DNA of 39,488 nucleotides from a virus. Its lineage: Duplodnaviria; Heunggongvirae; Uroviricota; Caudoviricetes. The position numbers were made by a program, and so were the translations under genes. This document shows, one piece after another, positions 1 through 39,488 of the stretch (positions are counted from its first letter, which is position 1; the number at the start of each line of letters is the position of its first letter). The notes beneath the pieces are model-generated. The model was not told the DNA's origin and searched no databases. It worked only from the letters and a program-made list of their open reading frames with translations. The stretch lies in IMG/VR virus record IMGVR_UViG_3300025644_000002, one strand, 5' to 3'.

Positions 1-1
1 T

Positions 2-3000
2 TCCGCTCGTACCACTTGAACCGGAAGTTCCACTTGACCCGCTAGTTCCAGACGACCCGCTAGTACCACTTGTACCACTCGTACCGCTTGAACCTGAAGT
101 ACCACTCGTACCACTTGTACCGCTTGAACCGCTTGATCCTGAAGTTCCACTTGAACCGCTTGACCCGCTTGAACCACTTGATCCGGAGGTTCCGCTTGTA
201 CCGCTTGACCCGGAAGTTCCACTCGTACCGCTTGACCCGGAGGTTCCGGAAGAGCCACTTGATCCTGCTGAACCGCTTGACCCAGAAGTTCCGCTTGTAC
301 CGCTTGAACCTGAAGTTCCGCTTGAACCTGAAGTTCCTGAAGAACCGCTTGAACCTGCCGAACCGCTTGAACCTGAAGTACCACTCGTACCGCTTGATCC
401 TGAAGTACCACTCGTACCGCTTGATCCGGAAGTCCCTGAAGATCCGCTTGAACCTGCTGAACCGCTTGAACCACTCGTACCGCTTGAACCACTAGTCCCT
501 GCATCTCCTGTACGGAAATAATTTAAAACTAGACGATCTAGATTTGAGAAAGGTGATGCTGCGGAAGAATCTACGTTAGTTACTCCGATCTGCCAGTATC
601 CTGGTCCCTCGGTTATAGAATTCACTTGGAATATTAATCAGTTTTCAGGTACATAAGTCTCGCTGAGCACGATGTGACCTTTAACCGCGCTAGTAGAGTC
701 GTCGAAGGTTGCCAGTAACCCCTGTACATCTACCGCTAAAATGTCCTCATCGGAACAGATTATAACGGTAGCCGCGTTTTGAGTCCCATTGTTTAATCGT
801 AAGTCTCCAGATCCCGGATCTGCTACAGTTGTTGAGCTGTCAAAGTTGTACTGGACATGTCCGGCTGCATTTCCGGTGTTACCAGATGATCCAGACGTTC
901 CGCTTGAACCGCTTGAACCGCTTGAACCGCTTGATCCTGAAGTTCCACTTGAACCGCTTGACCCGCTTGAACCACTTGATCCGGAGGTTCCGCTTGTACC
1001 GCTTGACCCGGAAGTTCCACTCGTACCGCTTGACCCGGAGGTTCCGGAAGAGCCACTTGATCCTGCTGAACCGCTTGACCCAGAAGTTCCGCTTGTACCG
1101 CTTGAACCTGAAGTTCCGCTTGAACCTGAAGTTCCTGAAGAACCGCTTGAACCTGCCGAACCGCTTGAACCTGAAGTACCACTCGTACCGCTTGATCCTG
1201 AAGTACCACTCGTACCGCTTGATCCGGAAGTCCCTGAAGATCCGCTTGAACCTGCTGAACCGCTTGAACCACTCGTACCGCTTGAACCACTAGTCCCTGC
1301 ATCTCCTGTACGGAAATAATTTAAAACTAGACGATCTAGATTTGAGAAAGGTGATGCTGCGGAAGAATCTACGTTAGTTACTCCGATCTGCCAGTATCCT
1401 GGTCCCTCGGTTATAGAATTCACTTGGAATATTAATCAGTTTTCAGGTACATAAGTCTCGCTGAGCACGATGTGACCTTTAACCGCGCTAGTAGAGTCGT
1501 CGAAGGTTGCCAGTAACCCCTGTACATCTACCGCTAAAATGTCCTCATCGGAACAGATTATAACGGTAGCCGCGTTTTGAGTCCCATTGTTTAATCGTAA
1601 GTCTCCAGATCCCGGATCTGCTACAGTTGTTGAGCTGTCAAAGTTGTACTGGACATGTCCGGCTGCATTTCCGGTGTTACCAGATGATCCAGACGTTCCG
1701 CTTGAACCGCTTGAACCGCTTGAACCGCTTGAACCGCTTGAACCACTTGATCCGGAGGTTCCGCTCGTACCGCTTGACCCGGAAGTTCCACTCGTACCGC
1801 TTGACCCGGAGGTTCCGGAAGAGCCACTTGATCCTGCTGATCCGCTTGAACCTGAAGTTCCTGAAGTTCCGCTTGACCCGGAAGTTCCGCTTGATCCTGA
1901 TGATCCGCTTGAACCGCTTGAACCTGAAGTTCCTGAAGTTCCGCTTGATCCCGAAGTTCCGCTTGAACCGCTTGAACCTGCCGATCCACTTGAACCTGAA
2001 GTTCCTGAAGTTCCACTTGACCCGGAGGTTCCGCTAGAACCTGAAGTTCCTGAAGTTCCGCTTGATCCTGAAGTTCCTGAAGTTCCGCTTGATCCTGAAG
2101 TTCCGCTTGATCCTGAAGTTCCACTTGTACCGCTTGATCCTGAAGTACCACTCGTACCGCTTGAACCTGAGGTTCCGGAAGAACCGCTTGAACCTGCTGA
2201 ACCGCTTGACCCAGAAGTTCCGCTTGTACCTGAAGTTCCGCTTGAACCTGAAGTTCCGCTTGTACCTGAAGTTCCACTTGAGCCTGAAGTACCACTTGAA
2301 CCAGAGGTTCCGCTTGAACCGCTTGAACCTGCTGAACCGCTTGACCCAGAAGTACCACTAGTTCCGCTTGAACCTGAAGTACCACTCGTACCACTTGTAC
2401 CGCTTGACCCCGAAGTACCACTAGTACCGCTTGTACCGCTTGATCCTGAAGTTCCGGAAGAACCACTTGATCCTGCAGATCCACTTGAACCTGAAGTTCC
2501 TGAAGTTCCTGAAGTTCCGCTTGACCCGGAAGTTCCAGAAGTTCCTGAAGTTCCGCTTGATCCTGAAGTTCCAGAAGTTCCTGAAGTTCCGCTTGATCCG
2601 CTTGTTCCAGATGACCCGCTAGTACCACTCGTACCGCTAGTTCCGCTTGATCCTGAAGTTCCACTTGTACCGCTAGTTCCACTTGAGCCGCTTGTACCTG
2701 AATCCCCCGTAACCCCTTTTTCTCCAGAAGATCCTGAGGTTCCGCTCGTACCACTTGAACCGGAAGTTCCACTTGACCCGCTAGTTCCAGACGACCCGCT
2801 AGTACCACTTGTACCACTCGTACCGCTTGAACCTGAAGTACCACTCGTACCACTTGTACCGCTTGATCCTGAGGTTCCGCTTGATCCGCTTGAACCGCTT
2901 GAACCGCTTGATCCTGAAGTTCCACTTATACCGCTTGATCCTGAGGTTCCGCTAGTTCCGGAAGTTCCACTTGAACCCGAAGTTCCGCTAGTTCCGGAAG

Positions 3001-5419
3001 TTCCGCTTGAACCGGAAGTACCGCTTGAACCGGAAGTTCCTGCAGCTCCGCTTGATCCTGAAGTTCCGCTAGTTCCAACTCCTCCAGAAGACCCAGAGGT
3101 ACCGCCAGTACCGCTTGAACCTGAAGTTCCGCTAGTTCCGGAAGTTCCGCTTGAACCGCTTGTTCCAGCGTCTCCTTTCGCTCCAGAAGAGCCCGAGGTC
3201 CCACTTGACCCGCTAGATCCTGAATCCCCAATAACTCCTTTTTCTCCAGAAGATCCCGAAGTTCCACTCGTACCGCTTGATCCTGAAGTTCCTGAGGTTC
3301 CGCTTGATCCTGAAGTTCCGCTAGTTCCTGAAGTTCCACTTGAACCGCTTGAACCTGCTGAACCGCTTGAACCTGAAGTACCACTCGTACCGCTTGATCC
3401 GGAAGTGCCGCTTACACCGCTTGAACCGCTTGAACCGCTTGATCCAGAGGTACCACTCGTACCGCTAGTTCCGCTTGAACCTGAAGTTCCAGAAGTTCCT
3501 GAAGTTCCGCTTGAACCGCTAGTTCCACTTGAACCGCTTGAACCGCTTGACCCTGAGGTTCCACTTGTACCGCTAGTTCCACTTGATCCAGAAGTACCGC
3601 TTGTACCCGCAGTCCCGCTTGACCCAGAAGTACCGCTAGTACCGCTAGTCCCGCTTGACCCAGAAGTACCGCTAGTACCGCTAGTTCCGCTTGATCCTGA
3701 AGTACCGCTAATTCCTGAAGTCCCACTTGACCCTGAAGTACCGCTAATTCCTGAAGTCCCACTTGACCCTGAAGTACCACTCGTACCACTATCCCCGCTT
3801 GAGCCCGAAGTACCGCTCGTACCGCTAGTTCCACTTGACCCCGAAGTACCACTCGTACCGCTTGATCCGCTTGATCCGCTTGAACCGCTTGATCCTGCTG
3901 ATCCGCTTGAACCTGAAGTTCCACTTGTACCGCTTGATCCTGAAGTTCCGCTTAATCCTGAAGTTCCGCTTGATCCTGAAGTTCCACTTGTACCGCTTGA
4001 ACCTGACGTTCCGCTTAAACCGGAAGTACCGCTTGTGCCGCTTGAACCGCTTGAACCGCTTGATCCAGAAGTCCCGCTTGATCCGGAAGTCCCAGAAGAA
4101 CCGCTCGTACCACTCGTACCGCTTAATCCAGAAGTACCACTTGTACCTGCACCTCCTGAAGATCCGGAAGTTCCGCCTATACCGCTCGTACCACTTGACC
4201 CGGAAGTTCCGTCTATTCCGCTTGAACCGCTTGTTCCTGAAGTTCCAGCTGCTCCACTCGATCCCGAAGTTCCGCTAGTTCCGGAAGTACCACTCGTACC
4301 GCTTGATCCACTTGAACCGCTTGATCCGCTTGAACCTGAAGTACCACTCGTACCGCTTGAACCTGAAGTACCACTCGTACCGCTTGAACCGCTTGAACCG
4401 CTTGATCCACTCGAACCCGAAGTACCACTAGTACCGCTAGTTCCACTTGACCCCGAAGTACCACTCGTACCGCTTGATCCTGAGGTTCCGGAAGAACCAC
4501 TTGACCCTGAAGCTCCGGGCACCCCCGTATCTCCACTTGAACCTGAAGTTCCTGCTGCTCCGCTTGATCCTGAAGTACCGCTCGTTCCAACTCCTCCAGA
4601 AGACCCAGAAGTACCGCCAGTACCGCTTGATCCTGAAGTTCCGCTTGAACCAGAAGTTCCGCTTGAACCACTCGTTCCAGCGTCTCCTTTAGCTCCAGAA
4701 GAGCCTGAGGTTCCGCTTGATCCACTTGATCCTGAATCTCCAGTAACTCCTTTCTCTCCAGAAGATCCTGAAGTTCCACTCGTACCGCTTGATCCGGAAG
4801 TTCCGGAAGAACCGCTTGATCCTGCTGACCCGCTTGAACCAGAAGTTCCTGAAGTCCCGCTTGAACCAGAAGTTCCCGAAGTTCCGCTTGATCCTGATGA
4901 TCCGCTTGATCCTGAAGTTCCTGAAGTCCCGCTTGATCCAGAAGTACCACTCGTACCGCTTGAACCGCTTGAACCTGCTGAACCGCTTGAACCTGAAGTA
5001 CCACTCGTACCACTTGTACCACTCGTACCGCTTGATCCTGAAGTTCCGCTTGATCCTGAAGTTCCAGAAGTTCCGGAAGTCCCCGAAGATCCGCTTGAAC
5101 CTGCTGATCCGCTTGATCCAGAAGTACCGCTAGTTCCGGAAGTACCGCTAGCACCGCTAGCTCCGCTTGATCCGGAAGTACCGCTAGCACCGCTAGCTCC
5201 GCTTGAGCCAGAAGTACCTGAGGTACCTTCAGAGGCTACTCATGTACTACCTGTTCATGTTTTTAATACTTCATTAGATGAATCTCACCAAGTCTGTCCA
5301 GTTATTGGGGACGCTGGTGGTGCGGCGGATGCGTTGTGGGATTTTGCTGAAAATGTTGCATTAGCCTGTGATTGGCTATATACATCCGATATTTGTTTGG
5401 CTTTTATTTGTCCTGACAT
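2..5419 (-). CDS. Very long collagen-like (Gly-Ser/Thr-Ser)n virion fiber protein, 3'-truncated by window edge (>1800 aa, TGA=Trp)
   Basis: ATG at 5419. N-terminus PPASPITGQTW*DSSNEVLKT*TGST*V matches the common phage fiber motif P..P..G..W.D.....LK.W.G..W with TGA at the Trp positions (5285, 5255, 5240). About 1150 aa of GSS/GTS triplets follow, then two identical globular domains joined in frame through TGA at 1436 and 638. Confidence 0.8.
119..1732. repeat. Exact tandem duplication with 798-bp period (globular domain + GST linker) inside the fiber gene
   Basis: 119-934 reads identical to 917-1732 by eye. Equivalent ORF-track ends (495/1293, 638/1436) are offset by 798 nt. Confidence 0.9.
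1690..5230. repeat. Degenerate 9-bp microrepeat array (e.g. CCGCTTGAA/CCTGAAGTT) encoding GSS/GTS triplets on the minus strand
   Basis: Direct reading. A longer block (GEKGV[T/I]GDSG..GAKGDAG..GTGG..GGVG..GAAG) recurs at ~4530-4770 and ~3030-3260. Confidence 0.95.
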
Positions 5420-5433
5420 GCGGGGTCTCCAAA

Positions 5434-5814
5434 CTAGTTATAGTTTACGTATTCTTTTTCCTCAATAAACATAGAGTTGGTTTCGTTGTTAATTATTTTT
5501 TTTAAATTAGCTCTAGTGTCATTAGTGTAATACACTGCTCGCGCTAATTTTATAAATTCCTCATCAAACTCTTTTAATTGTTCTTTTCTACGCAGTTGGT
5601 CCTCTATATCCCATAGCTCTGCATTACAATTATAAAGATTCATATAACTTTCAGAATCCAATGAGAAATTCAATAGCTCTACAACGCTATGTTGTAAAGC
5701 CTCAAATTCTGTTTGTACATTTTTAATCTTTTCTGGGTCAGTAAAATTCTCAGTTTTTAATTGAAGAATAGATAGCTTATCTATTAATTCTCCATTAGAT
5801 ATTTCAATTTTCAT
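5434..5814 (-). CDS. DUF6165-like protein
   Basis: Motifs IEISNGELIDKLSILQLK, NAELWDIED and FIKLARAVYYTNDTR resemble DUF6165, which is typically found beside glycosyltransferases. Recognised by eye. Confidence 0.7.
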   Translation of the reverse strand: MKIEISNGELIDKLSILQLKTENFTDPEKIKNVQTEFEALQHSVVELLNFSLDSESYMNLYNCNAELWDIEDQLRRKEQLKEFDEEFIKLARAVYYTNDTRANLKKIINNETNSMFIEEKEYVNYN

Positions 5815-8800
5815 AAATAGTATTAATTACCTCCTCTGGTAAAATACTTGAAGAGCACTCGAAATTCTTTCCTCTAGGACATCAATTTCAATCGCCTCTA
5901 TCAAATTTTTCCTCATTAAAACAATTATGACATACTGTGTCTTTATGCATTCTAACACATTTAAATTCATACCAAGGCGCTGTAAAGCCGGAAATCATTA
6001 ATACTGGCACCTTTAACGCTCAAGCTAGCCAAGCTAATCCTGAACTCAATCCCATAAAGAATGTAGCATGTTTCAATATACGCATTGTTTCAGTAAGATT
6101 CAAGTTAGTTTTGTCGATTATGCCATTTAATTCACTTTCTTCTTTACTTATAACTACTACTTTATAACCTTTTGAATTTAAATAGTCTACCACAGTTTGC
6201 CATCCTCCAGGATAATTTCAATATTTACACTGAGCTGTGGAGTGGGCCGCTAGACATACATAAGGACCGTCAATATCAGTATGTCCTTTAATCTTAGCCA
6301 TTTGCGGTAATAGTTCTTCATACTCGAGACCTAAAATATCACAAGCAACCTCTTGTAAAGGAATTGAAAATGGATTTCTTTTATGAAGGAAATCATCATC
6401 TTCTCTAATACCTACTACATAGCTTGCGTATAAATTGTCAACAGTAGTTCCCGGACTAATAAACTTTAATTCTGGATAATCAAGCAAATGATTATGGAAT
6501 GTAGACACTATTACTTCGCAATTATGTTTTTCTTTAAACTTTTGAACATAGGGTATTCAAGCCAAAGTATCTCCTAGAGAGCTGCTATCTAACGCAATTA
6601 ATACTCGTTTATTATCACAATTAAAAGCGTATTGGTTCACTAATTCTTCACCTTTATGTACCGTAATCATATAATTGGTAAAATATACTCTACTTGCTTT
6701 AATTCAGCTATTAGCAGATACTCCAATTTTCTCATATACAACCTCTTCTAAATCTTGATCAATAAATTTTATATCATAAGTATGGTCAGATTCTGATCCT
6801 CACAATTCTACAAATGGTCCATCTACAAAATTATGGTCAACTGATATATTTCCATTTAATATAGAAGTTGATTCCCCGTAATAAAGATAATCTAAATAAC
6901 CAGGCAATTCTGTTTCCTCACTCTCATAAACTTCAAGTAATTTTCTTTTTTCTTCTAAAGGATATATTTTAGTTTTATCTCCTATCGAGAAAGTATATAA
7001 ATTTCTAGGACTAATTTCTATCATAGCATCATGAAGAGATTTATGCTGTACATGCCCGTACTCTCCGTTAGAATTATGAGTTACTATTTTTTTATAATAT
7101 CTTCTAGAAGTTTCACCTAATATAAATTTTCTTAAATATTTTTCATCAAATTTATCATATAAAGAGTCAGGAAAATCTCATAAAGCATATTCTCCTACTC
7201 CTAAAGTTTCCATAGCTTTGCTAAACTCATACGCTCTAATTGGATTACTTTTTCCCGTTACTGATATAACTTTTCAATCTTCAGGGTCTTTTAATAAGTC
7301 GTATCCTCCAAAAATAAGTTCGTCGTCCGGGTGAGCTACTATCATCAACTTATTAGGAAGTTTAGTATCAGCCTTCACGACAAATGTGTTATATTTTTCT
7401 ATTCTTTTTTTGTAATCTTTTGTAACTAGCTCATTCTTGAATAATTTACCATCTTTATATATTTGATATTTATTTAGTTTAGAACTTAATCCCAAATTAT
7501 GATGAAAAAATTTAGAACCTGAAAAATCTAAATTAATTTCCTTACCATTATATTTTAACAAATATTTAGAATCATCAGTAATATTTGGTTTACCTAATAC
7601 TAACCTAAATTCTTTCTTATATACAAATCCATATATATTAAGAGCTCCATCAGTAATTAAATTCTTAACTCCATAATCCTTTTCTACATCTATATATTTT
7701 CTTATTTTTAGATTAGACTCTCCCTCTGTTTTAATAATAAGATCATAAATCCAAGGCTCTAGATACAGTCTAGAATCCCCATCTCTTGAAGAAGAAGCCT
7801 TAAAATATTGCTGGGAATTATTTATATTATTGAACGCCGTAAAATTTTTAGAAATTGAAAAAAATGTCATAGCAAAAGAATCCTCATCTGTATCATAGTA
7901 GTAAAATGAGCCATGAGCGCCTTTACCTAAATCTTCTTTATGAATTTTAAATAAATCCTTTTGCGGAATCATATCGTAGTTTAAAAAATGAATTATGTCT
8001 ATATCTCGTGATTTACAGTATACTTCTGCATTTTTAAATAATGAAAATACTGCATAAGAATGATTTGGAGTTTCATGATTTACAGATTTAACAAAATAAT
8101 CTTCGTTATCAAATCAAAAAGTAACCGGGATTTCTATAATTTCATTGTTACTATCATATACATAATGTTCTACAGATTTTTGTATTTCTAAACTAACTGG
8201 GTAGTGTGTTACTAACAAAATATCATATCCGAATTCCTTAATTCGCTTTATACATTTTTTTAAAACATCTATTTTTTCTTTGGTGTTAGTATAGGCTAAA
8301 ATAGCCACTACTTCTTTTAAAGGTTTATTATCTTCTATAGCTTGTAATATATCATTTCTTGTTAGATCCACCATTTCTACTTCTTTTTCTAACCTAATTA
8401 TATTATTTTCTATTTCAGATAAAGTTTTTTCGTCTAGTTCCTTAGTTATTTCCACACCATTATGAGAATCTAAAAGACTAATATTCTTAACATCTTTTAA
8501 ATTTCCTAAATTAATCACCACCACTTTACTATCTGTTTCAAATTTAATATGCGCCTCTCTCTCCAATACATCTCTAGTATCCTCATAGCAAGTGTATTTA
8601 AATAATACTTCATTATCATCTAATCTTTCTCTAAAAATTAGGGCCAATAAATTTTTATTTTTTTCAAATAAATTAACTTTATAAGTTGTCAAGCTTATGG
8701 AATCCTTTATTGTATATTGAGAAGCTTCTGTTTTTTCATCTAATTTTATAATATCATCTCAGATATTTTGCATTCTAAAACGCTCATAAAGTCACTTCTC

Positions 8801-11707
8801 CAATTGTCTTTCTGAAAGCTCTAAGTATTCTTGTAAAGAATCTATTCCCTCAAATCCTTTAAATTTAGTGGTAACTGAAAACATAAGAACTCTAACATTT
8901 TCAAAAGTTATATTGTCTTCGTTTGATTGACTTGTAATAAAACATCCTGAACTATTAGTGGTCTTTAATAGAGTTCTAAATTTAATGAAAGGATTGTATT
9001 TTAACAAAACATCATAATTTAAAAAATGTATAGTATCAACCTCTAAGTTTTTACAGTAATTAAAGGCATTTTTAAATAATGTAAACGCTGCATAAGAATG
9101 ATTTTTATTTTTACTATAAAAAGTTTCAAAATAAACTCCAGAAAGATCTCCTCAAAAAAATTCAGGAGTTTCAAATATTTCATTATTTGGATCATACACA
9201 TAGTGATCTACTTCATCTTTTATCTCCTGAGGAACATCATAGTGGGTTGATAATAATATATCGTATCCAAACCCCTTAATTTGCGCTATGCGTTCTTTTA
9301 ATAATTTTTCTTTACTAGCGGTATCAGTATAAGAGCTTATAACTACAATCTCTTTCTTAATTTTTTTAAGAAACCTCAATACTTTTGAAGCAGTATTAGG
9401 ATTTTTGTTATCGATTTCTGGATGATACGCTAGTATATTAGCTTCGCTTTTTGGGTAAATCTCATCCATTTCTTTGGGCCAATTCTCCATAAAAAACATA
9501 GAAGAATAATTTAAGGAGGCTATATGCCCCTGGCTAAAGCCCATAACATTGTCATGTGGAGAAATTCAAGTTATAGGAAGAAACTCGTCATATTTATATT
9601 TTCAAAATAACATGTTAATAATTCGTTCTTCAGAGCATGCCGTGTCATCTACAAAAATTTTACCATCTGAATCTGTATTACTAATGTTCCTTATATAAGC
9701 CTCTTCTCGGAGAACTTCTTCAAAAAAACGTTGAGATCTTTTATCATACATAAATATACCTGTGGCCACTGTGTGACCGCTATATGGTAAATTACCGGTA
9801 TCTCACCCGTATAGTTCGCAAAGCTCTTCTCCATGCTTCTTTTCTCTTCGCCCATCCCCATCCTCTCTAAAATGTAATAAAGAGGGGTATCTATATCTCA
9901 TACATAGTGGATAATGTTTTAGTTTATCTACATAAGTATTAAGATGGTCTATATTTTCCGACACTACCATATCTCCATCTAAAAAAATATAATAATCAAA
10001 TTCATCATTTTTTGTAGTTTCTAATGCAGCCGCTATTCTAGCAAAATAGTTTTGGCTATCTACATGACCTACCTGGTTTACTTTGCCTCCAGAATATTCT
10101 ATTTTTTTATTTATTACTCTCGAATATGAAAAGGGTACTTCACAATTAAATCCATAAACAATTATTGGGAGTTTTGAAAATTCTAATAAACTTTTTACAC
10201 ACGCCTCTACATAAGGCATATATTTGAGATCACCGCCTACTACATACGCTCCTAATTTTGCAGCAGTACTTTGTATTTTATTTGATACCTTATCAAGCAA
10301 AAATTGATCTTCGCCATTTATCCTAATTTTTGTATCTTTTGAAATAGGAAAACTAGACGCCCAAGAATCTTCATTTGATAATTCTGCTTTATATACTTCT
10401 TTATTATCTTCAAGAAATTCAACAGTATATTGCTTTTTTATAGGTCCATTTATTTTTATTAATGGAGTATTATTACTTTTTATAGCTGTAATATAATTTC
10501 CAAAATCTTTATAATAATTTTCATTTACATTATTATTTAATATATCAACAGCAGTTAATGCCGCATTCTGTCAACTAAATTTATTGACTCTAGGAGCTTT
10601 AAGAAGTGCCTGGCCCTTATTTATATTTCTATTTTCATAAGTGCTTCTCATTATTTCCTTTAAGTGGTCGAAGTCAGGCTCATCTCATAATCCTACTCCT
10701 TCTGTAGCAAACATAAAAGGCTTCATAGGTCTTTGATCTATAGTCCTTACTTGTTGGGAGATTCCTCCCGCAAAATCTAATTGTGCCGGATGGCTTGAGC
10801 ATATGGTGGGAATTCCAGAAGCAATAGCTTCTATTAAGGGTAAGTTCCACCCTTCCGATCTAGCGCAAGATACAAAACAATCTCCATATTTAAGATAATT
10901 AATGTAATCTTTTCTAGGTAAAAAAGGTATAATTTTAATATTTGGATGTTCTATTTTATGAAAAGCTAAACGTTCTTTAGTAGAATTCATTCCATCCACC
11001 GAGTGGGGATTCTCGATAGAACACACCAGATCGATAGGTTCATTTGCACCAAATTCTTCACTAAAAGCTCTTAAAATTTCTGTTGTAGATTTTCTATGAT
11101 CCCATCTGCCAAATAATACAAACTTATATCGGTCGTCTTTAAACTCGTCTGGTCTTTTTCCAGAACTAACGTTAAAGATTGAGGTGTCCACAGCCTCCGG
11201 AACTACAAATACTCTATCAGCAGGGTATCCTTGGGCGATACTACAGTCGCGTTGCCATTTAGTGGGTACTCATAACATTTCATTTCGTAATAGTGCTTCA
11301 AAAAACTCATTTGGATATAAAGTGCTTTCTCAGACATTATAGCCTATGTTGTAGCCGGGATAACTATTTTCGAATCAGTAATGGTGGTTTGTTTCTGATA
11401 AAATTATGTTAACAGGATTTTCTGGAGGAAGAGTTCCGACTCCGTTATACATCTCAAAATCTATACCTTTGTACACCCCACTATCCATACCTTCGTCACA
11501 AGTCTGCCTAATGAACATTTCTTTATCAATGTCTGTTAGATATGTTTCCTTTTCATGAGGACGATCAGATACTCCATCTCAGGAAGGCCCTACAGAAAAA
11601 TTTCTTAATTTAACTGGTAAGTAGTTATTTAAAGCTCTAAAAAATCCACGAGCATGAGCGGCATAGCCAGTTTGCCCGACAAAGGAAGTGTGACCATATA
11701 TATTCAT
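5795..11707 (-). CDS. ~1970-aa multi-domain glycosyltransferase: GT4 + DxD GT-A + two repeated domains + PIG-L deacetylase + Aah/TibC-like heptosyltransferase (TGA=Trp)
   Basis: Seven track ORFs share one frame and are joined only by TGA (about 23 by manual count; no TAA/TAG until 5795). Motifs with * = TGA: YNV*EST, L*VPTKWQ, SEGWNLPLIEA, KFS*QNAA (GT4); YIFLDGD (DxD); VAHPDDE..THNSNGEYGHVQH (PIG-L); SSLGDTLA*IPY..HNC..STF and GLSSGLAWLA*AL..ISGF..C.NC (heptosyltransferase/GT9-like). Confidence 0.85.
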
Positions 11708-11713
11708 TTAGTA

Positions 11714-12109
11714 TTATATTACCGGTCCTCATAGTAGAAATTCATCAGTCGCATCGATGCTATATCCTAGCGCTGTGGTGTTTAGTTGAATTAATATTCC
11801 TAATGCATTATTTATCATTGAAGTTATATCGGTTGGAGGAACTCGTAGAGAGTTAACGTATAAAGCTCATTCTCCGGTATCATTAACAATACCGCTAGTG
11901 TGGAACTCAGAATGCATAAAAGAGCCGCTAATCAGCAAATATGAGTCTCCAGATACATACTGTCCTGAGACCGTATCTAAATTTTGAGACCACGCATTAG
12001 CTGTACTTATCGAATCAATACCGCCTTCTAAAGCTACTAGGCTTCTATTTCATTTTAATCTGCCTGTATTAAAATCGTCTAATAAGGCTACTTCTTCTAC
12101 CAAGCTCAT
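11714..12109 (-). CDS. Hypothetical virion-module protein (131 aa, 3 TGA=Trp)
   Basis: MSLVEEVALLDDFNTGRLK*NRSL...L*GPVI-TAA exactly fills a gap absent from the ORF track. Confidence 0.6.
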
Positions 12110-12879
12110 ATTTTATCGTAAATGGTGTCGTCTGGAAGTATTCTGCTAAGATGTACTGTTTGCTCTAATAAAGTTCCTTGAAATTCTAAAGGTCGTACTT
12201 GTCTAACTATTCATCTTTGATTAGTAGTTTCGACTACAACATCTTTAGGTCTCAATGGGGGATAATTTAGCATGTTTAAAACACAGTCACTCGGCATAAA
12301 CTCTCCAAACATTGTTATTTGATTAAATTGTGGTGCTGGATTTATCATACCCGTTATAGTTATTGGGTCATAATATCCACCTGTTCATCCTGTATTAAAG
12401 CAGGTTAAACATTCGTTTTCAGTTTGTCTTCCTAACGTACTATTGTAACAATCCGGACAATGTGTCCCTCAAGTTCTTCTTTTTAATATGTATATAGTTC
12501 TGCCCCCACCTACTCTTAAAGCCTTTTCTTTTAGAGCTTTTACTCGTCTAAAAACTTTATGAGTTGAAGTGTCATCTAAATAAGCTGGGGTAGCTGGTGC
12601 TATAGACGAAGATAAATCTGATAAATCTATTATCTTTAATTTATAATACCAGGTACGTTGTGGATCATATAATTTTTCTACAGAAGTATCTGAATAAGAA
12701 AAACCAGAAGCTGTTACTCCTGAAGCTATTAAATCATACTCAGTAATGTCACTACTGGGCGCTTCGCTTCTATAAACACTAATGCTAAATCCAGAAGCAC
12801 TTACGTCTGAAAAAGCTCAAGTTAAAGTCAGAGCGTCTATATCATAAGACGTTATATCTAAAGAAGTTAAAGTAAGCAT
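12097..12879 (-). CDS. Putative head-completion/neck protein with Fn3-like N-terminus and CxxC..CxxC zinc motif (260 aa, TGA=Trp)
   Basis: MLTLTSLD..TLT*AFS..YRS; KRRT*GTHCPDC..CLTCFNTG*TGGYYDP. Its ATG overlaps the upstream TAA (TAATG). Function inferred from position. Confidence 0.6.
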
Positions 12880-13367
12880 TAGTATCCTATATCAAAATAT
12901 TCAGAGTGTACGCCGCCATAACAGTCGTCTATGTTGGCAGACATTTTCATAGATCTAGCCATTCTAGCATATCTAGTTGATAACACGTTAAATCAATTTA
13001 CATATCGCCCATACTTATCCTGATCCCTAACTGTAATCCCTCCGGCATCATTTCATGTTAATTGATTTCTTGCTGAAAGAATTCCTTTTGAAACTAAAAT
13101 ATGGAGGGTAGCCCCAAATTTCATTACCGACCAACTTGGTACCTCGGATATTGTAGTATACACACTACTTCTTATTGGGGGTATTTCATAATTAATTTCG
13201 TCTAGGGTATCTTTTAGACAATGTCATAAAAGAGTATCTGAACTTTCTTCTGTTAAATCTAATTCATTTTCTGCAACTGTATCATTAAGAAAGGTTCTAA
13301 ATCTATCTACATATAGCTGATCTGCAAAGGGTATTAAATTGGTTAATAATTCCTGAGTATTAGGCAT
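12879..13367 (-). CDS. Putative head-tail adaptor/neck protein (162 aa, 3 TGA=Trp)
   Basis: MPNTQELL..DRFRTFLND..SARNQLT*NDAGGITVRDQDKYGRYVN*F. The open frame fills the gap and ends in a TAATG junction. Lies downstream of the capsid gene. Confidence 0.55.
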
Positions 13368-13731
13368 TATCGTAGTCCTCCAAAATTACTATAGCTAAGG
13401 TACCACTTGTAGGTACTGTCATTTTATCACCATTAGTATAAGTGATCTGAAATTCTCCTAAGTATTCTCCCGCAGTAACGGTGTCTGCTGCTAGCCAAAT
13501 ATACCTAACTCGACCATCGTATCCGTTGTCTTTAGTTAGGTCTGTTGCCGGTAAAATGGTACAAGCCCCTGTAGCAATTATAGTAGTGCTATTTATTTCC
13601 TTCATAGTAAATTTCACTTCAGTGGCAATAGCCGCTGTTACATTAATGTTATTAGCGTCTACGTCCTGAAGTTGAACATCTAAGAAGGGCCTGGTATCGT
13701 GTCTTTTCATGTATACTACACTAGTAGCCAT
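13360..13731 (-). CDS. BppU N-terminal-like beta-sandwich virion protein
   Basis: MKRHDTRPFL..VKFTMK..GRVRYIW..DT..AGEYLGEFQITY..G..TVP resembles the BppU_N family. Confidence 0.6.
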   Translation of the reverse strand: MATSVVYMKRHDTRPFLDVQLQDVDANNINVTAAIATEVKFTMKEINSTTIIATGACTILPATDLTKDNGYDGRVRYIWLAADTVTAGEYLGEFQITYTNGDKMTVPTSGTLAIVILEDYDNA

Positions 13732-13740
13732 TTGAATCTC

Positions 13741-14088
13741 CTATATTATAGTTAAGGTGTTTCCCTTCGTAGTAACTATTACTACTGTATCCATACTGGT
13801 ATCAATCATCTGTATTTGAGAATTTGTTATTAAACTCGTAGCTTCAGTTGATACAACGTCTGTAACTAAGGAATGCCCTAGGACACTACTCACTGCGTAG
13901 GCTCTGTCGTCTTGTAAAGTTGTGTCTGTCATCCCTAATTGTAAATCTCGAAACAATAATGCCGCTAAGTCGGATGTAAAGTCTACAGCCTCAGTACCTC
14001 AAGCTCCTGGAAGAGTTACTGGAAATACATCTGGATCTCCTACTAAAGCCTTTATTTCACGTTTATAATTAGTTGTGGGATGTATCAT
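13741..14088 (-). CDS. Hypothetical virion-module protein (115 aa, 1 TGA)
   Basis: The track ORF extends through one TGA to an ATG at 14088 that lies 5 nt after a -10 box. Confidence 0.6.
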
Positions 14089-14093
14089 ATCTA

Positions 14094-14122
14094 AATATAG
14101 ATTTTGTGGAGGAAAATGTCAA
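14094..14122 (-). promoter_or_regulatory. Sigma70-type promoter TTGACA-N17-TATATT, probably leaderless
   Basis: Read directly; ATG is 5 nt downstream of the -10 box. Confidence 0.7.
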
Positions 14123-14126
14123 GGGT

Positions 14127-14154
14127 AAAAAAAAGGGCCAGCAAAGCCGACCCT
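14127..14154 (-). terminator. Rho-independent terminator after the major capsid gene
   Basis: AGGGTCGGC-TTT-GCTGGCCCT followed by a T run. Confidence 0.85.
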
Positions 14155-14176
14155 AATTTTAGCGTATGTATTAATA

Positions 14177-15100
14177 CTACGACAGTGTAAGTTTAGCAAG
14201 CGCTTTGGAGTTACCAAATCCGATGCCAATGTGTTCGTACACGGCCCATGTGATAATATTCTTTTTCTTTTCGATCCAGAATTTAGTATCGTTTAATACT
14301 AAGAATTGTCCTAAGAATTCTTGTGGTGCAAAAGCGTAGATCTTGTTCTGTAACAGTGCAGTTGACCCGTCCTGTTTGAACACTTTATTGGAAACAACTA
14401 CTTTACGTCCGAAGAGCGTATTGTAAGTGAAACCATTAATGTAGATTTCGCTTCCTGCTGAGTCACCAATAGTTGATGCATCATACAAGAATAATCTGTT
14501 ATACATTGTAGAATCCATTAATAGGGTATCGCAACGTAATTCCGCTCCGTCTAAAACGTCAAACAGTTCTTTTAGGCTTGATTTTTCAATCACACCTGTT
14601 TCACTGCCGGATGCTCTATAAGAACCGGTCTTAGCGTTTGCAACGGGCATTAGCGCGTCTACACCTTCTAAGAATTTTTCATCTTCAATGCGTTGTAAAT
14701 CGAGTACTGAGTTCTTCTCAATTATGTCAGTCAGTGGCATTTCATAGGCCAACAGCTCTTCTTCAGTCTTCTGAAAGTCTTCAGAACTAACCTGATACAG
14801 GGGTATCTCGAATCGATCGCCCATTACGTATCTAAGGTTTGGCTGTCCGCGCATGTTCAGTGCCATGGCTTCTGAGTCAGGCTCGATGTCCACGATTTTA
14901 ACTAGGCCGTCGTGATTGACAGATCTTGTCAAGTCAGCTTTAGTTACATATTGTGGATTTATTATTTTTCTTGCAAAAGAAACTTCACGTAGTTTTTGTC
15001 TAACGAAAGCTGATCCTTCCATAGCGACTTTCTCAAGTCCCGCAGGGGAATTAAGCTTTTCTACAAATAACTCATTTAGCGTACTAGCTGAATATTCCAT
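14177..15100 (-). CDS. Major capsid protein (probable HK97 fold, 307 aa)
   Basis: Size, position after protease/scaffold/decoration genes, strong SD (AAGGAGG) and a downstream terminator. The VSFARKII..E-loop-like and RKVVVSN P-domain-like segments fit. Confidence 0.8.
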   Translation of the reverse strand: MEYSASTLNELFVEKLNSPAGLEKVAMEGSAFVRQKLREVSFARKIINPQYVTKADLTRSVNHDGLVKIVDIEPDSEAMALNMRGQPNLRYVMGDRFEIPLYQVSSEDFQKTEEELLAYEMPLTDIIEKNSVLDLQRIEDEKFLEGVDALMPVANAKTGSYRASGSETGVIEKSSLKELFDVLDGAELRCDTLLMDSTMYNRLFLYDASTIGDSAGSEIYINGFTYNTLFGRKVVVSNKVFKQDGSTALLQNKIYAFAPQEFLGQFLVLNDTKFWIEKKKNIITWAVYEHIGIGFGNSKALAKLTLS

Positions 15101-15115
15101 TTTCTTAATCCTCCT

Positions 15116-15568
15116 TTATATGGTTACGTATTCAATTACGTTTGTTGCAGTTATGGCGCCTTGGAATTTAACATCATGACTATACTGCGCTTTAGTACAA
15201 ACCGCTACCTGGTGAGCCGAGCTCCCAGCTGTTGTAGACAGTGTTCCTGTAACAGATAAGTATAGTTTAGACCCAATAGCTGGCGTACCATCATATTGGT
15301 CAGTTCTTGCACGGATTTTACCATATAAAACAGTAATTTTTCCGGTAGCTGCTATGTCAGGGGAGAACCCTGCTAAAGAGCTTGAACGGTTAGATTCAGA
15401 CCAGATTGGAAATCCGAAGTTTCCAGCGGCCGCAACTTTTATACATTGATCAGTTCCGGTAGGACTAACCCATGAGCCTATTACGCCCGATGCTAAAACC
15501 CAGCCTGCCGCGTCTAACGTCAAGTCGATTCTAGTAAGGTTATTTAAGGTAGAAAGAATTTCTAACAT
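15116..15568 (-). CDS. Putative capsid decoration/cement protein
   Basis: 150 aa, Gly/Ala/Thr-rich beta type, immediately upstream of the capsid gene, GGAGG SD. Confidence 0.55.
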   Translation of the reverse strand: MLEILSTLNNLTRIDLTLDAAGWVLASGVIGSWVSPTGTDQCIKVAAAGNFGFPIWSESNRSSSLAGFSPDIAATGKITVLYGKIRARTDQYDGTPAIGSKLYLSVTGTLSTTAGSSAHQVAVCTKAQYSHDVKFQGAITATNVIEYVTI

Positions 15569-15591
15569 TCTATTATATCCTCCGATTATCT

Positions 15592-15912
15592 TTAAAGATC
15601 TTCGACAAGCATTCTTGTCAAAGGATCCATGGTCCCGTCATCCTGAAGTCGGTCACTAACTTCCCCTAGAGACGCGACAGCGCCTCCGAAGCTAGCAGCT
15701 TTTTCAATAACTTCAAGTTCCGAGTCGTCCTTTTGGACGAATTTCTTGATTGTGGACTCCAAATTTTCTGCAGCTACATGTCCGGCTTTAAACATCTGAA
15801 ATACTATTGCATACGCGTTTTGCACATGCGCCAGATCAGATGCTAATTTCTCATTATCATCTCTAAGAGATTCAACAAGAGCCATAGTTTCGCTAATTAA
15901 CTTGGGATCCAT
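15592..15912 (-). CDS. Head-morphogenesis hypothetical protein
   Basis: Intact acidic ORF in the head operon, carries EKAA. Confidence 0.6.
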   Translation of the reverse strand: MDPKLISETMALVESLRDDNEKLASDLAHVQNAYAIVFQMFKAGHVAAENLESTIKKFVQKDDSELEVIEKAASFGGAVASLGEVSDRLQDDGTMDPLTRMLVEDL

Positions 15913-15920
15913 TTTTTTTG

Positions 15921-16226
15921 TTAGTCTTTAGCTAACTCAGCTTTAATAGCTTGTCCTATAATTGTACCCATGTCTTCCAATTCAGCTACTTTTTCAAGCA
16001 TTGTTTCTTGTTCCACATCGTAATCAATCATCATTCCAGCTAATTTTATTACGTCATTTTCGTCGTAATCTTCACCATATTCTGCAGCTAATAAGCCTTC
16101 AGCGCCCTCAGCGTACTTACGTAAAGTTTCTTGACCCTCGTCAACTACTTCTTCAGTAACTTCTTCGGCCACTTTTTCAGCTTCAGTTTCCTGAATAGCT
16201 TTATATGTGTCTAATAGTGTTCCCAT
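15921..16226 (-). CDS. Acidic scaffold-like protein
   Basis: Intact ORF with EKVAE and KYAE motifs. Confidence 0.55.
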   Translation of the reverse strand: MGTLLDTYKAIQETEAEKVAEEVTEEVVDEGQETLRKYAEGAEGLLAAEYGEDYDENDVIKLAGMMIDYDVEQETMLEKVAELEDMGTIIGQAIKAELAKD

Positions 16227-16228
16227 CT

Positions 16229-16816
16229 TTAGTTATCTCCTAAATACTGTGAGGTTAATGCTCCGATAATTCTATCCGCAGCAGTTGTTTTTTCAGCTTC
16301 TTTAACTTCTTCTTTCATTTCTTCAGCTACTTCTTCAGTCTTTTCAGCTTCTTTAACTTCTTCTTTCACTTCTTCTTTAACTACTTCAGCTATTTCTTCA
16401 GCTACTTCTTCAGACGCCTGTTTCTGCAATTCCTTCCAGAAACCTTGAGCCATAATTCTACCCGCATCTTCATATTTTTCAGCTTCTTTCTGTAAGTCTT
16501 CTTCAGCTACTTCTTCAGCTACTTCTTCAGTCTTTTCAGCTTCTTTAACTTCTTCTTTCACTTCTTCAGCTACTTCTTCAGTCTTTTCTGCTTCTTTAAC
16601 TTCTTCTTTAACTACTTCAGCTACTTCTTCAGTCTTTTCAGCTTCTTTAACTTCTTCTTTCACTTCTTCAGCTACTTCTTCAGTCTTTTCTGCTTCTTTA
16701 ACTTCTTCTTTAACTTCCGTAGAACCTTCAAGCATTGCGTCATTAAAAGATTCTTCAGCTGTTTTTTCGTGTTCAGCTTTTAGTTTTGCTAAAATATTGT
16801 CTATATTAAGTGACAT
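16229..16816 (-). CDS. Acidic scaffold-like protein with 17-aa tandem repeats (EEVKEEVKEAEKTEEVA)
   Basis: Glu-rich, about 4-5 copies of a 51-bp unit, between protease and capsid genes. Confidence 0.6.
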   Translation of the reverse strand: MSLNIDNILAKLKAEHEKTAEESFNDAMLEGSTEVKEEVKEAEKTEEVAEEVKEEVKEAEKTEEVAEVVKEEVKEAEKTEEVAEEVKEEVKEAEKTEEVAEEVAEEDLQKEAEKYEDAGRIMAQGFWKELQKQASEEVAEEIAEVVKEEVKEEVKEAEKTEEVAEEMKEEVKEAEKTTAADRIIGALTSQYLGDN

Positions 16817-16817
16817 T

Positions 16818-18539
16818 TTATTGCCCTCCTATGATATCTTTATACAATAAATCCAAATCTTCCGGACTTATTTCTGATAATAACTCTGCTGTTTTAAAAA
16901 ACTTAGGTCTCTTAATAGCTGTTGCTACAGTGGCCCCCACTAGTCCTGCGAGTAATGGATGTTTTCTGGCAAAGTTCTCTGTTGGTTTTAAAGGTACACC
17001 TTTTCTAGCTTTATTCTCCTGTTTACCTGCGTAATAGTAGGCGGTTGGTACTGTTATTAAAGAAGACATTAGGAATTTGTCCACAGCTCCTAAAGAGGCT
17101 TCTTTATTAAATGCTACACTTTGGCTGGCTAAAGAACCGGCCGTTCCCGCTCCCACTAATACTGGAAGTAACCAAGGATATTTAACTACAAACGATCTAA
17201 ATTTATTAATCGATGGATTATTAAATACCTTCGCATACCCGTAATATAAGCTTCCTAGAAGTCCTAATGGAACTACTGGATTTCTATGTGCTGAAACAGG
17301 TGGTTCCTCTTTCTGCGTAAATAAGAAACGTTTTATTCCGCTACGTTCTCTAGAAACATTACTTGGATAGGTTGTTGCTTGAGACTCATATCCTACTTTA
17401 TGTATTCCTCTTGCTAATACTCATTGTTTAGTAAGAGACATATCTGGGACTGACTTCAAAAGCACCCCTGCGATCTTGCTATTAAAATTATCAAAAGTTA
17501 CATTGGGTAATTCTGTAGGGACTGTGTCCTTATCTACAATAAAACAAACTCCATTTTCAGCCCATTTATCTGCCGCTTCTTTTTGTCCAAAAACGTACGC
17601 AGCCAATTTTTGAAAATCTTCTCTAACTGGTGCAATTCGTAAAGCCATCATTGTAGAAAGTATCTCGTCGATATTATACTTAGAAAGCTTTTCGATTGTT
17701 TCATCTGAAAGTCTTTTCTGAGTATGTAATAGGATATTTTTTGGATCTTGGTCCGCAATCTCTATTTTAACGTCTACTTTTTTTCTAATTTCTGCTCTTG
17801 GTTCAAACCCGGCAGCTTTAAAAAGCTGTTTTGTTTCTTTTGGTAATTCCTCTGCAATTTTTATAACACGAGGTCTACTAGATGATTTTGCTTCAAGAAG
17901 CCTAATAAAACTAGCAGTCCTGTCGGCAGGGATAGTTACAACACTGATATCAAAAAATTTCGGCATTGTATTTATTGCGTAAACTTTTCTACCGTCGGAT
18001 AAAATATTATTCATACGATACTTTAAGTGGTCACAATATTGAGCTCTCGTTTGAGCTTTGTTTCCGCAAATGGAGCATATGTCAAAAGGAACTTTAGTTC
18101 CCATAGAACAAAATGGTAATTCTCCTTTTTGCATTTTTGTAATAACGTCTGCACCTTTTTTAGAATCTAATTCTAATATTAATTCTACTCGATGCATTGT
18201 AGGATTATAATGTGAAAATAAAACCTTACCTAACGATTTTCTTGGATCCTTATTTACATGGTGTCTGTACACATGACCTAAAGCTTCAAATGTTTTATGA
18301 TATTGTTTTAAGGCCTTTTCTGGAAAATGATCACCATTTCTATTAGAGCTATAAAATTCTCCAGCAGATAAAGCATTTACTAAAGCATATACTTTGTCAA
18401 CACGCTTTTTTAAAGAATTAATATAATCTACTAACTCTTCTGAATACGACGCAGTTTTCTCCATGGTTCCCTTACCGATAAGGGTAAACACCTCAGAGTT
18501 ATTGTCTCCGTAAAAGTATTCTGCGCGTTTTTCTATCAT
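16818..18539 (-). CDS. Putative prohead (maturation) protease with Cys-rich insertion and C-terminal extension (573 aa, 1 TGA)
   Basis: NGDHFPEKAL, HRVELI, SMGTKVPFDICSICG..YCDHL and FFDISVVTIPAD resemble HK97-type prohead proteases. TGA at 17421 joins in frame to ORF 16818-17156. Confidence 0.65.
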
Positions 18540-18546
18540 TTAATTT

Positions 18547-19110
18547 TTATGTAATGTCGCTATCGAAAGGTGAATTATATTTTGTAGGAGATGTTTGTGC
18601 TTTCCCAAATTCTGCTAAGCCGTCAAATGCTCCTTGCACTAACTCTTTTGATACCATATCTGATAATCCAGGACCCTTTCCGGGTTTCATAGGAGCTCTA
18701 CCAACACCTACTAATGTAGAAAACGTATCAGGAGGGGGTCCTCCAAAGGAATCATAATGACCCCTTTCAATAGACTGCCTAATATAGGCTCCAGAAGCTA
18801 ACGGATCTCTAGCCATGTGCGGTGCAAAATGGTATAATGATTCCCAGTATAATGAAAGTATATTAGGGTCTACCTTATGTAACTTAGGATGCACTGCCAT
18901 CATTTTCTTAAATGCTTTTTTAGCCACAAACTTTTTATTTTTAGATTTAAATACTTCCGTAACTGTATCTACAACAGCGTCAAGTGCTAAAGTAGCAATC
19001 ATCATTCCAGCACCAGCTTTAAAATACTGTATTATTTTTGCCGGATCCTTTTCCCCGATTGCGCCTCTTATCAAACCACTAAATACTTGTGAACCTTTTA
19101 TCTTAGGCAT
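18547..19110 (-). CDS. Hypothetical head-module protein
   Basis: Intact 187-aa ORF with TAATG coupling to the upstream gene. Confidence 0.6.
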   Translation of the reverse strand: MPKIKGSQVFSGLIRGAIGEKDPAKIIQYFKAGAGMMIATLALDAVVDTVTEVFKSKNKKFVAKKAFKKMMAVHPKLHKVDPNILSLYWESLYHFAPHMARDPLASGAYIRQSIERGHYDSFGGPPPDTFSTLVGVGRAPMKPGKGPGLSDMVSKELVQGAFDGLAEFGKAQTSPTKYNSPFDSDIT

Positions 19111-20072
19111 TATCTTCTCCCCATTTTATGCTGAACTAATTTCTTTTGTAATATCAAACCTTGTTCAAACTTACCTTTATTTTTGCCAGACTTATGTACC
19201 ATTGCCCCCACAGCTAATGCTGCAGTAGTTTTGGGATGATTTATAATTGTTTTTCCAATACCTTTAATTACTTTTAAGGCCGCTGATTTTTCTTGTAATA
19301 GTCCACTAATATTAGGAAGAGAGGCTTCTTTAGTAAATTTAGTATAATCCTCTGTTTCCTGTTCTAAATTTTTATCTGCTTGGCAGATTTCATCAGTATA
19401 TGTTTCCAATCTTTCAGCGATTTTATAAATATCTGAGTTAGGGTTAGGGGTTAAGGAATTGTCACCTTCTGTATCTAATTTAACAAAAGGCATATTTGGT
19501 TGTAGTTCCTCTCTTATTGAGGAAATAAAATGTTCATGGGTTTGTGGTGCAGCGACTTTTATAATTTCAGAAACGTTTCCATAAGAGCATCCGCCTAATA
19601 CTGCTTGTTTTATTAGAGACTTTAACTGTCCATATGTAGTATCCCAACTCGTTACATGCTCTGCAATTATATTACTTTCTCTTTGTATACTACCTAAATG
19701 ACGTTGGGCCATTTTCCGTAATTCTGATTCCGTTGCCTCACGTTTCTCAGCGCTTGCTACTTTTTGCATAGAAAAAATAGAAGGCTCATCGTCATAATCG
19801 CTTAAATCCACAGCTACTTTGATAGATTTCATATTCTTTTTAGCTTCCTTTGAATCCGCAACTTCAAAACGTATATATTTATCCGAAGCTGTTTTCATCA
19901 TGTTAAGATACGTGGCCGTATTAGCAAATTCTGCAACTCGGTCAATTTGGTATGTAGTAAATCCCTGGGCTTCAGCTGTTTTAGCTAAACCTTCTGTAAG
20001 AGGGATAGAGTTTTTGATATACTTTTCGGAAATAGACTTACCGAAAATTTCTAAGTCGGATGCTGTGAACAT
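19110..20072 (-). CDS. Hypothetical head-module protein (320 aa)
   Basis: Intact ORF with several KxA motifs (KTAE, KTAS, KVAS, EKSA). Confidence 0.65.
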   Translation of the reverse strand: MFTASDLEIFGKSISEKYIKNSIPLTEGLAKTAEAQGFTTYQIDRVAEFANTATYLNMMKTASDKYIRFEVADSKEAKKNMKSIKVAVDLSDYDDEPSIFSMQKVASAEKREATESELRKMAQRHLGSIQRESNIIAEHVTSWDTTYGQLKSLIKQAVLGGCSYGNVSEIIKVAAPQTHEHFISSIREELQPNMPFVKLDTEGDNSLTPNPNSDIYKIAERLETYTDEICQADKNLEQETEDYTKFTKEASLPNISGLLQEKSAALKVIKGIGKTIINHPKTTAALAVGAMVHKSGKNKGKFEQGLILQKKLVQHKMGRR

Positions 20073-20077
20073 AACTA

Positions 20078-20106
20078 AATATGGCTCCTTATCCTTTAAT
20101 TGTCAA
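20078..20106 (-). promoter_or_regulatory. Sigma70-type promoter TTGACA-N17-CATATT
   Basis: Read directly; ATG 20072 is 5 nt after the -10 box. An AAGGAG also lies inside the spacer. Confidence 0.55.
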
Positions 20107-20124
20107 GTAATTTTTTATTTTTTT

Positions 20125-21663
20125 TTATTTTACTGCCCCAAACATTAGTTCGCAAGCTATAGTTCCAAAAATACAAGCATGGGCAAAATCATCTGGACCT
20201 ATATTAATATATTTCATAAATCCTCGCTCTTCGTCATAGTCAATTTGTATATTCATAATGTCTTCTTTAAAAGAATCCATTGATACTGTATGTGGAAATT
20301 CTATTCGTAAATTTTTAATGTTTTCAAAGAATTCAGTCATTACTTTAGTTCTATTTAAAGTGTAGGCGGGCATCTTGTCATTCCATTGAATTTTATTTTT
20401 CTGGGTACCGGAATGTTGAAATGCTACTACTTTTTCATAACCTATTCTAGCTCTGAGTTCTGAATTTGGCGCTTCGCCCATTCCATAATCTGAAGCTACA
20501 CTAACGCAATTTCACTTAGCCATTATTTTAGGAATTTCTGGAACGATAAAACTATAATCGGCTTCTTTTCCAATAAACTTTTTAGCATAAACTACTCGTA
20601 ATTTATTAGAGCGAAGTTGCATTACTACTGCTACGGTATAAGATTTTTCTGAATTAACTGGGCCATAATCGATAGCTAATACACTAGGATAATTACGCTG
20701 TTCCTCGTTAGGATCCTCTTCCATTAACGGGCCGGTACTGGCTCTATCTATTTCAAATTCTGTAACAGGTGATACTCCAGCATCATATTCTAACGCTAAT
20801 ACTTCATTGTGAAAAAAAGCTTTAGACCAATGCCTTTGTTTATCTAATATATCTTCCTGCCAATTAACCCAGGGTGCTTTTGCAAAGTGTAAAGCGCAAA
20901 CTCTATACCCTTCCATAGCTGTAGGATTTTTTAAAGAATATGTAGAAACTCATTCTCCTCCTACACTAATATCTAAAGGTCTACCACACTTCTTACATAT
21001 AACTCCGAAATCCCCAATGTTTTCTTCATCTAAAATATTTCAATGATTACAACTTTGGCACTTAACTATATATTCGCACATAGTAGATTTATGCCATAAA
21101 TCAGCTAAAGTTCCTCTAGAACGTTTTGGGGTACCAGAATATACTATCCATTTATAATCAGAGTGTGTCATAGTTTCCTGTACCACAGGAATAATTTCAC
21201 TAAGCATGTCCTGACACTCATCGAAAATATTCATATCCGCAGAAAATCCACGTAATTTATCAGCAGAAAGCAGCGCATATCTTATATGCATTAAAGATCC
21301 ATTAGCTAATTCTTTATGGTGAACATTATCTACTAGAGAAGTATTCATATAGTGATCTTTCATAAAAGGGCTACCTTCTAAAAAAGGTTTCACCCTATCA
21401 TGACTGAATATCTTAGCTTGAGTAATCGTAGGAGCTACGTATAAAGTTTTAAAGAAAGGAATCATACCAGAATTAGCTGTTACCATTCCCGCCATTGTAG
21501 TGGATTTAGCCGTCTGTCTGCTAAATTGCATAACTTTCTTTTTAGGCGAAGTATCCCACACACGTCGCATATGGGGGTAATCATCTAAAGAGAAGGGGGC
21601 GCCATTTAGCCAGAAAAATGATTCTGCAAATTCGCTACGTGATATTGCTATCTTTTGAGACAT
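20125..21663 (-). CDS. terL: Terminase large subunit (512 aa, 3 TGA=Trp)
   Basis: Walker A SRQTAKST, Walker B IFDECQD, SGTP, CxxC..CxxC insert, nuclease AIDYG and SDYGMG. Three track ORFs join via TGA at 21040, 20950 and 20512 (CNH*NILD, GE*VST, AK*NC). Confidence 0.9.
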
Positions 21664-21875
21664 CTTGGATTAGATTTTTTCTTTTTATGTTTGGTTCTTT
21701 GGCTAGGCTTAACATAATGCTGTCTTCATCTCACTTCTTCCATGATATTTTCTGTATCTAATCTGCTTCTTAAGCGTCTTAGTGCATCACTAATTCCTCT
21801 TTGATCTTGGTTGTGTACGTATACCTTTAACCCAAAATCTTTAGGTCCACTTTTCTTCTGTATCTTATTTGCCAT
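21648..21875 (-). CDS. rpsU: Ribosomal protein bS21 (75 aa, 1 TGA)
   Basis: GLKVYVHNQDQRGISDALRRLRSRLDTENIMEEVR*RQHYVKPSQR fits the bS21 pattern V..V..ALRR..K...E.R.R..Y.KPS. Missing from the ORF track. Confidence 0.8.
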
Positions 21876-22656
21876 TGTTTAGCTTGATTTCTTTAAATTT
21901 TTCGAATAACTCGCCATGAGGTCCGTGTTCGATAAATTTATATACTACGTTTCTATAATTATTCCTCGGGGTTCCTCACCCTAAAGAATACTCTAATTTT
22001 CTAGATTTATCTAGATTTTGAGAAAAATTAATGAGATCTTGTCTATCTTCATTTATTTCCTTTTTTTTATTTCTAATCCACCATCACTTATGTCAAGAAT
22101 CTGGTAATGCTATAAGAGTCTCTAAATCTTTTTTGTCTTTATGGAAAGCTAAAACAAGTCTTTTATAATGTCCAGCAACCATTTTTGCTATAATAAATTC
22201 TTGATTAAATTGCTTATGCGGGTCTCTAACTGTAGCTCTAGCGGGTGGGTTGTTTGCTCAAACATTTGAAATTACATCAAATACTCCAAACGTAGAATTT
22301 TCTCAATTAGATAATTTTGAAGTATGGGGCATAACAAAATAATTTACAGGATGTCGGGTACCCTGTGCAAGATAGCCATTAACTTCTTTCTTAGCTTGAT
22401 GAAAATAGTCACCATAAGGCTCAATCGTAACGTTTATATCTATGTCCGACGTTTCAGTATATTTGTATCCTGTAATGGATCCTAAAATAACCACACTTCG
22501 TACCACTTTCTTAGGCACAAAAGCATATAACCTATTTAAAATTTGATCCCTAATGTGGGGATATAGTTTTCCCTCAGTAGTCCATATATCGCTAGCTAAA
22601 GTATCTTGTGGCACATCTAAGATGCCTGCTTGTTTTTTAATGTATTGATTACTCAT
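21865..22656 (-). CDS. Pol-beta-superfamily nucleotidyltransferase (263 aa, 5 TGA)
   Basis: ILGSITGYKYTETSDIDINV (GS..DxD). Reading through TGA extends it to a TAA overlapping the bS21 start. Confidence 0.75.
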
Positions 22657-23479
22657 TCATCAAATCCAGGATATGTTTGGGTTCGTCAGAATCTTTTACA
22701 TGTCCAGCTCTGTGCTGTTTTACTTCAAACGTTACTTCGGCAAAGAAGTCTTCTTTTTTCTTTTTATCTTTATCTAATTTTTCTAATTTGTCTGCCAGCT
22801 TAACAGCTAACGCTCCTCATTTTTGTGCAAGTTCTGGGTCAATTGTTGATCTCTCGGTAAAATTATAATACGCATCATTCATCATATCCTTTAACATGGA
22901 GTCAAAAGATTTATCAGGAGATGCTCCAAGTTTTCAAATTAAGTAATTTTTATCATGTTCTAGAGCAGTTCTATATGCGTGTTGTAAAAAATGTTCTTTG
23001 GTTTTTCGCACTAATGCTTTTTTATCAGCAATTGTTCAACCTTGTACATCAAAGAAGTAGTGTAAGAAAGATTCTATATCTTCATGCTCATAGTCGATAT
23101 TAAATTTCCCATTAACTATAAGCTCAATATCTTCTTCTGTTATCTTCGCAAGCGCTAGTGATGTAATTAATCTATACATAAGCATATCATTTACTACTTC
23201 AAAAGAACCTTTAACTCCCTTAACGCTTTTAGGAGTATATACTTTATATAAATATGCAAACATTGTTTCTATGTTTATTTGTTCTAATACTTCAGAAGGA
23301 GGCACAATCTCAGGAGATTTAAAATATTCAGGAAAAGCCTTCTCTAGTCCTTCTCTAATAACCATGATATCTGACAAAGGCATTTCAAGATTATAGATAT
23401 CTAAGCCCGCCTTTACATCCTCTGGGGGTAATTTACGCATAACTAGCGTTTCTACATATTTTATAAATGGGTATTTCAT
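22649..23479 (-). CDS. Hypothetical protein (276 aa, 3 TGA); terminase small subunit possible from position only
   Basis: Read-through fills the gap to a TAA overlapping the next ATG. Confidence 0.55.
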
Positions 23480-23480
23480 A

Positions 23481-23837
23481 TTATTTTATTGACGTGAAGA
23501 TATAGCGTTTGCCTCTTAAATTCTTTAAACTAAAAATATCGCCTAATTCTGTTTTAAATAACAAAAATCCCTTTTCAGCATCAAGCAAAAGGGCGGTTCC
23601 TTTAGAGACTATTTTAACTATGTTTTCTTCACTATCTTCCTCGTAATTTATACTTGAAAGAGCGTGATCTTTAGTGCGAATAATTGGTACTGGATATCGC
23701 TCTTTTCAAAAGTTATGTTTAGAACTTCACGAATACACTAGCTCGGCTCCGGAGGGACAAAACAATCTCATATCGAAATGAGTACCTTTTTTATTTTTAT
23801 GAACAGAATAGGAATAGTCCCAGTCTTTATAGTCCAT
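23481..23837 (-). CDS. LigD-type 3'-phosphoesterase (PE) domain protein, stand-alone (start uncertain, 2 TGA)
   Basis: VHKNKKGTHFDMRL..LVYS*..P..RTKDH matches the PE motifs H..HYDFRLE..L.SWA..TEDH, with TGA at the conserved SW Trp (23727-23729). Confidence 0.7.
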
Positions 23838-23903
23838 ACTCTTCAAAATATGAGAGTACCCTTTTTCATAGTACTTTATTTTCTGTTTAATGTCATCCTA
23901 TGG

Positions 23904-24197
23904 TTAAAACAATTTTGATAAAAGATGTCTATCTATAGCAAGCTTTGCTTCCCATCTTTCCAGGCGCGCATCTAATTTATTATCAAATACTTCTGCAACT
24001 TTTTCTTTAAATTCTGCAAATGTTTCTGGTTTCCATTCCTCTGCACACTTAATAAATATTTTTTCAAAATCGCTATCTGTGTCCATAGGTATATCTGCTT
24101 TCTTTTCAAAAAGGTCCATTTTTTCTATTTTATCAAAAAACTCTGCAGCTAATGCATCTTTTTCTGGGTTTCTATCATATAGAATTATTTGGGTCAT
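23904..24197 (-). CDS. Hypothetical protein
   Basis: Intact 97-aa ORF. Confidence 0.6.
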   Translation of the reverse strand: MTQIILYDRNPEKDALAAEFFDKIEKMDLFEKKADIPMDTDSDFEKIFIKCAEEWKPETFAEFKEKVAEVFDNKLDARLERWEAKLAIDRHLLSKLF

Positions 24198-24423
24198 TAT
24201 CTTTTTCCTCCATGGTGGATAAATAGTAATGTAACGTAAAACTATCTGGAATTGATTTTAGTTCCGCTATCTTAGTTAAATCTTCGTCGTATATAGTCAA
24301 AGGTTCATCCGCTAAAGTTGCAGCTTCTTCGTAGGTAAATCCTAAGTCTTCCGCAGCTTGTTTAATAAACTCTGCCATTTCAATATGTTTGTCACTTCCA
24401 GAGTGTTCTATTAATATGTACAT
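24172..24423 (-). CDS. Hypothetical protein
   Basis: Ends TGA-TAG; preceded by a near-consensus promoter. Confidence 0.6.
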
Positions 24424-24428
24424 ACTTT

Positions 24429-24457
24429 ATTATAAGTTATTTATTTAAATTAGTCAA
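24429..24457 (-). promoter_or_regulatory. Sigma70-type promoter TTGACT-N17-TATAAT, probably leaderless
   Basis: Read directly; ATG 24423 is 5 nt after the -10 box. Confidence 0.75.
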
Positions 24458-24464
24458 GTTTTTA

Positions 24465-25067
24465 CTACTTGTATCGTTTAGCTCAATTCTTCGCCATCTC
24501 TATGCGATTTGCTGCTGCACTATTTTTTTCTTTCTGTAGGAGTATAGTATTTTTCTTATCTGAAATTTTAGCTTTACTTATACTATTCTTCAGTTTATAA
24601 GCCTTAAGATTTTTTGGTATAAACTTTGCTGTTTTCTTAAGTAAAAAAGGTTGTGACGCTTTAACTGCTGCCTTATTCTGTAATTTAATAGTGGTAATAT
24701 CTGCCTTTTGTGCCTTTGTAGCTATATTTCCTGGAAGAAGTCTTTTATTTTGAGTAGCCGCAGTTACCCCTGAAAATTGTAATTGAGATTTAGTTAGGCC
24801 TTCAGCAGTTTTTATACTATTCATAAGTTCAAGATCTTGTGTTCGGTCAAATCTTCCAGCTTTTCTTTTTCGTAGATTAGTATTATTTTTGTGAATTAGA
24901 GAGTCAGCCTTTAATTCTAGTCGTGTTGGGTTTCTGTATTTCTGCCTTTTAGGATCAAGTACGTTTCACAAATTTTTAGTATTTTGTAATTTGGACTTTG
25001 TTAGAGCCTTGTTTATATGTCTTGTAGAGATTGCTAGTTTCTCAAATACTATTGTTGCTTTATCCAT
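24465..25067 (-). CDS. Basic DKA-leader protein (200 aa, 2 TGA)
   Basis: Starts MDKATIVFEKLA; TAATG-coupled to the upstream gene. Confidence 0.7.
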
Positions 25068-25675
25068 TAGGCTAATCCCACTTCATCACCATTCTTAATA
25101 GTTTTCATCATGCCTTTTACATGTCTAAGTTTCCCTTCTTGTTTTTTTCTATATAATTTATTTCCTGCAAGCTCTGTCTTCTTATCAAGTATGTTTGTTT
25201 TTGTAGCAGAACGGTCTCATACTCTACCAAGTCTTAGAATTTTTTCAGTATTCTTAGTAGTATGGTTATCGTAGTTTCTTCAATTTTTTTCTGATTGTCT
25301 AAATGCTAAGCTACGAGAATTGTCAACACTCTTATATACTCTATTAAGGCGTTTTAACCCTCTTGATCCTGCATACTTACGAAGTATTGCTGCGCCTGTA
25401 AGAGCCCCCGCCACCACCACTCCAACAGCGTTTAATACTGCTCTTCGCCTATTCTTTTTGAACTGCTGCTTACTAACTTTAGGATATGTATGGGTCGATC
25501 TATATTGCTTATCATATGCGTGTAGCTTTTTACCATGAATTTTTTTGTATTTTTCATAGCCAGCATTATAGTCGTCGTTCCATTGTTTAACAGTCATACC
25601 TTCAGGAATCAGTCCTAAACTTTCTACGGATCTACCCGCTAATTTTTCAAATACTATTGTTGCTTTATCTTTCAT
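25067..25675 (-). CDS. Basic DKA-leader protein with a hydrophobic Gly/Ala helix (202 aa, 2 TGA)
   Basis: Starts MKDKATIVFEKLA; read-through ends exactly at a TAATG junction. Confidence 0.7.
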
Positions 25676-25679
25676 ATTT

Positions 25680-26408
25680 TTATCCATATACCTTTTTAAG
25701 TAAGTTACTATCTGTTATTTTATTTTTTTTGTACTTAGACATGCGAACTGTTCATTTATCATATGTAGACTTTTCTGAAGAGGGTCTATTAAAAAAATCA
25801 TGTTTAGCCTGTCCTGATAAGGTTTTCATATGCTTTCTAGCTCTATACTTTTTTTTACTTCCCTTACTAAATATCTTGCCAAGTTCAGTGGATCTGTTTT
25901 TTGCTATATCTGGAGATAAAAAATCAATTACTTTATTTCCAGCAACATTTGAAGAGTGAAGATCTTGCACGGTTTTACCAATTATTTTTCTAGAATCTTT
26001 ACGTGCACTTCTTATAAGTTTTACGTGCTCGTCAAATGTTTTTTCACTCGGAACACTATATTGTTGGTATGTTATTTTCTTTTTTTTATCGGCTCTGTGA
26101 AACTTAGCAAAATGTGGTGATTTATTCAGTTTTTTTGAAACTTGTATTTTAGTATTAAAGGCTTTACGGCTAAACATTGGACTAGTCGTGTCATGAATTT
26201 TGGCCACTTCTACTCCATGTTTCGGAGAGGTTCTTAGTTGTACGAGCGCCTCATTGCCTCGACCAGCCTTTCTTAAAGTTCTTGGTTTCAACTGTAAGCT
26301 CTGTGAAATACGTTTTACGTTGTTAAGCGACAATGTTCCACGATTAAAGGCCCTTACTAACGCTGTTTTAGCTATTTTTTCAAATATGTAAGTTGCTTTA
26401 TCTTTCAT
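25680..26408 (-). CDS. DKA-leader protein with protein-kinase-like fold (242 aa, 1 TGA)
   Basis: AGRGNEALV (Gly loop), VAK, DLHSSN and VIDF motifs. Confidence 0.65.
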
Positions 26409-27142
26409 TAATTTGTCTCCAAAATTTTAGATTTTTTTGTAGTCCCTGGAACAAGCATCTTGCGCGCTCTTAATCCAGAATTATATTGAGCTCCTGCTGC
26501 TACCCCTCCTATAGCTCCTGCCGCTAATATTCCAGAAGATATTAAAGTTATACCTCGGTTTAACCCGTGTCTTACTGATTTCAGTATCTTTGGATTAGCT
26601 CTTGCGCTAGTAAATGTTTCCTTAATTACATCCTTAAAGTTAGTTTTTGATTTTATAGTATCCCCTCGTTTATTTTTTCATAATACCTTGCCTTTTTCTG
26701 AAGGACCTTTTGTTTTCTCTAAATCCTTTATAGACAGGTTTTTTAATGTATCCAGAATAACAGAAAAATCTTTTTTAGATACTTTAGATTTAGTTTTTAA
26801 TGCTTTATTAATTTTACTACGCGCATGAAGAGACTGCCCTAATACTTTATATGGTTTAAAAGCTTCAGAAGCTACTGCATGGGCTTTAGCCTTTATGCCG
26901 GGTCCGGCCTGTCTAGAGGCGCTTGGCCCTTTTACCATAGTAGACAACACTGCTGGAGTAATTACAGAGCTCCCTATAAAACCTCCTGCAACCGCTGTAC
27001 CCATATGCCTTTTATGATTTTCTTTATTATTAATAGCGCTTTCAAATGTCCAACGTCCGGTAGGCTCTACTCCTGCGAAAAAATCTCTGGTAGCTGAAGA
27101 GTCTTTTCCTAATTTTTCAAATATATACTGTGCTTTATCCAT
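26408..27142 (-). CDS. DKA-leader protein with Gly/Ala-rich hydrophobic segments (244 aa, 1 TGA)
   Basis: Starts MDKAQYIFEKLG; read-through at 26678 ends at a TAATG junction. Confidence 0.7.
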
Positions 27143-28425
27143 TATATTATCTTATTCTTTTTTGCAGTGGTGAACGCTTTAAAAGCAGTTGTAGCTAAAT
27201 TAGCTATCCCAGATCTAGTTCCCCCTACTGCTTGTTGCCTATAAGTTTTTAACGCCTTAACTCTAAGAGCGTCGTCTGCAGGTACTCCAGCGTTATCCCA
27301 AGCATCGATTTCCATTTTAAATCTATTTGTTTTTTCAGGCTTGCCCACAAGATTATGAAAAACATCTGTTGCTTTTCCTCTTGAATGTTTTCCTAATTTT
27401 TTTGGAGAAGTAAGACCCTTATTCTTAAAATCCGCGATATGTCCTAGTTCGTGATCTATAATTTTTTGAGAAGACCCTTTTGATCCAATTATAACTGCGG
27501 GGCCGTGTTTACCCATAGTAGCTGCCGCGTTAGGTTGCTTTAATATAATTTTATTCATTTGATGAGATATAAAACCTCCTGGTCCTCTACCTACATTTTT
27601 CTTAACTCATTTTTTAGAACTGGCTTTATCGTGAATAACGCTTACACTGTCTCCCATTTTAGAGTTTACATACCCGGGAACGTCCTTCATAAATGGTTGT
27701 TTTGCCATTTCCTTTTGAGCGGCCTTACCCGCCTTCACCTGTGAATGTACGGTTTTAAGATGGTAACCTTTCGCTCCTACGGCTAACCCTGTAGCCACGT
27801 TATCTACTTTACTTCAATTAATTTTCTTATCTATAGCTTTTACGGTAGCGGTAGCTTTTGCCACTCCTTCATTATTTTTTATATTTGTTACTCCGCTCCT
27901 GATTTTAGCTTTTAAATCCTGAACTTCTGCATATTTCTTAAATATTAATGTTACTTTATCTTGCATTGCTAATTTCTCCGTGTTTATTCCTAAATCTATT
28001 AAGTTCTTTCTAGCTGCTGGGCTTTGAGTTCTCACCCAGGTGCCGAAACTAGGAAAATCCTTTGTATTAGCTTGGTTAGCTTTTGAGGTCGCATACCAAT
28101 CAGTTACTGCTTCTAATTTATTTTTTCTTTCAGAGACCAAACCAAGTTTGTGGGCATGATGTGGGTTTCGTTTGTAGTGAAGCGCTGCTGCTTCTCTAAA
28201 TTTTCTAGTTACTTCTGGATCCTTCGTACCAGTAATACCTTTAGGGCCCTGCCAATAGGCTACATAAGGCTTCCACTCGCTTGGGCGGAACTTAGAGAGG
28301 TCATGAGCTAAAAGCGTCCCGTATGGGGCTCCTATAGTCCTGCCGGGCCTAATCATAAAGGCCTTATGCCTAAGAAGACGTTTACCATATTGATAGTGGT
28401 CTGATATAGAGGGTTTATTTTGCAC
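27142..28425 (-). CDS. Fusion of a DUF5662/HD-like domain and a HExxH metallopeptidase-like domain (427 aa, 2 TGA)
   Basis: AHDLSKF..E..HYKRNPHH..EAVTDW, then internal MQDKVTLIFKKYA, then DHELGH..EIDAW. Three track ORFs join in frame via TGA at 27814 and 27607. Confidence 0.6.
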
Positions 28426-28429
28426 TAGT

Positions 28430-28882
28430 TTACCAATTCATCTCTAATTCTGGATATTTGTCTTTTATTTTCTTTTTTAAACTAGCATCAGTAAAATTAA
28501 TTAGTTTTTCACCAAACCTTTTTTGAATGGGCATGTCTTTTGTATAATATGTTGACATATGCATATCACCGCTTTCTCCCCAATCCGGATTAGCTCTGTG
28601 AAATATAAGTTGATGGTTTTTAGTTTGTACCACCCCTTTATCTCCAATATTCATTTTAGTTTTGACTATATCTATTTCTGGTAATACTTTCTCTATTATA
28701 TCTTTTCCTTCATTCCTATTAGACGTAACTGACTTCATTCGTGTTACGCGGTCCAATTTTGGTTTAAGGCGGGTATGGCTCTTTACCTGGCTAATAACGT
28801 CATCCCAACTTTGTAACGAGGGTACTCTCGCCATTCCAAACTTATAAAAATATTTATTATATACTTGCGCAGCTTTATCCAT
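28430..28882 (-). CDS. DKA-leader hypothetical protein
   Basis: Starts MDKAAQVYNKY. Confidence 0.65.
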   Translation of the reverse strand: MDKAAQVYNKYFYKFGMARVPSLQSWDDVISQVKSHTRLKPKLDRVTRMKSVTSNRNEGKDIIEKVLPEIDIVKTKMNIGDKGVVQTKNHQLIFHRANPDWGESGDMHMSTYYTKDMPIQKRFGEKLINFTDASLKKKIKDKYPELEMNW

Positions 28883-30275
28883 CACTTCCTACTTCCTTTA
28901 ATACTTTAGTAAAATCATTTACAAGATTTTGTTTATTTTTTGATAGCAATTCTAGATACTCATCAGTTCCCGCATGTTGTCTACGTAAGAATCTAGTTTT
29001 ACGTGGCTTATTAATATATGTTTGAATCGTTATATTTCGATTTTGTTTTTTTAAATGTTCATGAGACTTGAATCTATTTACTCTACCTTTTACTTGTTTT
29101 AGAGTAGGTTCATTCCAATGAGGCTCTAATATTTGAAGAAGCCTTGTTCCTTTTAAATCAAGCCCTTCTGCTCCCGCTCCAGATATAAGTAAGTGTTTAA
29201 TCTTGCCAGAATTATATTTCTTTACTACATCAGCTTTTTCTAGGTCAGTCTGTCTTCCTGTAAAGGTGCCAAAAGGTATCTTAGTTCTCTTAAGTCTTTT
29301 GGCCATTGGGTCCACTCCGTGACCTAAGTATGTAGAGTAAGTTACTCCACGATATTTTTTATTAGCTTTATGCCTCTTAGAAATTTCTGACATCGCTCTA
29401 TTTAGTTTAGGAGCATCGGCCTCTGTAGCGCTTAAATTGTATTTGCCCGGACGATTAGATACTTGGCGTGCCGCTCCTAAGAATGCATTCATTCGAGATG
29501 ATTCTGTTTTAGAAGGAGCTATTCCATGCCTAATTTTATACTTTAAATCAGGATCTTCTTTCATAACCATTTTATAAGCTGCTTGTTGTTTTTTAGACAT
29601 TGTAGTTTCTATACGCTCATTTATAACTGAAGGATAATTTTTATCTTTAGTTGGGGCATGATAATCTACTTTGCCTCGTAGAGCTTTTCTAAGAACTCCT
29701 AAATTTTTCCCACGTTTTACCGTTCCAGGCTTAATACCCTTAAATACTCGTGCAAAAAATCCAGGTTTTTGTTTAGTCTCTTGAATAAACGCCTGGTTAA
29801 ATCTTTTTTTATCTCTACCTATATTAATATTTAAACCCCGTAAAAGCGGTATTAATTCTGCAGGTTCATTTCTAATAGGAGTTCCTGATAGAAGCAGGGT
29901 TTTCTTACCCTTTATTTTATCTGGATAGTGTGAACGTTGGGACTCTGTTCTACCCATTCTGTGGGCTTCATCGAATACAACTACGTCTTTTGAAACATTT
30001 TTTGTTGGAGGTTTATTATAAGAATAATAAGAACCTTCCCCTTTTATTTTATGCTTAAGCCTCTCTTTAGGAAAATTATGTTTTAAAGCTGCAGGGCCTA
30101 TAACTGTTACAGGTTTCTTAAACTTTTCACCTGCACGTAATGCCGTATAGGTTTTACCAGAACCTAAGCCGTGATATAACAACATTTGATCAGTCTTCTC
30201 AAGCTTCTTTAATACTCTAGCTTGGTGGGGCTGATCGGCAGCATACTTATTAAATACGTGTAGGGCTTTATCCAT
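28875..30275 (-). CDS. SF2 (SNF2/DEAH-like) helicase/ATPase with DKA leader
   Basis: GLGSGKT, DEAH, SGTP, GAEGLDL, EPHWN and QVKGRVNR motifs; starts MDKALHVFNKYA. Confidence 0.85.
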   Translation of the reverse strand: MDKALHVFNKYAADQPHQARVLKKLEKTDQMLLYHGLGSGKTYTALRAGEKFKKPVTVIGPAALKHNFPKERLKHKIKGEGSYYSYNKPPTKNVSKDVVVFDEAHRMGRTESQRSHYPDKIKGKKTLLLSGTPIRNEPAELIPLLRGLNINIGRDKKRFNQAFIQETKQKPGFFARVFKGIKPGTVKRGKNLGVLRKALRGKVDYHAPTKDKNYPSVINERIETTMSKKQQAAYKMVMKEDPDLKYKIRHGIAPSKTESSRMNAFLGAARQVSNRPGKYNLSATEADAPKLNRAMSEISKRHKANKKYRGVTYSTYLGHGVDPMAKRLKRTKIPFGTFTGRQTDLEKADVVKKYNSGKIKHLLISGAGAEGLDLKGTRLLQILEPHWNEPTLKQVKGRVNRFKSHEHLKKQNRNITIQTYINKPRKTRFLRRQHAGTDEYLELLSKNKQNLVNDFTKVLKEVGSDG

Positions 30276-30276
30276 T

Positions 30277-30999
30277 TTATTTCTTACCGTATATTGCTTT
30301 AGGTATATTAGAATTTCGGGTCATACCGCTCTCTAATAACTTACTTCCAAAATCTATAGCTTGGTACTTAATACCTTCTATAGCTGCAGCTGGTTTTTTC
30401 TTTAAAGACAGAGCCTTCCACACTTCACTCTTAACCGCTTTTTTAAATCCCTCAGTCTGTTTCCCGACAGTGGTTGTTTGTAGAGCTTTGCGCCCCCTTC
30501 TACCTGCGGGAAGGAAGTCAATTATTTTTCCACCCTGAATGTTTCCTGGGTTTCTAACTACGTCGGCCATAGGTACACCTCTCAGTGTAGCTTGTGCCTT
30601 TGTTAGAAGAGTTTGTTTTATAGAGCTCCCAATTCCGGCAGTTCCTGGACTATACTCGTGGAAAGTGATGGGTCGTTTAGGATCTTTTCCATAATACTTG
30701 GCAAAATTGCCTTTGCCTGACATTGTTTTAAAAGTACGAACTTTTTCTTTTAATACCTCTTTACTCGAAAGCCCTCCCTTAGGGTCATAGAGTTTAGCAA
30801 CTTGAAGTTGGTGTTTTGCGGAAGTCCTTAACTGTGCCAACCCTTCAACTCCCTGGCCCAAATCTTTTAAATATCTAGACTTAAGTCCTAAAGTTTGAGT
30901 AGCTTTTCCCGCTGCTTCTGCAGAGATCTTTCTAGCCTTAACCGCTCTTATCATCGCAGTTGAAGCTCATTTTTCAAATATGTATTGTGCTTTATTCAT
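30277..30999 (-). CDS. DKA-leader kinase-like protein, paralog of 25680-26408 (240 aa, 1 TGA)
   Basis: MNKAQYIFEK*AS; LGQGVEG, VAK, DVVRNPGN and KIIDF motifs. Confidence 0.65.
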
Positions 31000-31541
31000 T
31001 ATGCTGTTCCTTTTATAAATGTGTGATATCTGTTAATTGCGCCTTTTACTGTAGGAGCTGTATTAAAGGCTCGATGAGTATTAGTTACATATATAGTTCT
31101 ACCATCAGGTTGTACCGATTTCCATACAGCCGGAGTTGCTTGGCGTTTGCCATCTCTACCAAAATGAAAATTCCAAACTGCTTTGCTTTTCATCACTAAC
31201 GCGCGCTCTTCTGGAGTTAGAGGTTTTTTATGTTTTTGAAGTTTCTTAAACTTGATTTTACAAGAGGTATATTTAGCATACTTCTCAAATACCTGAGCTA
31301 CCTTCTTAAAAGAGGTTAAGATCCCATTATAACCTTCCCTAGTAACGTTAGGGAGGGGTTTCCTAGTAAACACTTCTCTACTCATAAATGGTATAGATTT
31401 ATTAGCTATTAAGGCTCTATATTTAGCTTTGTTCTTTCGTCCCTGCAAAAAGATATTGTCTCATCCAGCTTTTTGTTGAATGAGGGTTGGATCGAATCCT
31501 CGATCTATCTTAAATTTTGGTACTGGAAAGAATTTAGGCAT
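30999..31541 (-). CDS. Basic hypothetical protein with internal KVAQVFEKYA motif (180 aa, 1 TGA)
   Basis: Track ORF extends to ATG 31541 through one TGA. Confidence 0.6.
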
Positions 31542-31756
31542 TGACTATTTTTGAGAAAATGTATTCTGCTTTTTTGTATAACTGAGCATAATCTTTATAT
31601 TTCTTTCCAGGATTTGCTTTTTTTTCATTTAGCAAAATTTGCAATTGCGTTGGGTCCGTAGAGACCTCTCATTACATTAAAACCCTTTTTACCCTCAATC
31701 ATGTGAGTCAGATGTTTTACTTCGGTAACTAAGTCTTTTACTGCTTGTTTTTTCAT
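31534..31756 (-). CDS. Small protein with an apparent frameshift at an A8 run
   Basis: Frame 1 stops at 31595. The shifted frame continues KKANPGKKYKDYAQLYKKAEYIFSKIVNA, which contains the family motif. Confidence 0.45.
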
Positions 31757-31774
31757 TTAATTATTTCCCACTCT

Positions 31775-33814
31775 TTAAGATGCGTAGTCTATATCATTAA
31801 TTAATCTAGACGTTGTTAAAGCCTCTGGTACATATTTTTTTAGCTGTTTACTGGTAAGATCTTGACCGCCTCTTAATCCTTTAACTTTCAAATATTTTCG
31901 CTGAGCTTTATCGCTCCCTACGGCAGCTGCTATCATTGTTCCAAACGCTGCACCCGCTACAGCTCCTACTGCAACATTTTTTCCTAAACCTTTCATTTTT
32001 CTTAATACTGAAAGCGGTTCTGGGTTTACAGCTCAATAATTACTAGGAGGATTTTTACCTAACCATTTTGTACCTGATCAAGCTCCTAATGCTGCTCCGA
32101 CCCCCGTTGTTTTAGGTATTGTGGCAGTCCTATATTGTTTACTTCTTTCCTTTTTTGAGCTCGCCGAATACTCTGGAGCGTTTTCTTTATTCCATTTGCC
32201 AGAAGGACTTTCCTGTAAGGCTCTAGCATGCGCTCGCGCTTGTAGCTCTTCTCTTATTCTAGACAACTCTAGATCATGTGCTAAATCTATATAAGGATAC
32301 TTTTTACCTAATTTACTCATTACAGCTTCTGCTTTTTTATTTAAAGACATAGCTCCGCCTACTAAGGTAGCTGCTGCTGTAGGAGTTCCTACTACTGTTC
32401 CTACTACTTTAGCTGTTTCGATTTTAATCTCTTTTTCTACATTTTTTAATAGTTCCGTATACTTAGGATGATCCTTATGAAGTTTAGAGGTCACAGTTTT
32501 TAATTTATTTATATAATCTGCTTTACTTTGTTTAAGGCCCTTTAGACGGCTACCTTTTACTAGTTCCAAATATCTAGCAGATACCGATCCAGTTTTACTA
32601 GCGCGCCCTATCCCTATTCCTGCGAGAGTTGTTCCTGCGCCAAACCCTAGAAGTTTAGCATTTAAACTTATTCCTTTCTTTGCCGCAGGTTGCTCAGTTT
32701 TTGCCGGAGCAGTTGAAGTTGTAGCCTTTGTAGATTTTGTAGATTTCGAAGTAGTTGAAGCTGCTGACGCTTTCGAAGATTTCGAAGTATTCGCAGCGGT
32801 TCCTTTACCTCCAGAAGAGGTCCATCGGGCATCTACGGGTGCCAGACTTTTATTTTTCACTACTCTTTTTGAAGTTCCTTTAACAACCGCATCTGAGGTT
32901 GCTTTCGCTTCCTGGGCAATTGTTATGGCCTTTAATTTTAATGCCTTCGCATTAATTGCAACTTTTAAAAATACATATTCCGCTTTTTTATCTATAACTG
33001 CGTCTGCTAATACAGCTGCTGCGCCTGTACCCGCCGCACCTCGTGTAGCGTATACTTTTACAATTTCTTTACCAGCCTCGTTAGCGTCAAGCTCTTTCCC
33101 GCTCTTTTTAGCTGCATCTATCTTAGACTTCATCTTATTGCCAGAAAATAACTCTTTAGTTCTTTTTAATACCTTCTGCCCTGTCTCAGCCACGCTTGCA
33201 GCAGTCGGTCCTGCAGTTTTATTAAATAATAGTTCTGCTTTAGAAAACTCTCCTTGTTTCTTCATATTTGTACTCCTATGGTATCCTATGCCAGAACCTA
33301 TAGCACTTCCTGCTAATAACGCGGCTGCTGGTACTTTGAATGTTTTAAATTTTGTTAAGGTGCCTTTTATTTTATTAGTAAATAATTGAAAAGCTTTTGA
33401 TGGTAAATCTGGTTGTTTTATAAAATTTTTAGCTAACTGCTTTTGATTTTTTAAATAGGCCTTTGTAACATCGCTTATGTCGTTGAATGTTTTTCCTTTT
33501 AAATCTTCTATGTTTTTTTTATTACTTGCAAAAAATTGTCTAGTAAACAGTGCCGCCCCAGGTAAAGACCCTAACATAGACCCAGTAAGGGCTGCTTGAG
33601 CTGCTTGCACCTTTCTCCCTTCCGGAGCTAATGACGCCGCTGCTGCACTTTGTAAGGGCGCGCCAGGCACCAACGTAGAAATAGCACTTGATGCTCCTAC
33701 TAAAGAGGCGTTCATAAGTTTTCTAAATTTAGTACGCCTTTTTGGTTGTGGAATCGACGGGACTGCTGAGGCTCCTAACCCTACTACAGTTCCTAATGGT
33801 GATTGAATATCCAT
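31775..33814 (-). CDS. Large basic Gly/Ala-rich protein with three internal KAE..F.K motifs, polyprotein/ejection-protein-like (679 aa, 2 TGA)
   Basis: SKAELLFNKTA, KKAEYVFLKVA and KKAEAVMSKLG. Joins ORF 31775-31996 in frame via TGA. Confidence 0.65.
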
Positions 33815-33822
33815 TTTAACTC

Positions 33823-34167
33823 CTATTTATATTTTTTGTCTAGATAGTCTTTAGTAACTCCGTAGGTACCAAATCCTATAGCTAACGTTGGAATGTTACG
33901 TAACAATTTTAATCCTAAACCTTTATACAAAGATTTAAAAGCCTTTAATTTACCTATTGGTTTCGTAAGTTTAGGAGGTTTATTAAAGTCAACATTTTGA
34001 GAGGGAGGAGCCGTCTGACGACGAACTTGTAGGGTATCTAAGGGGTGAAGCAATAAACTGGTAACAGTCCCAGATAATGCTCCTGGGGCTAAATCTAATA
34101 ATAGACGATTAGGTTTACGTTTATTACGCTCAGCGTATTTCATAAACACGTGTTGTGCTTTATCCAT
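33823..34167 (-). CDS. Single-repeat mitochondrial-carrier (Solcar/SLC25)-like membrane protein with DKA leader (114 aa)
   Basis: GALSGTVTSLLLHPLDTLQVRRQ and SLYKGLGLKLLRNIPTLAIGFGTYGVTKDYL match both halves of one carrier repeat; starts MDKAQHVFMKYA. Confidence 0.75.
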   Translation of the reverse strand: MDKAQHVFMKYAERNKRKPNRLLLDLAPGALSGTVTSLLLHPLDTLQVRRQTAPPSQNVDFNKPPKLTKPIGKLKAFKSLYKGLGLKLLRNIPTLAIGFGTYGVTKDYLDKKYK

Positions 34168-34207
34168 GTATTTTATGTCCTTAAAAATAATTATCAATTG
34201 ATATCTC

Positions 34208-34236
34208 AATATAAGTGTTACGAATTTATTTGTAAA
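34208..34236 (-). promoter_or_regulatory. Sigma70-type promoter TTTACA-N17-TATATT heading the late module
   Basis: Read directly; same TATATT-xAGAT-A context as the promoter at 14094. Confidence 0.6.
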
Positions 34237-34263
34237 GGTTTTTTTTATAATTTATGCAATAAA

Positions 34264-34273
34264 GGTATAAGAA
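34264..34273 (+). promoter_or_regulatory. GGTATAAGAA motif, copy 1 of 5 (putative early promoter)
   Basis: Intergenic, upstream of a plus-strand gene. Confidence 0.6.
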
Positions 34274-34301
34274 CTATGTAATAACTAAGGAGATCTATAT
34301 T

Positions 34302-34496
34302 ATGGTATGGTCTACTGGGGTTCAGTGTCCCTACAAACATCAATACGAATTGGCGGCTTGGGCTCAGAAACGCTGGCCTAATGATCCGCCTTCAAAGTAT
34401 GCTAAAATGACTTACAAACGGTTGTATGCTATATGGTGTGCTGCTCATGCAGAAACCGGAATATGGCAATTAGCTAAAAAAGGAGAAACCTTATGA
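34302..34496 (+). CDS. Small hypothetical protein (TGA used as stop)
   Basis: AAGGAG SD, five TGG Trp codons, ends in an ATGA overlap with the next gene. Confidence 0.7.
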   Translation: MVWSTGVQCPYKHQYELAAWAQKRWPNDPPSKYAKMTYKRLYAIWCAAHAETGIWQLAKKGETL

Positions 34497-34669
34497 GCCT
34501 ATGGCCATTTAATTTGAAAGAGTGGATTTTTGGTCCAGACGAAGATCCAGATCCGGACGGACCCTGTATACATGGGTTTCATCCTGATGAAGTTAAAAAT
34601 ATTAAAGAAGACCCCCGCTGTCATTATTGCGGAAAAACCCTCTCAGAACTTGCCGAAACCACTAAGTAA
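34493..34669 (+). CDS. Small Cys/His protein (58 aa; CIHG..CHYC)
   Basis: MSLWPFNLKEWIFGPDEDPDPDGPCIHGF..RCHYCGK, with an upstream AAGGAG. Confidence 0.6.
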   Translation: MSLWPFNLKEWIFGPDEDPDPDGPCIHGFHPDEVKNIKEDPRCHYCGKTLSELAETTK

Positions 34670-34793
34670 CCTACCCACGCTGTCAAAAAGAGAGGTCCAT
34701 TTGGCCTTTCTTTTTATCTCCAAAATTATATACTAAGCGACATATTTCCTTTTGTAATAAGCGCAGCGCGGCTCCGAAATTTTTCAGTATTTG

Positions 34794-34803
34794 GGTATAA
34801 GAA
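34794..34803 (+). promoter_or_regulatory. GGTATAAGAA motif, copy 2 (upstream of the tRNA)
   Basis: Exact copy. Confidence 0.6.
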
Positions 34804-34861
34804 CAGTATGAAGTAGCTTATACTTTCAGAACGAATTTTTTTAACTTAAGACTAAATTAAT

Positions 34862-34933
34862 AGGGGCGTAGTTCAATTGGTAGAGCTCCGGTCTCCAAAA
34901 CCGGCAATGCGGGTTCGAGTCCTGCCGTCCCTG
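34862..34933 (+). tRNA. trnW: tRNA-Trp, anticodon CCA (34895-34897); 3' CCA not encoded
   Basis: Full cloverleaf: AGGGGCG/CGTCCCT acceptor stem, CCGGT-CTCCAAA-ACCGG anticodon arm, GCGGG-TTCGAGT-CCTGC T arm. Confidence 0.97.
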
Positions 34934-34955
34934 CACCTAACAATGGAGAGCACAT

Positions 34956-35171
34956 ATGGCTAAAGATTATCGAATTAAGAGAAATATAATATGGACAGCA
35001 ACCTTTATAATAATAATGATCGGAATGGTTTTTTATAAAAATGACGAAAGACGTCCTACTAAATCACAACAAGCTATTGATGCTTGTATAGCTCAGGGAG
35101 GAGTTCCAACAATAGATGGCTGGCATAATACCATGAAAGATTGTGTATTTCCTCCAGAAAACAACAGATAA
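34956..35171 (+). CDS. Small membrane protein
   Basis: GGAG SD and an N-terminal hydrophobic helix (IIWTATFIIIMIGMVFY). Confidence 0.7.
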   Translation: MAKDYRIKRNIIWTATFIIIMIGMVFYKNDERRPTKSQQAIDACIAQGGVPTIDGWHNTMKDCVFPPENNR

Positions 35172-35182
35172 CCAAAACAAAC

Positions 35183-35428
35183 ATGAGTAAAGAAACCTCA
35201 ACGAAACCTATAGAAGTACGATTGCCCGGGACTTTTATGGATAGATATCTAAAGAAGGGCATGGAAACTTTTATTTTTGGCCAGCCCATTAAGGACATGA
35301 ATAAAGAACAACTTATAGCCACCGTAGGGTGTGTTATAGGAAAAATGGAAAGGGATGCTACATCCGCTCAAGAACATATTACATTTTTAAACGATATTAG
35401 TGCAATTAGAAGGGGCCAGAAGTGGTAA
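35183..35428 (+). CDS. Hypothetical protein
   Basis: Probable start at MSKETS; TAATG junction to the next gene. Confidence 0.6.
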   Translation: MSKETSTKPIEVRLPGTFMDRYLKKGMETFIFGQPIKDMNKEQLIATVGCVIGKMERDATSAQEHITFLNDISAIRRGQKW

Positions 35429-35700
35429 TGAAAGGAACAATAGTTAAGTTAAGACTTCCTATGTTGGGAAACGATACTGGAACTAAGGGTATTTGTTATG
35501 ACATTCAACAGCTAGGTGGTCAAGACCCTCTTTATTTCTATATTTTTGCTAACGGTAATTATGATGGATTTGATAAAGAAGAACGGGAAGAATATTTAGA
35601 AAATGTATGTATGTCTGATATTGACTACGAGTTTACACACGTAATGCAATTAGGGAGGGATTTCTATGGCGGGTGTTTTGCAAGCGTTTGGGAGAGCTAA
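35428..35700 (+). CDS. Hypothetical protein
   Basis: TAATG-coupled ORF. Confidence 0.65.
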   Translation: MKGTIVKLRLPMLGNDTGTKGICYDIQQLGGQDPLYFYIFANGNYDGFDKEEREEYLENVCMSDIDYEFTHVMQLGRDFYGGCFASVWES

Positions 35701-36247
35701 TCGTTCGCCTCAAGATGTGACAGATGAATTATATAACTACCACGCAAGAGAACGCAAAAAAACCAAAAGACTCCCCTTCAAAGAATTTCGACATCAGAAA
35801 CCTGAAGGTGTAATTAGCTCCAGAAATCGAAAATATTATGGAATTAACTACGCCAAGGGGCTTCGAAAACCTTATTATAAACCCATGTCTCAATTCTCCG
35901 AAGAAGATATTGAAGCTACAAAATTAAAGGGATGGTATTGTCTTTGCTGTAAAAGCTGGCATCCCGAATTTCACGAAGCTTGTTGGTGGTGTACCCCCTC
36001 ACACCAACGATATGAAAACAGACATTTAGCCTTTTCACTAATGGTCACCGAACGACATAAAATTCAACGTGAATTAACCATGGCTATGGAAGACCCTTTC
36101 ACTGACGACAACTCTCTTAGGAGAATGGGCGTTGGAGCATCTTCTGATTTTGTAATAGCTAGCGGAGTAAAAGATGACCTTGCTTGGCTTGGAAATCTAT
36201 CTGACTCTTCAACGGGAAGCGCATTATCGCCACCAATAATCACTTAA
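35666..36247 (+). CDS. Hypothetical protein with Cys-rich motif (start uncertain)
   Basis: CLCCKSWH..CWWC motif. Confidence 0.6.
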   Translation: MAGVLQAFGRANRSPQDVTDELYNYHARERKKTKRLPFKEFRHQKPEGVISSRNRKYYGINYAKGLRKPYYKPMSQFSEEDIEATKLKGWYCLCCKSWHPEFHEACWWCTPSHQRYENRHLAFSLMVTERHKIQRELTMAMEDPFTDDNSLRRMGVGASSDFVIASGVKDDLAWLGNLSDSSTGSALSPPIIT

Positions 36248-36251
36248 ACTA

Positions 36252-36524
36252 ATGACAAGAAAAGAACACAACGGCTTCACTATAGTAGTGGACCGTCCAC
36301 CTACAATTTATCGCCCATATATGATAGTATATTCTACCAGATCTCGCGCGCTCCTTCCAAACTTATGCGGGGAAAGCAAGCATTACTATGGAGAAAAAGA
36401 TATAATTAGTAAAGTAATGTCCGAACTTGATAATAAAGATATAACAATAGAGAGAAAAAAACGAGACTCAGTTATAGAGGATGCTATGTTAACTAAAGAT
36501 TTAAAAGTATACAGCAAAAACTAA
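36252..36524 (+). CDS. Hypothetical protein
   Basis: Intact ORF in a co-directional series. Confidence 0.6.
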   Translation: MTRKEHNGFTIVVDRPPTIYRPYMIVYSTRSRALLPNLCGESKHYYGEKDIISKVMSELDNKDITIERKKRDSVIEDAMLTKDLKVYSKN

Positions 36525-36596
36525 ACCCTTAACTCCCCTCCAATTATTCTTCAGAATGTAGTATTATTGGGGGGTTAATATAATGAATGGATTATA

Positions 36597-36863
36597 ATGA
36601 ATACCATATTAATTAAATTAAAAGAATTATTTAAAACTAAAGCAAGAATCATTAAACGTACAGGTCCCGGCCCTAGCACATCTTGGGTTATCCAGCAACC
36701 TCATCACTTATTTAGATGGTGGTGGTGTGATGCTTGGCTCAATAGTTCTAGCGGCGCTAACTGTACCGATAGTTTTGGTACCTTAGAAGAGGCTCAAAAG
36801 AACTTATGCTACTTCGACGGAACTAAATGTACTGAAACCATAGTACTTCAAACAGGAAAATAA
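36597..36863 (+). CDS. Hypothetical protein
   Basis: Intact ORF; five TGG codons. Confidence 0.6.
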   Translation: MNTILIKLKELFKTKARIIKRTGPGPSTSWVIQQPHHLFRWWWCDAWLNSSSGANCTDSFGTLEEAQKNLCYFDGTKCTETIVLQTGK

Positions 36864-36864
36864 A

Positions 36865-37134
36865 ATGTCACAACTACTATTAGAAAACAAAGAATTAAGA
36901 GAACTTCTTTGGATTAATCATGGCCACGACTTTCATGCCCTATACGGAGATGACGGTGAGATGCAATGCGCTGAGTGCCACGTTGACTTTAAACGGCACT
37001 CTCCAGAGCTAATTACCCAAATATGGAAAACTAACTATAACCGAAAACTTAATCAAAAAAAAGAAAATGACACCAGCAATACACCGAATGCAGGAAGCAA
37101 CCAGCCAACAACTCTCGTTAATTCGCAGGATTGA
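36865..37134 (+). CDS. Hypothetical protein (WINHGH..LYGDDGEMQC..C)
   Basis: Intact ORF ending in TGA. Confidence 0.6.
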   Translation: MSQLLLENKELRELLWINHGHDFHALYGDDGEMQCAECHVDFKRHSPELITQIWKTNYNRKLNQKKENDTSNTPNAGSNQPTTLVNSQD

Positions 37135-37276
37135 AGCTAAAGCAGACTTCGCATTCTTCAGTGGAGACTCTATAGAAGACGCTAGTGAATTTATTAATAC
37201 TAATAAACGGCTTGATGCTGTCATATTAAAAAGAAGTAGATTCCCTAGATTCATAGAAGAATCCGACAAGAAATAA
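37067..37276 (+). CDS. Hypothetical protein
   Basis: ORF overlaps the 3' end of the previous gene. Confidence 0.5.
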   Translation: MTPAIHRMQEATSQQLSLIRRIEAKADFAFFSGDSIEDASEFINTNKRLDAVILKRSRFPRFIEESDKK

Positions 37277-37301
37277 CGTAATTAAAATTGCAATGAAATA
37301 G

Positions 37302-37311
37302 GGTATAAGAA
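37302..37311 (+). promoter_or_regulatory. GGTATAAGAA motif, copy 3
   Basis: Exact copy, intergenic. Confidence 0.6.
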
Positions 37312-37319
37312 GTATACGC

Positions 37320-37592
37320 AAGCGATAATAATTACGATAATTTTGTAGCGACAGTCCTTGGGAATTTTGAGGACCTAGCTACCATGATACACCCGGCTGT
37401 TTACCTTACCAGTGTAAATAAGGCCATTCCTTTCGTTTTGGTTGTTTAACAAAGCTCCACGGCTAACTGGTACCACTTAGACTTTGTTATGTAAAGTCAG
37501 GACCTTCAGCGCCACACCGAAAAGCTGAACGCAATTTAAGCCATGCGGCCCCCGTGATTTGTCTCAATTTGAGGACGGGGGCTTCCTTTTTT
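37320..37592 (+). ncRNA. Candidate structured small RNA or leader ending in an intrinsic terminator
   Basis: No long ORF. Stems GTCCT/AGGAC, TTTAC/GTAAA, GACTTT/AAAGTC, TTCAGC/GCTGAA, then GCCCCCGT/ACGGGGGC plus a T run. Confidence 0.4.
37548..37592 (+). terminator. Intrinsic terminator
   Basis: GCCCCCGT..ACGGGGGC-TTCCTTTTTT. Confidence 0.7.
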
Positions 37593-37618
37593 AATTAATT
37601 AATAAATCACATAAATAT

Positions 37619-38116
37619 ATGAAACCCAGTAAACCAATAAAAACGGCTTCTTCTAGAAAAAGAAACGTAAGTTTACAAGACAGAATAGCTAGGGCTAAAG
37701 CTAAGCAGGCTGCTAATAGAAAGAGAAAAGCTTCTCTAAAAAAAATACAACCTATAGTTGCCCCAGAAGAAATTAATCCATTATTTATAGTCAACAAGCA
37801 TGCCTATGAGTACAATCACGCTTTGATGGCCGAACTGTCTGAAGAAGATTTTAATATAGCCGAGGGTGGTAAGTTAGCCGCAGTCGTTGATGGAGTATGC
37901 AGAGGCGTAGGAACTTGGATGACTTTTCCTCCAACAGGTGATAAGGTTTTCTTAGTCACTTTATATTCTCATGAAGAATTTGGAGAACTCGAGTACTCCT
38001 TTATTTATAAGAATGAAGGCGACCTTACTCATGAGTTAACGGAAACTCTACCTTTAGATAAAGCAAACATGGTTATTGGATCACCATTTGAACCATTTCA
38101 ATTTACAGCAAAATAG
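37619..38116 (+). CDS. Hypothetical protein with basic N-terminus
   Basis: Intact 165-aa ORF. Confidence 0.65.
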   Translation: MKPSKPIKTASSRKRNVSLQDRIARAKAKQAANRKRKASLKKIQPIVAPEEINPLFIVNKHAYEYNHALMAELSEEDFNIAEGGKLAAVVDGVCRGVGTWMTFPPTGDKVFLVTLYSHEEFGELEYSFIYKNEGDLTHELTETLPLDKANMVIGSPFEPFQFTAK

Positions 38117-38520
38117 GTCTAATAGAGAGACCTTAATGCAGGAGAGGCCGCTCCTATGGCGTCATAGAGAGGGGTTAATGTGGACTGCTGGGCATTCTTG
38201 ACAGAATGTCTTCTCTAATATTAGTAACGTAGGCACTCTGCACGGAGAAAGCTAAGCTAATATAAAACACGAGCCGTTGGCGGCAAACCTACTCTACGGT
38301 AGGGGCCAACAAAAATGCGGGATACGGGCGGTGATTTTGTCATCACACGACCCTCTCTCGCACAAATTTAAACATGGGACGCAGCGAGGACTCAGCCGGC
38401 TTATGGTAATTATACCCCCGACAACACAGTCTGAGAGTGACCTGGCCGTCCCAGGAGATTGCCCGAGGTGTGGGCGGTGGCGATACTGTTTGCAGATGGG
38501 TTATCGTGTAAGGCAATAGC
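38115..38520 (+). ncRNA. Candidate ~400-nt structured ncRNA
   Basis: GC-richer intergenic region with many complementary stems (see findings). Confidence 0.4.
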
Positions 38521-38556
38521 AATTTTTAACAACAAACTTATGAGGAGCAATTAACT

Positions 38557-38856
38557 ATGGATATGGTGAAAGACTTTCACTATAAAGGATATGATTTTGT
38601 AATCACAGTACGGCTGGGATATAGACGAGAAAAGCACATCGGTGGGAAAGTCTGGCATGAGATCACAGCTATATGCTTACAAAATTCAGAATATAAATAT
38701 CGACAAGAGGTGCTTGATGCCTGGCTCGAACGCGGCGTCGCCGCTGCTGACCAAACCATTCACGCTTTTGTAGATGTTTTGGTGGAGCTTCTACCTGAAG
38801 CTAATTATGTAGCTCCAGAAAAGGATCAACGCCTTTTAGCGCTAGGATTTGAATAA
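38557..38856 (+). CDS. Hypothetical protein
   Basis: GAGGAG SD; intact ORF. Confidence 0.65.
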   Translation: MDMVKDFHYKGYDFVITVRLGYRREKHIGGKVWHEITAICLQNSEYKYRQEVLDAWLERGVAAADQTIHAFVDVLVELLPEANYVAPEKDQRLLALGFE

Positions 38857-38874
38857 ACAGAAAGGAGTGTATTT

Positions 38875-39087
38875 ATGATACGCAAAAAAATTACATTAAC
38901 AGTTGAAGAACGTGTAGATGCACTAATTAAGCACAATGGAAAATTAAAGGTATCTGGCGGAAGTCCTGGCGGCCCTGGCCACACTTTTGCAGAGATGGAA
39001 GACTTTCATGAAGAAAAAAATATGAGAGACTCCTATATCACAGTACCTAGACGCTTTGTAAAAATTACGAGGTCTGGCAATTTTTAG
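38875..39087 (+). CDS. Hypothetical protein
   Basis: AAGGAG SD; intact ORF. Confidence 0.65.
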   Translation: MIRKKITLTVEERVDALIKHNGKLKVSGGSPGGPGHTFAEMEDFHEEKNMRDSYITVPRRFVKITRSGNF

Positions 39088-39097
39088 GGTATAAGAA
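39088..39097 (+). promoter_or_regulatory. GGTATAAGAA motif, copy 4
   Basis: Exact copy. Confidence 0.55.
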
Positions 39098-39214
39098 TAA
39101 CGATGACAAGTAGCAATTAAAAATTACTTAATTTTAACTAGGAGCTATCATGAAGAATTAGATCTCACATAGAGAACCCATACATATTTGAAAAAATCTC
39201 CAGGAATGCGATTG

Positions 39215-39252
39215 AAAAAGGGAGTGTGTGAAAGCACATTTCCCTTTTTTTT
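39215..39252 (+). terminator. Intrinsic (possibly bidirectional) terminator
   Basis: AAAAAGGGAGTGTGT-GAAA-GCACATTTCCC followed by a T run. Confidence 0.75.
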
Positions 39253-39274
39253 ATCTTAAATATTAATAAAATGG

Positions 39275-39284
39275 GGTATAAGAA
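39275..39284 (+). promoter_or_regulatory. GGTATAAGAA motif, copy 5
   Basis: Exact copy, just after a terminator. Confidence 0.6.
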
Positions 39285-39327
39285 TGATAGTGTATCGATT
39301 AAATTAATTAAAATAAAGGAAGAAACA

Positions 39328-39488
39328 ATGTATACACCACAGACGTCCGTAGAGGTGTGCTTTAAAATGGGCTTACCTGAAGGACATGAGTTTACTATAG
39401 GAAGTCTAACCACTAACATCGTCCCTAGAATAGGTGAACGAATCTACCTTACCGGTGTTATTGAGTTACATATACCTGATTCACTTAA
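39328..39488 (+). CDS. Hypothetical protein, truncated by window edge
   Basis: AAGGA SD; MYTPQTSVEVCFKMG.. open to the end of the window. Confidence 0.5.
   Translation, partial: MYTPQTSVEVCFKMGLPEGHEFTIGSLTTNIVPRIGERIYLTGVIELHIPDSL

Follow-up and report, generated by a model that had tools for sequence, protein, structure and literature searches.

How does a phage make its virion proteins from a gene module whose reading frames are interrupted again and again by TGA? The question is raised by a stretch of 39,488 nucleotides, hereafter the window, which corresponds to positions 52706-92193 (reverse strand) of a single linear IMG/VR virus record of 163,945 bp (IMGVR_UViG_3300025644_000002; 36% GC, CheckV completeness 77%). 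The source is an uncultured marine jumbo-phage lineage. Several studies from 2012 to 2019 provide marine and seawater metagenomes in which up to 99% of the sampled words of the sequence are found; it is present too in two marine metatranscriptome libraries, and the best cultured-phage match to its terminase does not exceed 28% identity.

Translated with code 11, the region from 5.4 to 34.2 kb of the minus strand is a patchwork of short ORFs lying in the same frame. The original prediction held that all the breaks between these fragments are TGA, and this is exactly what we observe: the interruptions are TGA exclusively, never TAA or TAG, and the reading of TGA as a sense codon turns the minus strand from 2 to 34209 into 34 ORFs, every one of which ends at TAA or TAG and which together contain 69 in-frame TGA and 59 TGG codons. 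These ORFs cover 98.6% of 2-34209 with a median intergenic gap of 1 nt (29 of the 33 gaps are of 25 nt or less), and TAATG stop/start overlaps are found at six junctions, the three already predicted at 25067, 26408 and 27142 and three others at 12879, 19110 and 30999. The coding density agrees with the predicted code-4 reading, the stop-to-stop coverage of the region 5400-34200 by ORFs of at least 100 aa rising from 77% under code 11 to 98% when TGA is counted as sense; the corresponding values are 79% for TAG and 82% for TAA. Genome-wide, the greedy ORF coverage increases from 82% to 93% with TGA as sense, compared with 84% for the TAG control and 86% for the TAA control. Since the gain in density comes only with TGA as sense, TGA is a sense codon here.

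The minus strand from 2 to 34209 is the late or virion module of this marine jumbo phage, devoted to head, packaging, fibre and glycosylation, and its genes are the following:

2-5419, minus strand: collagen-like (G-S/T-S repeat) tail-fibre gene (Pfam Collagen, E=7e-14), which continues past the window edge to a length of 1894 aa in the record; of its 5 in-frame TGA, three belong to a W-rich motif at the N-terminus
5434-5814, minus strand: DUF6165 protein (PF19662, E=5e-14), no TGA
5795-11707, minus strand: 1970-aa multidomain glycosyltransferase, assigned by Pfam; 23 in-frame TGA, 9 TGG
11714-14229, minus strand: five small late genes, 13 in-frame TGA; relatives have W at the sites of 11714-12109 and 12097-12879, and mostly Y or F at those of 12879-13367
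14177-16816, minus strand: head core with the major head protein, a cement/decoration-like protein and three acidic scaffold-like proteins, no TGA
14177-15100, minus strand: the major head protein itself (PHROG major head protein, E=3e-9)
16818-18539, minus strand: head maturation protease-like protein of 573 aa, 1 TGA
18547-20072, minus strand: two head-module genes conserved in the loci of 45 relatives, no TGA
20125-21663, minus strand: terminase large subunit (Pfam GpA_ATPase), 3 in-frame TGA at residues 208, 238 and 384
21648-23846, minus strand: four late genes, 11 in-frame TGA, mostly at W positions of relatives
23904-34209, minus strand: thirteen late genes, 13 in-frame TGA, one of the genes encoding a DUF5662 protein
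28875-30275, minus strand: SNF2 helicase, no TGA

The 1970-aa glycosyltransferase successively comprises a GT4 domain, two repeated unassigned domains, a PIG-L deacetylase and a BAHT-type GT9 heptosyltransferase. The cement/decoration-like label rests on a weak match that lies below the cut-off (Pfam Phage_cement, E=0.029). Many of the thirteen genes in 23904-34209 have in common an N-terminal MDKA..F.K.A leader.

Could these TGA codons be sequencing errors, the marks of decaying pseudogenes, or sites of UGA-to-UGG editing in the RNA? Independent contigs assembled from a 2012 DNA run on a different sample cover 39 of the 51 TGA sites in 5795-23846 with zero differences, in a comparison of contigs that hides minority variants, and the one substitution listed in the 18 kb compared does not fall on a TGA. 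Contigs from two RNA libraries, which may contain DNA, likewise show zero differences over 13 TGA sites. The DNA of several independent marine samples thus genuinely carries these TGAs, and their identity in independent DNA-run and RNA-library contigs argues against sequencing error or editing, as does the fact that the frames are broken by TGA alone. We regard an artefactual or edited origin as having a negligible probability. The RNA contig depth reaches about 73 over the head genes vs about 12 or less in most other bins, and the depth in a DNA run is fairly flat, at about 4-12; the RNA figures are suggestive of expression but are not usable as a ranking.

The amino acid that stands opposite TGA was determined with X placed at every TGA, which kept the query from biasing the alignments. 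Of the 19 TGA sites that lie in the terminase and the two glycosyltransferase domains, 12 face predominantly Trp. In the C-terminal part of the 1970-aa protein (PIG-L and GT9), 120 homologs, many of which are named autotransporter strand-loop-strand O-heptosyltransferase, carry W in 80-100% of cases at six of ten TGA sites (residues 1668, 1717, 1830, 1896, 1940 and 1942), for a background W frequency of 3%. In the GT4 domain, W faces four of six sites (residues 43, 126, 146 and 379; 110-120 of some 120 homologs) and F or Y the remaining two. Among 150 terminase representatives, the three TGA sites at residues 208, 238 and 384 face W in 105, W in 63, and a mixture of F, Y and W, respectively, W being the commonest residue at two of them, and the terminase gene call of one relative ends exactly at the position of TGA-208. 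No Gly is found opposite TGA at any of the 19 GT9-region, GT4 and terminase sites.

The motif positions on which the original prediction had relied were mostly well chosen. The TGA of the GT4 motif V*EST (asterisk, TGA) faces W in 117 of 120 homologs, that of the GT4 motif FS* in 100 of 101, and that of the heptosyltransferase motif LA*IPY faces W 108 times and F 18 times. The site called LigD-PE S*, in the 121-aa protein encoded by 23481-23846, is indeed a Trp position (W in five of six relatives); the LigD-PE domain itself receives no support, Pfam giving no LigD match and a PDB sequence search with this protein yielding nothing usable. A PDB search with the GT4 domain was equally unproductive. 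For the W.D..LK.W.G..W motif at the N-terminus of the fibre, no homolog was found in the DNA searched.

A broader tally leads to the same result. In 46 loci of related phages, counted by tblastn (both-strand stop-to-stop coverage is saturated in these loci and is a poor discriminator), 28 TGA sites from 12 window genes give about 580 pooled alignments, with W 308, Y 58, L 41, F 40, an in-frame stop 29, G 2 and C 0. This profile matches that obtained at the window's own TGG positions, and the in-frame stops of the relatives coincide with X or W positions of the window. Counting TGA as Trp moreover brings the Trp content of the late genes from 0.56 (TGG) to 1.22 (TGG plus TGA) per 100 codons, the early genes having 1.44 (TGG). 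Trp or another aromatic residue faces TGA in the overwhelming majority of cases, and Gly or Cys practically never; the homolog alignments thus support the reading of TGA as Trp in the late module, that is, the meaning it has in code 4. The original prediction of code 4, as opposed to Gly (code 25) or selenocysteine, is upheld by these tallies, in which the residues opposite TGA are neither Gly nor random. Phages that read TGA as Gly do exist (Borges et al., 10.1101/2021.08.26.457843), in Absconditabacteria and Gracilibacteria; here, two Gly and no Cys among some 580 pooled alignments, W or an aromatic residue leading at most sites, and 69 sites in 34 genes, far beyond selenoprotein usage, make either alternative extremely improbable.

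The recoding does not extend to the whole genome. In-frame TGA is confined to the plus-strand blocks at 34-38, 58-103 and 143.5-164 kb of the record and, on the minus strand, to small blocks at 119-130 kb and a single ORF at 143 kb. Genome-wide, the late blocks contain 152 TGA vs 128 TGG, and the early and replication blocks 10 interior TGA vs 352 TGG (p=3e-55). The window includes, besides a tRNA gene, eleven plus-strand early ORFs; they contain 24 TGG, TGA is absent from their interior, and two of them stop at TGA:

34302-34496, plus strand: small Trp-rich early ORF with 5 TGG, whose first stop is TGA
34862-34934, plus strand: tRNA-Trp(CCA), first in the plus-strand early unit, at the early/late divergence; the only Trp tRNA of the record
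34956-39087, plus strand: the other ten of the eleven early ORFs

In early ORFs, TGA occurs either within the last 1-9% of the read-through ORF, as in about ten of them (two in the window), or within its first 4%; such TGAs are genuine stops or precede the true start. Because the early genes lack interior TGA and some of them still end at TGA, the genome does not use code 4 uniformly: its late blocks are recoded within an otherwise standard-code genome. In Mycoplasma, Spiroplasma and their phages, code 4 is native, and TGA is a sense codon in the whole genome and never a stop. These systems share with the present phage the reading of UGA as Trp, and differ from it by the block-wise use seen here and by the early genes that still end at TGA.

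It could nevertheless be proposed that UGA already means Trp in the host and that the phage merely follows suit, with a uniform code 4 and no switch. The rarity of TGA as a stop everywhere fits this proposal, and so does a record without phage suppressor tRNA, release factor or TrpRS. Against it stand the opposite Trp codon usage of the early and late blocks, the TGAs placed near the end of some ten early read-through ORFs as a real stop would be, a recoded relative that has its own tRNA(UCA) (see below), and the survey in which a high share of recoded genes was found only in host-matched code-25 phages (Borges et al., 10.1101/2021.08.26.457843). We therefore hold a host-matched uniform code to be very improbable.

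The late module is itself heterogeneous. The prediction that TGA is recoded throughout it was too sweeping, as the head core (14177-20072) nearly avoids TGA, with 1 TGA vs 10 TGG, the rest of the module having 68 vs 49 (Fisher p=0.003). More than half of the Trp codons are TGA in the genes for the fibre, the glycosyltransferase and the minor virion proteins.

Which molecule would decode UGA? The 164-kb record contains 12 tRNAs detected by ARAGORN and three further Infernal matches, none with the anticodon UCA; a relaxed structural scan, which does recover the tRNA(UCA) of the relative described below, also finds no UCA-anticodon tRNA in this 77%-complete record. When introns are allowed, ARAGORN proposes a tRNA-Leu with a 2168-nt intron spanning three ORFs, which we rejected as an artefact. 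Neither an RF-1 family release factor (PF00472) nor a TrpRS (PF00579) is matched in the record.

The tRNA-Trp(CCA) at 34862-34934 could be invoked as the decoder, a near-cognate reading of UGA being boosted by this phage copy and no dedicated suppressor being needed. It is the sole Trp tRNA of the record, it adjoins at the early/late divergence the gene block in which UGA is read as Trp, and TGA is avoided in the head-core genes, whose products are presumably the most abundant, as inefficient decoding predicts. Variants of tRNA-Trp with the CCA anticodon can read UGA, namely the Hirsh G24A suppressor, the A9C variant and those with a 4-bp anticodon stem (unpaired 27:43) found in Blastocrithidia and Ca. 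Zinderia (NAR 2026, PMC13092985). The tRNA of the window differs from all of these: it is canonical, with A9, a U11-G24 wobble and a 5-bp anticodon stem closed by a paired C27-G43, and thus carries neither G24A, nor A9C, nor the 4-bp stem. The over-expression of the wild-type 5-bp tRNA-Trp(CCA) in E. coli does not raise UGA read-through (NAR 2026, PMC13092985). In addition, the 23 TGAs of the single 1970-aa gene would demand near-complete suppression, and the recoded relative possesses a UCA tRNA. Decoding by the CCA tRNA appears to us quite improbable.

The relatives point to another decoder. A terminase search of viral contigs with the single protein returned no relatives and a first alignment was too diverse; the relatives were found with an alignment of four sequences. 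Recoding is patchy among them, and the closest ones look standard-code. One relative, G004, has a complete genome of 210 kb that is recoded in blocks; its major head protein and its terminase are 66% and 52% identical to those of the window. It encodes a tRNA(UCA) of 98 nt (65786-65883) with an A1-U72/G73 acceptor of the Trp type and a long variable arm whose loop repeats U-CCA-AA. This tRNA lies 1.4 kb downstream of a TGA-rich gene of 2588 aa, the only match of which in our record is the last ORF at the right end (a weak match of 49 residues, E=2e-6), and the two G004 genes upstream of the 2588-aa gene match the preceding record ORFs more strongly. The right end of the record falls inside a collagen-like repeat, a typical place for an assembly break. 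Because the record breaks in a repeat at the point where the synteny with G004 places the tRNA(UCA) next, the decoder tRNA most likely lies just off this right end, to judge from gene order. The exact 44-nt pattern taken from the right end has no match in viral contigs, so the record could not be extended.

The model that we favour combines these observations: the late module reads UGA as Trp, the early genes follow the standard code with UGA as an occasional stop, and a phage suppressor tRNA(UCA) would operate the switch. As in the model of Borges et al. (10.1101/2021.08.26.457843), the host would use the standard code, and a Trp-charged suppressor tRNA(UCA) supplied by the phage at an early stage of infection would outcompete release factor 2; the full translation of the TGA-containing late genes would be possible only after this supply. 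We assign this model a probability of about 0.88.

Could TGA do more than lock the late genes on or off? TGA is nearly absent from the head core (major head, scaffold-like and decoration-like proteins) and frequent in the fibre, glycosyltransferase and minor virion genes, and some early genes have a back-up stop behind their TGA. If suppression were incomplete, the TGA density would set the timing and the relative amounts of the virion components. That TGA acts inside the late module as a graded translational throttle, beyond the on/off lock, is a tentative idea that we think rather unlikely. The comparison of the TGA-free head core with the TGA-rich minor virion genes could offer a handle on the efficiency of suppression and on its regulatory role.

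The phenomenon itself has already been described, and the phage follows the block-wise switch from standard to alternative code reported by Borges et al. (10.1101/2021.08.26.457843) in gut phages of the Agate and Jade clades, which are TGA-recoded (code 4) (bioRxiv). In those phages, TGA accumulates in structural and late genes and the replication genes stay standard, the GC content is low, TGA stops are rare and codes are mixed among relatives; a suppressor tRNA was detected in only 35% of the code-4 genomes surveyed, and the accessory code-change genes, RF1 and TrpRS, are optional and were seen in two Jade phages (10.1101/2021.08.26.457843). The present phage resembles them by TGA read as Trp in structural and late genes, standard early genes, low GC, TGA as a rare stop and close relatives on the standard code. 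It differs from them by its marine rather than gut origin, a terminase unrelated to those of cultured phages, a record in which no RF1/TrpRS code-change operon is found, and the absence of the lysis genes from the window.

Our observations extend the range of late-gene TGA-to-Trp recoding from the surveyed gut phages to a phage of marine metagenomes, encountered in several studies and years. They also bear on annotation: under code 11, the module splits into dozens of false fragments that conceal the 1970-aa glycosyltransferase together with the terminase and the majority of the tail and fibre genes, and such records need gene calling with code 4 applied block by block.

Two minor observations concern the stops themselves. 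The ORF at 36865-37140 (plus strand) stops at TGA with a TAA two codons downstream; in a few of the early genes with a TGA stop, a second stop (TAA or TAG) follows one to thirteen codons later as a back-up. In the late module, the gene at 24172-24423 terminates with TGA-TAG.

The relative G004, a complete phage genome of 210 kb, and the virus record that contains the window, G000, carry the following tRNA and tRNA-like elements:

L080:5786-5883 (G004): a tRNA(UCA) of 98 nt with a Trp-type acceptor (A1-U72, G73 and an encoded CCA)
C1:3603-3674, C1:3680-3749 and C1:8566-8633 (G000, outside the window): three tRNA-like genes
C1:33590-33661 (G000, outside the window): a fourth tRNA-like element, with an AUU 'anticodon'

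In the tRNA(UCA) of G004, the loop of the long variable arm copies the Trp anticodon loop (U-CCA-AA), and the Infernal score of this tRNA is only 24 bits, so that it would escape the standard screens. The acceptor and T arms of the first three tRNA-like genes of G000 are normal, but with an over-extended anticodon stem and a loop of just 4-6 nt, none of the three can read codons in the normal way.

In the early gene blocks of G000, which use the standard code, and in the window at 36865-37140 (plus strand) and 24172-24423 (minus strand), the ORFs ending at TGA are followed by a TAA or TAG 1 to about 13 codons further on, the TAG coming immediately after the TGA (TGA-TAG) at 24172-24423. These downstream codons may serve as back-up stops once the code has switched.

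The genes related to the fibre and its possible modification lie within one minus-strand stretch of the window:

2-11707, minus strand: a collagen-like fibre and, directly upstream of it, a 1970-aa fusion of a GT4, a PIG-L deacetylase and a BAHT-type GT9 O-heptosyltransferase, with a DUF6165 gene

The fibre exceeds 1800 aa and is built from G-S/T-S triplets, and DUF6165-GT9 fusions exist among some homologs. This arrangement of the glycosyltransferase, DUF6165 and fibre genes points to glycosylation of the Ser/Thr-rich fibre by the phage itself. A non-collagen domain occurs twice in the fibre (about 300-2100, minus strand), in apparently identical copies that are 266 residues apart and share the position of a TGA (PEN-TGA-LIF); the pair arose by a recent duplication within the fibre or else stems from the assembly.

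At least eight consecutive late proteins (24465-34209, minus strand), among them an SNF2 helicase (28875-30275), start with a common leader, approximately M(D/N)KA...[FVY]..K[LIY]A, whose L/I/Y position is occupied by TGA in 30277-30999 and which is also present as internal copies in 27142-28425 and 30999-31541. Near the prohead protease gene, this leader might act as a signal for capsid targeting or as a propeptide signal.

Contigs from two marine metatranscriptome libraries have a depth of about 10-74 across the genes for the major head protein, the scaffold and the protease (14162-18387) and of about 12 or less in most other bins, whereas the depth of a DNA run is fairly flat (about 4-12), a comparison which hints at late-gene expression in situ.

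Many homologous terminases of relatives (P0121-P0270; G004:193423-196092) are 860-1450 aa long and their match is broken into two or three stretches, which together suggest intein-type insertions; the window terminase, of 512 aa, is without them.

What the first reader, a model, noticed from the sequence alone, without database searches (positions are those of the whole stretch)
2..11707. Putative virion O-glycosylation system: glycosyltransferase megaenzyme + DUF6165 + Ser/Thr collagen-like fiber
Seen: three consecutive co-oriented genes. The first is a ~1970-aa fusion of GT4, a DxD GT-A domain, two repeated domains, a PIG-L deacetylase and an Aah/TibC-like heptosyltransferase. The second is DUF6165-like. 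The third is a fiber with well over 1000 residues of GSS/GTS. Established: Aah/TibC add heptose to Ser/Thr in repetitive autotransporter passengers, and some phages glycosylate virion proteins. Inference: a single-polypeptide assembly line (initiate, extend, de-N-acetylate) that glycosylates the adjacent fiber for stability, adhesion or shielding. The fused architecture is invisible under code 11.
Basis: partly seen in the sequence, partly recalled or inferred. Interest (0 to 1): 0.85.

Follow-up and report, generated by a model that had tools for sequence, protein, structure and literature searches.

The report
Phage enzyme that sugar-coats collagen-like fibres
An abundant marine giant phage encodes a 1970-residue enzyme made of five sugar-transferring modules plus a sugar deacetylase, and comparison with other phages and bacteria suggests it sugar-coats the phage's own proline-free Gly-Ser/Thr-Ser fibres, which no paper found here describes and nobody has tested.

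Summary
On the minus strand, read with TGA = Trp, three tightly packed genes follow the head genes. The first is a 1970-aa soluble enzyme (5795-11707; 23 in-frame TGA, no TAA/TAG). The second is a DUF6165 protein (5434-5814). The third is a collagen-like fibre (2-5419, cut by the window end): 501 Gly-X-Y triplets, X = Thr/Ser, Y = Ser in 91%, one Pro.

The enzyme holds GT4, a conserved DxD module of unassigned family, two duplicated modules that fold as GT-A glycosyltransferases, a PIG-L deacetylase, and a TibC/Aah-type module above NCBIfam's equivalog cut-off.

The fibre target is an inference from comparative data:
- 37 of 86 TibC-anchored viral loci carry a Ser/Thr-rich, Pro-poor collagen-like gene, against 0 of 114 random viral loci.
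- Only 16 of 118 unselected phage collagen loci have that composition.
- Classical bacterial relatives sit beside AIDA-type adhesins instead.
- A sister phage places ADP-heptose synthesis genes between enzyme and fibre.

No glycan has been shown. The adenine-contacting Arg of TibC is not conserved, so the donor sugar is uncertain.

This scan has already reported the same kind of module on at least seven other phage genomes. What this window adds is the largest enzyme so far, the fold of its repeat modules, and tests of the DUF6165 linkage. No paper found describes the pairing.

The parts
5795..11707 (-). Whole glycosyltransferase megaenzyme gene: 1970 aa, read with TGA = Trp, soluble
   Evidence: One open frame under code 4 with 23 TGA and no TAA/TAG. 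The highest Kyte-Doolittle 19-residue window is 1.57, so no membrane segment is apparent. One public assembly calls the same 1970-aa product (L410).
10508..11707 (-). Module 1 (residues 1-400): GT4-type GT-B glycosyltransferase
   Evidence: Pfam Glycos_transf_1, residues 188-309, E 7e-10. phrog_2170 glycosyltransferase, residues 116-393, E 8e-25. An E-x7-E motif lies at residues 285-293.
9368..10246 (-). Module 2 (residues ~488-780): conserved DxD module, candidate GT-A, family unassigned
   Evidence: Alignment A2 (19 sequences) has an invariant D-x-D at residues 577 and 579. The module recurs in 31 other TibC-type fusions. There is no significant Pfam, PDB-profile or profile-profile match; the best is 6mw5, a GT8-type enzyme, at E 1.4.
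8333..9355 (-). Module 3 (residues ~785-1125): repeat domain R1, GT-A fold by homology to R2
   Evidence: 41% identical to R2 over 198 residues, E 2e-43. It carries the same H-F-L-N-Y-D motif.
7373..8317 (-). Module 4 (residues 1131-1445): repeat domain R2, a GT-A fold followed by a beta-sandwich
   Evidence: AlphaFold2 model with a 33-row alignment: pLDDT 88, pTM 0.84. Foldseek matches GT-A enzymes: ArnC, glycogenin, COLGALT1, LH3 and TarP at E 3e-5 to 3e-4 in the PDB, and nucleotide-diphospho-sugar transferases at E 4e-7 in AFDB. D1245 is invariant within an [E/N]-x-D motif.
7013..7348 (-). Module 5 (residues 1454-1565): PIG-L/LmbE-type de-N-acetylase
   Evidence: Pfam PIG-L, E 2e-10, covering profile positions 1-128 of 129. 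The AHPDDE motif lies at residue 1458 and H-x-x-H at 1552.
5816..6856 (-). Module 6 (residues 1618-1964): TibC/Aah-type (BAHT) protein O-glycosyltransferase
   Evidence: TIGR04414: 265 bits against a cut-off of 200. TibC structures 4rap/4rb4: E 4e-47. Conserved equivalents: catalytic Asp-110, Thr-226, Lys-230, Trp-305, Phe-368 and all four iron-finger Cys. Arg-286 is Thr here, and 9 residues are missing from the beta-hairpin thumb.
5434..5814 (-). DUF6165 gene (126 aa); its start overlaps the enzyme's stop by 20 nt
   Evidence: Pfam PF19662, 52.7 bits. Homologues occur in 11 of 86 TibC-anchored viral loci, mostly directly adjacent, and in 0 of 232 control loci. Three of three other contexts place it beside GT4/GT9 genes.
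2..5419 (-). Collagen-like fibre 1 (1806 aa in the window; 3' end cut by the window)
   Evidence: 501 Gly-X-Y triplets: X = Thr 48% / Ser 44%, Y = Ser 91%, one Pro. Pfam Collagen, E 4e-196, plus tail-fibre PHROGs. The 3' part consists of near-identical 798-nt units of collagen plus a ~130-aa globular insert. The full length in the near-identical record is 1894 aa.

Best explanation
This is a late-expressed, cytoplasmic protein O-glycosylation module for the phage's own fibres.

- The C-terminal TibC/Aah-type module most likely attaches the first sugar directly to serine hydroxyls of the Gly-(Thr/Ser)-Ser repeats. The sugar is probably a heptose from an ADP-activated donor; this is inferred.
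- The GT4 module and up to three GT-A-type modules most likely extend that sugar into a short oligosaccharide.
- The PIG-L module most likely removes an N-acetyl group from a GlcNAc-type residue in it.
- The substrates are fibre 1 next door and very probably fibre 2, which has the same repeat type and lies 3.5 kb further on, outside the window.
- DUF6165 is a conserved small partner of GT9-type enzymes. Its biochemical role is unknown.

What is shown:
- gene structure and genetic code;
- family membership;
- catalytic motifs;
- the GT-A fold of the repeat modules;
- the cross-genome linkage between this enzyme clade and Ser/Thr-rich, Pro-poor collagen-like genes.

What is inferred:
- the acceptor;
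- the donor sugars;
- the order of the steps;
- the benefit, which may be triple-helix stabilisation in the absence of Pro/Hyp, protease or lectin shielding, or adhesion.
For: 1. Enzyme identity.
- TIGR04414 scores 265 bits against a cut-off of 200, and TibC scores E 4e-47.
- The catalytic base, the phosphate and sugar contacts and the four iron-finger Cys are conserved, and they are invariant across 32 relatives.
- TibC glycosylates serines of a repetitive protein in the cytoplasm (PMC4358343).

2. Linkage.
- 40 of 86 TibC-anchored viral loci hold a collagen-like run of at least 15 triplets, and 37 of these are Ser/Thr-rich and Pro-poor.
- The corresponding figures for 114 random viral loci are 1 and 0 (Fisher 1e-16).
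- Where at least 6 kb is available on both sides, 20 of 29 loci have such a gene.

3. Specificity.
- Among 118 phage collagen loci picked only by a GG-N7 periodicity, 16 are of this type, against 37 of 40 beside TibC-like genes (p 6e-20).

4. Not a single lineage.
- The linkage holds in all three enzyme size classes, and in 11 of 23 clusters at 60% identity.

5. Substrate switch with clade.
- 10 of the 19 closest bacterial/MAG loci have Ser/Thr collagen-like genes, against 1 of 61 distant ones.
- In the 6 distant loci sampled, the large ORF just downstream of the enzyme carries AIDA repeats in 3 (one also with an autotransporter beta-domain) and only a Hint domain in 2 more.

6. Sister phage L008.
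- A 1915-aa homologue is followed by genes whose best matches are the HldE heptose-7-P kinase (E 5e-35) and the heptose-1-P adenylyltransferase (E 6e-34). Next comes a Gly-Ser/Thr collagen-like gene with in-frame TGA.

7. Timing and place.
- The gene lies in the TGA-recoded module, directly after the major head protein, the head protease and the reported terL (20125-21663; not re-scanned here).
- No membrane segment is apparent.

8. A cultured phage has the same pairing.
- Microcystis phage Mel-JY01 carries an FkbM-TibC-like fusion 2.6 kb from an unannotated GTS/GSS collagen-like frame.
Against: - No glycan has been observed on any such fibre; everything about the acceptor is guilt by association.
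- Fibres and this enzyme both sit in structural or hypervariable modules, so some linkage could reflect module membership. The compositional specificity argues against that but does not exclude it.
- About half of the TibC-anchored loci show no collagen-like gene within the flank available.
- The TibC Arg-286 equivalent, which reads the adenine of ADP-heptose, is Thr here and varies across the clade.
- The beta-hairpin thumb needed for the TibC dodecamer has a 9-residue deletion.
- No ADP-heptose synthesis gene lies in the held 164 kb, which is 77% of the genome.
- In both repeat modules the first acidic residue of the metal motif is Asn, so these modules might be inactive.
Confidence: 0.6

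Rival explanations
1. The enzyme remodels the host's surface glycans (LPS core, O-chain or capsule) during infection, for example to block superinfection. The fibre next door is a coincidence of the hypervariable structural region.
For: This is the published reading of glycosyltransferases and rfaE found among tail-fibre genes of pelagimyophages (PMC7029224). GT9 is best known for LPS heptosyltransferases, and GT4, GT-A and PIG-L enzymes are common in polysaccharide pathways. DUF6165 also lies beside ordinary GT9 genes in a bacterial contig.
Against: - The C-terminal module passes the equivalog cut-off of the protein-glycosylating TibC/Aah family. It scores only 24.8 bits against LPS heptosyltransferase I, whose cut-off is 185.
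- It keeps the iron finger that, in TibC, serves dimerisation and substrate-protein recognition.
- The compositional specificity of the neighbouring collagen-like genes is unexplained by this reading.
- The gene is in the recoded late block, not among the early genes.
Confidence: 0.12
2. The enzyme does glycosylate virion proteins, but the main acceptors are other structural proteins (capsid, decoration or tail proteins), as in mycobacteriophages, and not the collagen-like repeats.
For: Virion glycosylation of capsid and tail-tube subunits is established in mycobacteriophages (Freeman et al. 2023, as cited in PMC12619734). The gene follows the head genes directly. About half of the TibC-anchored loci have no collagen-like gene in the available flank.
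Against: The enrichment is specific to Ser/Thr-rich, Pro-poor collagen-like genes, not to structural genes in general. BAHT enzymes act on long serine-bearing repeats, and the fibre offers about 675 serines in the window alone. In bacteria the BAHT substrate is typically the adjacent gene.
Confidence: 0.15
3. The polypeptide makes or edits a non-protein product (glycosylated DNA bases, a free oligosaccharide or a small molecule), or several of its modules are inactive relics.
For: Phage glycosyltransferases often modify DNA (cited). Both repeat modules have Asn in place of the first acidic residue of the metal motif. Module 2 has no recognisable family.
Against: No DNA-glycosylating family matched. 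All the modules recur in many fusions that contain a TibC-type module, which argues for selection on a joint function. The catalytic motifs of the GT4, PIG-L and TibC-like modules are intact.
Confidence: 0.05

Closest known systems
TibC-TibA and Aah-AIDA-I of E. coli (bacterial autotransporter heptosyltransferases, BAHT; TIGR04414; PDB 4rap/4rb4; PMC4358343)
   Same: The C-terminal module is a true sequence relative, above the equivalog cut-off, with the same catalytic Asp, phosphate and sugar contacts and four-Cys iron finger. The logic is the same: a soluble enzyme encoded beside a long, serine-bearing repetitive surface protein that it hyperglycosylates before export or assembly.
   Different: - The host is a phage, not a bacterium.
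- The likely acceptor is a Pro-poor collagen-like Gly-X-Y fibre, not a beta-helical autotransporter passenger.
- The module is the last of six in one 1970-aa chain, not a 406-aa protein that forms a dodecamer.
- The thumb hairpin is shortened.
- The adenine-reading Arg-286 is Thr.
Mycobacteriophage virion glycosylation (Freeman et al. 2023, Cell Host Microbe; seen here only as cited in PMC12619734)
   Same: Phage-encoded glycosyltransferases decorate the phage's own structural proteins.
   Different: There the acceptors are the C-termini of capsid and tail-tube subunits, and the enzymes are separate small glycosyltransferases. There is no BAHT module, no collagen-like acceptor and no deacetylase.
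BclA of the Bacillus anthracis exosporium (PMC6222408)
   Same: A microbial collagen-like protein whose Gly-X-Y triplets carry O-linked oligosaccharides on the hydroxy-amino acid of the repeat.
   Different: BclA triplets are Pro-Thr-Gly with Thr as acceptor. The glycan is a rhamnose-anthrose tetrasaccharide made by separate enzymes. BclA is not viral, and no BAHT enzyme is involved.
Shorter phage GT4-(PIG-L)-TibC-like fusions of ~700-1250 aa, found here and reported earlier by this scan
   Same: The same N-terminal GT4 and C-terminal TibC-like modules, often the same PIG-L, DxD and R modules, and the same linkage to Gly-Ser/Thr collagen-like genes.
   Different: This protein is among the largest: 1970 aa against a common ~1240 aa. 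It has a duplicated GT-A-fold module and lacks the methyltransferase modules many others carry. It is readable only with TGA = Trp.

Membership tests
BAHT (TibC/Aah protein O-heptosyltransferases, TIGR04414) | Sequence score above the curated equivalog cut-off | tested here: met
   265.3 bits against a cut-off of 200, covering profile positions 7-371 of 374. TibC 4rap: E 4e-47.
BAHT (TibC/Aah protein O-heptosyltransferases, TIGR04414) | Catalytic base Asp-110 and donor contacts Thr-226, Lys-230 and Trp-305 | tested here: met
   All four align with identical residues (D1713, T1824, K1828, W1893) and are invariant in 32 relatives.
BAHT (TibC/Aah protein O-heptosyltransferases, TIGR04414) | Arg-286, which contacts adenine N1 and underlies ADP-sugar specificity | tested here: not met
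   It aligns with Thr-1874. The column in the phage-type clade reads T 15, R 6, A 3, I 3, S 2. The donor nucleotide is therefore uncertain.
BAHT (TibC/Aah protein O-heptosyltransferases, TIGR04414) | Four-Cys iron finger (Cys-339, 342, 358 and 370) | tested here: met
   All four Cys, and also Phe-368, are aligned and invariant. Metal binding itself was not tested.
BAHT (TibC/Aah protein O-heptosyltransferases, TIGR04414) | Beta-hairpin thumb and dodecameric ring | tested here: inconclusive
   A hydrophobic pair (Ile-Ile) aligns with the Phe-265/Val-266 tip, but the 9 residues after it are deleted. The oligomeric state cannot be tested with these tools.
BAHT (TibC/Aah protein O-heptosyltransferases, TIGR04414) | The acceptor is an adjacent AIDA-type autotransporter passenger | tested here: not met
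   The neighbour is a collagen-like fibre. Of the 6 distant bacterial loci sampled, AIDA repeats lie beside the enzyme in 3, one also with an autotransporter beta-domain.
BAHT (TibC/Aah protein O-heptosyltransferases, TIGR04414) | Transfers heptose from ADP-heptose to Ser | not testable with these tools
   Indirect only. A sister phage has HldE-like kinase and adenylyltransferase genes between the enzyme and the fibre. None lies in the held 77% of this genome.
GT4 (retaining GT-B glycosyltransferases, Pfam Glycos_transf_1) | Pfam score above the gathering cut-off, and the E-x7-E motif | tested here: met
   39.1 bits against a cut-off of 26.4. The motif lies at residues 285-293.
PIG-L / LmbE de-N-acetylases (PF02585) | Pfam score above the cut-off, and the metal-binding motifs (A/P)HPDD and HxxH | tested here: met
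   41.6 bits against a cut-off of 28.2, over the full-length profile. AHPDDE lies at residue 1458 and HVQH at 1552.
GT-A fold nucleotide-sugar transferases (repeat modules R1 and R2) | GT-A Rossmann-like fold with an acidic metal motif after the fourth strand | tested here: met
   The model has pLDDT 88. Foldseek probability is 1.00 against many GT-A enzymes. The motif is N-Y-D here and E-Y-D in most relatives, with the Asp invariant. Activity was not tested.
GT-A fold (module 2, residues ~488-780) | Recognisable GT-A family or fold | tested here: inconclusive
   The DxD is invariant, but there is no significant Pfam, PDB-profile or profile-profile match.
DUF6165 (PF19662) | Pfam score above the cut-off | tested here: met
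   52.7 bits against a cut-off of 27. 34 residues are invariant among 22 homologues.
Bacterial/phage collagen-like proteins (PF01391) | Long uninterrupted Gly-X-Y repeats | tested here: met
   E 3.6e-196; 501 triplets. Triple-helix formation cannot be tested here. The repeats lack the Pro and the charged residues that stabilise known bacterial collagens.

The most novel reading that the evidence does not exclude
One polypeptide acts as a six-enzyme glycan assembly line. It builds a defined oligosaccharide that is started on serine (heptose or another ADP/NDP-sugar) and contains glucosamine, and it does so on hundreds of serines of Pro-free Gly-(Thr/Ser)-Ser fibres. The sugar coat takes over the role that hydroxyproline plays in animal collagen and holds the triple helix together. 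The five ConA-like lectin paralogues encoded between the two fibres dock onto that coat as exchangeable fibre-tip or side adhesins.
Probability: 0.15. Interest if true: 0.85.

Novelty: new variant of a known kind. Interest (0 to 1): 0.62.

Why it matters
If true, a widespread class of aquatic phages sugar-coats its host-recognition fibres. At least 573 viral stretches in IMG/VR encode a TibC-like relative, and about 1500 clusters at 50% identity exist across public proteins. The enzyme family involved is known only from the adhesins of diarrhoeagenic E. coli.

- It would reassign many 'LPS-modifying' auxiliary genes of marine phages to virion maturation.
- It would explain how proline-free Gly-Ser/Thr 'collagens' can be stable.
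- It would add a second, mechanistically distinct kind of phage virion glycosylation to the mycobacteriophage case.
- It would supply compact multi-enzyme chains for protein glyco-engineering.

It can be tested directly, because a cultured phage (Microcystis phage Mel-JY01) carries the same pairing.

Tried and rejected
- Single-sequence AlphaFold2 of residues 400-1460 gave pLDDT 33 and was unusable.
I did not send it by any other route.
- Complex prediction on a homologous pair from another locus (the 700-aa GT4-TibC-like protein of L324 with its DUF6165 neighbour) gave no verdict, with a score of 0.00. This says nothing either way about binding.
- Module 2 found nothing significant in four tests: Pfam on the segment and on all 19 alignment members, a PDB profile search, hhalign against the R-module alignment, and a search for stand-alone homologues with a Pfam label.
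- Pfam found nothing for fibre 1's N-terminus, its ~130-aa insert or its C-terminal domain. PHROGs gave only families of unknown function for the C-terminal domain.
- The search for ADP-heptose genes in the own genome found nothing. It used PfkB, CTP_transf_like and the four sister-phage proteins as queries. The record is only 77% complete, and the full 205-212 kb contigs could not be searched.
- Reading TGA as Gly (code 25) was considered and rejected, because TGA columns are Trp in the homologues.
- Literature searches for heptosyltransferase + collagen-like + phage, for DUF6165 and for DUF4254 found no relevant paper. The 'TibC' + bacteriophage search returned only unrelated hits.
- I recall Riftia cuticle collagen (galactosylated Thr stabilising a triple helix) as a precedent. 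The papers retrieved did not document it, so it is a lead from memory only.

Full report
**1. What is there**

All three genes lie on the minus strand and are readable only with TGA as a sense codon.
- 5795-11707 is one frame of 1970 codons with 23 TGA, 9 TGG and no TAA or TAG until the final TAA. Under code 11 it falls into fragments of at most 232 aa.
- 5434-5814 encodes a 126-aa protein. Its start overlaps the enzyme's stop by 20 nt.
- 15 nt further on, at 5419, starts a collagen-like gene that runs off the window.
- Upstream in the same orientation are a major head protein (14177-15100), a head maturation protease (16818-18539) and the frame reported as terL at 20125-21663, which I did not re-scan. 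The module therefore belongs to the recoded late block.

**2. Genetic code**
- Of the 14 TGA codons that fall inside my alignments, 10 lie in columns where the homologues have Trp.
- These include W1668, W1717, W1830, W1896, W1940 and W1942 in the TibC-like module, and W702, W714 and W1198 elsewhere.
- Several of them pair with Trp of crystallised TibC.
- So TGA = Trp, not Gly. Earlier notes of this scan on the same genome said the same; I checked it on this gene.

**3. The genome**
- The window corresponds to a 163,945-bp IMG/VR virus record that is 77% complete.
- The DUF6165 protein is found letter for letter in 81 blocks of public assemblies, on contigs of up to 211,738 bp, so the phage is abundant and has about 205-212 kb.
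- Window bases 1 to about 299 differ from the record. This is a repeat-assembly difference inside the fibre.
- In the record the fibre is 1894 aa and ends in a roughly 155-aa non-collagen domain.

**4. Anatomy of the enzyme**

| Residues | Module | Evidence |
|---|---|---|
| 1-400 | GT4-type GT-B | Pfam E 7e-10; phrog_2170 E 8e-25; E-x7-E at 285-293 |
| ~488-780 | Conserved DxD module, family unassigned | Invariant D-x-D; recurs in 31 other fusions of the family; no significant family, structure or profile match |
| 785-975 and 1131-1322 | Repeat modules R1 and R2 | 41% identical, E 2e-43 |
| 1454-1565 | PIG-L de-N-acetylase | AHPDDE and HxxH motifs |
| 1618-1964 | TibC/Aah-type module | See section 5 |

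- The second repeat was modelled with a 33-row alignment (pLDDT 88). It is a GT-A fold followed by a beta-sandwich. It matches ArnC, glycogenin, TarP and the human collagen glycosyltransferases COLGALT1 and LH3 at E 3e-5 to 3e-4, and AlphaFold DB nucleotide-diphospho-sugar transferases at E 4e-7.
- Its metal motif is [E/N]-Y-D with an invariant Asp. Both copies here have Asn at the first position.
- No membrane segment is apparent.
- In total the chain holds up to five transferase modules and one deacetylase.

**5. Is the last module a BAHT?**

It passes NCBIfam's equivalog cut-off (265 against 200 bits) and matches TibC structures at E 4e-47. I compared it with the features that Yao et al. 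define (PMC4358343).
- Conserved: the catalytic Asp-110, the beta-phosphate contacts Thr-226 and Lys-230, the heptose contact Trp-305, Phe-368, and all four iron-finger cysteines. All are invariant in 32 relatives.
- Pro-300, the stereoselectivity determinant, is Ser here, as in Aah.
- First departure: Arg-286, which reads the adenine, is Thr here and varies across the clade.
- Second departure: the thumb hairpin that builds the dodecamer lacks 9 residues.
- The module therefore works like a BAHT. The donor nucleotide and the oligomeric state are open.

**6. The fibre**
- Within the window it has 501 Gly-X-Y triplets, with X = Thr 48% / Ser 44%, Y = Ser 91% and one Pro. That gives about 675 serines.
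- TibC modifies Ser, not Thr.
- The 3' part is built of near-identical 798-nt units, each a collagen stretch plus a ~130-aa globular insert.
- Beyond the window, the record encodes four paralogous ~230-aa ConA-like (Laminin_G_3) proteins plus a fifth ~230-aa ORF with only a weak DUF7604 hit. These are followed by a second fibre of 1289 aa with the same Gly-Ser/Thr-Ser repeats, the same kind of insert and a Peptidase_S74 chaperone end.

**7. Test of the enzyme-fibre link**

I fetched 86 viral loci anchored on TibC-like domains (79 non-redundant). As controls I fetched 114 viral loci hit by an arbitrary 14-mer, and 118 viral loci picked only for GG-N7 periodicity, that is, any collagen-like gene.
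- Runs of at least 15 Gly-X-Y triplets occur in 40 of 86 anchored loci. In 37 of them Ser+Thr is at least 50% and Pro is below 5%.
- The random loci give 1 and 0 (Fisher 1e-16).
- Of the 118 unselected collagen loci only 16 have that composition; most are Pro/Gln-rich (p 6e-20).
- With at least 6 kb on both sides, 20 of 29 anchored loci have such a gene. The median distance is 4.5 kb.
- The link holds for stand-alone (~400 aa), two-module and large enzymes: 14/41, 9/19 and 10/19.
- It also holds in 11 of 23 clusters at 60% identity, so it is not a single lineage.

**8. Bacteria give the contrast**
- In one genome per species, 10 of the 19 loci closest to the phage type have Ser/Thr collagen-like genes. 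Some of these lie on large chromosomal contigs.
- Only 1 of 61 more distant loci does (Acetobacteraceae, Burkholderiaceae and others).
- In 6 distant loci sampled, the large ORF just downstream of the enzyme carries AIDA repeats in 3 (one also with an autotransporter beta-domain) and only a Hint domain in 2 more. This is the classical enzyme-then-substrate layout.
- The neighbour type thus changes with the enzyme clade.

**9. Donor sugar**
- The closest large homologue (1915 aa, locus L008, a syntenic sister phage) is followed by four genes, and then by a Gly-Ser/Thr collagen-like gene with in-frame TGA.
- Two of the four best match the heptose-7-phosphate kinase and the heptose-1-phosphate adenylyltransferase halves of HldE (E 5e-35 and 6e-34, both below the equivalog cut-offs). 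The other two are a small phosphatase-like protein and a cupin.
- This supports heptose for the family.
- The held part of this genome has no such genes, so this phage would have to use host pools.

**10. DUF6165**
- Homologues occur in 11 of 86 anchored loci, usually immediately after the enzyme, and in none of 232 control loci.
- In three further contexts the gene overlaps the end of a 700-aa GT4-TibC-like gene, or lies between GT4 and GT9 genes.
- 34 residues, many of them charged, are invariant among 22 homologues. That looks more like a ligand-binding or catalytic protein than a passive adaptor.
- Its role remains unknown.

**11. Literature**
- No paper in the library joins heptosyltransferase, collagen-like and phage.
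- Searches for DUF6165 and for collagen-like fibre glycosylation in phages found nothing on this pairing.
- The published reading of glycosyltransferases and rfaE among pelagimyophage tail-fibre genes is host O-chain modification (PMC7029224). That is the main rival.
- Known precedents are mycobacteriophage capsid and tail-tube glycosylation (cited in PMC12619734) and O-glycosylated collagen-like BclA (PMC6222408).

**12. Earlier work of this scan**
- At least seven follow-ups on other phage genomes reached the same reading. Others linked DUF6165 to GT9 enzymes.
- I treated these as leads and repeated the key tests independently.
- What this window adds:
  - the largest enzyme so far;
  - the GT-A fold of the recurrent R module;
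  - the PIG-L step;
  - a composition-controlled test of the linkage;
  - the bacterial clade contrast;
  - a cultured phage with the same pairing, Microcystis phage Mel-JY01, whose collagen-like frame is unannotated.

**13. Verdict**
A fibre-directed, late, cytoplasmic O-glycosylation module is the best explanation (0.6).
- The sugars, the order of steps and the benefit are unproven.

Noticed in passing
L012:6051-9532 (G000 92450-95931), just beyond window position 1: Five tandem ~230-aa genes lie between the two collagen-like fibres. Four match Laminin_G_3 (ConA-like lectin fold, E 3e-17 to 1e-4). The fifth has only a weak DUF7604 hit. They could be fibre-tip adhesins, or lectins that bind a glycan coat.
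   Followed up: partly
L012:9575-13444 (P0214): A second fibre of 1289 aa has the same Gly-Ser/Thr-Ser repeats, two copies of a diverged version of the ~130-aa globular insert, and a C-terminal Peptidase_S74 intramolecular chaperone domain. A third, truncated collagen-like ORF lies at the very end of the record (G000 163552-163944).
   Followed up: partly
window 1-299 against G000 C1:91895-92193: The first ~299 bases of the window differ from the near-identical IMG/VR record, and a 205,402-bp public contig of the same phage ends inside this gene. The fibre's repeats break or confuse assemblies, so its true length (1894 aa in the record) is uncertain.
   Followed up: partly
window 82-381 and 880-1179; P0003 residues ~1245-1375 and ~1511-1641: The 3' part of the fibre gene is made of 798-nt units that are 96% identical. 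Each encodes a collagen stretch plus a ~130-aa globular insert that has no Pfam family.
   Followed up: partly
L008 (GCA_041294325.1 contig JBGCVI010164061.1): In the sister phage the 1915-aa enzyme gene reads through under code 11 with no in-frame TGA, while the collagen-like gene 2 kb downstream has in-frame TGA codons. Recoding therefore appears to differ between neighbouring late genes.
   Followed up: no
L407:14-2176 (+) (Microcystis phage Mel-JY01, PP395634.1): The deposited annotation calls ORFs on the opposite strand, with a PEVP-type low-complexity translation. The + strand encodes about 200 Gly-Thr/Ser-Ser triplets. This looks like a mis-annotated collagen-like gene.
   Followed up: partly
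window 34862-34934 (+); G000 3602-3674: The only Trp tRNA found has anticodon CCA, and no UCA-reading tRNA lies in the held 164 kb. ARAGORN also reports an odd tRNA-like gene with a two-base 'cc' anticodon loop at G000 3602-3674.
   Followed up: no
L009:13665-14828 and L009:17323-20130: In another phage a TnpB/Cas12f-like (OrfB_IS605) gene sits directly after the GT4-methyltransferase-TibC-like fusion. The T4-type portal gene nearby carries an intein.
   Followed up: no

Follow-up and report, generated by a model that had tools for sequence, protein, structure and literature searches.

What could lead a run of neighbouring phage genes with dissimilar products to open with the same dozen residues? 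The question is raised by an uncultured marine jumbo phage in which an array of twelve neighbouring late genes occupies positions 24465-34167 of the 39,488-nucleotide stretch analyzed here (the window). An earlier note on this DNA had proposed that about 12 array proteins share a capsid-targeting or processing tag, that internal copies of the tag are polyprotein cut sites, and that its KxA core recurs in the scaffold and protease proteins. All coordinates below are those of the window, and all features lie on the minus strand.

A shared peptide confined to one array

The array genes are intact only when TGA is read as tryptophan. The large terminase subunit gene (20125..21663; phrog_675, E 2.2e-69) belongs to the same late TGA-recoded operon, and alignment of terminase orthologs sets TGA against TGG-encoded tryptophan; one tag holds a TGA codon itself (FEK-W-A). 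Once the genes are read in this way, the shared tag proves to be real. A 12-residue peptide, M(K)DKAxx(I/V)(F/Y)xK(L/I/Y/W)A, opens 8 of the 12 genes, while the remaining four carry six copies that are internal or C-terminal, every one of the 12 having at least one copy. A regular-expression scan of all six frames returned exactly eight matches, each at a start codon and all on the minus strand; two of the eight copies end in G or F, not A.

A profile of the eight N-terminal copies was then run on the entire 163,945-bp contig, translated in six frames. These eight score 22-30 bits, nothing beyond them exceeds 10.6 bits, and the best of the remaining matches are the internal copies of the same array, placing good copies only in 24465-34167. 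When the N-termini of 215 genes were compared all against all, 13 of the top 15 pairs joined two array genes.

Selection acts on the peptide

Conservation of the tag is seen at the protein level and not in the DNA. Its codons vary synonymously, the DNA upstream of the tags is unrelated and there is no flanking similarity; the synonymous variation and the unrelated upstream DNA therefore point to selection on the peptide. The same data bear on whether the first codons act on the mRNA, in late-gene translation initiation, and not as a peptide. The motif does coincide precisely with start codons, and AAA and GAA codons abound in it, but six copies are internal, four of them without a start codon nearby, the amino acids are conserved through synonymous changes and through non-synonymous changes that keep hydrophobicity, and high-GC relatives code for the same peptide core. 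An effect on the mRNA is thus barely credible.

In related genomes, the tag changes in concert, each genome keeping its own uniform version. In the close relative G001, whose helicase is 80% identical, nine genes of the orthologous array bear the same tag, as does one gene elsewhere. G002 uses M[SGA]KFFKxA, a tag of only 8 residues, on six genes, with a seventh opening MPLFFNTA and one long form besides; L016, L018 and L019 each have between two and four genes with [GS]F[EN]KxA. SNF2 helicase orthologs of more distant phages retain FxKxA, and F8, K10 and A12 are invariant in six helicase orthologs, followed by a linker of 0-15 residues. The exact back-translated tag, for which we estimate below one expected chance match, was found at ORF starts in 13 stretches on 10 contigs, namely G001, seven further low-GC contigs and two high-GC contigs (whose three stretches may be chance). 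A further contig holds five tags over two stretches, and another an N-terminal and an internal copy.

Might the shared N-terminus be an evolutionary by-product with no present function, left by cassette recombination at a common 5' segment or by descent from one tagged ancestor? Array gene order and content vary between close relatives, with module breaks falling at tags, and the T4 internal-protein locus is similarly plastic. Such an origin sits poorly with the synonymous variation and the lack of flanking similarity, and the peptide persists in helicase orthologs that share just 39-44% identity and in contigs whose GC ranges from 33 to 58%. Together with the genome-uniform versions, this retention indicates selection on the peptide, and we give a functionless relic very little credence.

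The core motif in head-core proteins

The recurrence of KxA in the scaffold and protease proteins was correctly noted, and turns out to be the strongest lead. Two head-core proteins of 320 and 187 aa (18547..20072) are encoded between the terminase and protease genes; the larger has eight hydrophobic-x-K-x-A motifs, the first two of which are kept in orthologs, and the homologs of the pair in Salmonella phage Arash, Gp220 and Gp221, appear among its listed virion proteins (PMC10585845). The prohead protease (573 aa; 16818..18539; phrog_18299, E 6.7e-11, weak Peptidase_S78) has a long hydrophobic C-terminal extension and an N-terminal copy of the motif whose K28 and A30 are invariant in an alignment of five orthologs. 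Three acidic scaffold-like proteins of 195, 101 and 106 aa (15592..16816; pI 4.0-4.4) also contain the motif. Within the N-terminal 30 residues of the major capsid protein (14177..15100; phrog_2522) lie a tag-like stretch (residues 11-16) and a hydrophobic-x-K-x-A motif (residues 23-27), both kept in orthologs. Among phages only about 30% identical, the copy close to the protease N-terminus is invariant, and that close to the capsid-protein N-terminus is conserved.

Head-core proteins of the window contain 23 copies against 5.2 in shuffles (z 7.5), and the corresponding z is 10-14 for G001, G002, Vibrio phage D69 and Arash; in these same phages, the motif is at expectation in the helicase, portal and RNA polymerase and across the remainder of each genome. 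Pooled over the five phages, 140 copies against 24.3 expected amount to a 5.8-fold excess, although the pooled z-score overstates significance because orthologs are non-independent samples. Fifteen control patterns, pooled likewise, range from 0.74 to 1.48 times expectation, making the enrichment pattern-specific. The last five residues of the tag match the enriched motif, and the pentapeptide by itself is too short for specificity at N-termini genome-wide. The residue between K and A is a bulky L, I, Y or W in tags and mostly E, V, T, A, Q or S in head-core sites, and the protease may therefore not handle both alike.

Proteins and junctions of the array

The first gene of the late operon (33823..34167; tag 34167-34132, 29.7 bits) encodes a 114-aa protein in which the tag is followed by a single mitochondrial-carrier repeat (Pfam Mito_carr, E 1.7e-14); its G001 ortholog bears the same tag. 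Also tagged are a 466-aa SNF2-type helicase (28875..30275; tag 30275-30240; Pfam SNF2-rel_dom and Helicase_C; phrog_62, E 1.4e-35), a 150-aa protein of unassigned fold (28430..28882; tag 28882-28847, ending in F), a 244-aa basic protein with Gly-zipper-like hydrophobic segments (26408..27142; tag 27142-27107, ending in G), a 206-aa basic protein (25067..25687; tag 25675-25637; a start four codons upstream is possible) whose G001 homolog is tagged too, and a 200-aa Lys-rich protein (24465..25067; tag 25067-25032) that closes the array. The remaining two tagged proteins are kinase-like paralogs of 240 aa (30277..30999; tag 30999-30964, with the TGA-encoded Trp), showing a kinase-like motif order, and 242 aa (25680..26408; tag 26408-26370). 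They form the sole homologous pair once tags are trimmed (E 6e-24; 36% identity), and the earlier description of the bodies as unrelated is therefore right with this one exception. The label of kinase gained no confirmation, a Pfam search giving no match for the 30277..30999 product, whereas domain matches upheld the labels of helicase, DUF5662 with HExxH, and mitochondrial-carrier repeat.

The other four genes carry their tags at internal or C-terminal positions. A 679-aa Gly/Ala-rich basic protein (31775..33814) has an untagged N-terminus and internal copies at 33247-33212, 32992-32957 and 32341-32306; its residues 34-190 have a homolog in G001, where it is a separate protein of 208 aa, and the homology stops at the start of the first internal tag. 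In the G001 counterpart of a 180-aa basic protein (30999..31541; internal tag 31310-31275, 10.6 bits), the upstream part stops exactly at the internal-tag point and the next gene opens with a tag. Between these two lies a small gene with a shift at an A8 run (31543..31756), the downstream frame of which closes with a tag copy (31578-31543) abutting the start of the next gene. Finally, a 427-aa protein (27142..28425) combines DUF5662 (Pfam, E 2.3e-16), an internal tag (27963-27928) and a C-terminal HExxH region. The G001 version of this internal tag is a near-perfect copy, and in G002 and L134 the DUF5662 protein carries the tag at its N-terminus instead. This gene split or fusion exactly at a tag, seen on comparison with G001 for the 180-aa protein, supports the idea that internal copies mark polyprotein junctions; where modules are fused, the tag persists at the junction and would act as a cut site.

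Isoelectric points run from 9.6 to 10.7 for all 11 array proteins, against a genome median of 6.2 and the acidic values of the scaffold-like proteins. The Arash ortholog of the tagged helicase, Gp217 (E 7e-70), was detected in purified virions with 38 peptides and 1148 spectra, and was reported with 100% peptide coverage (PMC10585845). This virion-associated helicase is without a tag, so the tag is not a universal requirement. In the relatives, neither the portal nor the RNA polymerase is tagged, though both are virion proteins in Arash.

An amphipathic helix could instead direct late proteins to the cell membrane or another assembly site, not the capsid, with a possible role in lysis, superinfection exclusion or envelope remodelling. 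The peptide is indeed amphipathic (helical hydrophobic moment 0.42-0.56 in seven of the eight copies and 0.30 in the eighth), and many array proteins have Gly/Ala-rich hydrophobic segments, one being a carrier repeat with two membrane helices. Yet the same tag is found on the soluble SNF2 helicase and the DUF5662 protein and has no hydrophobic core, the orthologous helicase is found in virions, and the core motif common to the protease, scaffold-like and capsid proteins would be left unexplained. We consider a membrane destination highly unlikely.

A putative capsid-targeting propeptide

The reading we favour, at a probability of roughly 0.6, is that the 12-residue peptide is a T4-like capsid-targeting propeptide ending in a protease site. 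The steps that we infer are that the tag binds some component of the procapsid and that the cargo is packaged, cleaved and ejected. The tag would mark very basic enzymes and membrane-active proteins for procapsid entry alongside the acidic scaffold. Its end would be what the prohead protease recognizes, hydrophobic-x-K-x-A, with cleavage probably following the Ala, and because the tag would end in such a site, we propose that it is removed at head maturation; mature cargo would then remain alongside the DNA and pass into the host upon infection. Several independent lines of computed evidence favour the proposal of a shared targeting or processing tag: its concerted conservation as protein, a core motif enriched in head-core proteins and conserved near protease and capsid N-termini, extremely basic array proteins, homology to polyvalent proteins (PMC5512222) and the Arash helicase in virions (PMC10585845). 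That this helicase is virion-associated without a tag weakens any claim that the tag is required.

The T4 capsid-targeting sequence comprises 10-20 residues, is common to diverse internal proteins and is removed at a gp21 protease site (PMC3012670, PMC5694885). As on IPI, IPII, IPIII and Alt, the window peptide is short, N-terminal, borne by otherwise diverse basic proteins of a variable locus, and ends at a prohead protease consensus, putative in the window, that is also present in scaffold and capsid proteins. T4 cargo is packaged with DNA and injected (PMC3012670, PMC5694885), as the window cargo would be. The tag and the T4 peptide are dissimilar in sequence; the T4 site is (L/I)-x-E and the putative window site hydrophobic-x-K-x-A, and the profiles matched by the window protease are those of HK97-type and other phage proteases, not that of gp21. 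Window cargo consists of large enzymes (helicase, HExxH protein, DUF5662) in place of small inhibitors, copies also occur inside fusion proteins, and related phages have their own tag versions.

Might the peptide be only a protease-removable propeptide, for instance a latch keeping enzymes inactive or soluble until head maturation, with entry achieved through basic charge or binding to acidic scaffold or other cargo? The conserved core equals the putative cleavage motif, the G002 tag has just 8 residues, the Arash helicase is packaged untagged, and very basic cargo faces acidic scaffold-like proteins. However, the upstream MDKAxx and hydrophobic residue, unneeded for a bare cut site, are conserved too, and the equivalent T4 peptide performs targeting (PMC5694885). 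On balance, removal with no targeting seems to us unlikely.

In staphylococcal phage 80alpha, N-terminal extensions of the capsid and scaffold proteins are cut by the host Prp protease at an L27-like motif. These too are short peptides ending in Ala on capsid and scaffold proteins, but their motif has consecutive Phe-Phe-Ala and requires a host protease of Firmicutes-type bacteria; the extension peptide is not known to be used on cargo enzymes. The phiKZ-like giants (phiKZ, 201phi2-1, SPN3US) resemble the system proposed for the window in that many head-internal proteins are trimmed by a prohead protease at a short consensus, some adjoin virion RNA polymerase genes, and processing of orthologs varies among related phages (PMC5694885). 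They differ in that propeptides are mostly at least 100 residues, with no uniform tag, and the motif is (S/A/G)-x-E.

The array is homologous to polyvalent proteins, which occur in phages and conjugative elements and for which packaging is predicted (PMC5512222; Iyer, Burroughs, Anand, de Souza, Aravind 2017). The two domain repertoires overlap in an SNF2 ATPase, DNA-end enzymes and an HExxH region resembling a Zn-peptidase; in relatives, an RNA polymerase is encoded alongside. Window modules differ in being mostly separate genes, each with its own tag, and in the absence of a methylase; the array is probably a split-up counterpart of a polyvalent protein, in which every separate module would need its own tag. 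The first 30 residues of P1 DarB suffice for packaging, and the P1 Dar proteins have no consensus N-terminus (PMC9024508), unlike the window array. In the still more distant relatives L005 and L006, the orthologous helicase leads a large multi-domain fusion of SNF2 and LigD phosphoesterase, with sub-cutoff Pfam matches to a ligase (L005) and a Zn-peptidase (L006), and the N-terminus of the fusion is tag-like.

A shared peptide across a row of late genes

Every one of the 12 minus-strand late genes at 24465-34167 carries at least one copy of a 12-residue tag, M(K)DKAxx(I/V)(F/Y)xK(L/I/Y/W)A, which stands at the N-terminus in eight of them. A six-frame pattern scan returned eight matches, all on the minus strand and all at a start codon, bearing out the shared N-terminal tag that the earlier note had described. 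A motif profile, proposed there as a check, was built from these eight copies and compared with the six-frame translation of the whole contig: it scored its own copies at 22-30 bits and everything else at 10.6 bits or less, and above that value tag copies are restricted to the array. The best remaining matches are the internal copies in the same array, in agreement with those listed earlier by eye: one in 27142-28425, one in the 180-residue protein at 30999-31541 and three in the 679-residue protein at 31775-33814. One small array gene has its copy at the C-terminal end.

The sharing extends little beyond the tag. When the N-termini of all 215 predicted genes were compared with one another, 13 of the 15 top pairs joined two array genes, and the other two were true full-length paralogs outside the array. 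With the tags trimmed, homology was left only between the two kinase-like proteins (30277-30999 and 25680-26408). The array is therefore a case of a short N-terminal peptide common to otherwise unrelated proteins of one phage; the earlier description of the protein bodies as unrelated holds for the array overall and fails for this one paralogous pair.

Two more familiar explanations of such a repeat can be set aside. A DNA repeat or promoter is ruled out since the 36 tag bases vary at synonymous positions and the upstream DNA is without similarity; conservation acts on the tag peptide, not on the DNA. A Sec, Tat or lipoprotein signal peptide would place a hydrophobic core of about ten or more residues behind a charged N-region, and is rejected because the tag, with charges throughout its 12 residues, has no such core. 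The hydrophobic residues of the tag are spaced i, i+3, i+4, i+7, as in an amphipathic helix; the hydrophobic moment is 0.30 in one of the eight copies and 0.42-0.56 in all the others. Two of the window tags end in G or F.

A core motif enriched in head-core proteins

Common to all versions of the tag are its last five residues, hydrophobic-x-K-x-A, and this pentapeptide recurs in the head-core proteins encoded between the terminase and capsid genes. In the window, these proteins hold 23 copies against 5.2 in composition-preserving shuffles (z 7.5), and elsewhere in the genome its frequency is as expected. The head-core proteins of two related phage genomes (G001 and G002), Vibrio phage D69 and Salmonella phage Arash give z values of 10-14; portal, RNA polymerase and helicase are at expectation. 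Pooled over the five phages, 140 copies were found where 24.3 were expected, a 5.8-fold excess. Since orthologs do not count as independent samples, the size of z is not to be taken at face value. Fifteen control patterns—in which Lys was replaced by Arg, the spacing shifted, the order inverted, the final residue changed or the hydrophobic residue removed—ranged from 0.74 to 1.48 times expectation, and the enrichment is clearly specific to hydrophobic-x-K-x-A.

The motif is invariant about 25-30 residues into the prohead protease (16818-18539) across five aligned orthologs, and present in the D69 and Arash proteases too; it is conserved about 22-30 residues from the N-terminus of the capsid protein (14177-15100); and the acidic scaffold-like proteins contain numerous copies. 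Together with the overall enrichment, the invariant protease site substantiates the remark, made at first reading, that KxA recurs in scaffold and protease proteins. S, E, A and G predominate at the position following the motif Ala; between K and A, the tags have a bulkier residue than the head-core sites do. As a predictor the bare pentapeptide was set aside: within the first 16 residues it is enriched only about 2- to 3-fold genome-wide, probable chance hits included.

Proteases of the T4 gp21 and phiKZ types trim themselves and the capsid protein, cut the scaffold into small pieces, and also remove short propeptides of internal proteins (PMC5694885). The distribution of the motif follows that pattern of sites, which leads us to infer that hydrophobic-x-K-x-A is, by analogy, the cleavage site of the maturation protease. 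The cut might fall after the Ala, a guess modeled on herpesvirus assemblin, whose fold is related to that of phage prohead proteases. By profile, the window's protease matches phrog_18299 and, weakly, Peptidase_S78. A predicted complex between its residues 33-232 and residues 1-32 of the helicase gave a score of 0.25 and a mark of 0.32, values that bear on binding in neither direction.

Several further features of these genes are worth recording. The protease (minus strand) has a C-terminal extension of about 300 residues with several Gly/Ala-rich hydrophobic segments, its C-terminal end, KFFKTAE, resembles the tag type of G002, and its catalytic domain bears a Cys-rich insertion (CSICGN...YCDH) kept in all orthologs. 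Insertions of about 370 residues, missing from the window's genes, interrupt the terminase genes of G001 and G002 (about 890 residues; L098:3929-6604 and L099:7424-10093) and the protease gene of G002 (967 residues; L099:11680-14580); these may be inteins. Residues 9-16 of the minus-strand capsid protein are tag-like in most orthologs, with two hydrophobic residues followed by E/Q-K-L, and the cargo tags may mimic a capsid-protein N-arm that contacts the scaffold. Adjoining the bS21 and terminase genes lies a Pol-beta-type nucleotidyltransferase gene (21865-22656, minus strand) whose N-terminal hydrophobic-x-K-x-A-G-(I/L)-L-D is kept in the window, G001 and G002; its product may be another processed head protein.

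Tags in related phages

Searching IMG/VR with the helicase recovered relatives at a range of distances. In G001 (210 kb, 99% complete), whose helicase is 80% identical to the window's, nine genes of the orthologous array bear the same tag, and one further copy lies elsewhere. In G002 (helicase 64% identical) a shorter and different tag, M[SGA]KFFKxA, begins six genes in two clusters, of which one adjoins the gene for a 2019-residue RNA polymerase, a beta-beta' fusion, and the second has the terminase gene downstream of it; a seventh gene begins MPLFFNTA, and there is one long form. Three contigs of standard code (L016, L018 and L019; helicases 39-43% identical, GC 36-55%) carry [GS]F[EN]KxA on the helicase and up to three neighboring genes. 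Taken together, these versions indicate that tags are alike within each genome but not from one genome to the next, the pattern expected if one partner must fit all the tags of a phage.

Across six aligned helicase N-termini, M1, F8, K10 and A12 are invariant, and a linker of 0-15 residues precedes the conserved helicase core; this variable linker argues that the tag is a separate N-terminal module. The window-type tag, back-translated, was found at open reading frame starts in 13 stretches from ten contigs (G001, seven of low GC and two of high GC), where the expected number of chance matches was estimated at fewer than one in a collection of about 1e11 bases. Several of the low-GC contigs have between two and five tags each, and in one a DUF5662 protein is itself tagged. 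The two high-GC contigs, which account for three stretches, may be chance matches.

Domain modules that break at tags

The array lies immediately upstream of the genes for terminase, protease and capsid protein, and its annotated members recall a known class. Iyer and colleagues described "polyvalent proteins", multi-domain effectors with RNA polymerase, metallopeptidase and SNF2 modules at their center, which are predicted to be carried inside phage heads (PMC5512222). The array likewise places a characteristic domain of that class, SNF2, among head and packaging genes: its helicase is SNF2-type by Pfam and matches phrog_62, a 1881-position "polyvalent-like" helicase profile. Whereas polyvalent proteins join several effector domains in one polypeptide, the array mostly has one module per gene; the product of 27142-28425, with a DUF5662 domain (Pfam) and an HExxH motif in its C-terminal region, is the only clearly two-domain case in the window.

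Relatives show the same modules joined and parted. Contigs L005 and L006 encode proteins of about 1200 residues that open with the orthologous helicase and continue in both cases with a LigD phosphoesterase. Pfam adds matches below its curated cut-offs to an ATP-dependent ligase in L005 and a Zn-peptidase (Zn_peptidase_2) in L006; the N-termini of both fusions are tag-like in appearance. G001 has a LigD-ligase protein inside its array. Pfam did not confirm a LigD phosphoesterase in the window's 23481-23846. A 208-residue G001 protein corresponds to residues 34-190 of the window's 679-residue protein plus residues 16-87 of the 180-residue protein, and stops exactly where the next G001 gene opens with a tag—the same tag that is internal in the window's 180-residue protein. 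For DUF5662, the tag lies downstream in the window and in G001, and N-terminal to the domain in G002 and on contig L134. Modules break at tags. Between the window's HExxH region and a tagged HExxH protein of G002, homology beyond the motif was unsupported (E 0.33).

A candidate signal for loading and processing

We consider it probable, at roughly 60%, that the tag is a T4-like capsid-targeting propeptide ending in a prohead-protease site, and that the array it marks is a disaggregated polyvalent protein. The tag would load the array proteins into the head in the manner of T4, and the prohead protease would then remove it at the terminal hydrophobic-x-K-x-A. The proposed working is that of the T4 system, a CTS-type propeptide with a protease site. 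The likeness does not extend to sequence: the window tag ends in K-x-A, not (L/I)-x-E, and the protease is not gp21-type by profile. The T4 CTS peptide has no known sequence similarity to the window tag, which on these comparisons of tag, cut motif and protease type falls outside the T4 CTS sequence family. To our knowledge, a tag common to many cargo proteins has been experimentally characterized only in T4-type phages; in P1 we know of a signal on a single protein only, DarB.

The composition of the cargo is in keeping with a T4 precedent, in which basic internal proteins contact the packaged DNA (PMC3012670). The array proteins (n=11) have a pI of 9.6-10.7 and 17-24% Lys plus Arg, in a genome whose median pI is 6.2 and where only 17% of proteins exceed 9.5; the scaffold-like proteins (n=3) lie at 4.0-4.4.

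Cultured relatives offer a view of the virion itself. By terminase and RNA polymerase the nearest are Vibrio phages D69, D148 and D181 and Salmonella phage Arash. Mass spectrometry of Arash virions recorded "DNA helicase Gp217" with 38 peptides, 1148 spectra and 100% coverage, and placed it with the RNA polymerase subunits among the most abundant proteins (PMC10585845). Gp217, although orthologous to the tagged helicase (33% identity, E 7e-70), is itself untagged; since it is nonetheless in virions, at full coverage, the tag is not always needed. Work on SPN3US indicates that the processing of ejection proteins differs between relatives (PMC5694885).

The propeptide reading is weakened by Gp217, by the G or F endings of two window tags and by the bulkier residue between K and A in the tags, and also by the portal and RNA polymerase of the relatives, which are untagged. 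Their RNA polymerase is a single-chain beta-beta' fusion of 2008-2357 residues with the motif NADFDGD (L002:2724-8783; G001:C1:92299-99357; L018:3512-9538); the portal gene lies just upstream of it in L018, D69 and Arash, and tagged genes directly follow it in G002 and L018. By number of spectra, the homologous subunits of Arash rank highest among its virion proteins. The fusion is absent from the window's contig, which is 77% complete (CheckV).

If the propeptide reading is right, a sequence rule would allow the injected proteins of a widespread group of uncultured marine phages to be identified from the genome. Kinase-like proteins, DNA-end enzymes and, unexpectedly, a mitochondrial-carrier repeat would belong to the injected set, polyvalent proteins and single-effector arrays would be seen to interconvert, and a second, unrelated tag-and-protease pair would be at hand for putting foreign proteins into phage heads. 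A broader proposal, which we regard as rather unlikely, is that one pentapeptide serves as docking and cut signal for all head contents—capsid N-arm, protease, scaffold and cargo—with the short N-terminal version as an "address label" that is portable and specific to a lineage. The virion could then take in new enzymes as cassettes, cassettes could be split from polyvalent proteins or fused back into them, and the label would co-evolve with its receptor in each genome.

Gene row, genetic code and individual array genes

The window corresponds to bases 52706-92193, on the reverse strand, of its contig, a single sequence of 163,945 bp with 36% GC and 12 tRNA genes. The array has no near-identical DNA among deposited phages. 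Under the standard code the region is fragmented, with an in-frame TGA at every break; code 4 turns it into a tightly packed, co-oriented row of genes with overlapping stop and start codons, running from 34167 down across the terminase, protease and capsid genes. In an alignment of terminase orthologs the window's TGA codons pair with TGG-encoded Trp or aromatic residues. The late genes thus show TGA-to-Trp recoding, with in-frame TGA confined to the late and structural strand block. ARAGORN found no UCA suppressor tRNA in the contig, despite TGA reading as Trp; the sole Trp tRNA has anticodon CCA, and the anticodon loop of one tRNA-like gene is irregular, given as "(cc)" (loci concerned: window 34862-34934, plus strand, and genome 3602-3674).

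Pfam and PHROGs upheld the helicase and carrier labels given at first reading and returned no match for the array proteins beyond these and the DUF5662 protein. The first tagged gene of the operon (33823-34167, minus strand) encodes a single mitochondrial-carrier repeat (Pfam E 1.7e-14); homologs with tag-like N-termini in G001 and G002 make it a conserved member of the cargo set. At 31543-31756 (minus strand), a run of eight A (about 31633-31640) stands between the reading frame opening at 31756 and a second frame whose end is a tag (31578-31543), and a +1 shift at this run would give the 74-residue protein assumed at first reading; a sequencing error in the homopolymer, slippage during transcription or a programmed frameshift may account for it. 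That tag copy abuts the next gene's start codon, out of frame with that gene.

Other proteins with tag-like N-termini

Further proteins begin in a similar way. On a high-GC phage contig (GC 0.65-0.66), MDKADMKFEKAA begins a protein with an NlpC/P60-like Cys motif (L131:13723 and L138:1066); this is a match by chance or else a remote instance of the tag, on a cell-wall hydrolase. In Vibrio phage D69, a 151-residue protein (161560-162015) begins with the tag-like MDNVDTLLEKIA. Outside the window on its own contig, a 725-residue protein of unknown family (G000:C1:36319-38496; L104:6320-8497), in a small island of same-strand genes, has the tag-like N-terminus MDNLFIKNSFTKTAS and ten hydrophobic-x-K-x-A motifs, and is a candidate for a further internal head protein.

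Follow-up and report, generated by a model that had tools for sequence, protein, structure and literature searches.

An uncultured marine bacteriophage encodes what is almost certainly a true homologue of the mitochondrial carriers, one that consists of a single carrier repeat. The protein, P0001, has 114 residues, and its gene lies on the minus strand at positions 33823-34167 of the window, as the whole stretch of 39,488 nucleotides that was analysed is called here. Against Pfam, P0001 holds one Mito_carr repeat (PF00153; E 1.2e-14; 54.3 bits with a cut-off of 22.3), which covers profile positions 5-95 of 96. The reading of its function that we prefer, with a probability of about one half, is that P0001 is a head-packaged, ejected membrane protein that would form a gate-less pore or conduit.

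A stand-alone carrier repeat in a phage genome

A phmmer search over 1.8 billion representatives returned 3867 proteins that match P0001, and nearly all of these are three-repeat carriers at about 30% identity. The profile of the phage family to which P0001 belongs matches the solved UCP2, UCP1 and AAC at E-values of 3e-18 to 1e-17, and P0001 aligns with SLC25 proteins (bovine ADP/ATP carrier, 1okc; UCP1, 8g8w; UCP2, 2lck) over one full repeat. The look-alikes of P0001 in the ESM Atlas merely repeat the Mito_carr label. A first-pass annotation of the window, made from its letters alone, had proposed that a phage of bacterial type encodes one repeat of the Solcar/Mito_carr kind and had named a HMMER comparison with PF00153 as a means of checking it. 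That comparison gave the significant match above and, together with the thousands of carrier matches, confirms the proposal.

The tripartite structure of carriers, with three tandem repeats and six transmembrane helices per chain, is not found in P0001: it has one repeat in 114 residues, in contrast to three in about 300 residues in SLC25 proteins. The source phage and a 99%-complete relative of 210 kb (IMGVR_UViG_3300038361_000164) each contain one Mito_carr match per genome, and none of the ORFs neighbouring P0001 has a Mito_carr match in Pfam. Thus, P0001 is a stand-alone repeat and not one part of a split three-repeat gene.

The gene starts with ATG at 34167 and stops with TAA at 33825-33823. 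All minus-strand genes of the window are continuous once TGA is read as tryptophan. The P0001 ORF contains no in-frame TGA and is bounded by stops on both sides under either code, and therefore the recoding alters neither of its ends. A divergent intergenic region of 134 bp (34168-34301) separates the plus-strand genes, which use the standard code, from the minus-strand block in which TGA encodes tryptophan, and a gap of 9 nt lies between the stop of P0001 and the start of the next minus-strand gene. This layout fits the earlier description of P0001 as the first gene of the late operon, since the gene opens the recoded block. A scan for sigma-70 promoters and terminators around the gene gave matches that are no commoner than in shuffled sequence.

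The identical P0001 protein is recorded on 51 contigs, the longest of which is 211 kb. Sequence words from the stretch occur in marine runs of six studies (2012-2019), and contigs from four of the runs (three studies and one run without a named study) are 100% identical across the P0001 gene. The sole difference among the contigs is at position 31779, in one RNA-run contig and inside the neighbouring gene, while the carrier gene is invariant. This recurrence shows that P0001 is not an assembly chimera, and for practical purposes it rules out the chimeric eukaryotic insertion that the first-pass annotation had considered as an objection to its own proposal. Many short Mito_carr matches in metagenomes are indeed first exons of fungal carriers, and one could suppose that such an exon was misassembled into a phage contig, or that P0001 is a recent capture that is now decaying. 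However, besides the contig evidence, the gene has the GC content of the phage, its repeat is joined in frame to a phage-specific tag, orthologues that are 37-56% identical occupy the equivalent position in related phages, and the gene has a clean stop and is tightly coupled to the next one. We give an artefact of either kind practically no weight.

Contigs from two metatranscriptome libraries span the entire P0001 gene at 100% identity. As evidence of expression this is weak, because such libraries may be contaminated with DNA. One RNA-library contig that spans the gene (window 33710-34187) ends 20 nt upstream of the ATG; as a clue to the start this is only a hint, since contigs cannot define a transcript start.

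The window belongs to a 163,945-bp IMG/VR virus record that is estimated to be 77% complete. The source is an uncultured marine tailed bacteriophage of roughly 210 kb with HK97-type head genes. Beyond the window, its genome also encodes a class II ribonucleotide reductase, a DNA polymerase of family A, an AEP primase and an enzyme of the CCA-adding type. Among cultured phages, the closest by TerL is Vibrio phage D181, and at only 28% identity it does not allow the host to be deduced.

Profile searches recovered about 22 stand-alone single-repeat proteins of 97-132 residues, which form three clades and are 30-56% identical to P0001, and in addition one longer form of 284 residues that is extended at its N-terminus; short matches that are first exons of fungal carriers were left out of the family. 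All members with enough flanking DNA are located on uncultured phage contigs, and a search for single-repeat homologues in metagenomic phages, as the first-pass annotation had advised, was thus productive. No match was obtained when three family members were compared by tblastn with 50,697 GenBank phage records, and the family profile found no relative in a set of one genome per GTDB species. One member, P0158, is labelled at NCBI as a 'Rhodobacteraceae MAG'; it was considered as evidence for a host and rejected, since its contig is phage-like and has the same synteny. Our search of the literature found no description of phage-encoded or single-repeat carriers.

Conserved packing residues and incomplete gates

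P0001 was at first described as a 12-residue leader followed directly by the carrier repeat. The leader is real, but a basic linker of 16 residues lies between it and the repeat. The motifs that had been pointed out were all found, namely P42-L-D44-T-L-Q47-V-R49-R-Q51 in the first helix and L80-Y-K-G83 followed by R90..P93..A96..Y102-G-V-T-K106 in the second half. The first helix, of the odd-numbered type, begins near residue 21 and extends to residue 52 (34012-34107, minus strand), according to the low-confidence AF2 model and an alignment with the odd helices of UCP and AAC; its GxxxG motif is formed by G29 and G33. Residues 53-74 (33946-34011, minus strand) make up a proline- and lysine-rich loop that replaces the matrix helix. 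Residues 75-113 (33829-33945, minus strand) comprise the L-Y-K-G motif and a helix of the even-numbered type, in which K87 joins the residues named above.

P0001 and SLC25 proteins have in common the GxxxG motif, a kinked odd helix with P-x-D-x-x-x-x-R-x-Q, the [YW][KR]G motif and an even helix with R/K..P..A..Y...K, as well as strong basicity and a basic residue at the substrate contact position. R90 of P0001 aligns with the arginine of 'VIRYFPTQA' and that of 'VLRG' in AAC, which are substrate contact points.

The AF2 monomer consists of two long helices, residues 21-52 and 75-113, at a low confidence (pLDDT 60.5). Its comparison with the PDB by Foldseek gave no match at E <=0.001, which means little for a model with a pLDDT of about 60. 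The prediction of a homotrimer from three copies of residues 18-114, with an alignment of 20 rows, scored 0.02 and gives no answer either way. The 19-residue Kyte-Doolittle maximum is 1.54 in helix 1 and 0.63 in helix 2, the latter being weakly hydrophobic. P0001 has a net charge of +15 over its 114 residues and a pI of 10.3.

Across the 22 members, G29 and G33 of the GxxxG motif, P42, D44, T45, Q51, L80, Y81, G83, P93 and A96 are invariant, and R49, K87, K/R90, Y102 and K106 are nearly so; substrate contact position 90 is basic (R or K) in every member. Unlike SLC25 proteins, P0001 has neither the K/R of the matrix network nor the D/E of the cytoplasmic one, and the matrix helix is variable or absent in the family. 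In the matrix salt-bridge motif, P-x-[DE]-x-x-[KR], the final basic residue is replaced throughout: position 47 is never K or R, being T in 17 members, Q in 4 and S in 1. The cytoplasmic salt-bridge motif, [YF]-[DE]-x-x-[KR], is similarly incomplete, with an acidic residue at position 103 in a single member (D) and G in 18, A or T in 3. From the matrix-helix motif, [DE]G....[YWF][KR]G, the family keeps L-Y-K-G, with Y81 and G83 invariant, and P0001 lacks the EG part. The matrix loop is 10-40 residues long across the family, and in clade B the loop and helix are nearly absent.

Selection maintains the skeleton of helix packing that is typical of a carrier repeat, but both alternating-access gates miss one partner. 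Since the gate charges are absent family-wide, classical alternating-access transport by the P0001 family must be considered doubtful. The homotrimeric nucleotide or solute carrier that the first-pass annotation had envisaged is left unsupported, given Q, T or S at position 47 in 22 of 22 members and G, A or T at position 103 in 21 of 22.

A shared tag in a block of basic late genes

The first 12 residues of P0001, MDKAQHVFMKYA (34132-34167, minus strand), match the HMM of a shared N-terminal tag (28.3 bits, E 8e-08), which is a candidate capsid-targeting signal. The consensus of the tag is M(K)DKAxx(V/I)FxK(L/I/Y)(A/G), and it is found at the N-termini of P0001 and 8 further proteins of the same block. 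Matches to the tag HMM with E <0.01 are confined to 25067-34167 of the window, where they comprise nine gene starts and internal sites in two more genes; the tag is also found internally and near the C-termini of some block proteins. That the leader is shared among phage genes had been noticed at the outset, and the tag HMM bears this out.

The block comprises 11 consecutive late genes (24465-34167, minus strand), nine of which have the N-terminal tag. All of its products are basic, with pI values of 9.6-10.7 and net charges from +9 to +69. Most of the structural and scaffold proteins encoded next to the block are acidic, with charges down to -40 among those that are scaffold-like. A short terminal sequence is therefore common to otherwise unrelated proteins of one phage, on nine N-termini within 9.7 kb. 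Codons differ between the copies of the tag and the DNA upstream of them is unconserved, which places the conservation of the tag at the protein level; the alternative of a DNA-level element was rejected on the same grounds. No fixed protease cleavage motif was seen after the tag among the copies.

The proteins that bear the tag are diverse. A SNF2-family helicase of 466 residues (28875-30275, minus strand) starts with the tag MDKALHVFNKYA and has a net charge of +57. Tagged orthologues of this helicase are present in two relatives of the source phage, L010 and L018, and the protein may be packaged and injected. A DUF5662 protein in the block has an internal copy of the tag. The gene that follows that of P0001 (31775-33814, minus strand) encodes P0268, a protein of 679 residues under code 4 with a net charge of +69 and two to three internal tags, among them DKKAEYVFLKVA and NKKAEAVMSKLG. 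P0268 contains at least five hydrophobic segments rich in Gly and Ala and has no family match in Pfam or PHROG; from its sequence, it looks like a candidate polyprotein or membrane-active ejection protein. A further copy of the tag, at window position 30999 on the minus strand, reads MNKAQYIFEK-TGA-AST. It has TGA at a position that is occupied by Y, L or I in the other copies, which fits the reading of TGA as tryptophan and provides an internal control for the late genes.

Both L010 and L018 have the same tag array, with the carrier gene first, and the same pattern of basic proteins. In the 99%-complete relative, tags are found only in the equivalent block and in one other ORF; a strong copy of the tag, MDKAEYVFEKLAERAAHE (27.6 bits), is located at about 79,463 on the plus strand, far from the tagged block. 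The genes neighbouring the carrier repeat in clades B and C mostly lack the tag, so that an array of putative cargo does not accompany the whole family.

Tag-like sequences were also noted in two individual members of the family. P0061 (284 aa; contig L020, 2653-3507), from clade B, has an N-terminal extension of 165 residues rich in Ser, Thr and Lys with an internal tag-like motif (SAIEKLAINYQ), which shows that the tag can occupy a domain boundary. P0169 (111 aa, on a contig of <1 kb) is a single repeat with the canonical matrix motif E-G-x-x-x-x-Y-K-G and a tag-like N-terminus (FFDELQKIAKK), and its position in the phage family is basal.

The tagged block ends just upstream of the genes for bS21, TerL, the protease, the scaffold-like proteins and the major head protein. 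Based on Pfam and PHROGs, the head module extends over 14177-21663 on the minus strand and includes TerL (20125-21663), the prohead protease (16818-18539), acidic scaffold-like proteins (15592-16816) and the major head protein (14177-15100). In clades B and C, the carrier-repeat gene is translationally coupled within a head region that encodes, in this order, an acidic protein resembling a scaffold, a small transmembrane protein, an actin-like protein, the carrier repeat, a protein of 161-168 residues and a portal-like protein (phrog_16240), so that the carrier-repeat gene is two genes upstream of the portal-like gene. In contig L012, the protein between the two has 162 residues. In L035, the contig of P0158, the carrier repeat is followed by small ORFs and a 480-residue protein and not by the portal-like arrangement.

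The actin-fold gene upstream of the carrier repeat in the head region of clades B and C encodes 341-342 residues and matches Volactin in Pfam (PF25216), with a faint match to MreB. It is located at 5949-6977 in L012, 6973-8001 in L014, 6435-7463 in L016 and 2269-3294 in L035; it lies directly upstream of the carrier repeat in L012, L014 and L035, and two small ORFs intervene in L016. Close to the head region, phages of clades B and C also have genes for a reverse transcriptase (RVT_1) and for vWA/MoxR (L016, 15941-16375; L035, 10274-11188).

Proposed role, alternatives and origin

The T4 internal proteins IPI, IPII and IPIII carry a capsid-targeting sequence and are thought to be loaded into the prohead core and ejected with the DNA (PMC3012670). 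The tagged block resembles them in that unrelated, mostly basic proteins share a short N-terminal sequence and are encoded with late genes; the likeness of the tags is one of pattern. Unlike in T4, the tag also occurs internally and near C-termini, and the cargo includes a membrane-type hairpin and large enzymes. Since diverse basic proteins that share a short terminal tag beside head genes make up the pattern of the T4 internal proteins, P0001 may be read as head-packaged cargo, and we consider the odds of its being carried in the virion to be slightly better than even. Delivery from the virion had already been suggested by the first-pass annotation, and the array of tags, the very basic products of the block and its place beside the head genes are strong circumstantial evidence for it.

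In the role that we propose, the 12-residue tag would act like the capsid-targeting sequence of T4 internal proteins, and P0001 would be loaded into the prohead alongside other tagged cargo, such as the helicase, an HD-domain protein and others. Its charge of +15 would keep it among the packaged DNA, and at infection it would be ejected into the host. There, the two amphipathic helices might insert into the cytoplasmic membrane as a homo-oligomer, of three subunits if the carrier barrel is copied; that P0001 assembles into a carrier-like oligomer in a membrane is a tentative suggestion, to which we give rather less than an even chance. P0268, with its Gly/Ala-rich hydrophobic segments and internal tags, would be a plausible partner. 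The partners of the gate salt bridges are lost, whereas the packing residues and a conserved ring of lysines (K87, K/R90) are kept, and so the oligomer would be expected to be a gate-less, anion-attracting pore or conduit rather than an alternating-access exchanger. Such a pore might help DNA or cargo to enter, or it might be a leak for ions or nucleotides at an early stage of infection.

We know of no ejection protein with a carrier fold. Giant phages pack large masses of ejection proteins, and in P22 the ejection proteins gp7, gp16 and gp20 leave the head and build a conduit across the cell envelope (PMC7411985, PMC8402733). The role proposed for P0001 together with P0268 would be like that of the P22 proteins and the E proteins of SPN3US, although P0001 has no sequence relationship to any of them.

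Other roles were weighed against this one. Three copies of P0001 could assemble, in the cytoplasmic membrane of the host, into a carrier of the classical SLC25 type, which would exchange nucleotides or solutes by alternating access and thereby serve phage metabolism. The homology to carriers is true across the whole repeat, the single copy per genome implies a homo-oligomer if there is a barrel, and both the basic contact position (R/K90 in 22 of 22) and the GxxxG and small-residue packing motifs are conserved, all of which would suit a carrier. However, in practically every member each of the two gate networks misses a partner, the matrix loop and helix range over 10-40 residues and are nearly gone in clade B, and the gene is tagged and lies among head-associated late genes, away from the genes of nucleotide metabolism (RNR, polymerase). 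We therefore regard a classical carrier as unlikely.

The same charge and tag could belong to a soluble, DNA-associated internal head protein, in which the carrier hairpin would be reused as a basic helix that condenses DNA or acts as a scaffold, without a role in the membrane. P0001 is as basic as such a protein might be (+15 in 114 residues, pI 10.3) and comes from a uniformly basic tagged block beside strongly acidic scaffold-like proteins; the weak hydrophobicity of helix 2 also makes a purely soluble, DNA-bound role possible. Nevertheless, what is conserved is the membrane-helix packing of carriers and the proline kink, and not basic residues on the surface, helix 1 has a hydrophobicity near the transmembrane level, and strong basicity is shared by eukaryotic mitochondrial carriers, which are themselves very basic proteins. 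A soluble role is on balance improbable. Late expression together with the head genes would be compatible, too, with a membrane protein of lysis or assembly, such as a holin-like protein or a head-assembly anchor, that acts inside the infected cell and is not packaged. P0001 is small, has two helices and is expressed with late genes. Three to four genes upstream of the carrier repeat, phages of clades B and C encode a small transmembrane protein and have an Amidase_2 gene. Yet no lysin is found near the carrier gene in the source phage, L010 or L018, and lysis would not explain why soluble enzymes, for example the SNF2 helicase, bear the tag; this role has a low probability. The head-packaged, ejected membrane protein thus remains the reading that we prefer.

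Mitochondrial carriers are viewed as a eukaryotic invention that was made by tripling a two-helix unit, and to our knowledge no free-standing carrier unit has been described. Legionella LncP and Mimivirus VMC1 are three-repeat carriers that were acquired from eukaryotes and act in mitochondria. P0001 is comparable to these as a Mito_carr protein whose gene lies outside the nuclear genomes of eukaryotes and which would be used in a host or delivered to it, but it has one repeat and its host is bacterial. P0001 further differs from SLC25 proteins in general in that a bacteriophage encodes it, its N-terminus carries a phage tag, and its gene stands among late genes associated with the head.

According to a 2026 preprint on the origins of SLC25 (bioRxiv 10.64898/2026.03.31.715626), no prokaryotic homologues were known; the preprint mentions neither phage nor single-repeat proteins. 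CysZ/YihY are proposed there as bacterial relatives of AAC, on a structural similarity with circular permutation. Like CysZ/YihY, the phage family is relevant to the questions of whether SLC25 arose in prokaryotes and whether its founding repeat had two helices; unlike them, it has a direct match to the Mito_carr sequence profile, at E 1e-14.

When placed in one tree with 90 repeats from eukaryotes, the members of the phage family group as a single clan (SH-aLRT 74), which does not fall within repeat 1, 2 or 3; the resolution of this tree is poor. The mean scores of the family against carrier repeats 1, 2 and 3 are 34.7, 33.6 and 40.2 bits, with overlapping spreads. With about 100 alignment columns, the tree cannot separate an ancestral lineage from an old capture. 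It is conceivable, though at long odds, that the phage family is a surviving two-helix carrier unit from before the triplication, in the form of a homotrimeric gate-less barrel that would be injected into bacterial membranes. If this were true, the SLC25 fold would be of viral or prokaryotic origin and would have been an oligomeric pore at first, and not a eukaryotic invention.

A natural one-repeat family makes the triplication hypothesis directly testable, as to whether the repeat forms a trimeric barrel and how it functions without gates. The finding thus bears both on the evolution of carriers and on the delivery of cargo by phages. If P0001 is delivered from the virion, a protein with a carrier fold would represent a new kind of ejection protein, and the tag shared by about ten basic proteins, which include a helicase and a membrane-type hairpin, points to programmable cargo-loading in abundant marine jumbo phages.

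Follow-up and report, generated by a model that had tools for sequence, protein, structure and literature searches.

For the TGA-recoded gut phages of the Agate and Jade clades a temporal code-switch model has been proposed (Borges et al., bioRxiv 10.1101/2021.08.26.457843). Blocks of different codes have been annotated with Mgcod in the genomes of crAss-like phages (Pfennig et al., bioRxiv 10.1101/2022.06.29.495998), and Zeta crAss-like phages contain both Sup-TCA and Sup-CTA tRNAs (PMC12386605). In-frame TGA also specifies an amino acid in phages of code 25 hosts (Gracilibacteria/Absconditabacteria) and of code 4 Mollicutes, in which TGA is found in about 90% of the genes (bioRxiv 10.1101/2021.08.26.457843). 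The window considered here, a stretch of 39,488 nucleotides, probably spans the divergent junction in the genome, about 210 kb long, of an uncultured marine phage with two readings of TGA. Its two-code genome is real but of an already described kind, and the published model fits. The first-pass annotation had seen a match to the proposed temporal regulation of recoded phages, and the same layout is indeed described by Borges et al. and by Mgcod.

As in the Agate and Jade phages, TGA encoding Trp is concentrated in structural genes, replication genes and presumed early genes are compatible with the standard code, and there are a phage tRNA(UCA), close standard-code relatives and a predicted standard-code host; unlike the gut phages, this phage is marine. 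With the crAss-like phages it shares a block-wise genome in which the code switch is a switch of the coding strand, early functions being written in code 11 and late functions recoded, and the presence of both opal and amber suppressor tRNAs. It differs from them in belonging to an unrelated lineage of about 210 kb with a GpA-type terminase and its own RNAP beta/beta', and TAG is not systematically recoded. Unlike in the phages of code 25 and code 4 hosts, more than half of the genome is free of in-frame TGA, and TGA aligns to W, never to G.

The partition of the Trp codons is evident within the window. Its 14 small plus-strand genes (34302-39488, +) comprise 1326 codons, among which TGG occurs 27 times and TGA never; the 26 TGG and no internal TGA counted in the first-pass annotation are reproduced when the weak ORF 38277-38519, which has a negative coding score, is omitted. 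TGA is not depleted as a trinucleotide, with 70 out-of-frame occurrences in these genes. Read in code 4, the minus-strand genes of the window contain 69 TGA and 59 TGG among 11269 codons, which agrees with the dozens of TGA-Trp codons previously ascribed to the opposite strand. The two sets differ with p = 2.8e-8 (Fisher exact test, 27 TGG/0 TGA vs 59 TGG/69 TGA), and the probability of 0 TGA in 27 Trp codons at the TGA share of 0.54 in the late module is 8e-10. Base composition does not explain the split, since the two gene sets favor A over G at third positions to the same degree (0.76 vs 0.78). The change of code at the divergent junction (34209/34302) coincides with the change of coding strand. 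Read with TGA as Trp, the late or virion module (5795..34209, -) contains 64 TGA and 56 TGG, among them 23 TGA in a gene for a 1970-aa protein (5795-11707, -), three in the large terminase (20125-21663, -) and one each in the head protease (16818-18539, -) and bS21 (21648-21875, -). The genes for the major capsid protein (14177-15100, -) and a helicase (28875-30275, -) have none.

Alignments indicate that TGA is read as Trp in the late-strand genes. The terminase TGA codons 208, 238 and 384 correspond to W in 75, 89 and 78, respectively, of 89 homologs, and the remaining residues are mostly Y, F or H. TGA 242 of GDP-mannose dehydratase (GMD) falls on the invariant W of the YVEAMW motif in the solved structures 5uzh and 1n7g. 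None of G, S and C occurs in the W columns that hold TGA. Coding density is markedly higher with TGA as a sense codon, 94.2% (code 4) vs 82.9% (code 11) in the 164-kb record, and thereby places the phage among the recoded phages as defined by the published gain of about 10%.

On the plus strand, by contrast, TGA serves as a stop. Gene A (34302..34496, +), which encodes a 64-aa ORFan with five TGG codons and has a coding score of +15.0, ends with TTA TGA, the stop being TGA 34494-34496. It matched no Pfam or PHROG family, and a search of the 35-112-residue length band among 5.8 billion proteins returned no homolog but itself. The overlap with the next ORF noted in the first-pass annotation is present: the ATG of gene B, which encodes a 58-aa Cys-rich ORFan (34493..34669, +), lies at 34493 within an ATGA and is preceded by AGGAG 7 nt upstream. 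Inspection of the sequence places a hairpin with a T-run 3' of gene B (~34688-34716, +). Translation continuing past the TGA of gene A would reach a second TGA after seven codons and then proceed across gene B and the hairpin with its T-run. This frame had been called implausible, and a codon model trained on the other genes of the arm supports that judgment, assigning scores of -12.3 to -13.8 to the read-through frame vs +15.8 to the frame of gene B. The coding potential changes frame at TGA 34494 and passes to gene B. As a check on circularity, only TAA and TAG were admitted as stops; the block was then altered just at the TGA of gene A, at that of gene 36865-37134, which ends TGA AGC TAA, and at one TGA upstream of a start.

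The plus block (34264-39488, +) opens an arm of about 90 kb, of which it makes up the first 5 kb; the arm contains small ORFans, NAD-salvage and further metabolic genes and some 30 tRNA genes. Gene content, a promoter-like motif and the analogy with known phages suggest that this is the early arm. In its 150 ORFs all 382 Trp codons are TGG and no TGA is in frame; 102 ORFs end in TAA, 32 in TAG and 16 in TGA (10.7%). Seven of the 16 TGA stops, that of gene A and six more, overlap the start of the next gene by 4 nt. The apparent use of TGA as a stop in the plus block holds for gene A and extends to 16 of 150 arm genes, and the sequences show that TGA is a true stop of the early arm where it is present.

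The functional split continues through the genome. Mapping of TGA and TGG per gene, with functions assigned by PHROG and Pfam, revealed no TGA in DNA pol A, class II RNR, primase-helicase, helicase, sigma factor and CCA-adding enzyme, whereas two to nine TGA codons each are found in the baseplate J, tail, GT2/GT11/GT25, asparagine synthase-like and GMD genes. In-frame TGA is also present in the terminase, protease and RNAP beta/beta' genes. Early or replication genes with similar rates of in-frame TGA, which would have spoken against the first-pass reading, were not encountered. That reading, in which early genes can be read with the standard code and structural genes are locked, is supported at the level of sequence, but the lock is incomplete, as the capsid genes, the helicase and the lysis unit are free of TGA. 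Further genes without TGA on the late side are the rest of the capsid gene cluster and a portal-like gene. Two parts depart from the layout: a glycosyltransferase sub-block lies on the "standard" strand, and the TGA-free holin-endolysin unit on the "recoded" strand.

Candidate promoters of an early class recur in the plus block. A GGTATAAGAAC box occupies 34264..34274 (+), 28 nt upstream of gene A, and a second lies at 34794..34804 (+), upstream of a tRNA-Trp gene. Further motif matches are box 3, GGTATAAGAAG, from 37302 in the unit 37302..37600 (+), and boxes 4 and 5, GGTATAAGAAT, at 39088 and 39275 (39088..39285, +), which are separated by a terminator-like hairpin (39220-39253, +). With one mismatch allowed, the 212-kb composite has 19 copies of GGTATAAGAA on the early strand and none on the opposite strand; five of them are in the block of the window. 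A sigma-70 promoter scan of the block gave no enrichment over shuffles. TATAAATA was rejected as a strand-specific motif (27 vs 32 copies on the two strands), as was a difference in Shine-Dalgarno sequences between the gene classes (50% vs 36%, both far over the 10% background). Contigs from metatranscriptome RNA libraries (two runs of one study) begin at 34294/34300, 34819, 37341 and 39301, which is 15-29 nt past four of the five GGTATAAGAA boxes, at most a weak hint, given no weight as evidence in view of the fact that contigs show neither transcript starts nor strand. Word depth in the RNA libraries is higher in the plus block than in 33000-34300 and flat in DNA runs; contigs give no level, and DNA carry-over is possible.

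The tRNA-Trp(CCA) gene (34862..34934, +; ARAGORN; Rfam tRNA 62.3 bits) reads TGG only. A UGA-reading tRNA-Trp of the Hirsh type was rejected, as the U11-G24 pair is retained. The gene predates recoding because standard-code relatives carry one too. It is followed by eight small ORFan genes of 69-193 aa (34956..37276, +) with coding scores of +13 to +37, in which Trp is always TGG; apart from ORF 37067-37276, seven of these eight were queried and matched no Pfam or PHROG family. The stretch of about 280 nt that follows box 3, up to 37600 (+), contains no ORF of at least 60 aa and ends in a strong hairpin and a T-run, and is a candidate small RNA; the unit 37313-37600 matched nothing in Rfam, and its fold z-score was just -0.98. 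Three to four small TGA-free genes of 70-165 aa follow (37619..39087, +), among which ORF 38277-38519 is doubtful, and none has a significant Pfam family. The start of a 121-aa gene (39271..39488, +; score +26.9) is within the window, and its TGA stop, in an ATGA context, lies past the window end. The queried plus-strand proteins had no PHROG match at a cut-off of 0.001 and no Pfam match over the curated cut-off, and relatives in four related genomes were found for 3 of 13 block proteins.

A tRNA(UCA), RF1/RF2 homologs and TrpRS had been named as factors to be sought. The tRNA(UCA), 97 nt long, was found in the same phage about 97 kb downstream, inside the TGA-free holin-endolysin unit (contig L009, 16697-16793, -). 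It was reached by a walk along near-identical contigs of other samples; its contig is 100% identical to the walk over an overlap of 10.9 kb, and the walk agrees at 99.99% with the record of the window. In the 164-kb record itself ARAGORN and Infernal detected no UCA anticodon. Additional Infernal matches were rejected as suppressor tRNAs, being look-alikes with a tetraloop in the anticodon arm or having an AUU anticodon. The tRNA(UCA) combines a long type-II-like extra arm, a 6-bp D stem and a 7-pair acceptor stem with an acceptor end (A1/G1-U72, G73) and an anticodon arm like those of tRNA-Trp. A tRNA of the same type occurs in the recoded relatives G001 and G004, and 11 of 28 pairs are compensatory. 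Its charging with Trp is probable from the conserved W positions and the Trp-like acceptor end and anticodon arm. No match to PF00472 or PF00579, that is, to RF1/RF2 or TrpRS, was found in G000, G001 and G004, and the Pfam matches of the genes called along the 48-kb walk included none.

The complete relatives G001 and G004 display the same strand-wise partition, as in a 36-gene block with 0 TGA and 114 TGG. The relatives G002 and G003 use the standard code and possess tRNA-Trp(CCA) without tRNA(UCA). In the standard-code sister phages 20-24% of the ORFs end in TGA; together with the working TGA stops this points to a standard-code host. In the terminase tree of the clade at least five changes of the recoding trait are seen. 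When species genomes were scanned for the terminase, four MAG contigs were obtained (Saprospiraceae, Bacteroidales, Dojkabacteria and Desulfatibacillum), which were set aside as host evidence since they are probably mis-binned phage DNA.

It is unlikely, yet deserves the most attention among the alternatives, that dose and not timing governs the partition, TGA being a weak Trp codon contested by RF2 that is purged wherever translation is fast or abundant, whatever the time of expression. The abundant virion genes (14177-15100, 15116-16816 and 18547-20072) have 0 TGA and 8 TGG while large tail proteins have up to 23 TGA, the lysis unit lacks TGA, and neither an RF1 gene nor any other function directed against RF2 was detected. 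However, the roughly 150 genes of the early arm probably differ widely in product abundance, and the complete lack of TGA among their 382 Trp codons is more absolute than tuning by itself would produce; in addition, the TGA stops and ATGA couplings of the early arm require efficient termination during translation. Dose is compatible with timing, and both may hold. Very little probability is given to another residue at the late-gene TGA codons, be it Ser or Sec inserted by the long-armed tRNA or Gly as in code 25. The type-II-like extra arm, G73 and the 6-bp D stem are in its favor, as is an Rfam tRNA-Sec score of 48.5, which is 1.5 bits over the threshold of 47 bits. The TGA codons, however, fall on invariant or aromatic-only W columns, never on G, S or C; a tRNA-Sec would combine an 8-bp acceptor stem, as in bacteria, and a 5-bp T stem with TGA at Cys/Sec positions, and here the acceptor stem has seven pairs, the columns are W, and the acceptor end and anticodon arm resemble those of tRNA-Trp. 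SECIS-dependent reading is impossible at about 300 TGA codons per genome.

Timing is also preferred over a code 4 host in which the whole phage would be read in code 4 and the plus arm would avoid TGA for an unrelated reason, an explanation that is very improbable. Within the window only gene A strictly needs TGA as a stop, and the 10.7% TGA stops of the early arm are below the 20-24% of the standard-code relatives. Against it stand the frame switch at the ATGA of genes A and B, the six further TGA stops that overlap the next start, the standard code of the sister phages and the phage's own tRNA(UCA), which such a host would supply. The samples are, moreover, open-ocean metagenomes, and the open ocean is not known to harbor an abundant code 4 host. 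Where 10.1101/2022.06.29.495998 deals with code 4 genomes, TGA accounts for 80-90% of their Trp codons, in contrast to 0 of 382 in the early arm. A junction of two phages of different code created during assembly has a negligible probability. The window and the 164-kb record disagree over the first 299 bases of the window, so that the assemblies are not all identical, but the junction and both arms recur in independent assemblies of several studies, DNA contigs span 34242-34883, and the complete relatives G001 and G004 have the same two-code layout.

In the model based on timing, the early arm and the replication genes would be written for a standard-code cell, in which Trp is TGG and TGA is absent or a stop, and the plus-strand arm would be expressed first, from the strand-specific GGTATAAGAA boxes. 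The virion, tail, RNAP and glycosyltransferase genes would yield full-length products only once the phage tRNA(UCA), presumably charged by the host TrpRS, is present. The code partition would thus serve timing, and the TGA-free capsid genes suggest that it additionally keeps down the cost of a codon that is decoded inefficiently. The lock is leaky, since the capsid cluster, the portal-like gene and the lysis genes are free of TGA. The RNAP beta/beta' genes need TGA decoding, and therefore the order of events is not simple.

Several features distinguish this arrangement from those described. Unlike the Jade phages, this phage lacks the "code-change module" of RF1 and TrpRS beside the suppressor tRNA. 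Its tRNA(UCA), which has a long extra arm, lies in a TGA-free lysis cassette, whereas the lysis genes of the Agate and Jade phages are preferentially recoded, and TGA is still a common early-arm stop. Unlike in crAss-like phages, the suppressor lies within a TGA-free sub-unit instead of at the 5' end of the block on the recoded strand. We tentatively propose that the switch of the marine clade is wired differently from that of the gut phages: a Trp-like, long-armed tRNA(UCA) would be produced from a TGA-free holin-endolysin operon, TGA would remain a stop and coupling signal in about one tenth of the early genes, within one infected cell a single codon would have two required meanings, each at its own time, and the lysis genes, far from being the main target of the lock, would escape it.

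A single-code annotation of this phage is incorrect for one or the other half of the genome. The case is unusually clean in that 382 Trp codons of the early arm include no TGA and working TGA stops exist in the same arm. The phage may be useful for testing how a suppressor tRNA by itself, with neither an RF nor a synthetase gene, can alter the code of the cell during infection. Block-wise TGA recoding, so far known mainly from gut phages, is extended to an abundant open-ocean clade of about 210 kb.

In the window the tryptophan codons are divided by strand. In the 14 plus-strand genes (1326 codons) all 27 Trp codons are TGG, and TGA does not occur in frame; once the doubtful ORF 38277-38519 is dropped, the TGG count is 26, which is the number given by the first-pass annotation. 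The minus-strand genes contain 69 TGA and 59 TGG, in keeping with the TGA-rich opposite-strand module described there, and the contrast between the strands is significant (p = 2.8e-8, Fisher's exact test). TGA is not missing as a trinucleotide from the plus-strand genes, since 70 occur there out of frame, and composition does not explain the contrast because codons ending in A make up nearly equal fractions of the A/G-ending codons of the two gene sets (0.76 and 0.78). When TGA is counted as Trp, 1.1% of the codons in the late module, i.e. the opposite-strand genes, encode Trp, versus 0.5% with TGG alone. About 54% of the Trp codons in the recoded module outside the capsid cluster are TGA, and the genes for the major head protein and the proteins encoded beside it (14177-16816 and 18547-20072, minus strand) have 0 TGA and 8 TGG, which suggests that the late genes with the highest expression shun TGA.

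Calling the plus-strand genes under code 11, in which TGA is a stop, bars internal TGA by construction, and for this reason two ORF maps were compared, one with TGA as a stop and the other with only TAA and TAG. With TAA and TAG as the sole stops, only three places in the plus-strand block change. The gene at 34302-34496 ends in TTA TGA, and the ATG of a 58-aa ORF (34493-34669) overlaps this stop at 34493, with AGGAG 7 nt upstream and a hairpin and T-run behind the ORF. The ATGA overlap and the implausible read-through claimed earlier for this site were both recovered: a codon model trained on the other genes of the arm, the ~90-kb plus-strand run that opens at 34.3 kb, scored the overlapping ORF at +15.8 and the read-through frame at -12.3 to -13.8, from which it follows that the TGA at 34494-34496 behaves as a stop. 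A second place is the end of gene 36865-37134, TGA AGC TAA. Over the whole arm, 150 code 11 ORFs contain 382 TGG and no internal TGA; they stop at TAA (102), TAG (32) or TGA (16), and seven of the 16 TGA stops overlap the start of the next gene by 4 nt.

In the recoded genes the alignments show that TGA is read as Trp. The positions of the three TGA codons in the terminase gene are occupied by W in 75, 89 and 78 of the 89 full-length homologs, with Y, F or H in most of the others. Glycine, as in code 25, and selenocysteine were considered as alternative meanings and rejected, as G, S or C never occurs in these columns. GDP-mannose dehydratase, encoded elsewhere in the genome, served as an independent check; its TGA 242 aligns with the tryptophan of YVEAMW in enzymes of solved structure whose source organisms use the standard code.

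The window corresponds to positions 52706-92193, read on the reverse strand, of a 163,945-bp IMG/VR virus record with a CheckV completeness of 77%. Positions 300-39488 are identical to the record and bases 1-299 differ from it at 197 positions; the mismatch lies inside a GC-rich repetitive ORF (1-5419, minus strand) that is open-ended, ~1800 aa long, open in several frames and 51-54% GC versus ~36% for the genome. The minus strand from 5.8 to 34.2 kb is fragmented under code 11 and forms a tight array of long genes under code 4, in which TGA is Trp. PHROG/Pfam matches on this strand identify the large terminase (20125-21663), the head protease (16818-18539), the major head protein (14177-15100) and a helicase (28875-30275). 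The gene for a ribosomal protein bS21 (21648-21875, minus strand; Pfam E = 1.1e-11), which has one in-frame TGA, overlaps the start of the terminase gene. The first late-strand gene at the divergent junction (33823-34209, minus strand) is TGA-free and encodes a single-repeat mitochondrial-carrier-like protein of 128 aa (Pfam Mito_carr E = 1.7e-14). From 34302 on, the genes are small and lie on the plus strand, and those queried had no family match in PHROG and Pfam.

TGA and TGG were tabulated per ORF across the 164-kb record, which was extended by an outward walk along two marine contigs, one of 138,951 bp (99.99% identity to the record over 11.5 kb) and one of 210,268 bp (100% identity over a 10.9-kb overlap with the walk); the resulting 212-kb working composite served for counting only. 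Replication genes with TGA at similar rates, which the first-pass annotation had named as evidence against two codes, were not found. DNA polymerase A, a sigma-70-like factor, class II ribonucleotide reductase, an AEP primase-helicase, a CCA-adding-type enzyme and a helicase lie on a second standard-code stretch with 0 TGA. TGA occurs in the virion and tail genes (e.g. Baseplate_J), in RNAP beta/beta' and PhoH, in a tail-spike island and in clustered glycosyltransferase and sugar-nucleotide genes. The arm also contains NAD-salvage genes, a retron-type RT, a tmRNA-like gene (L006 19421-19792, plus strand; tag peptide GRPAVKLAA) and ~30 tRNA genes, among them an amber suppressor with anticodon CUA (L006 11220-11296, plus strand); both L006 genes lie in the TGA-free arm, and a CUA tRNA also occurs in the relatives G003 (standard-code) and G001 (recoded). 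Four tRNA-like genes lie on the minus strand of the record (3603-3674, 3680-3749, 8566-8633 and 33590-33661, record coordinates): three lack an anticodon, the arm closing in a tetraloop, and the fourth, missed by ARAGORN, scores 58.7 bits as a tRNA, but its anticodon is AUU and its acceptor stem is weak.

Of the switch components that the first-pass annotation had proposed to look for, a tRNA(UCA) was found. The record, the gene calls of the walked region and the complete recoded relatives G001 and G004 yielded no RF-1 domain and no class Ib synthetase domain. The tRNA(UCA) (L009 16697-16793, minus strand; 97 nt, loop CUUCAAA, CCA end encoded) starts six bases past the upstream stop and is located between a holin and a 76-aa gene on one side and an Amidase_2 endolysin on the other. 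Nine genes, the first for the holin and the last for a 621-aa protein, form the unit around it; they contain 1 TGA and 19 TGG, and the genes just upstream of the unit are TGA-rich. The anticodon arm and acceptor end (U72, G73) of the tRNA are Trp-like, its D stem has 6 bp, its extra arm is long, and its score against the Rfam tRNA-Sec model is 48.5 bits (threshold 47). As the acceptor stem has seven pairs, this tRNA is not read as tRNA-Sec. The window's tRNA-Trp is not a UGA reader, since its anticodon is CCA and it keeps the U11-G24 pair of the wild type; a tRNA-Trp(CCA) is present in the standard-code relatives as well.

A terminase profile search yielded 77 related viral contigs, and four complete genomes (204-210 kb) were read from end to end. 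Two of these, G002 and G003, use the standard code: neither code gives a higher coding density than the other, the structural blocks have almost no TGA, 24% and 20% of the ORFs, respectively, end in TGA, and tRNA(UCA) was found in neither complete genome. The other two, G001 and G004, are recoded and divide their Trp codons by strand as the window's phage does (e.g. 36 genes with 0 TGA and 114 TGG). The long-armed tRNA(UCA) with its 6-bp D stem, G73 and encoded CCA is common to the three recoded phages (G001 76160-76256; G004 65786-65883), always in the same nearly TGA-free unit with the order holin, tRNA, amidase, actin-like gene and ~620-aa protein, and 11 of 28 pairs are changed on both sides yet still paired. 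Among the 71 contigs long enough to judge, ~20 appear TGA-recoded around the terminase and 42 appear standard-code. On a terminase tree of 74 rows, in which the window's phage pairs with recoded G001 beside a standard-code clade, the recoded/standard label needs seven changes and well-supported branches force at least five, the label being taken from ~20 kb of DNA around the terminase of each contig and a single-gene tree being able to mislead.

The plus-strand block is presumably early. The box GGTATAAGAA(C/T/G) resembles an extended -10 element and is a candidate promoter. With one mismatch allowed, it occurs 19 times on the arm strand and not at all on the other strand of the composite; the chance expectation for its 9-base core is ~2 exact copies per strand. 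The first 35 kb of the arm contain 13 of the copies, several copies lie directly behind a T-run terminator, and five (34264, 34794, 37302, 39088 and 39275, plus strand) split the block into short units. Marine metagenomes from several studies contain the phage sequence, as do two metatranscriptome runs, both from the same study. Metatranscriptome contigs, which cannot show transcript starts, strand or level, begin 15-29 nt past four of the five boxes, which is taken only as a weak hint. The stretch 37302-37600 (plus strand) consists, in this order, of a GGTATAAGAAG box, ~280 nt in which no ORF reaches 60 aa, and a strong hairpin with a T-run. This unit, within which an RNA-library contig spans 37341-37588, had no Rfam match and a fold z-score of -0.98; it may be a small RNA or micro-peptide unit.

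TGA- and TAG-recoded phages with standard-code hosts are known; their recoding is concentrated in structural and lysis genes, the replication genes being standard-code, and suppressor tRNAs, close relatives with differing codes and a temporal-switch model have been described (Borges et al., bioRxiv 10.1101/2021.08.26.457843). Also on record are phage genomes built of code 11 and code 4 blocks, in which the code changes where the coding strand does and early and late functions occupy different blocks (Pfennig et al., bioRxiv 10.1101/2022.06.29.495998), and a large-phage survey found the same association with suppressor tRNAs (PMC13037316). The match to the temporal-regulation model that had been suggested for this DNA agrees with the first two studies. 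The published cases describe the same pattern, and the two-code finding is a correct reading of an already known phenomenon. The two-code observation on this phage is confirmed, and its interpretation as standard-code early genes and recoded late genes is supported at the level of sequence; the timing of expression, a standard code in the host and the charging of tRNA(UCA) we infer. The phage differs from the described cases in several respects: it is marine, it lacks RF and synthetase genes, its tRNA(UCA) is unusually shaped and sits inside a lysis unit nearly without TGA, it retains TGA as a stop in about one-tenth of the early genes, and its capsid cluster is TGA-free. The last of these suggests that UGA is still a costly codon even late in infection. 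The recoded strand carries the genes for the phage RNAP beta' (1026 aa) and beta (598 aa) and a PhoH gene split by TGA (L007 12590-19342, minus strand); under code 4 these frames fuse into longer ones with 5 TGA. If this RNAP is needed for late transcription, the polymerase itself would depend on the suppressor.
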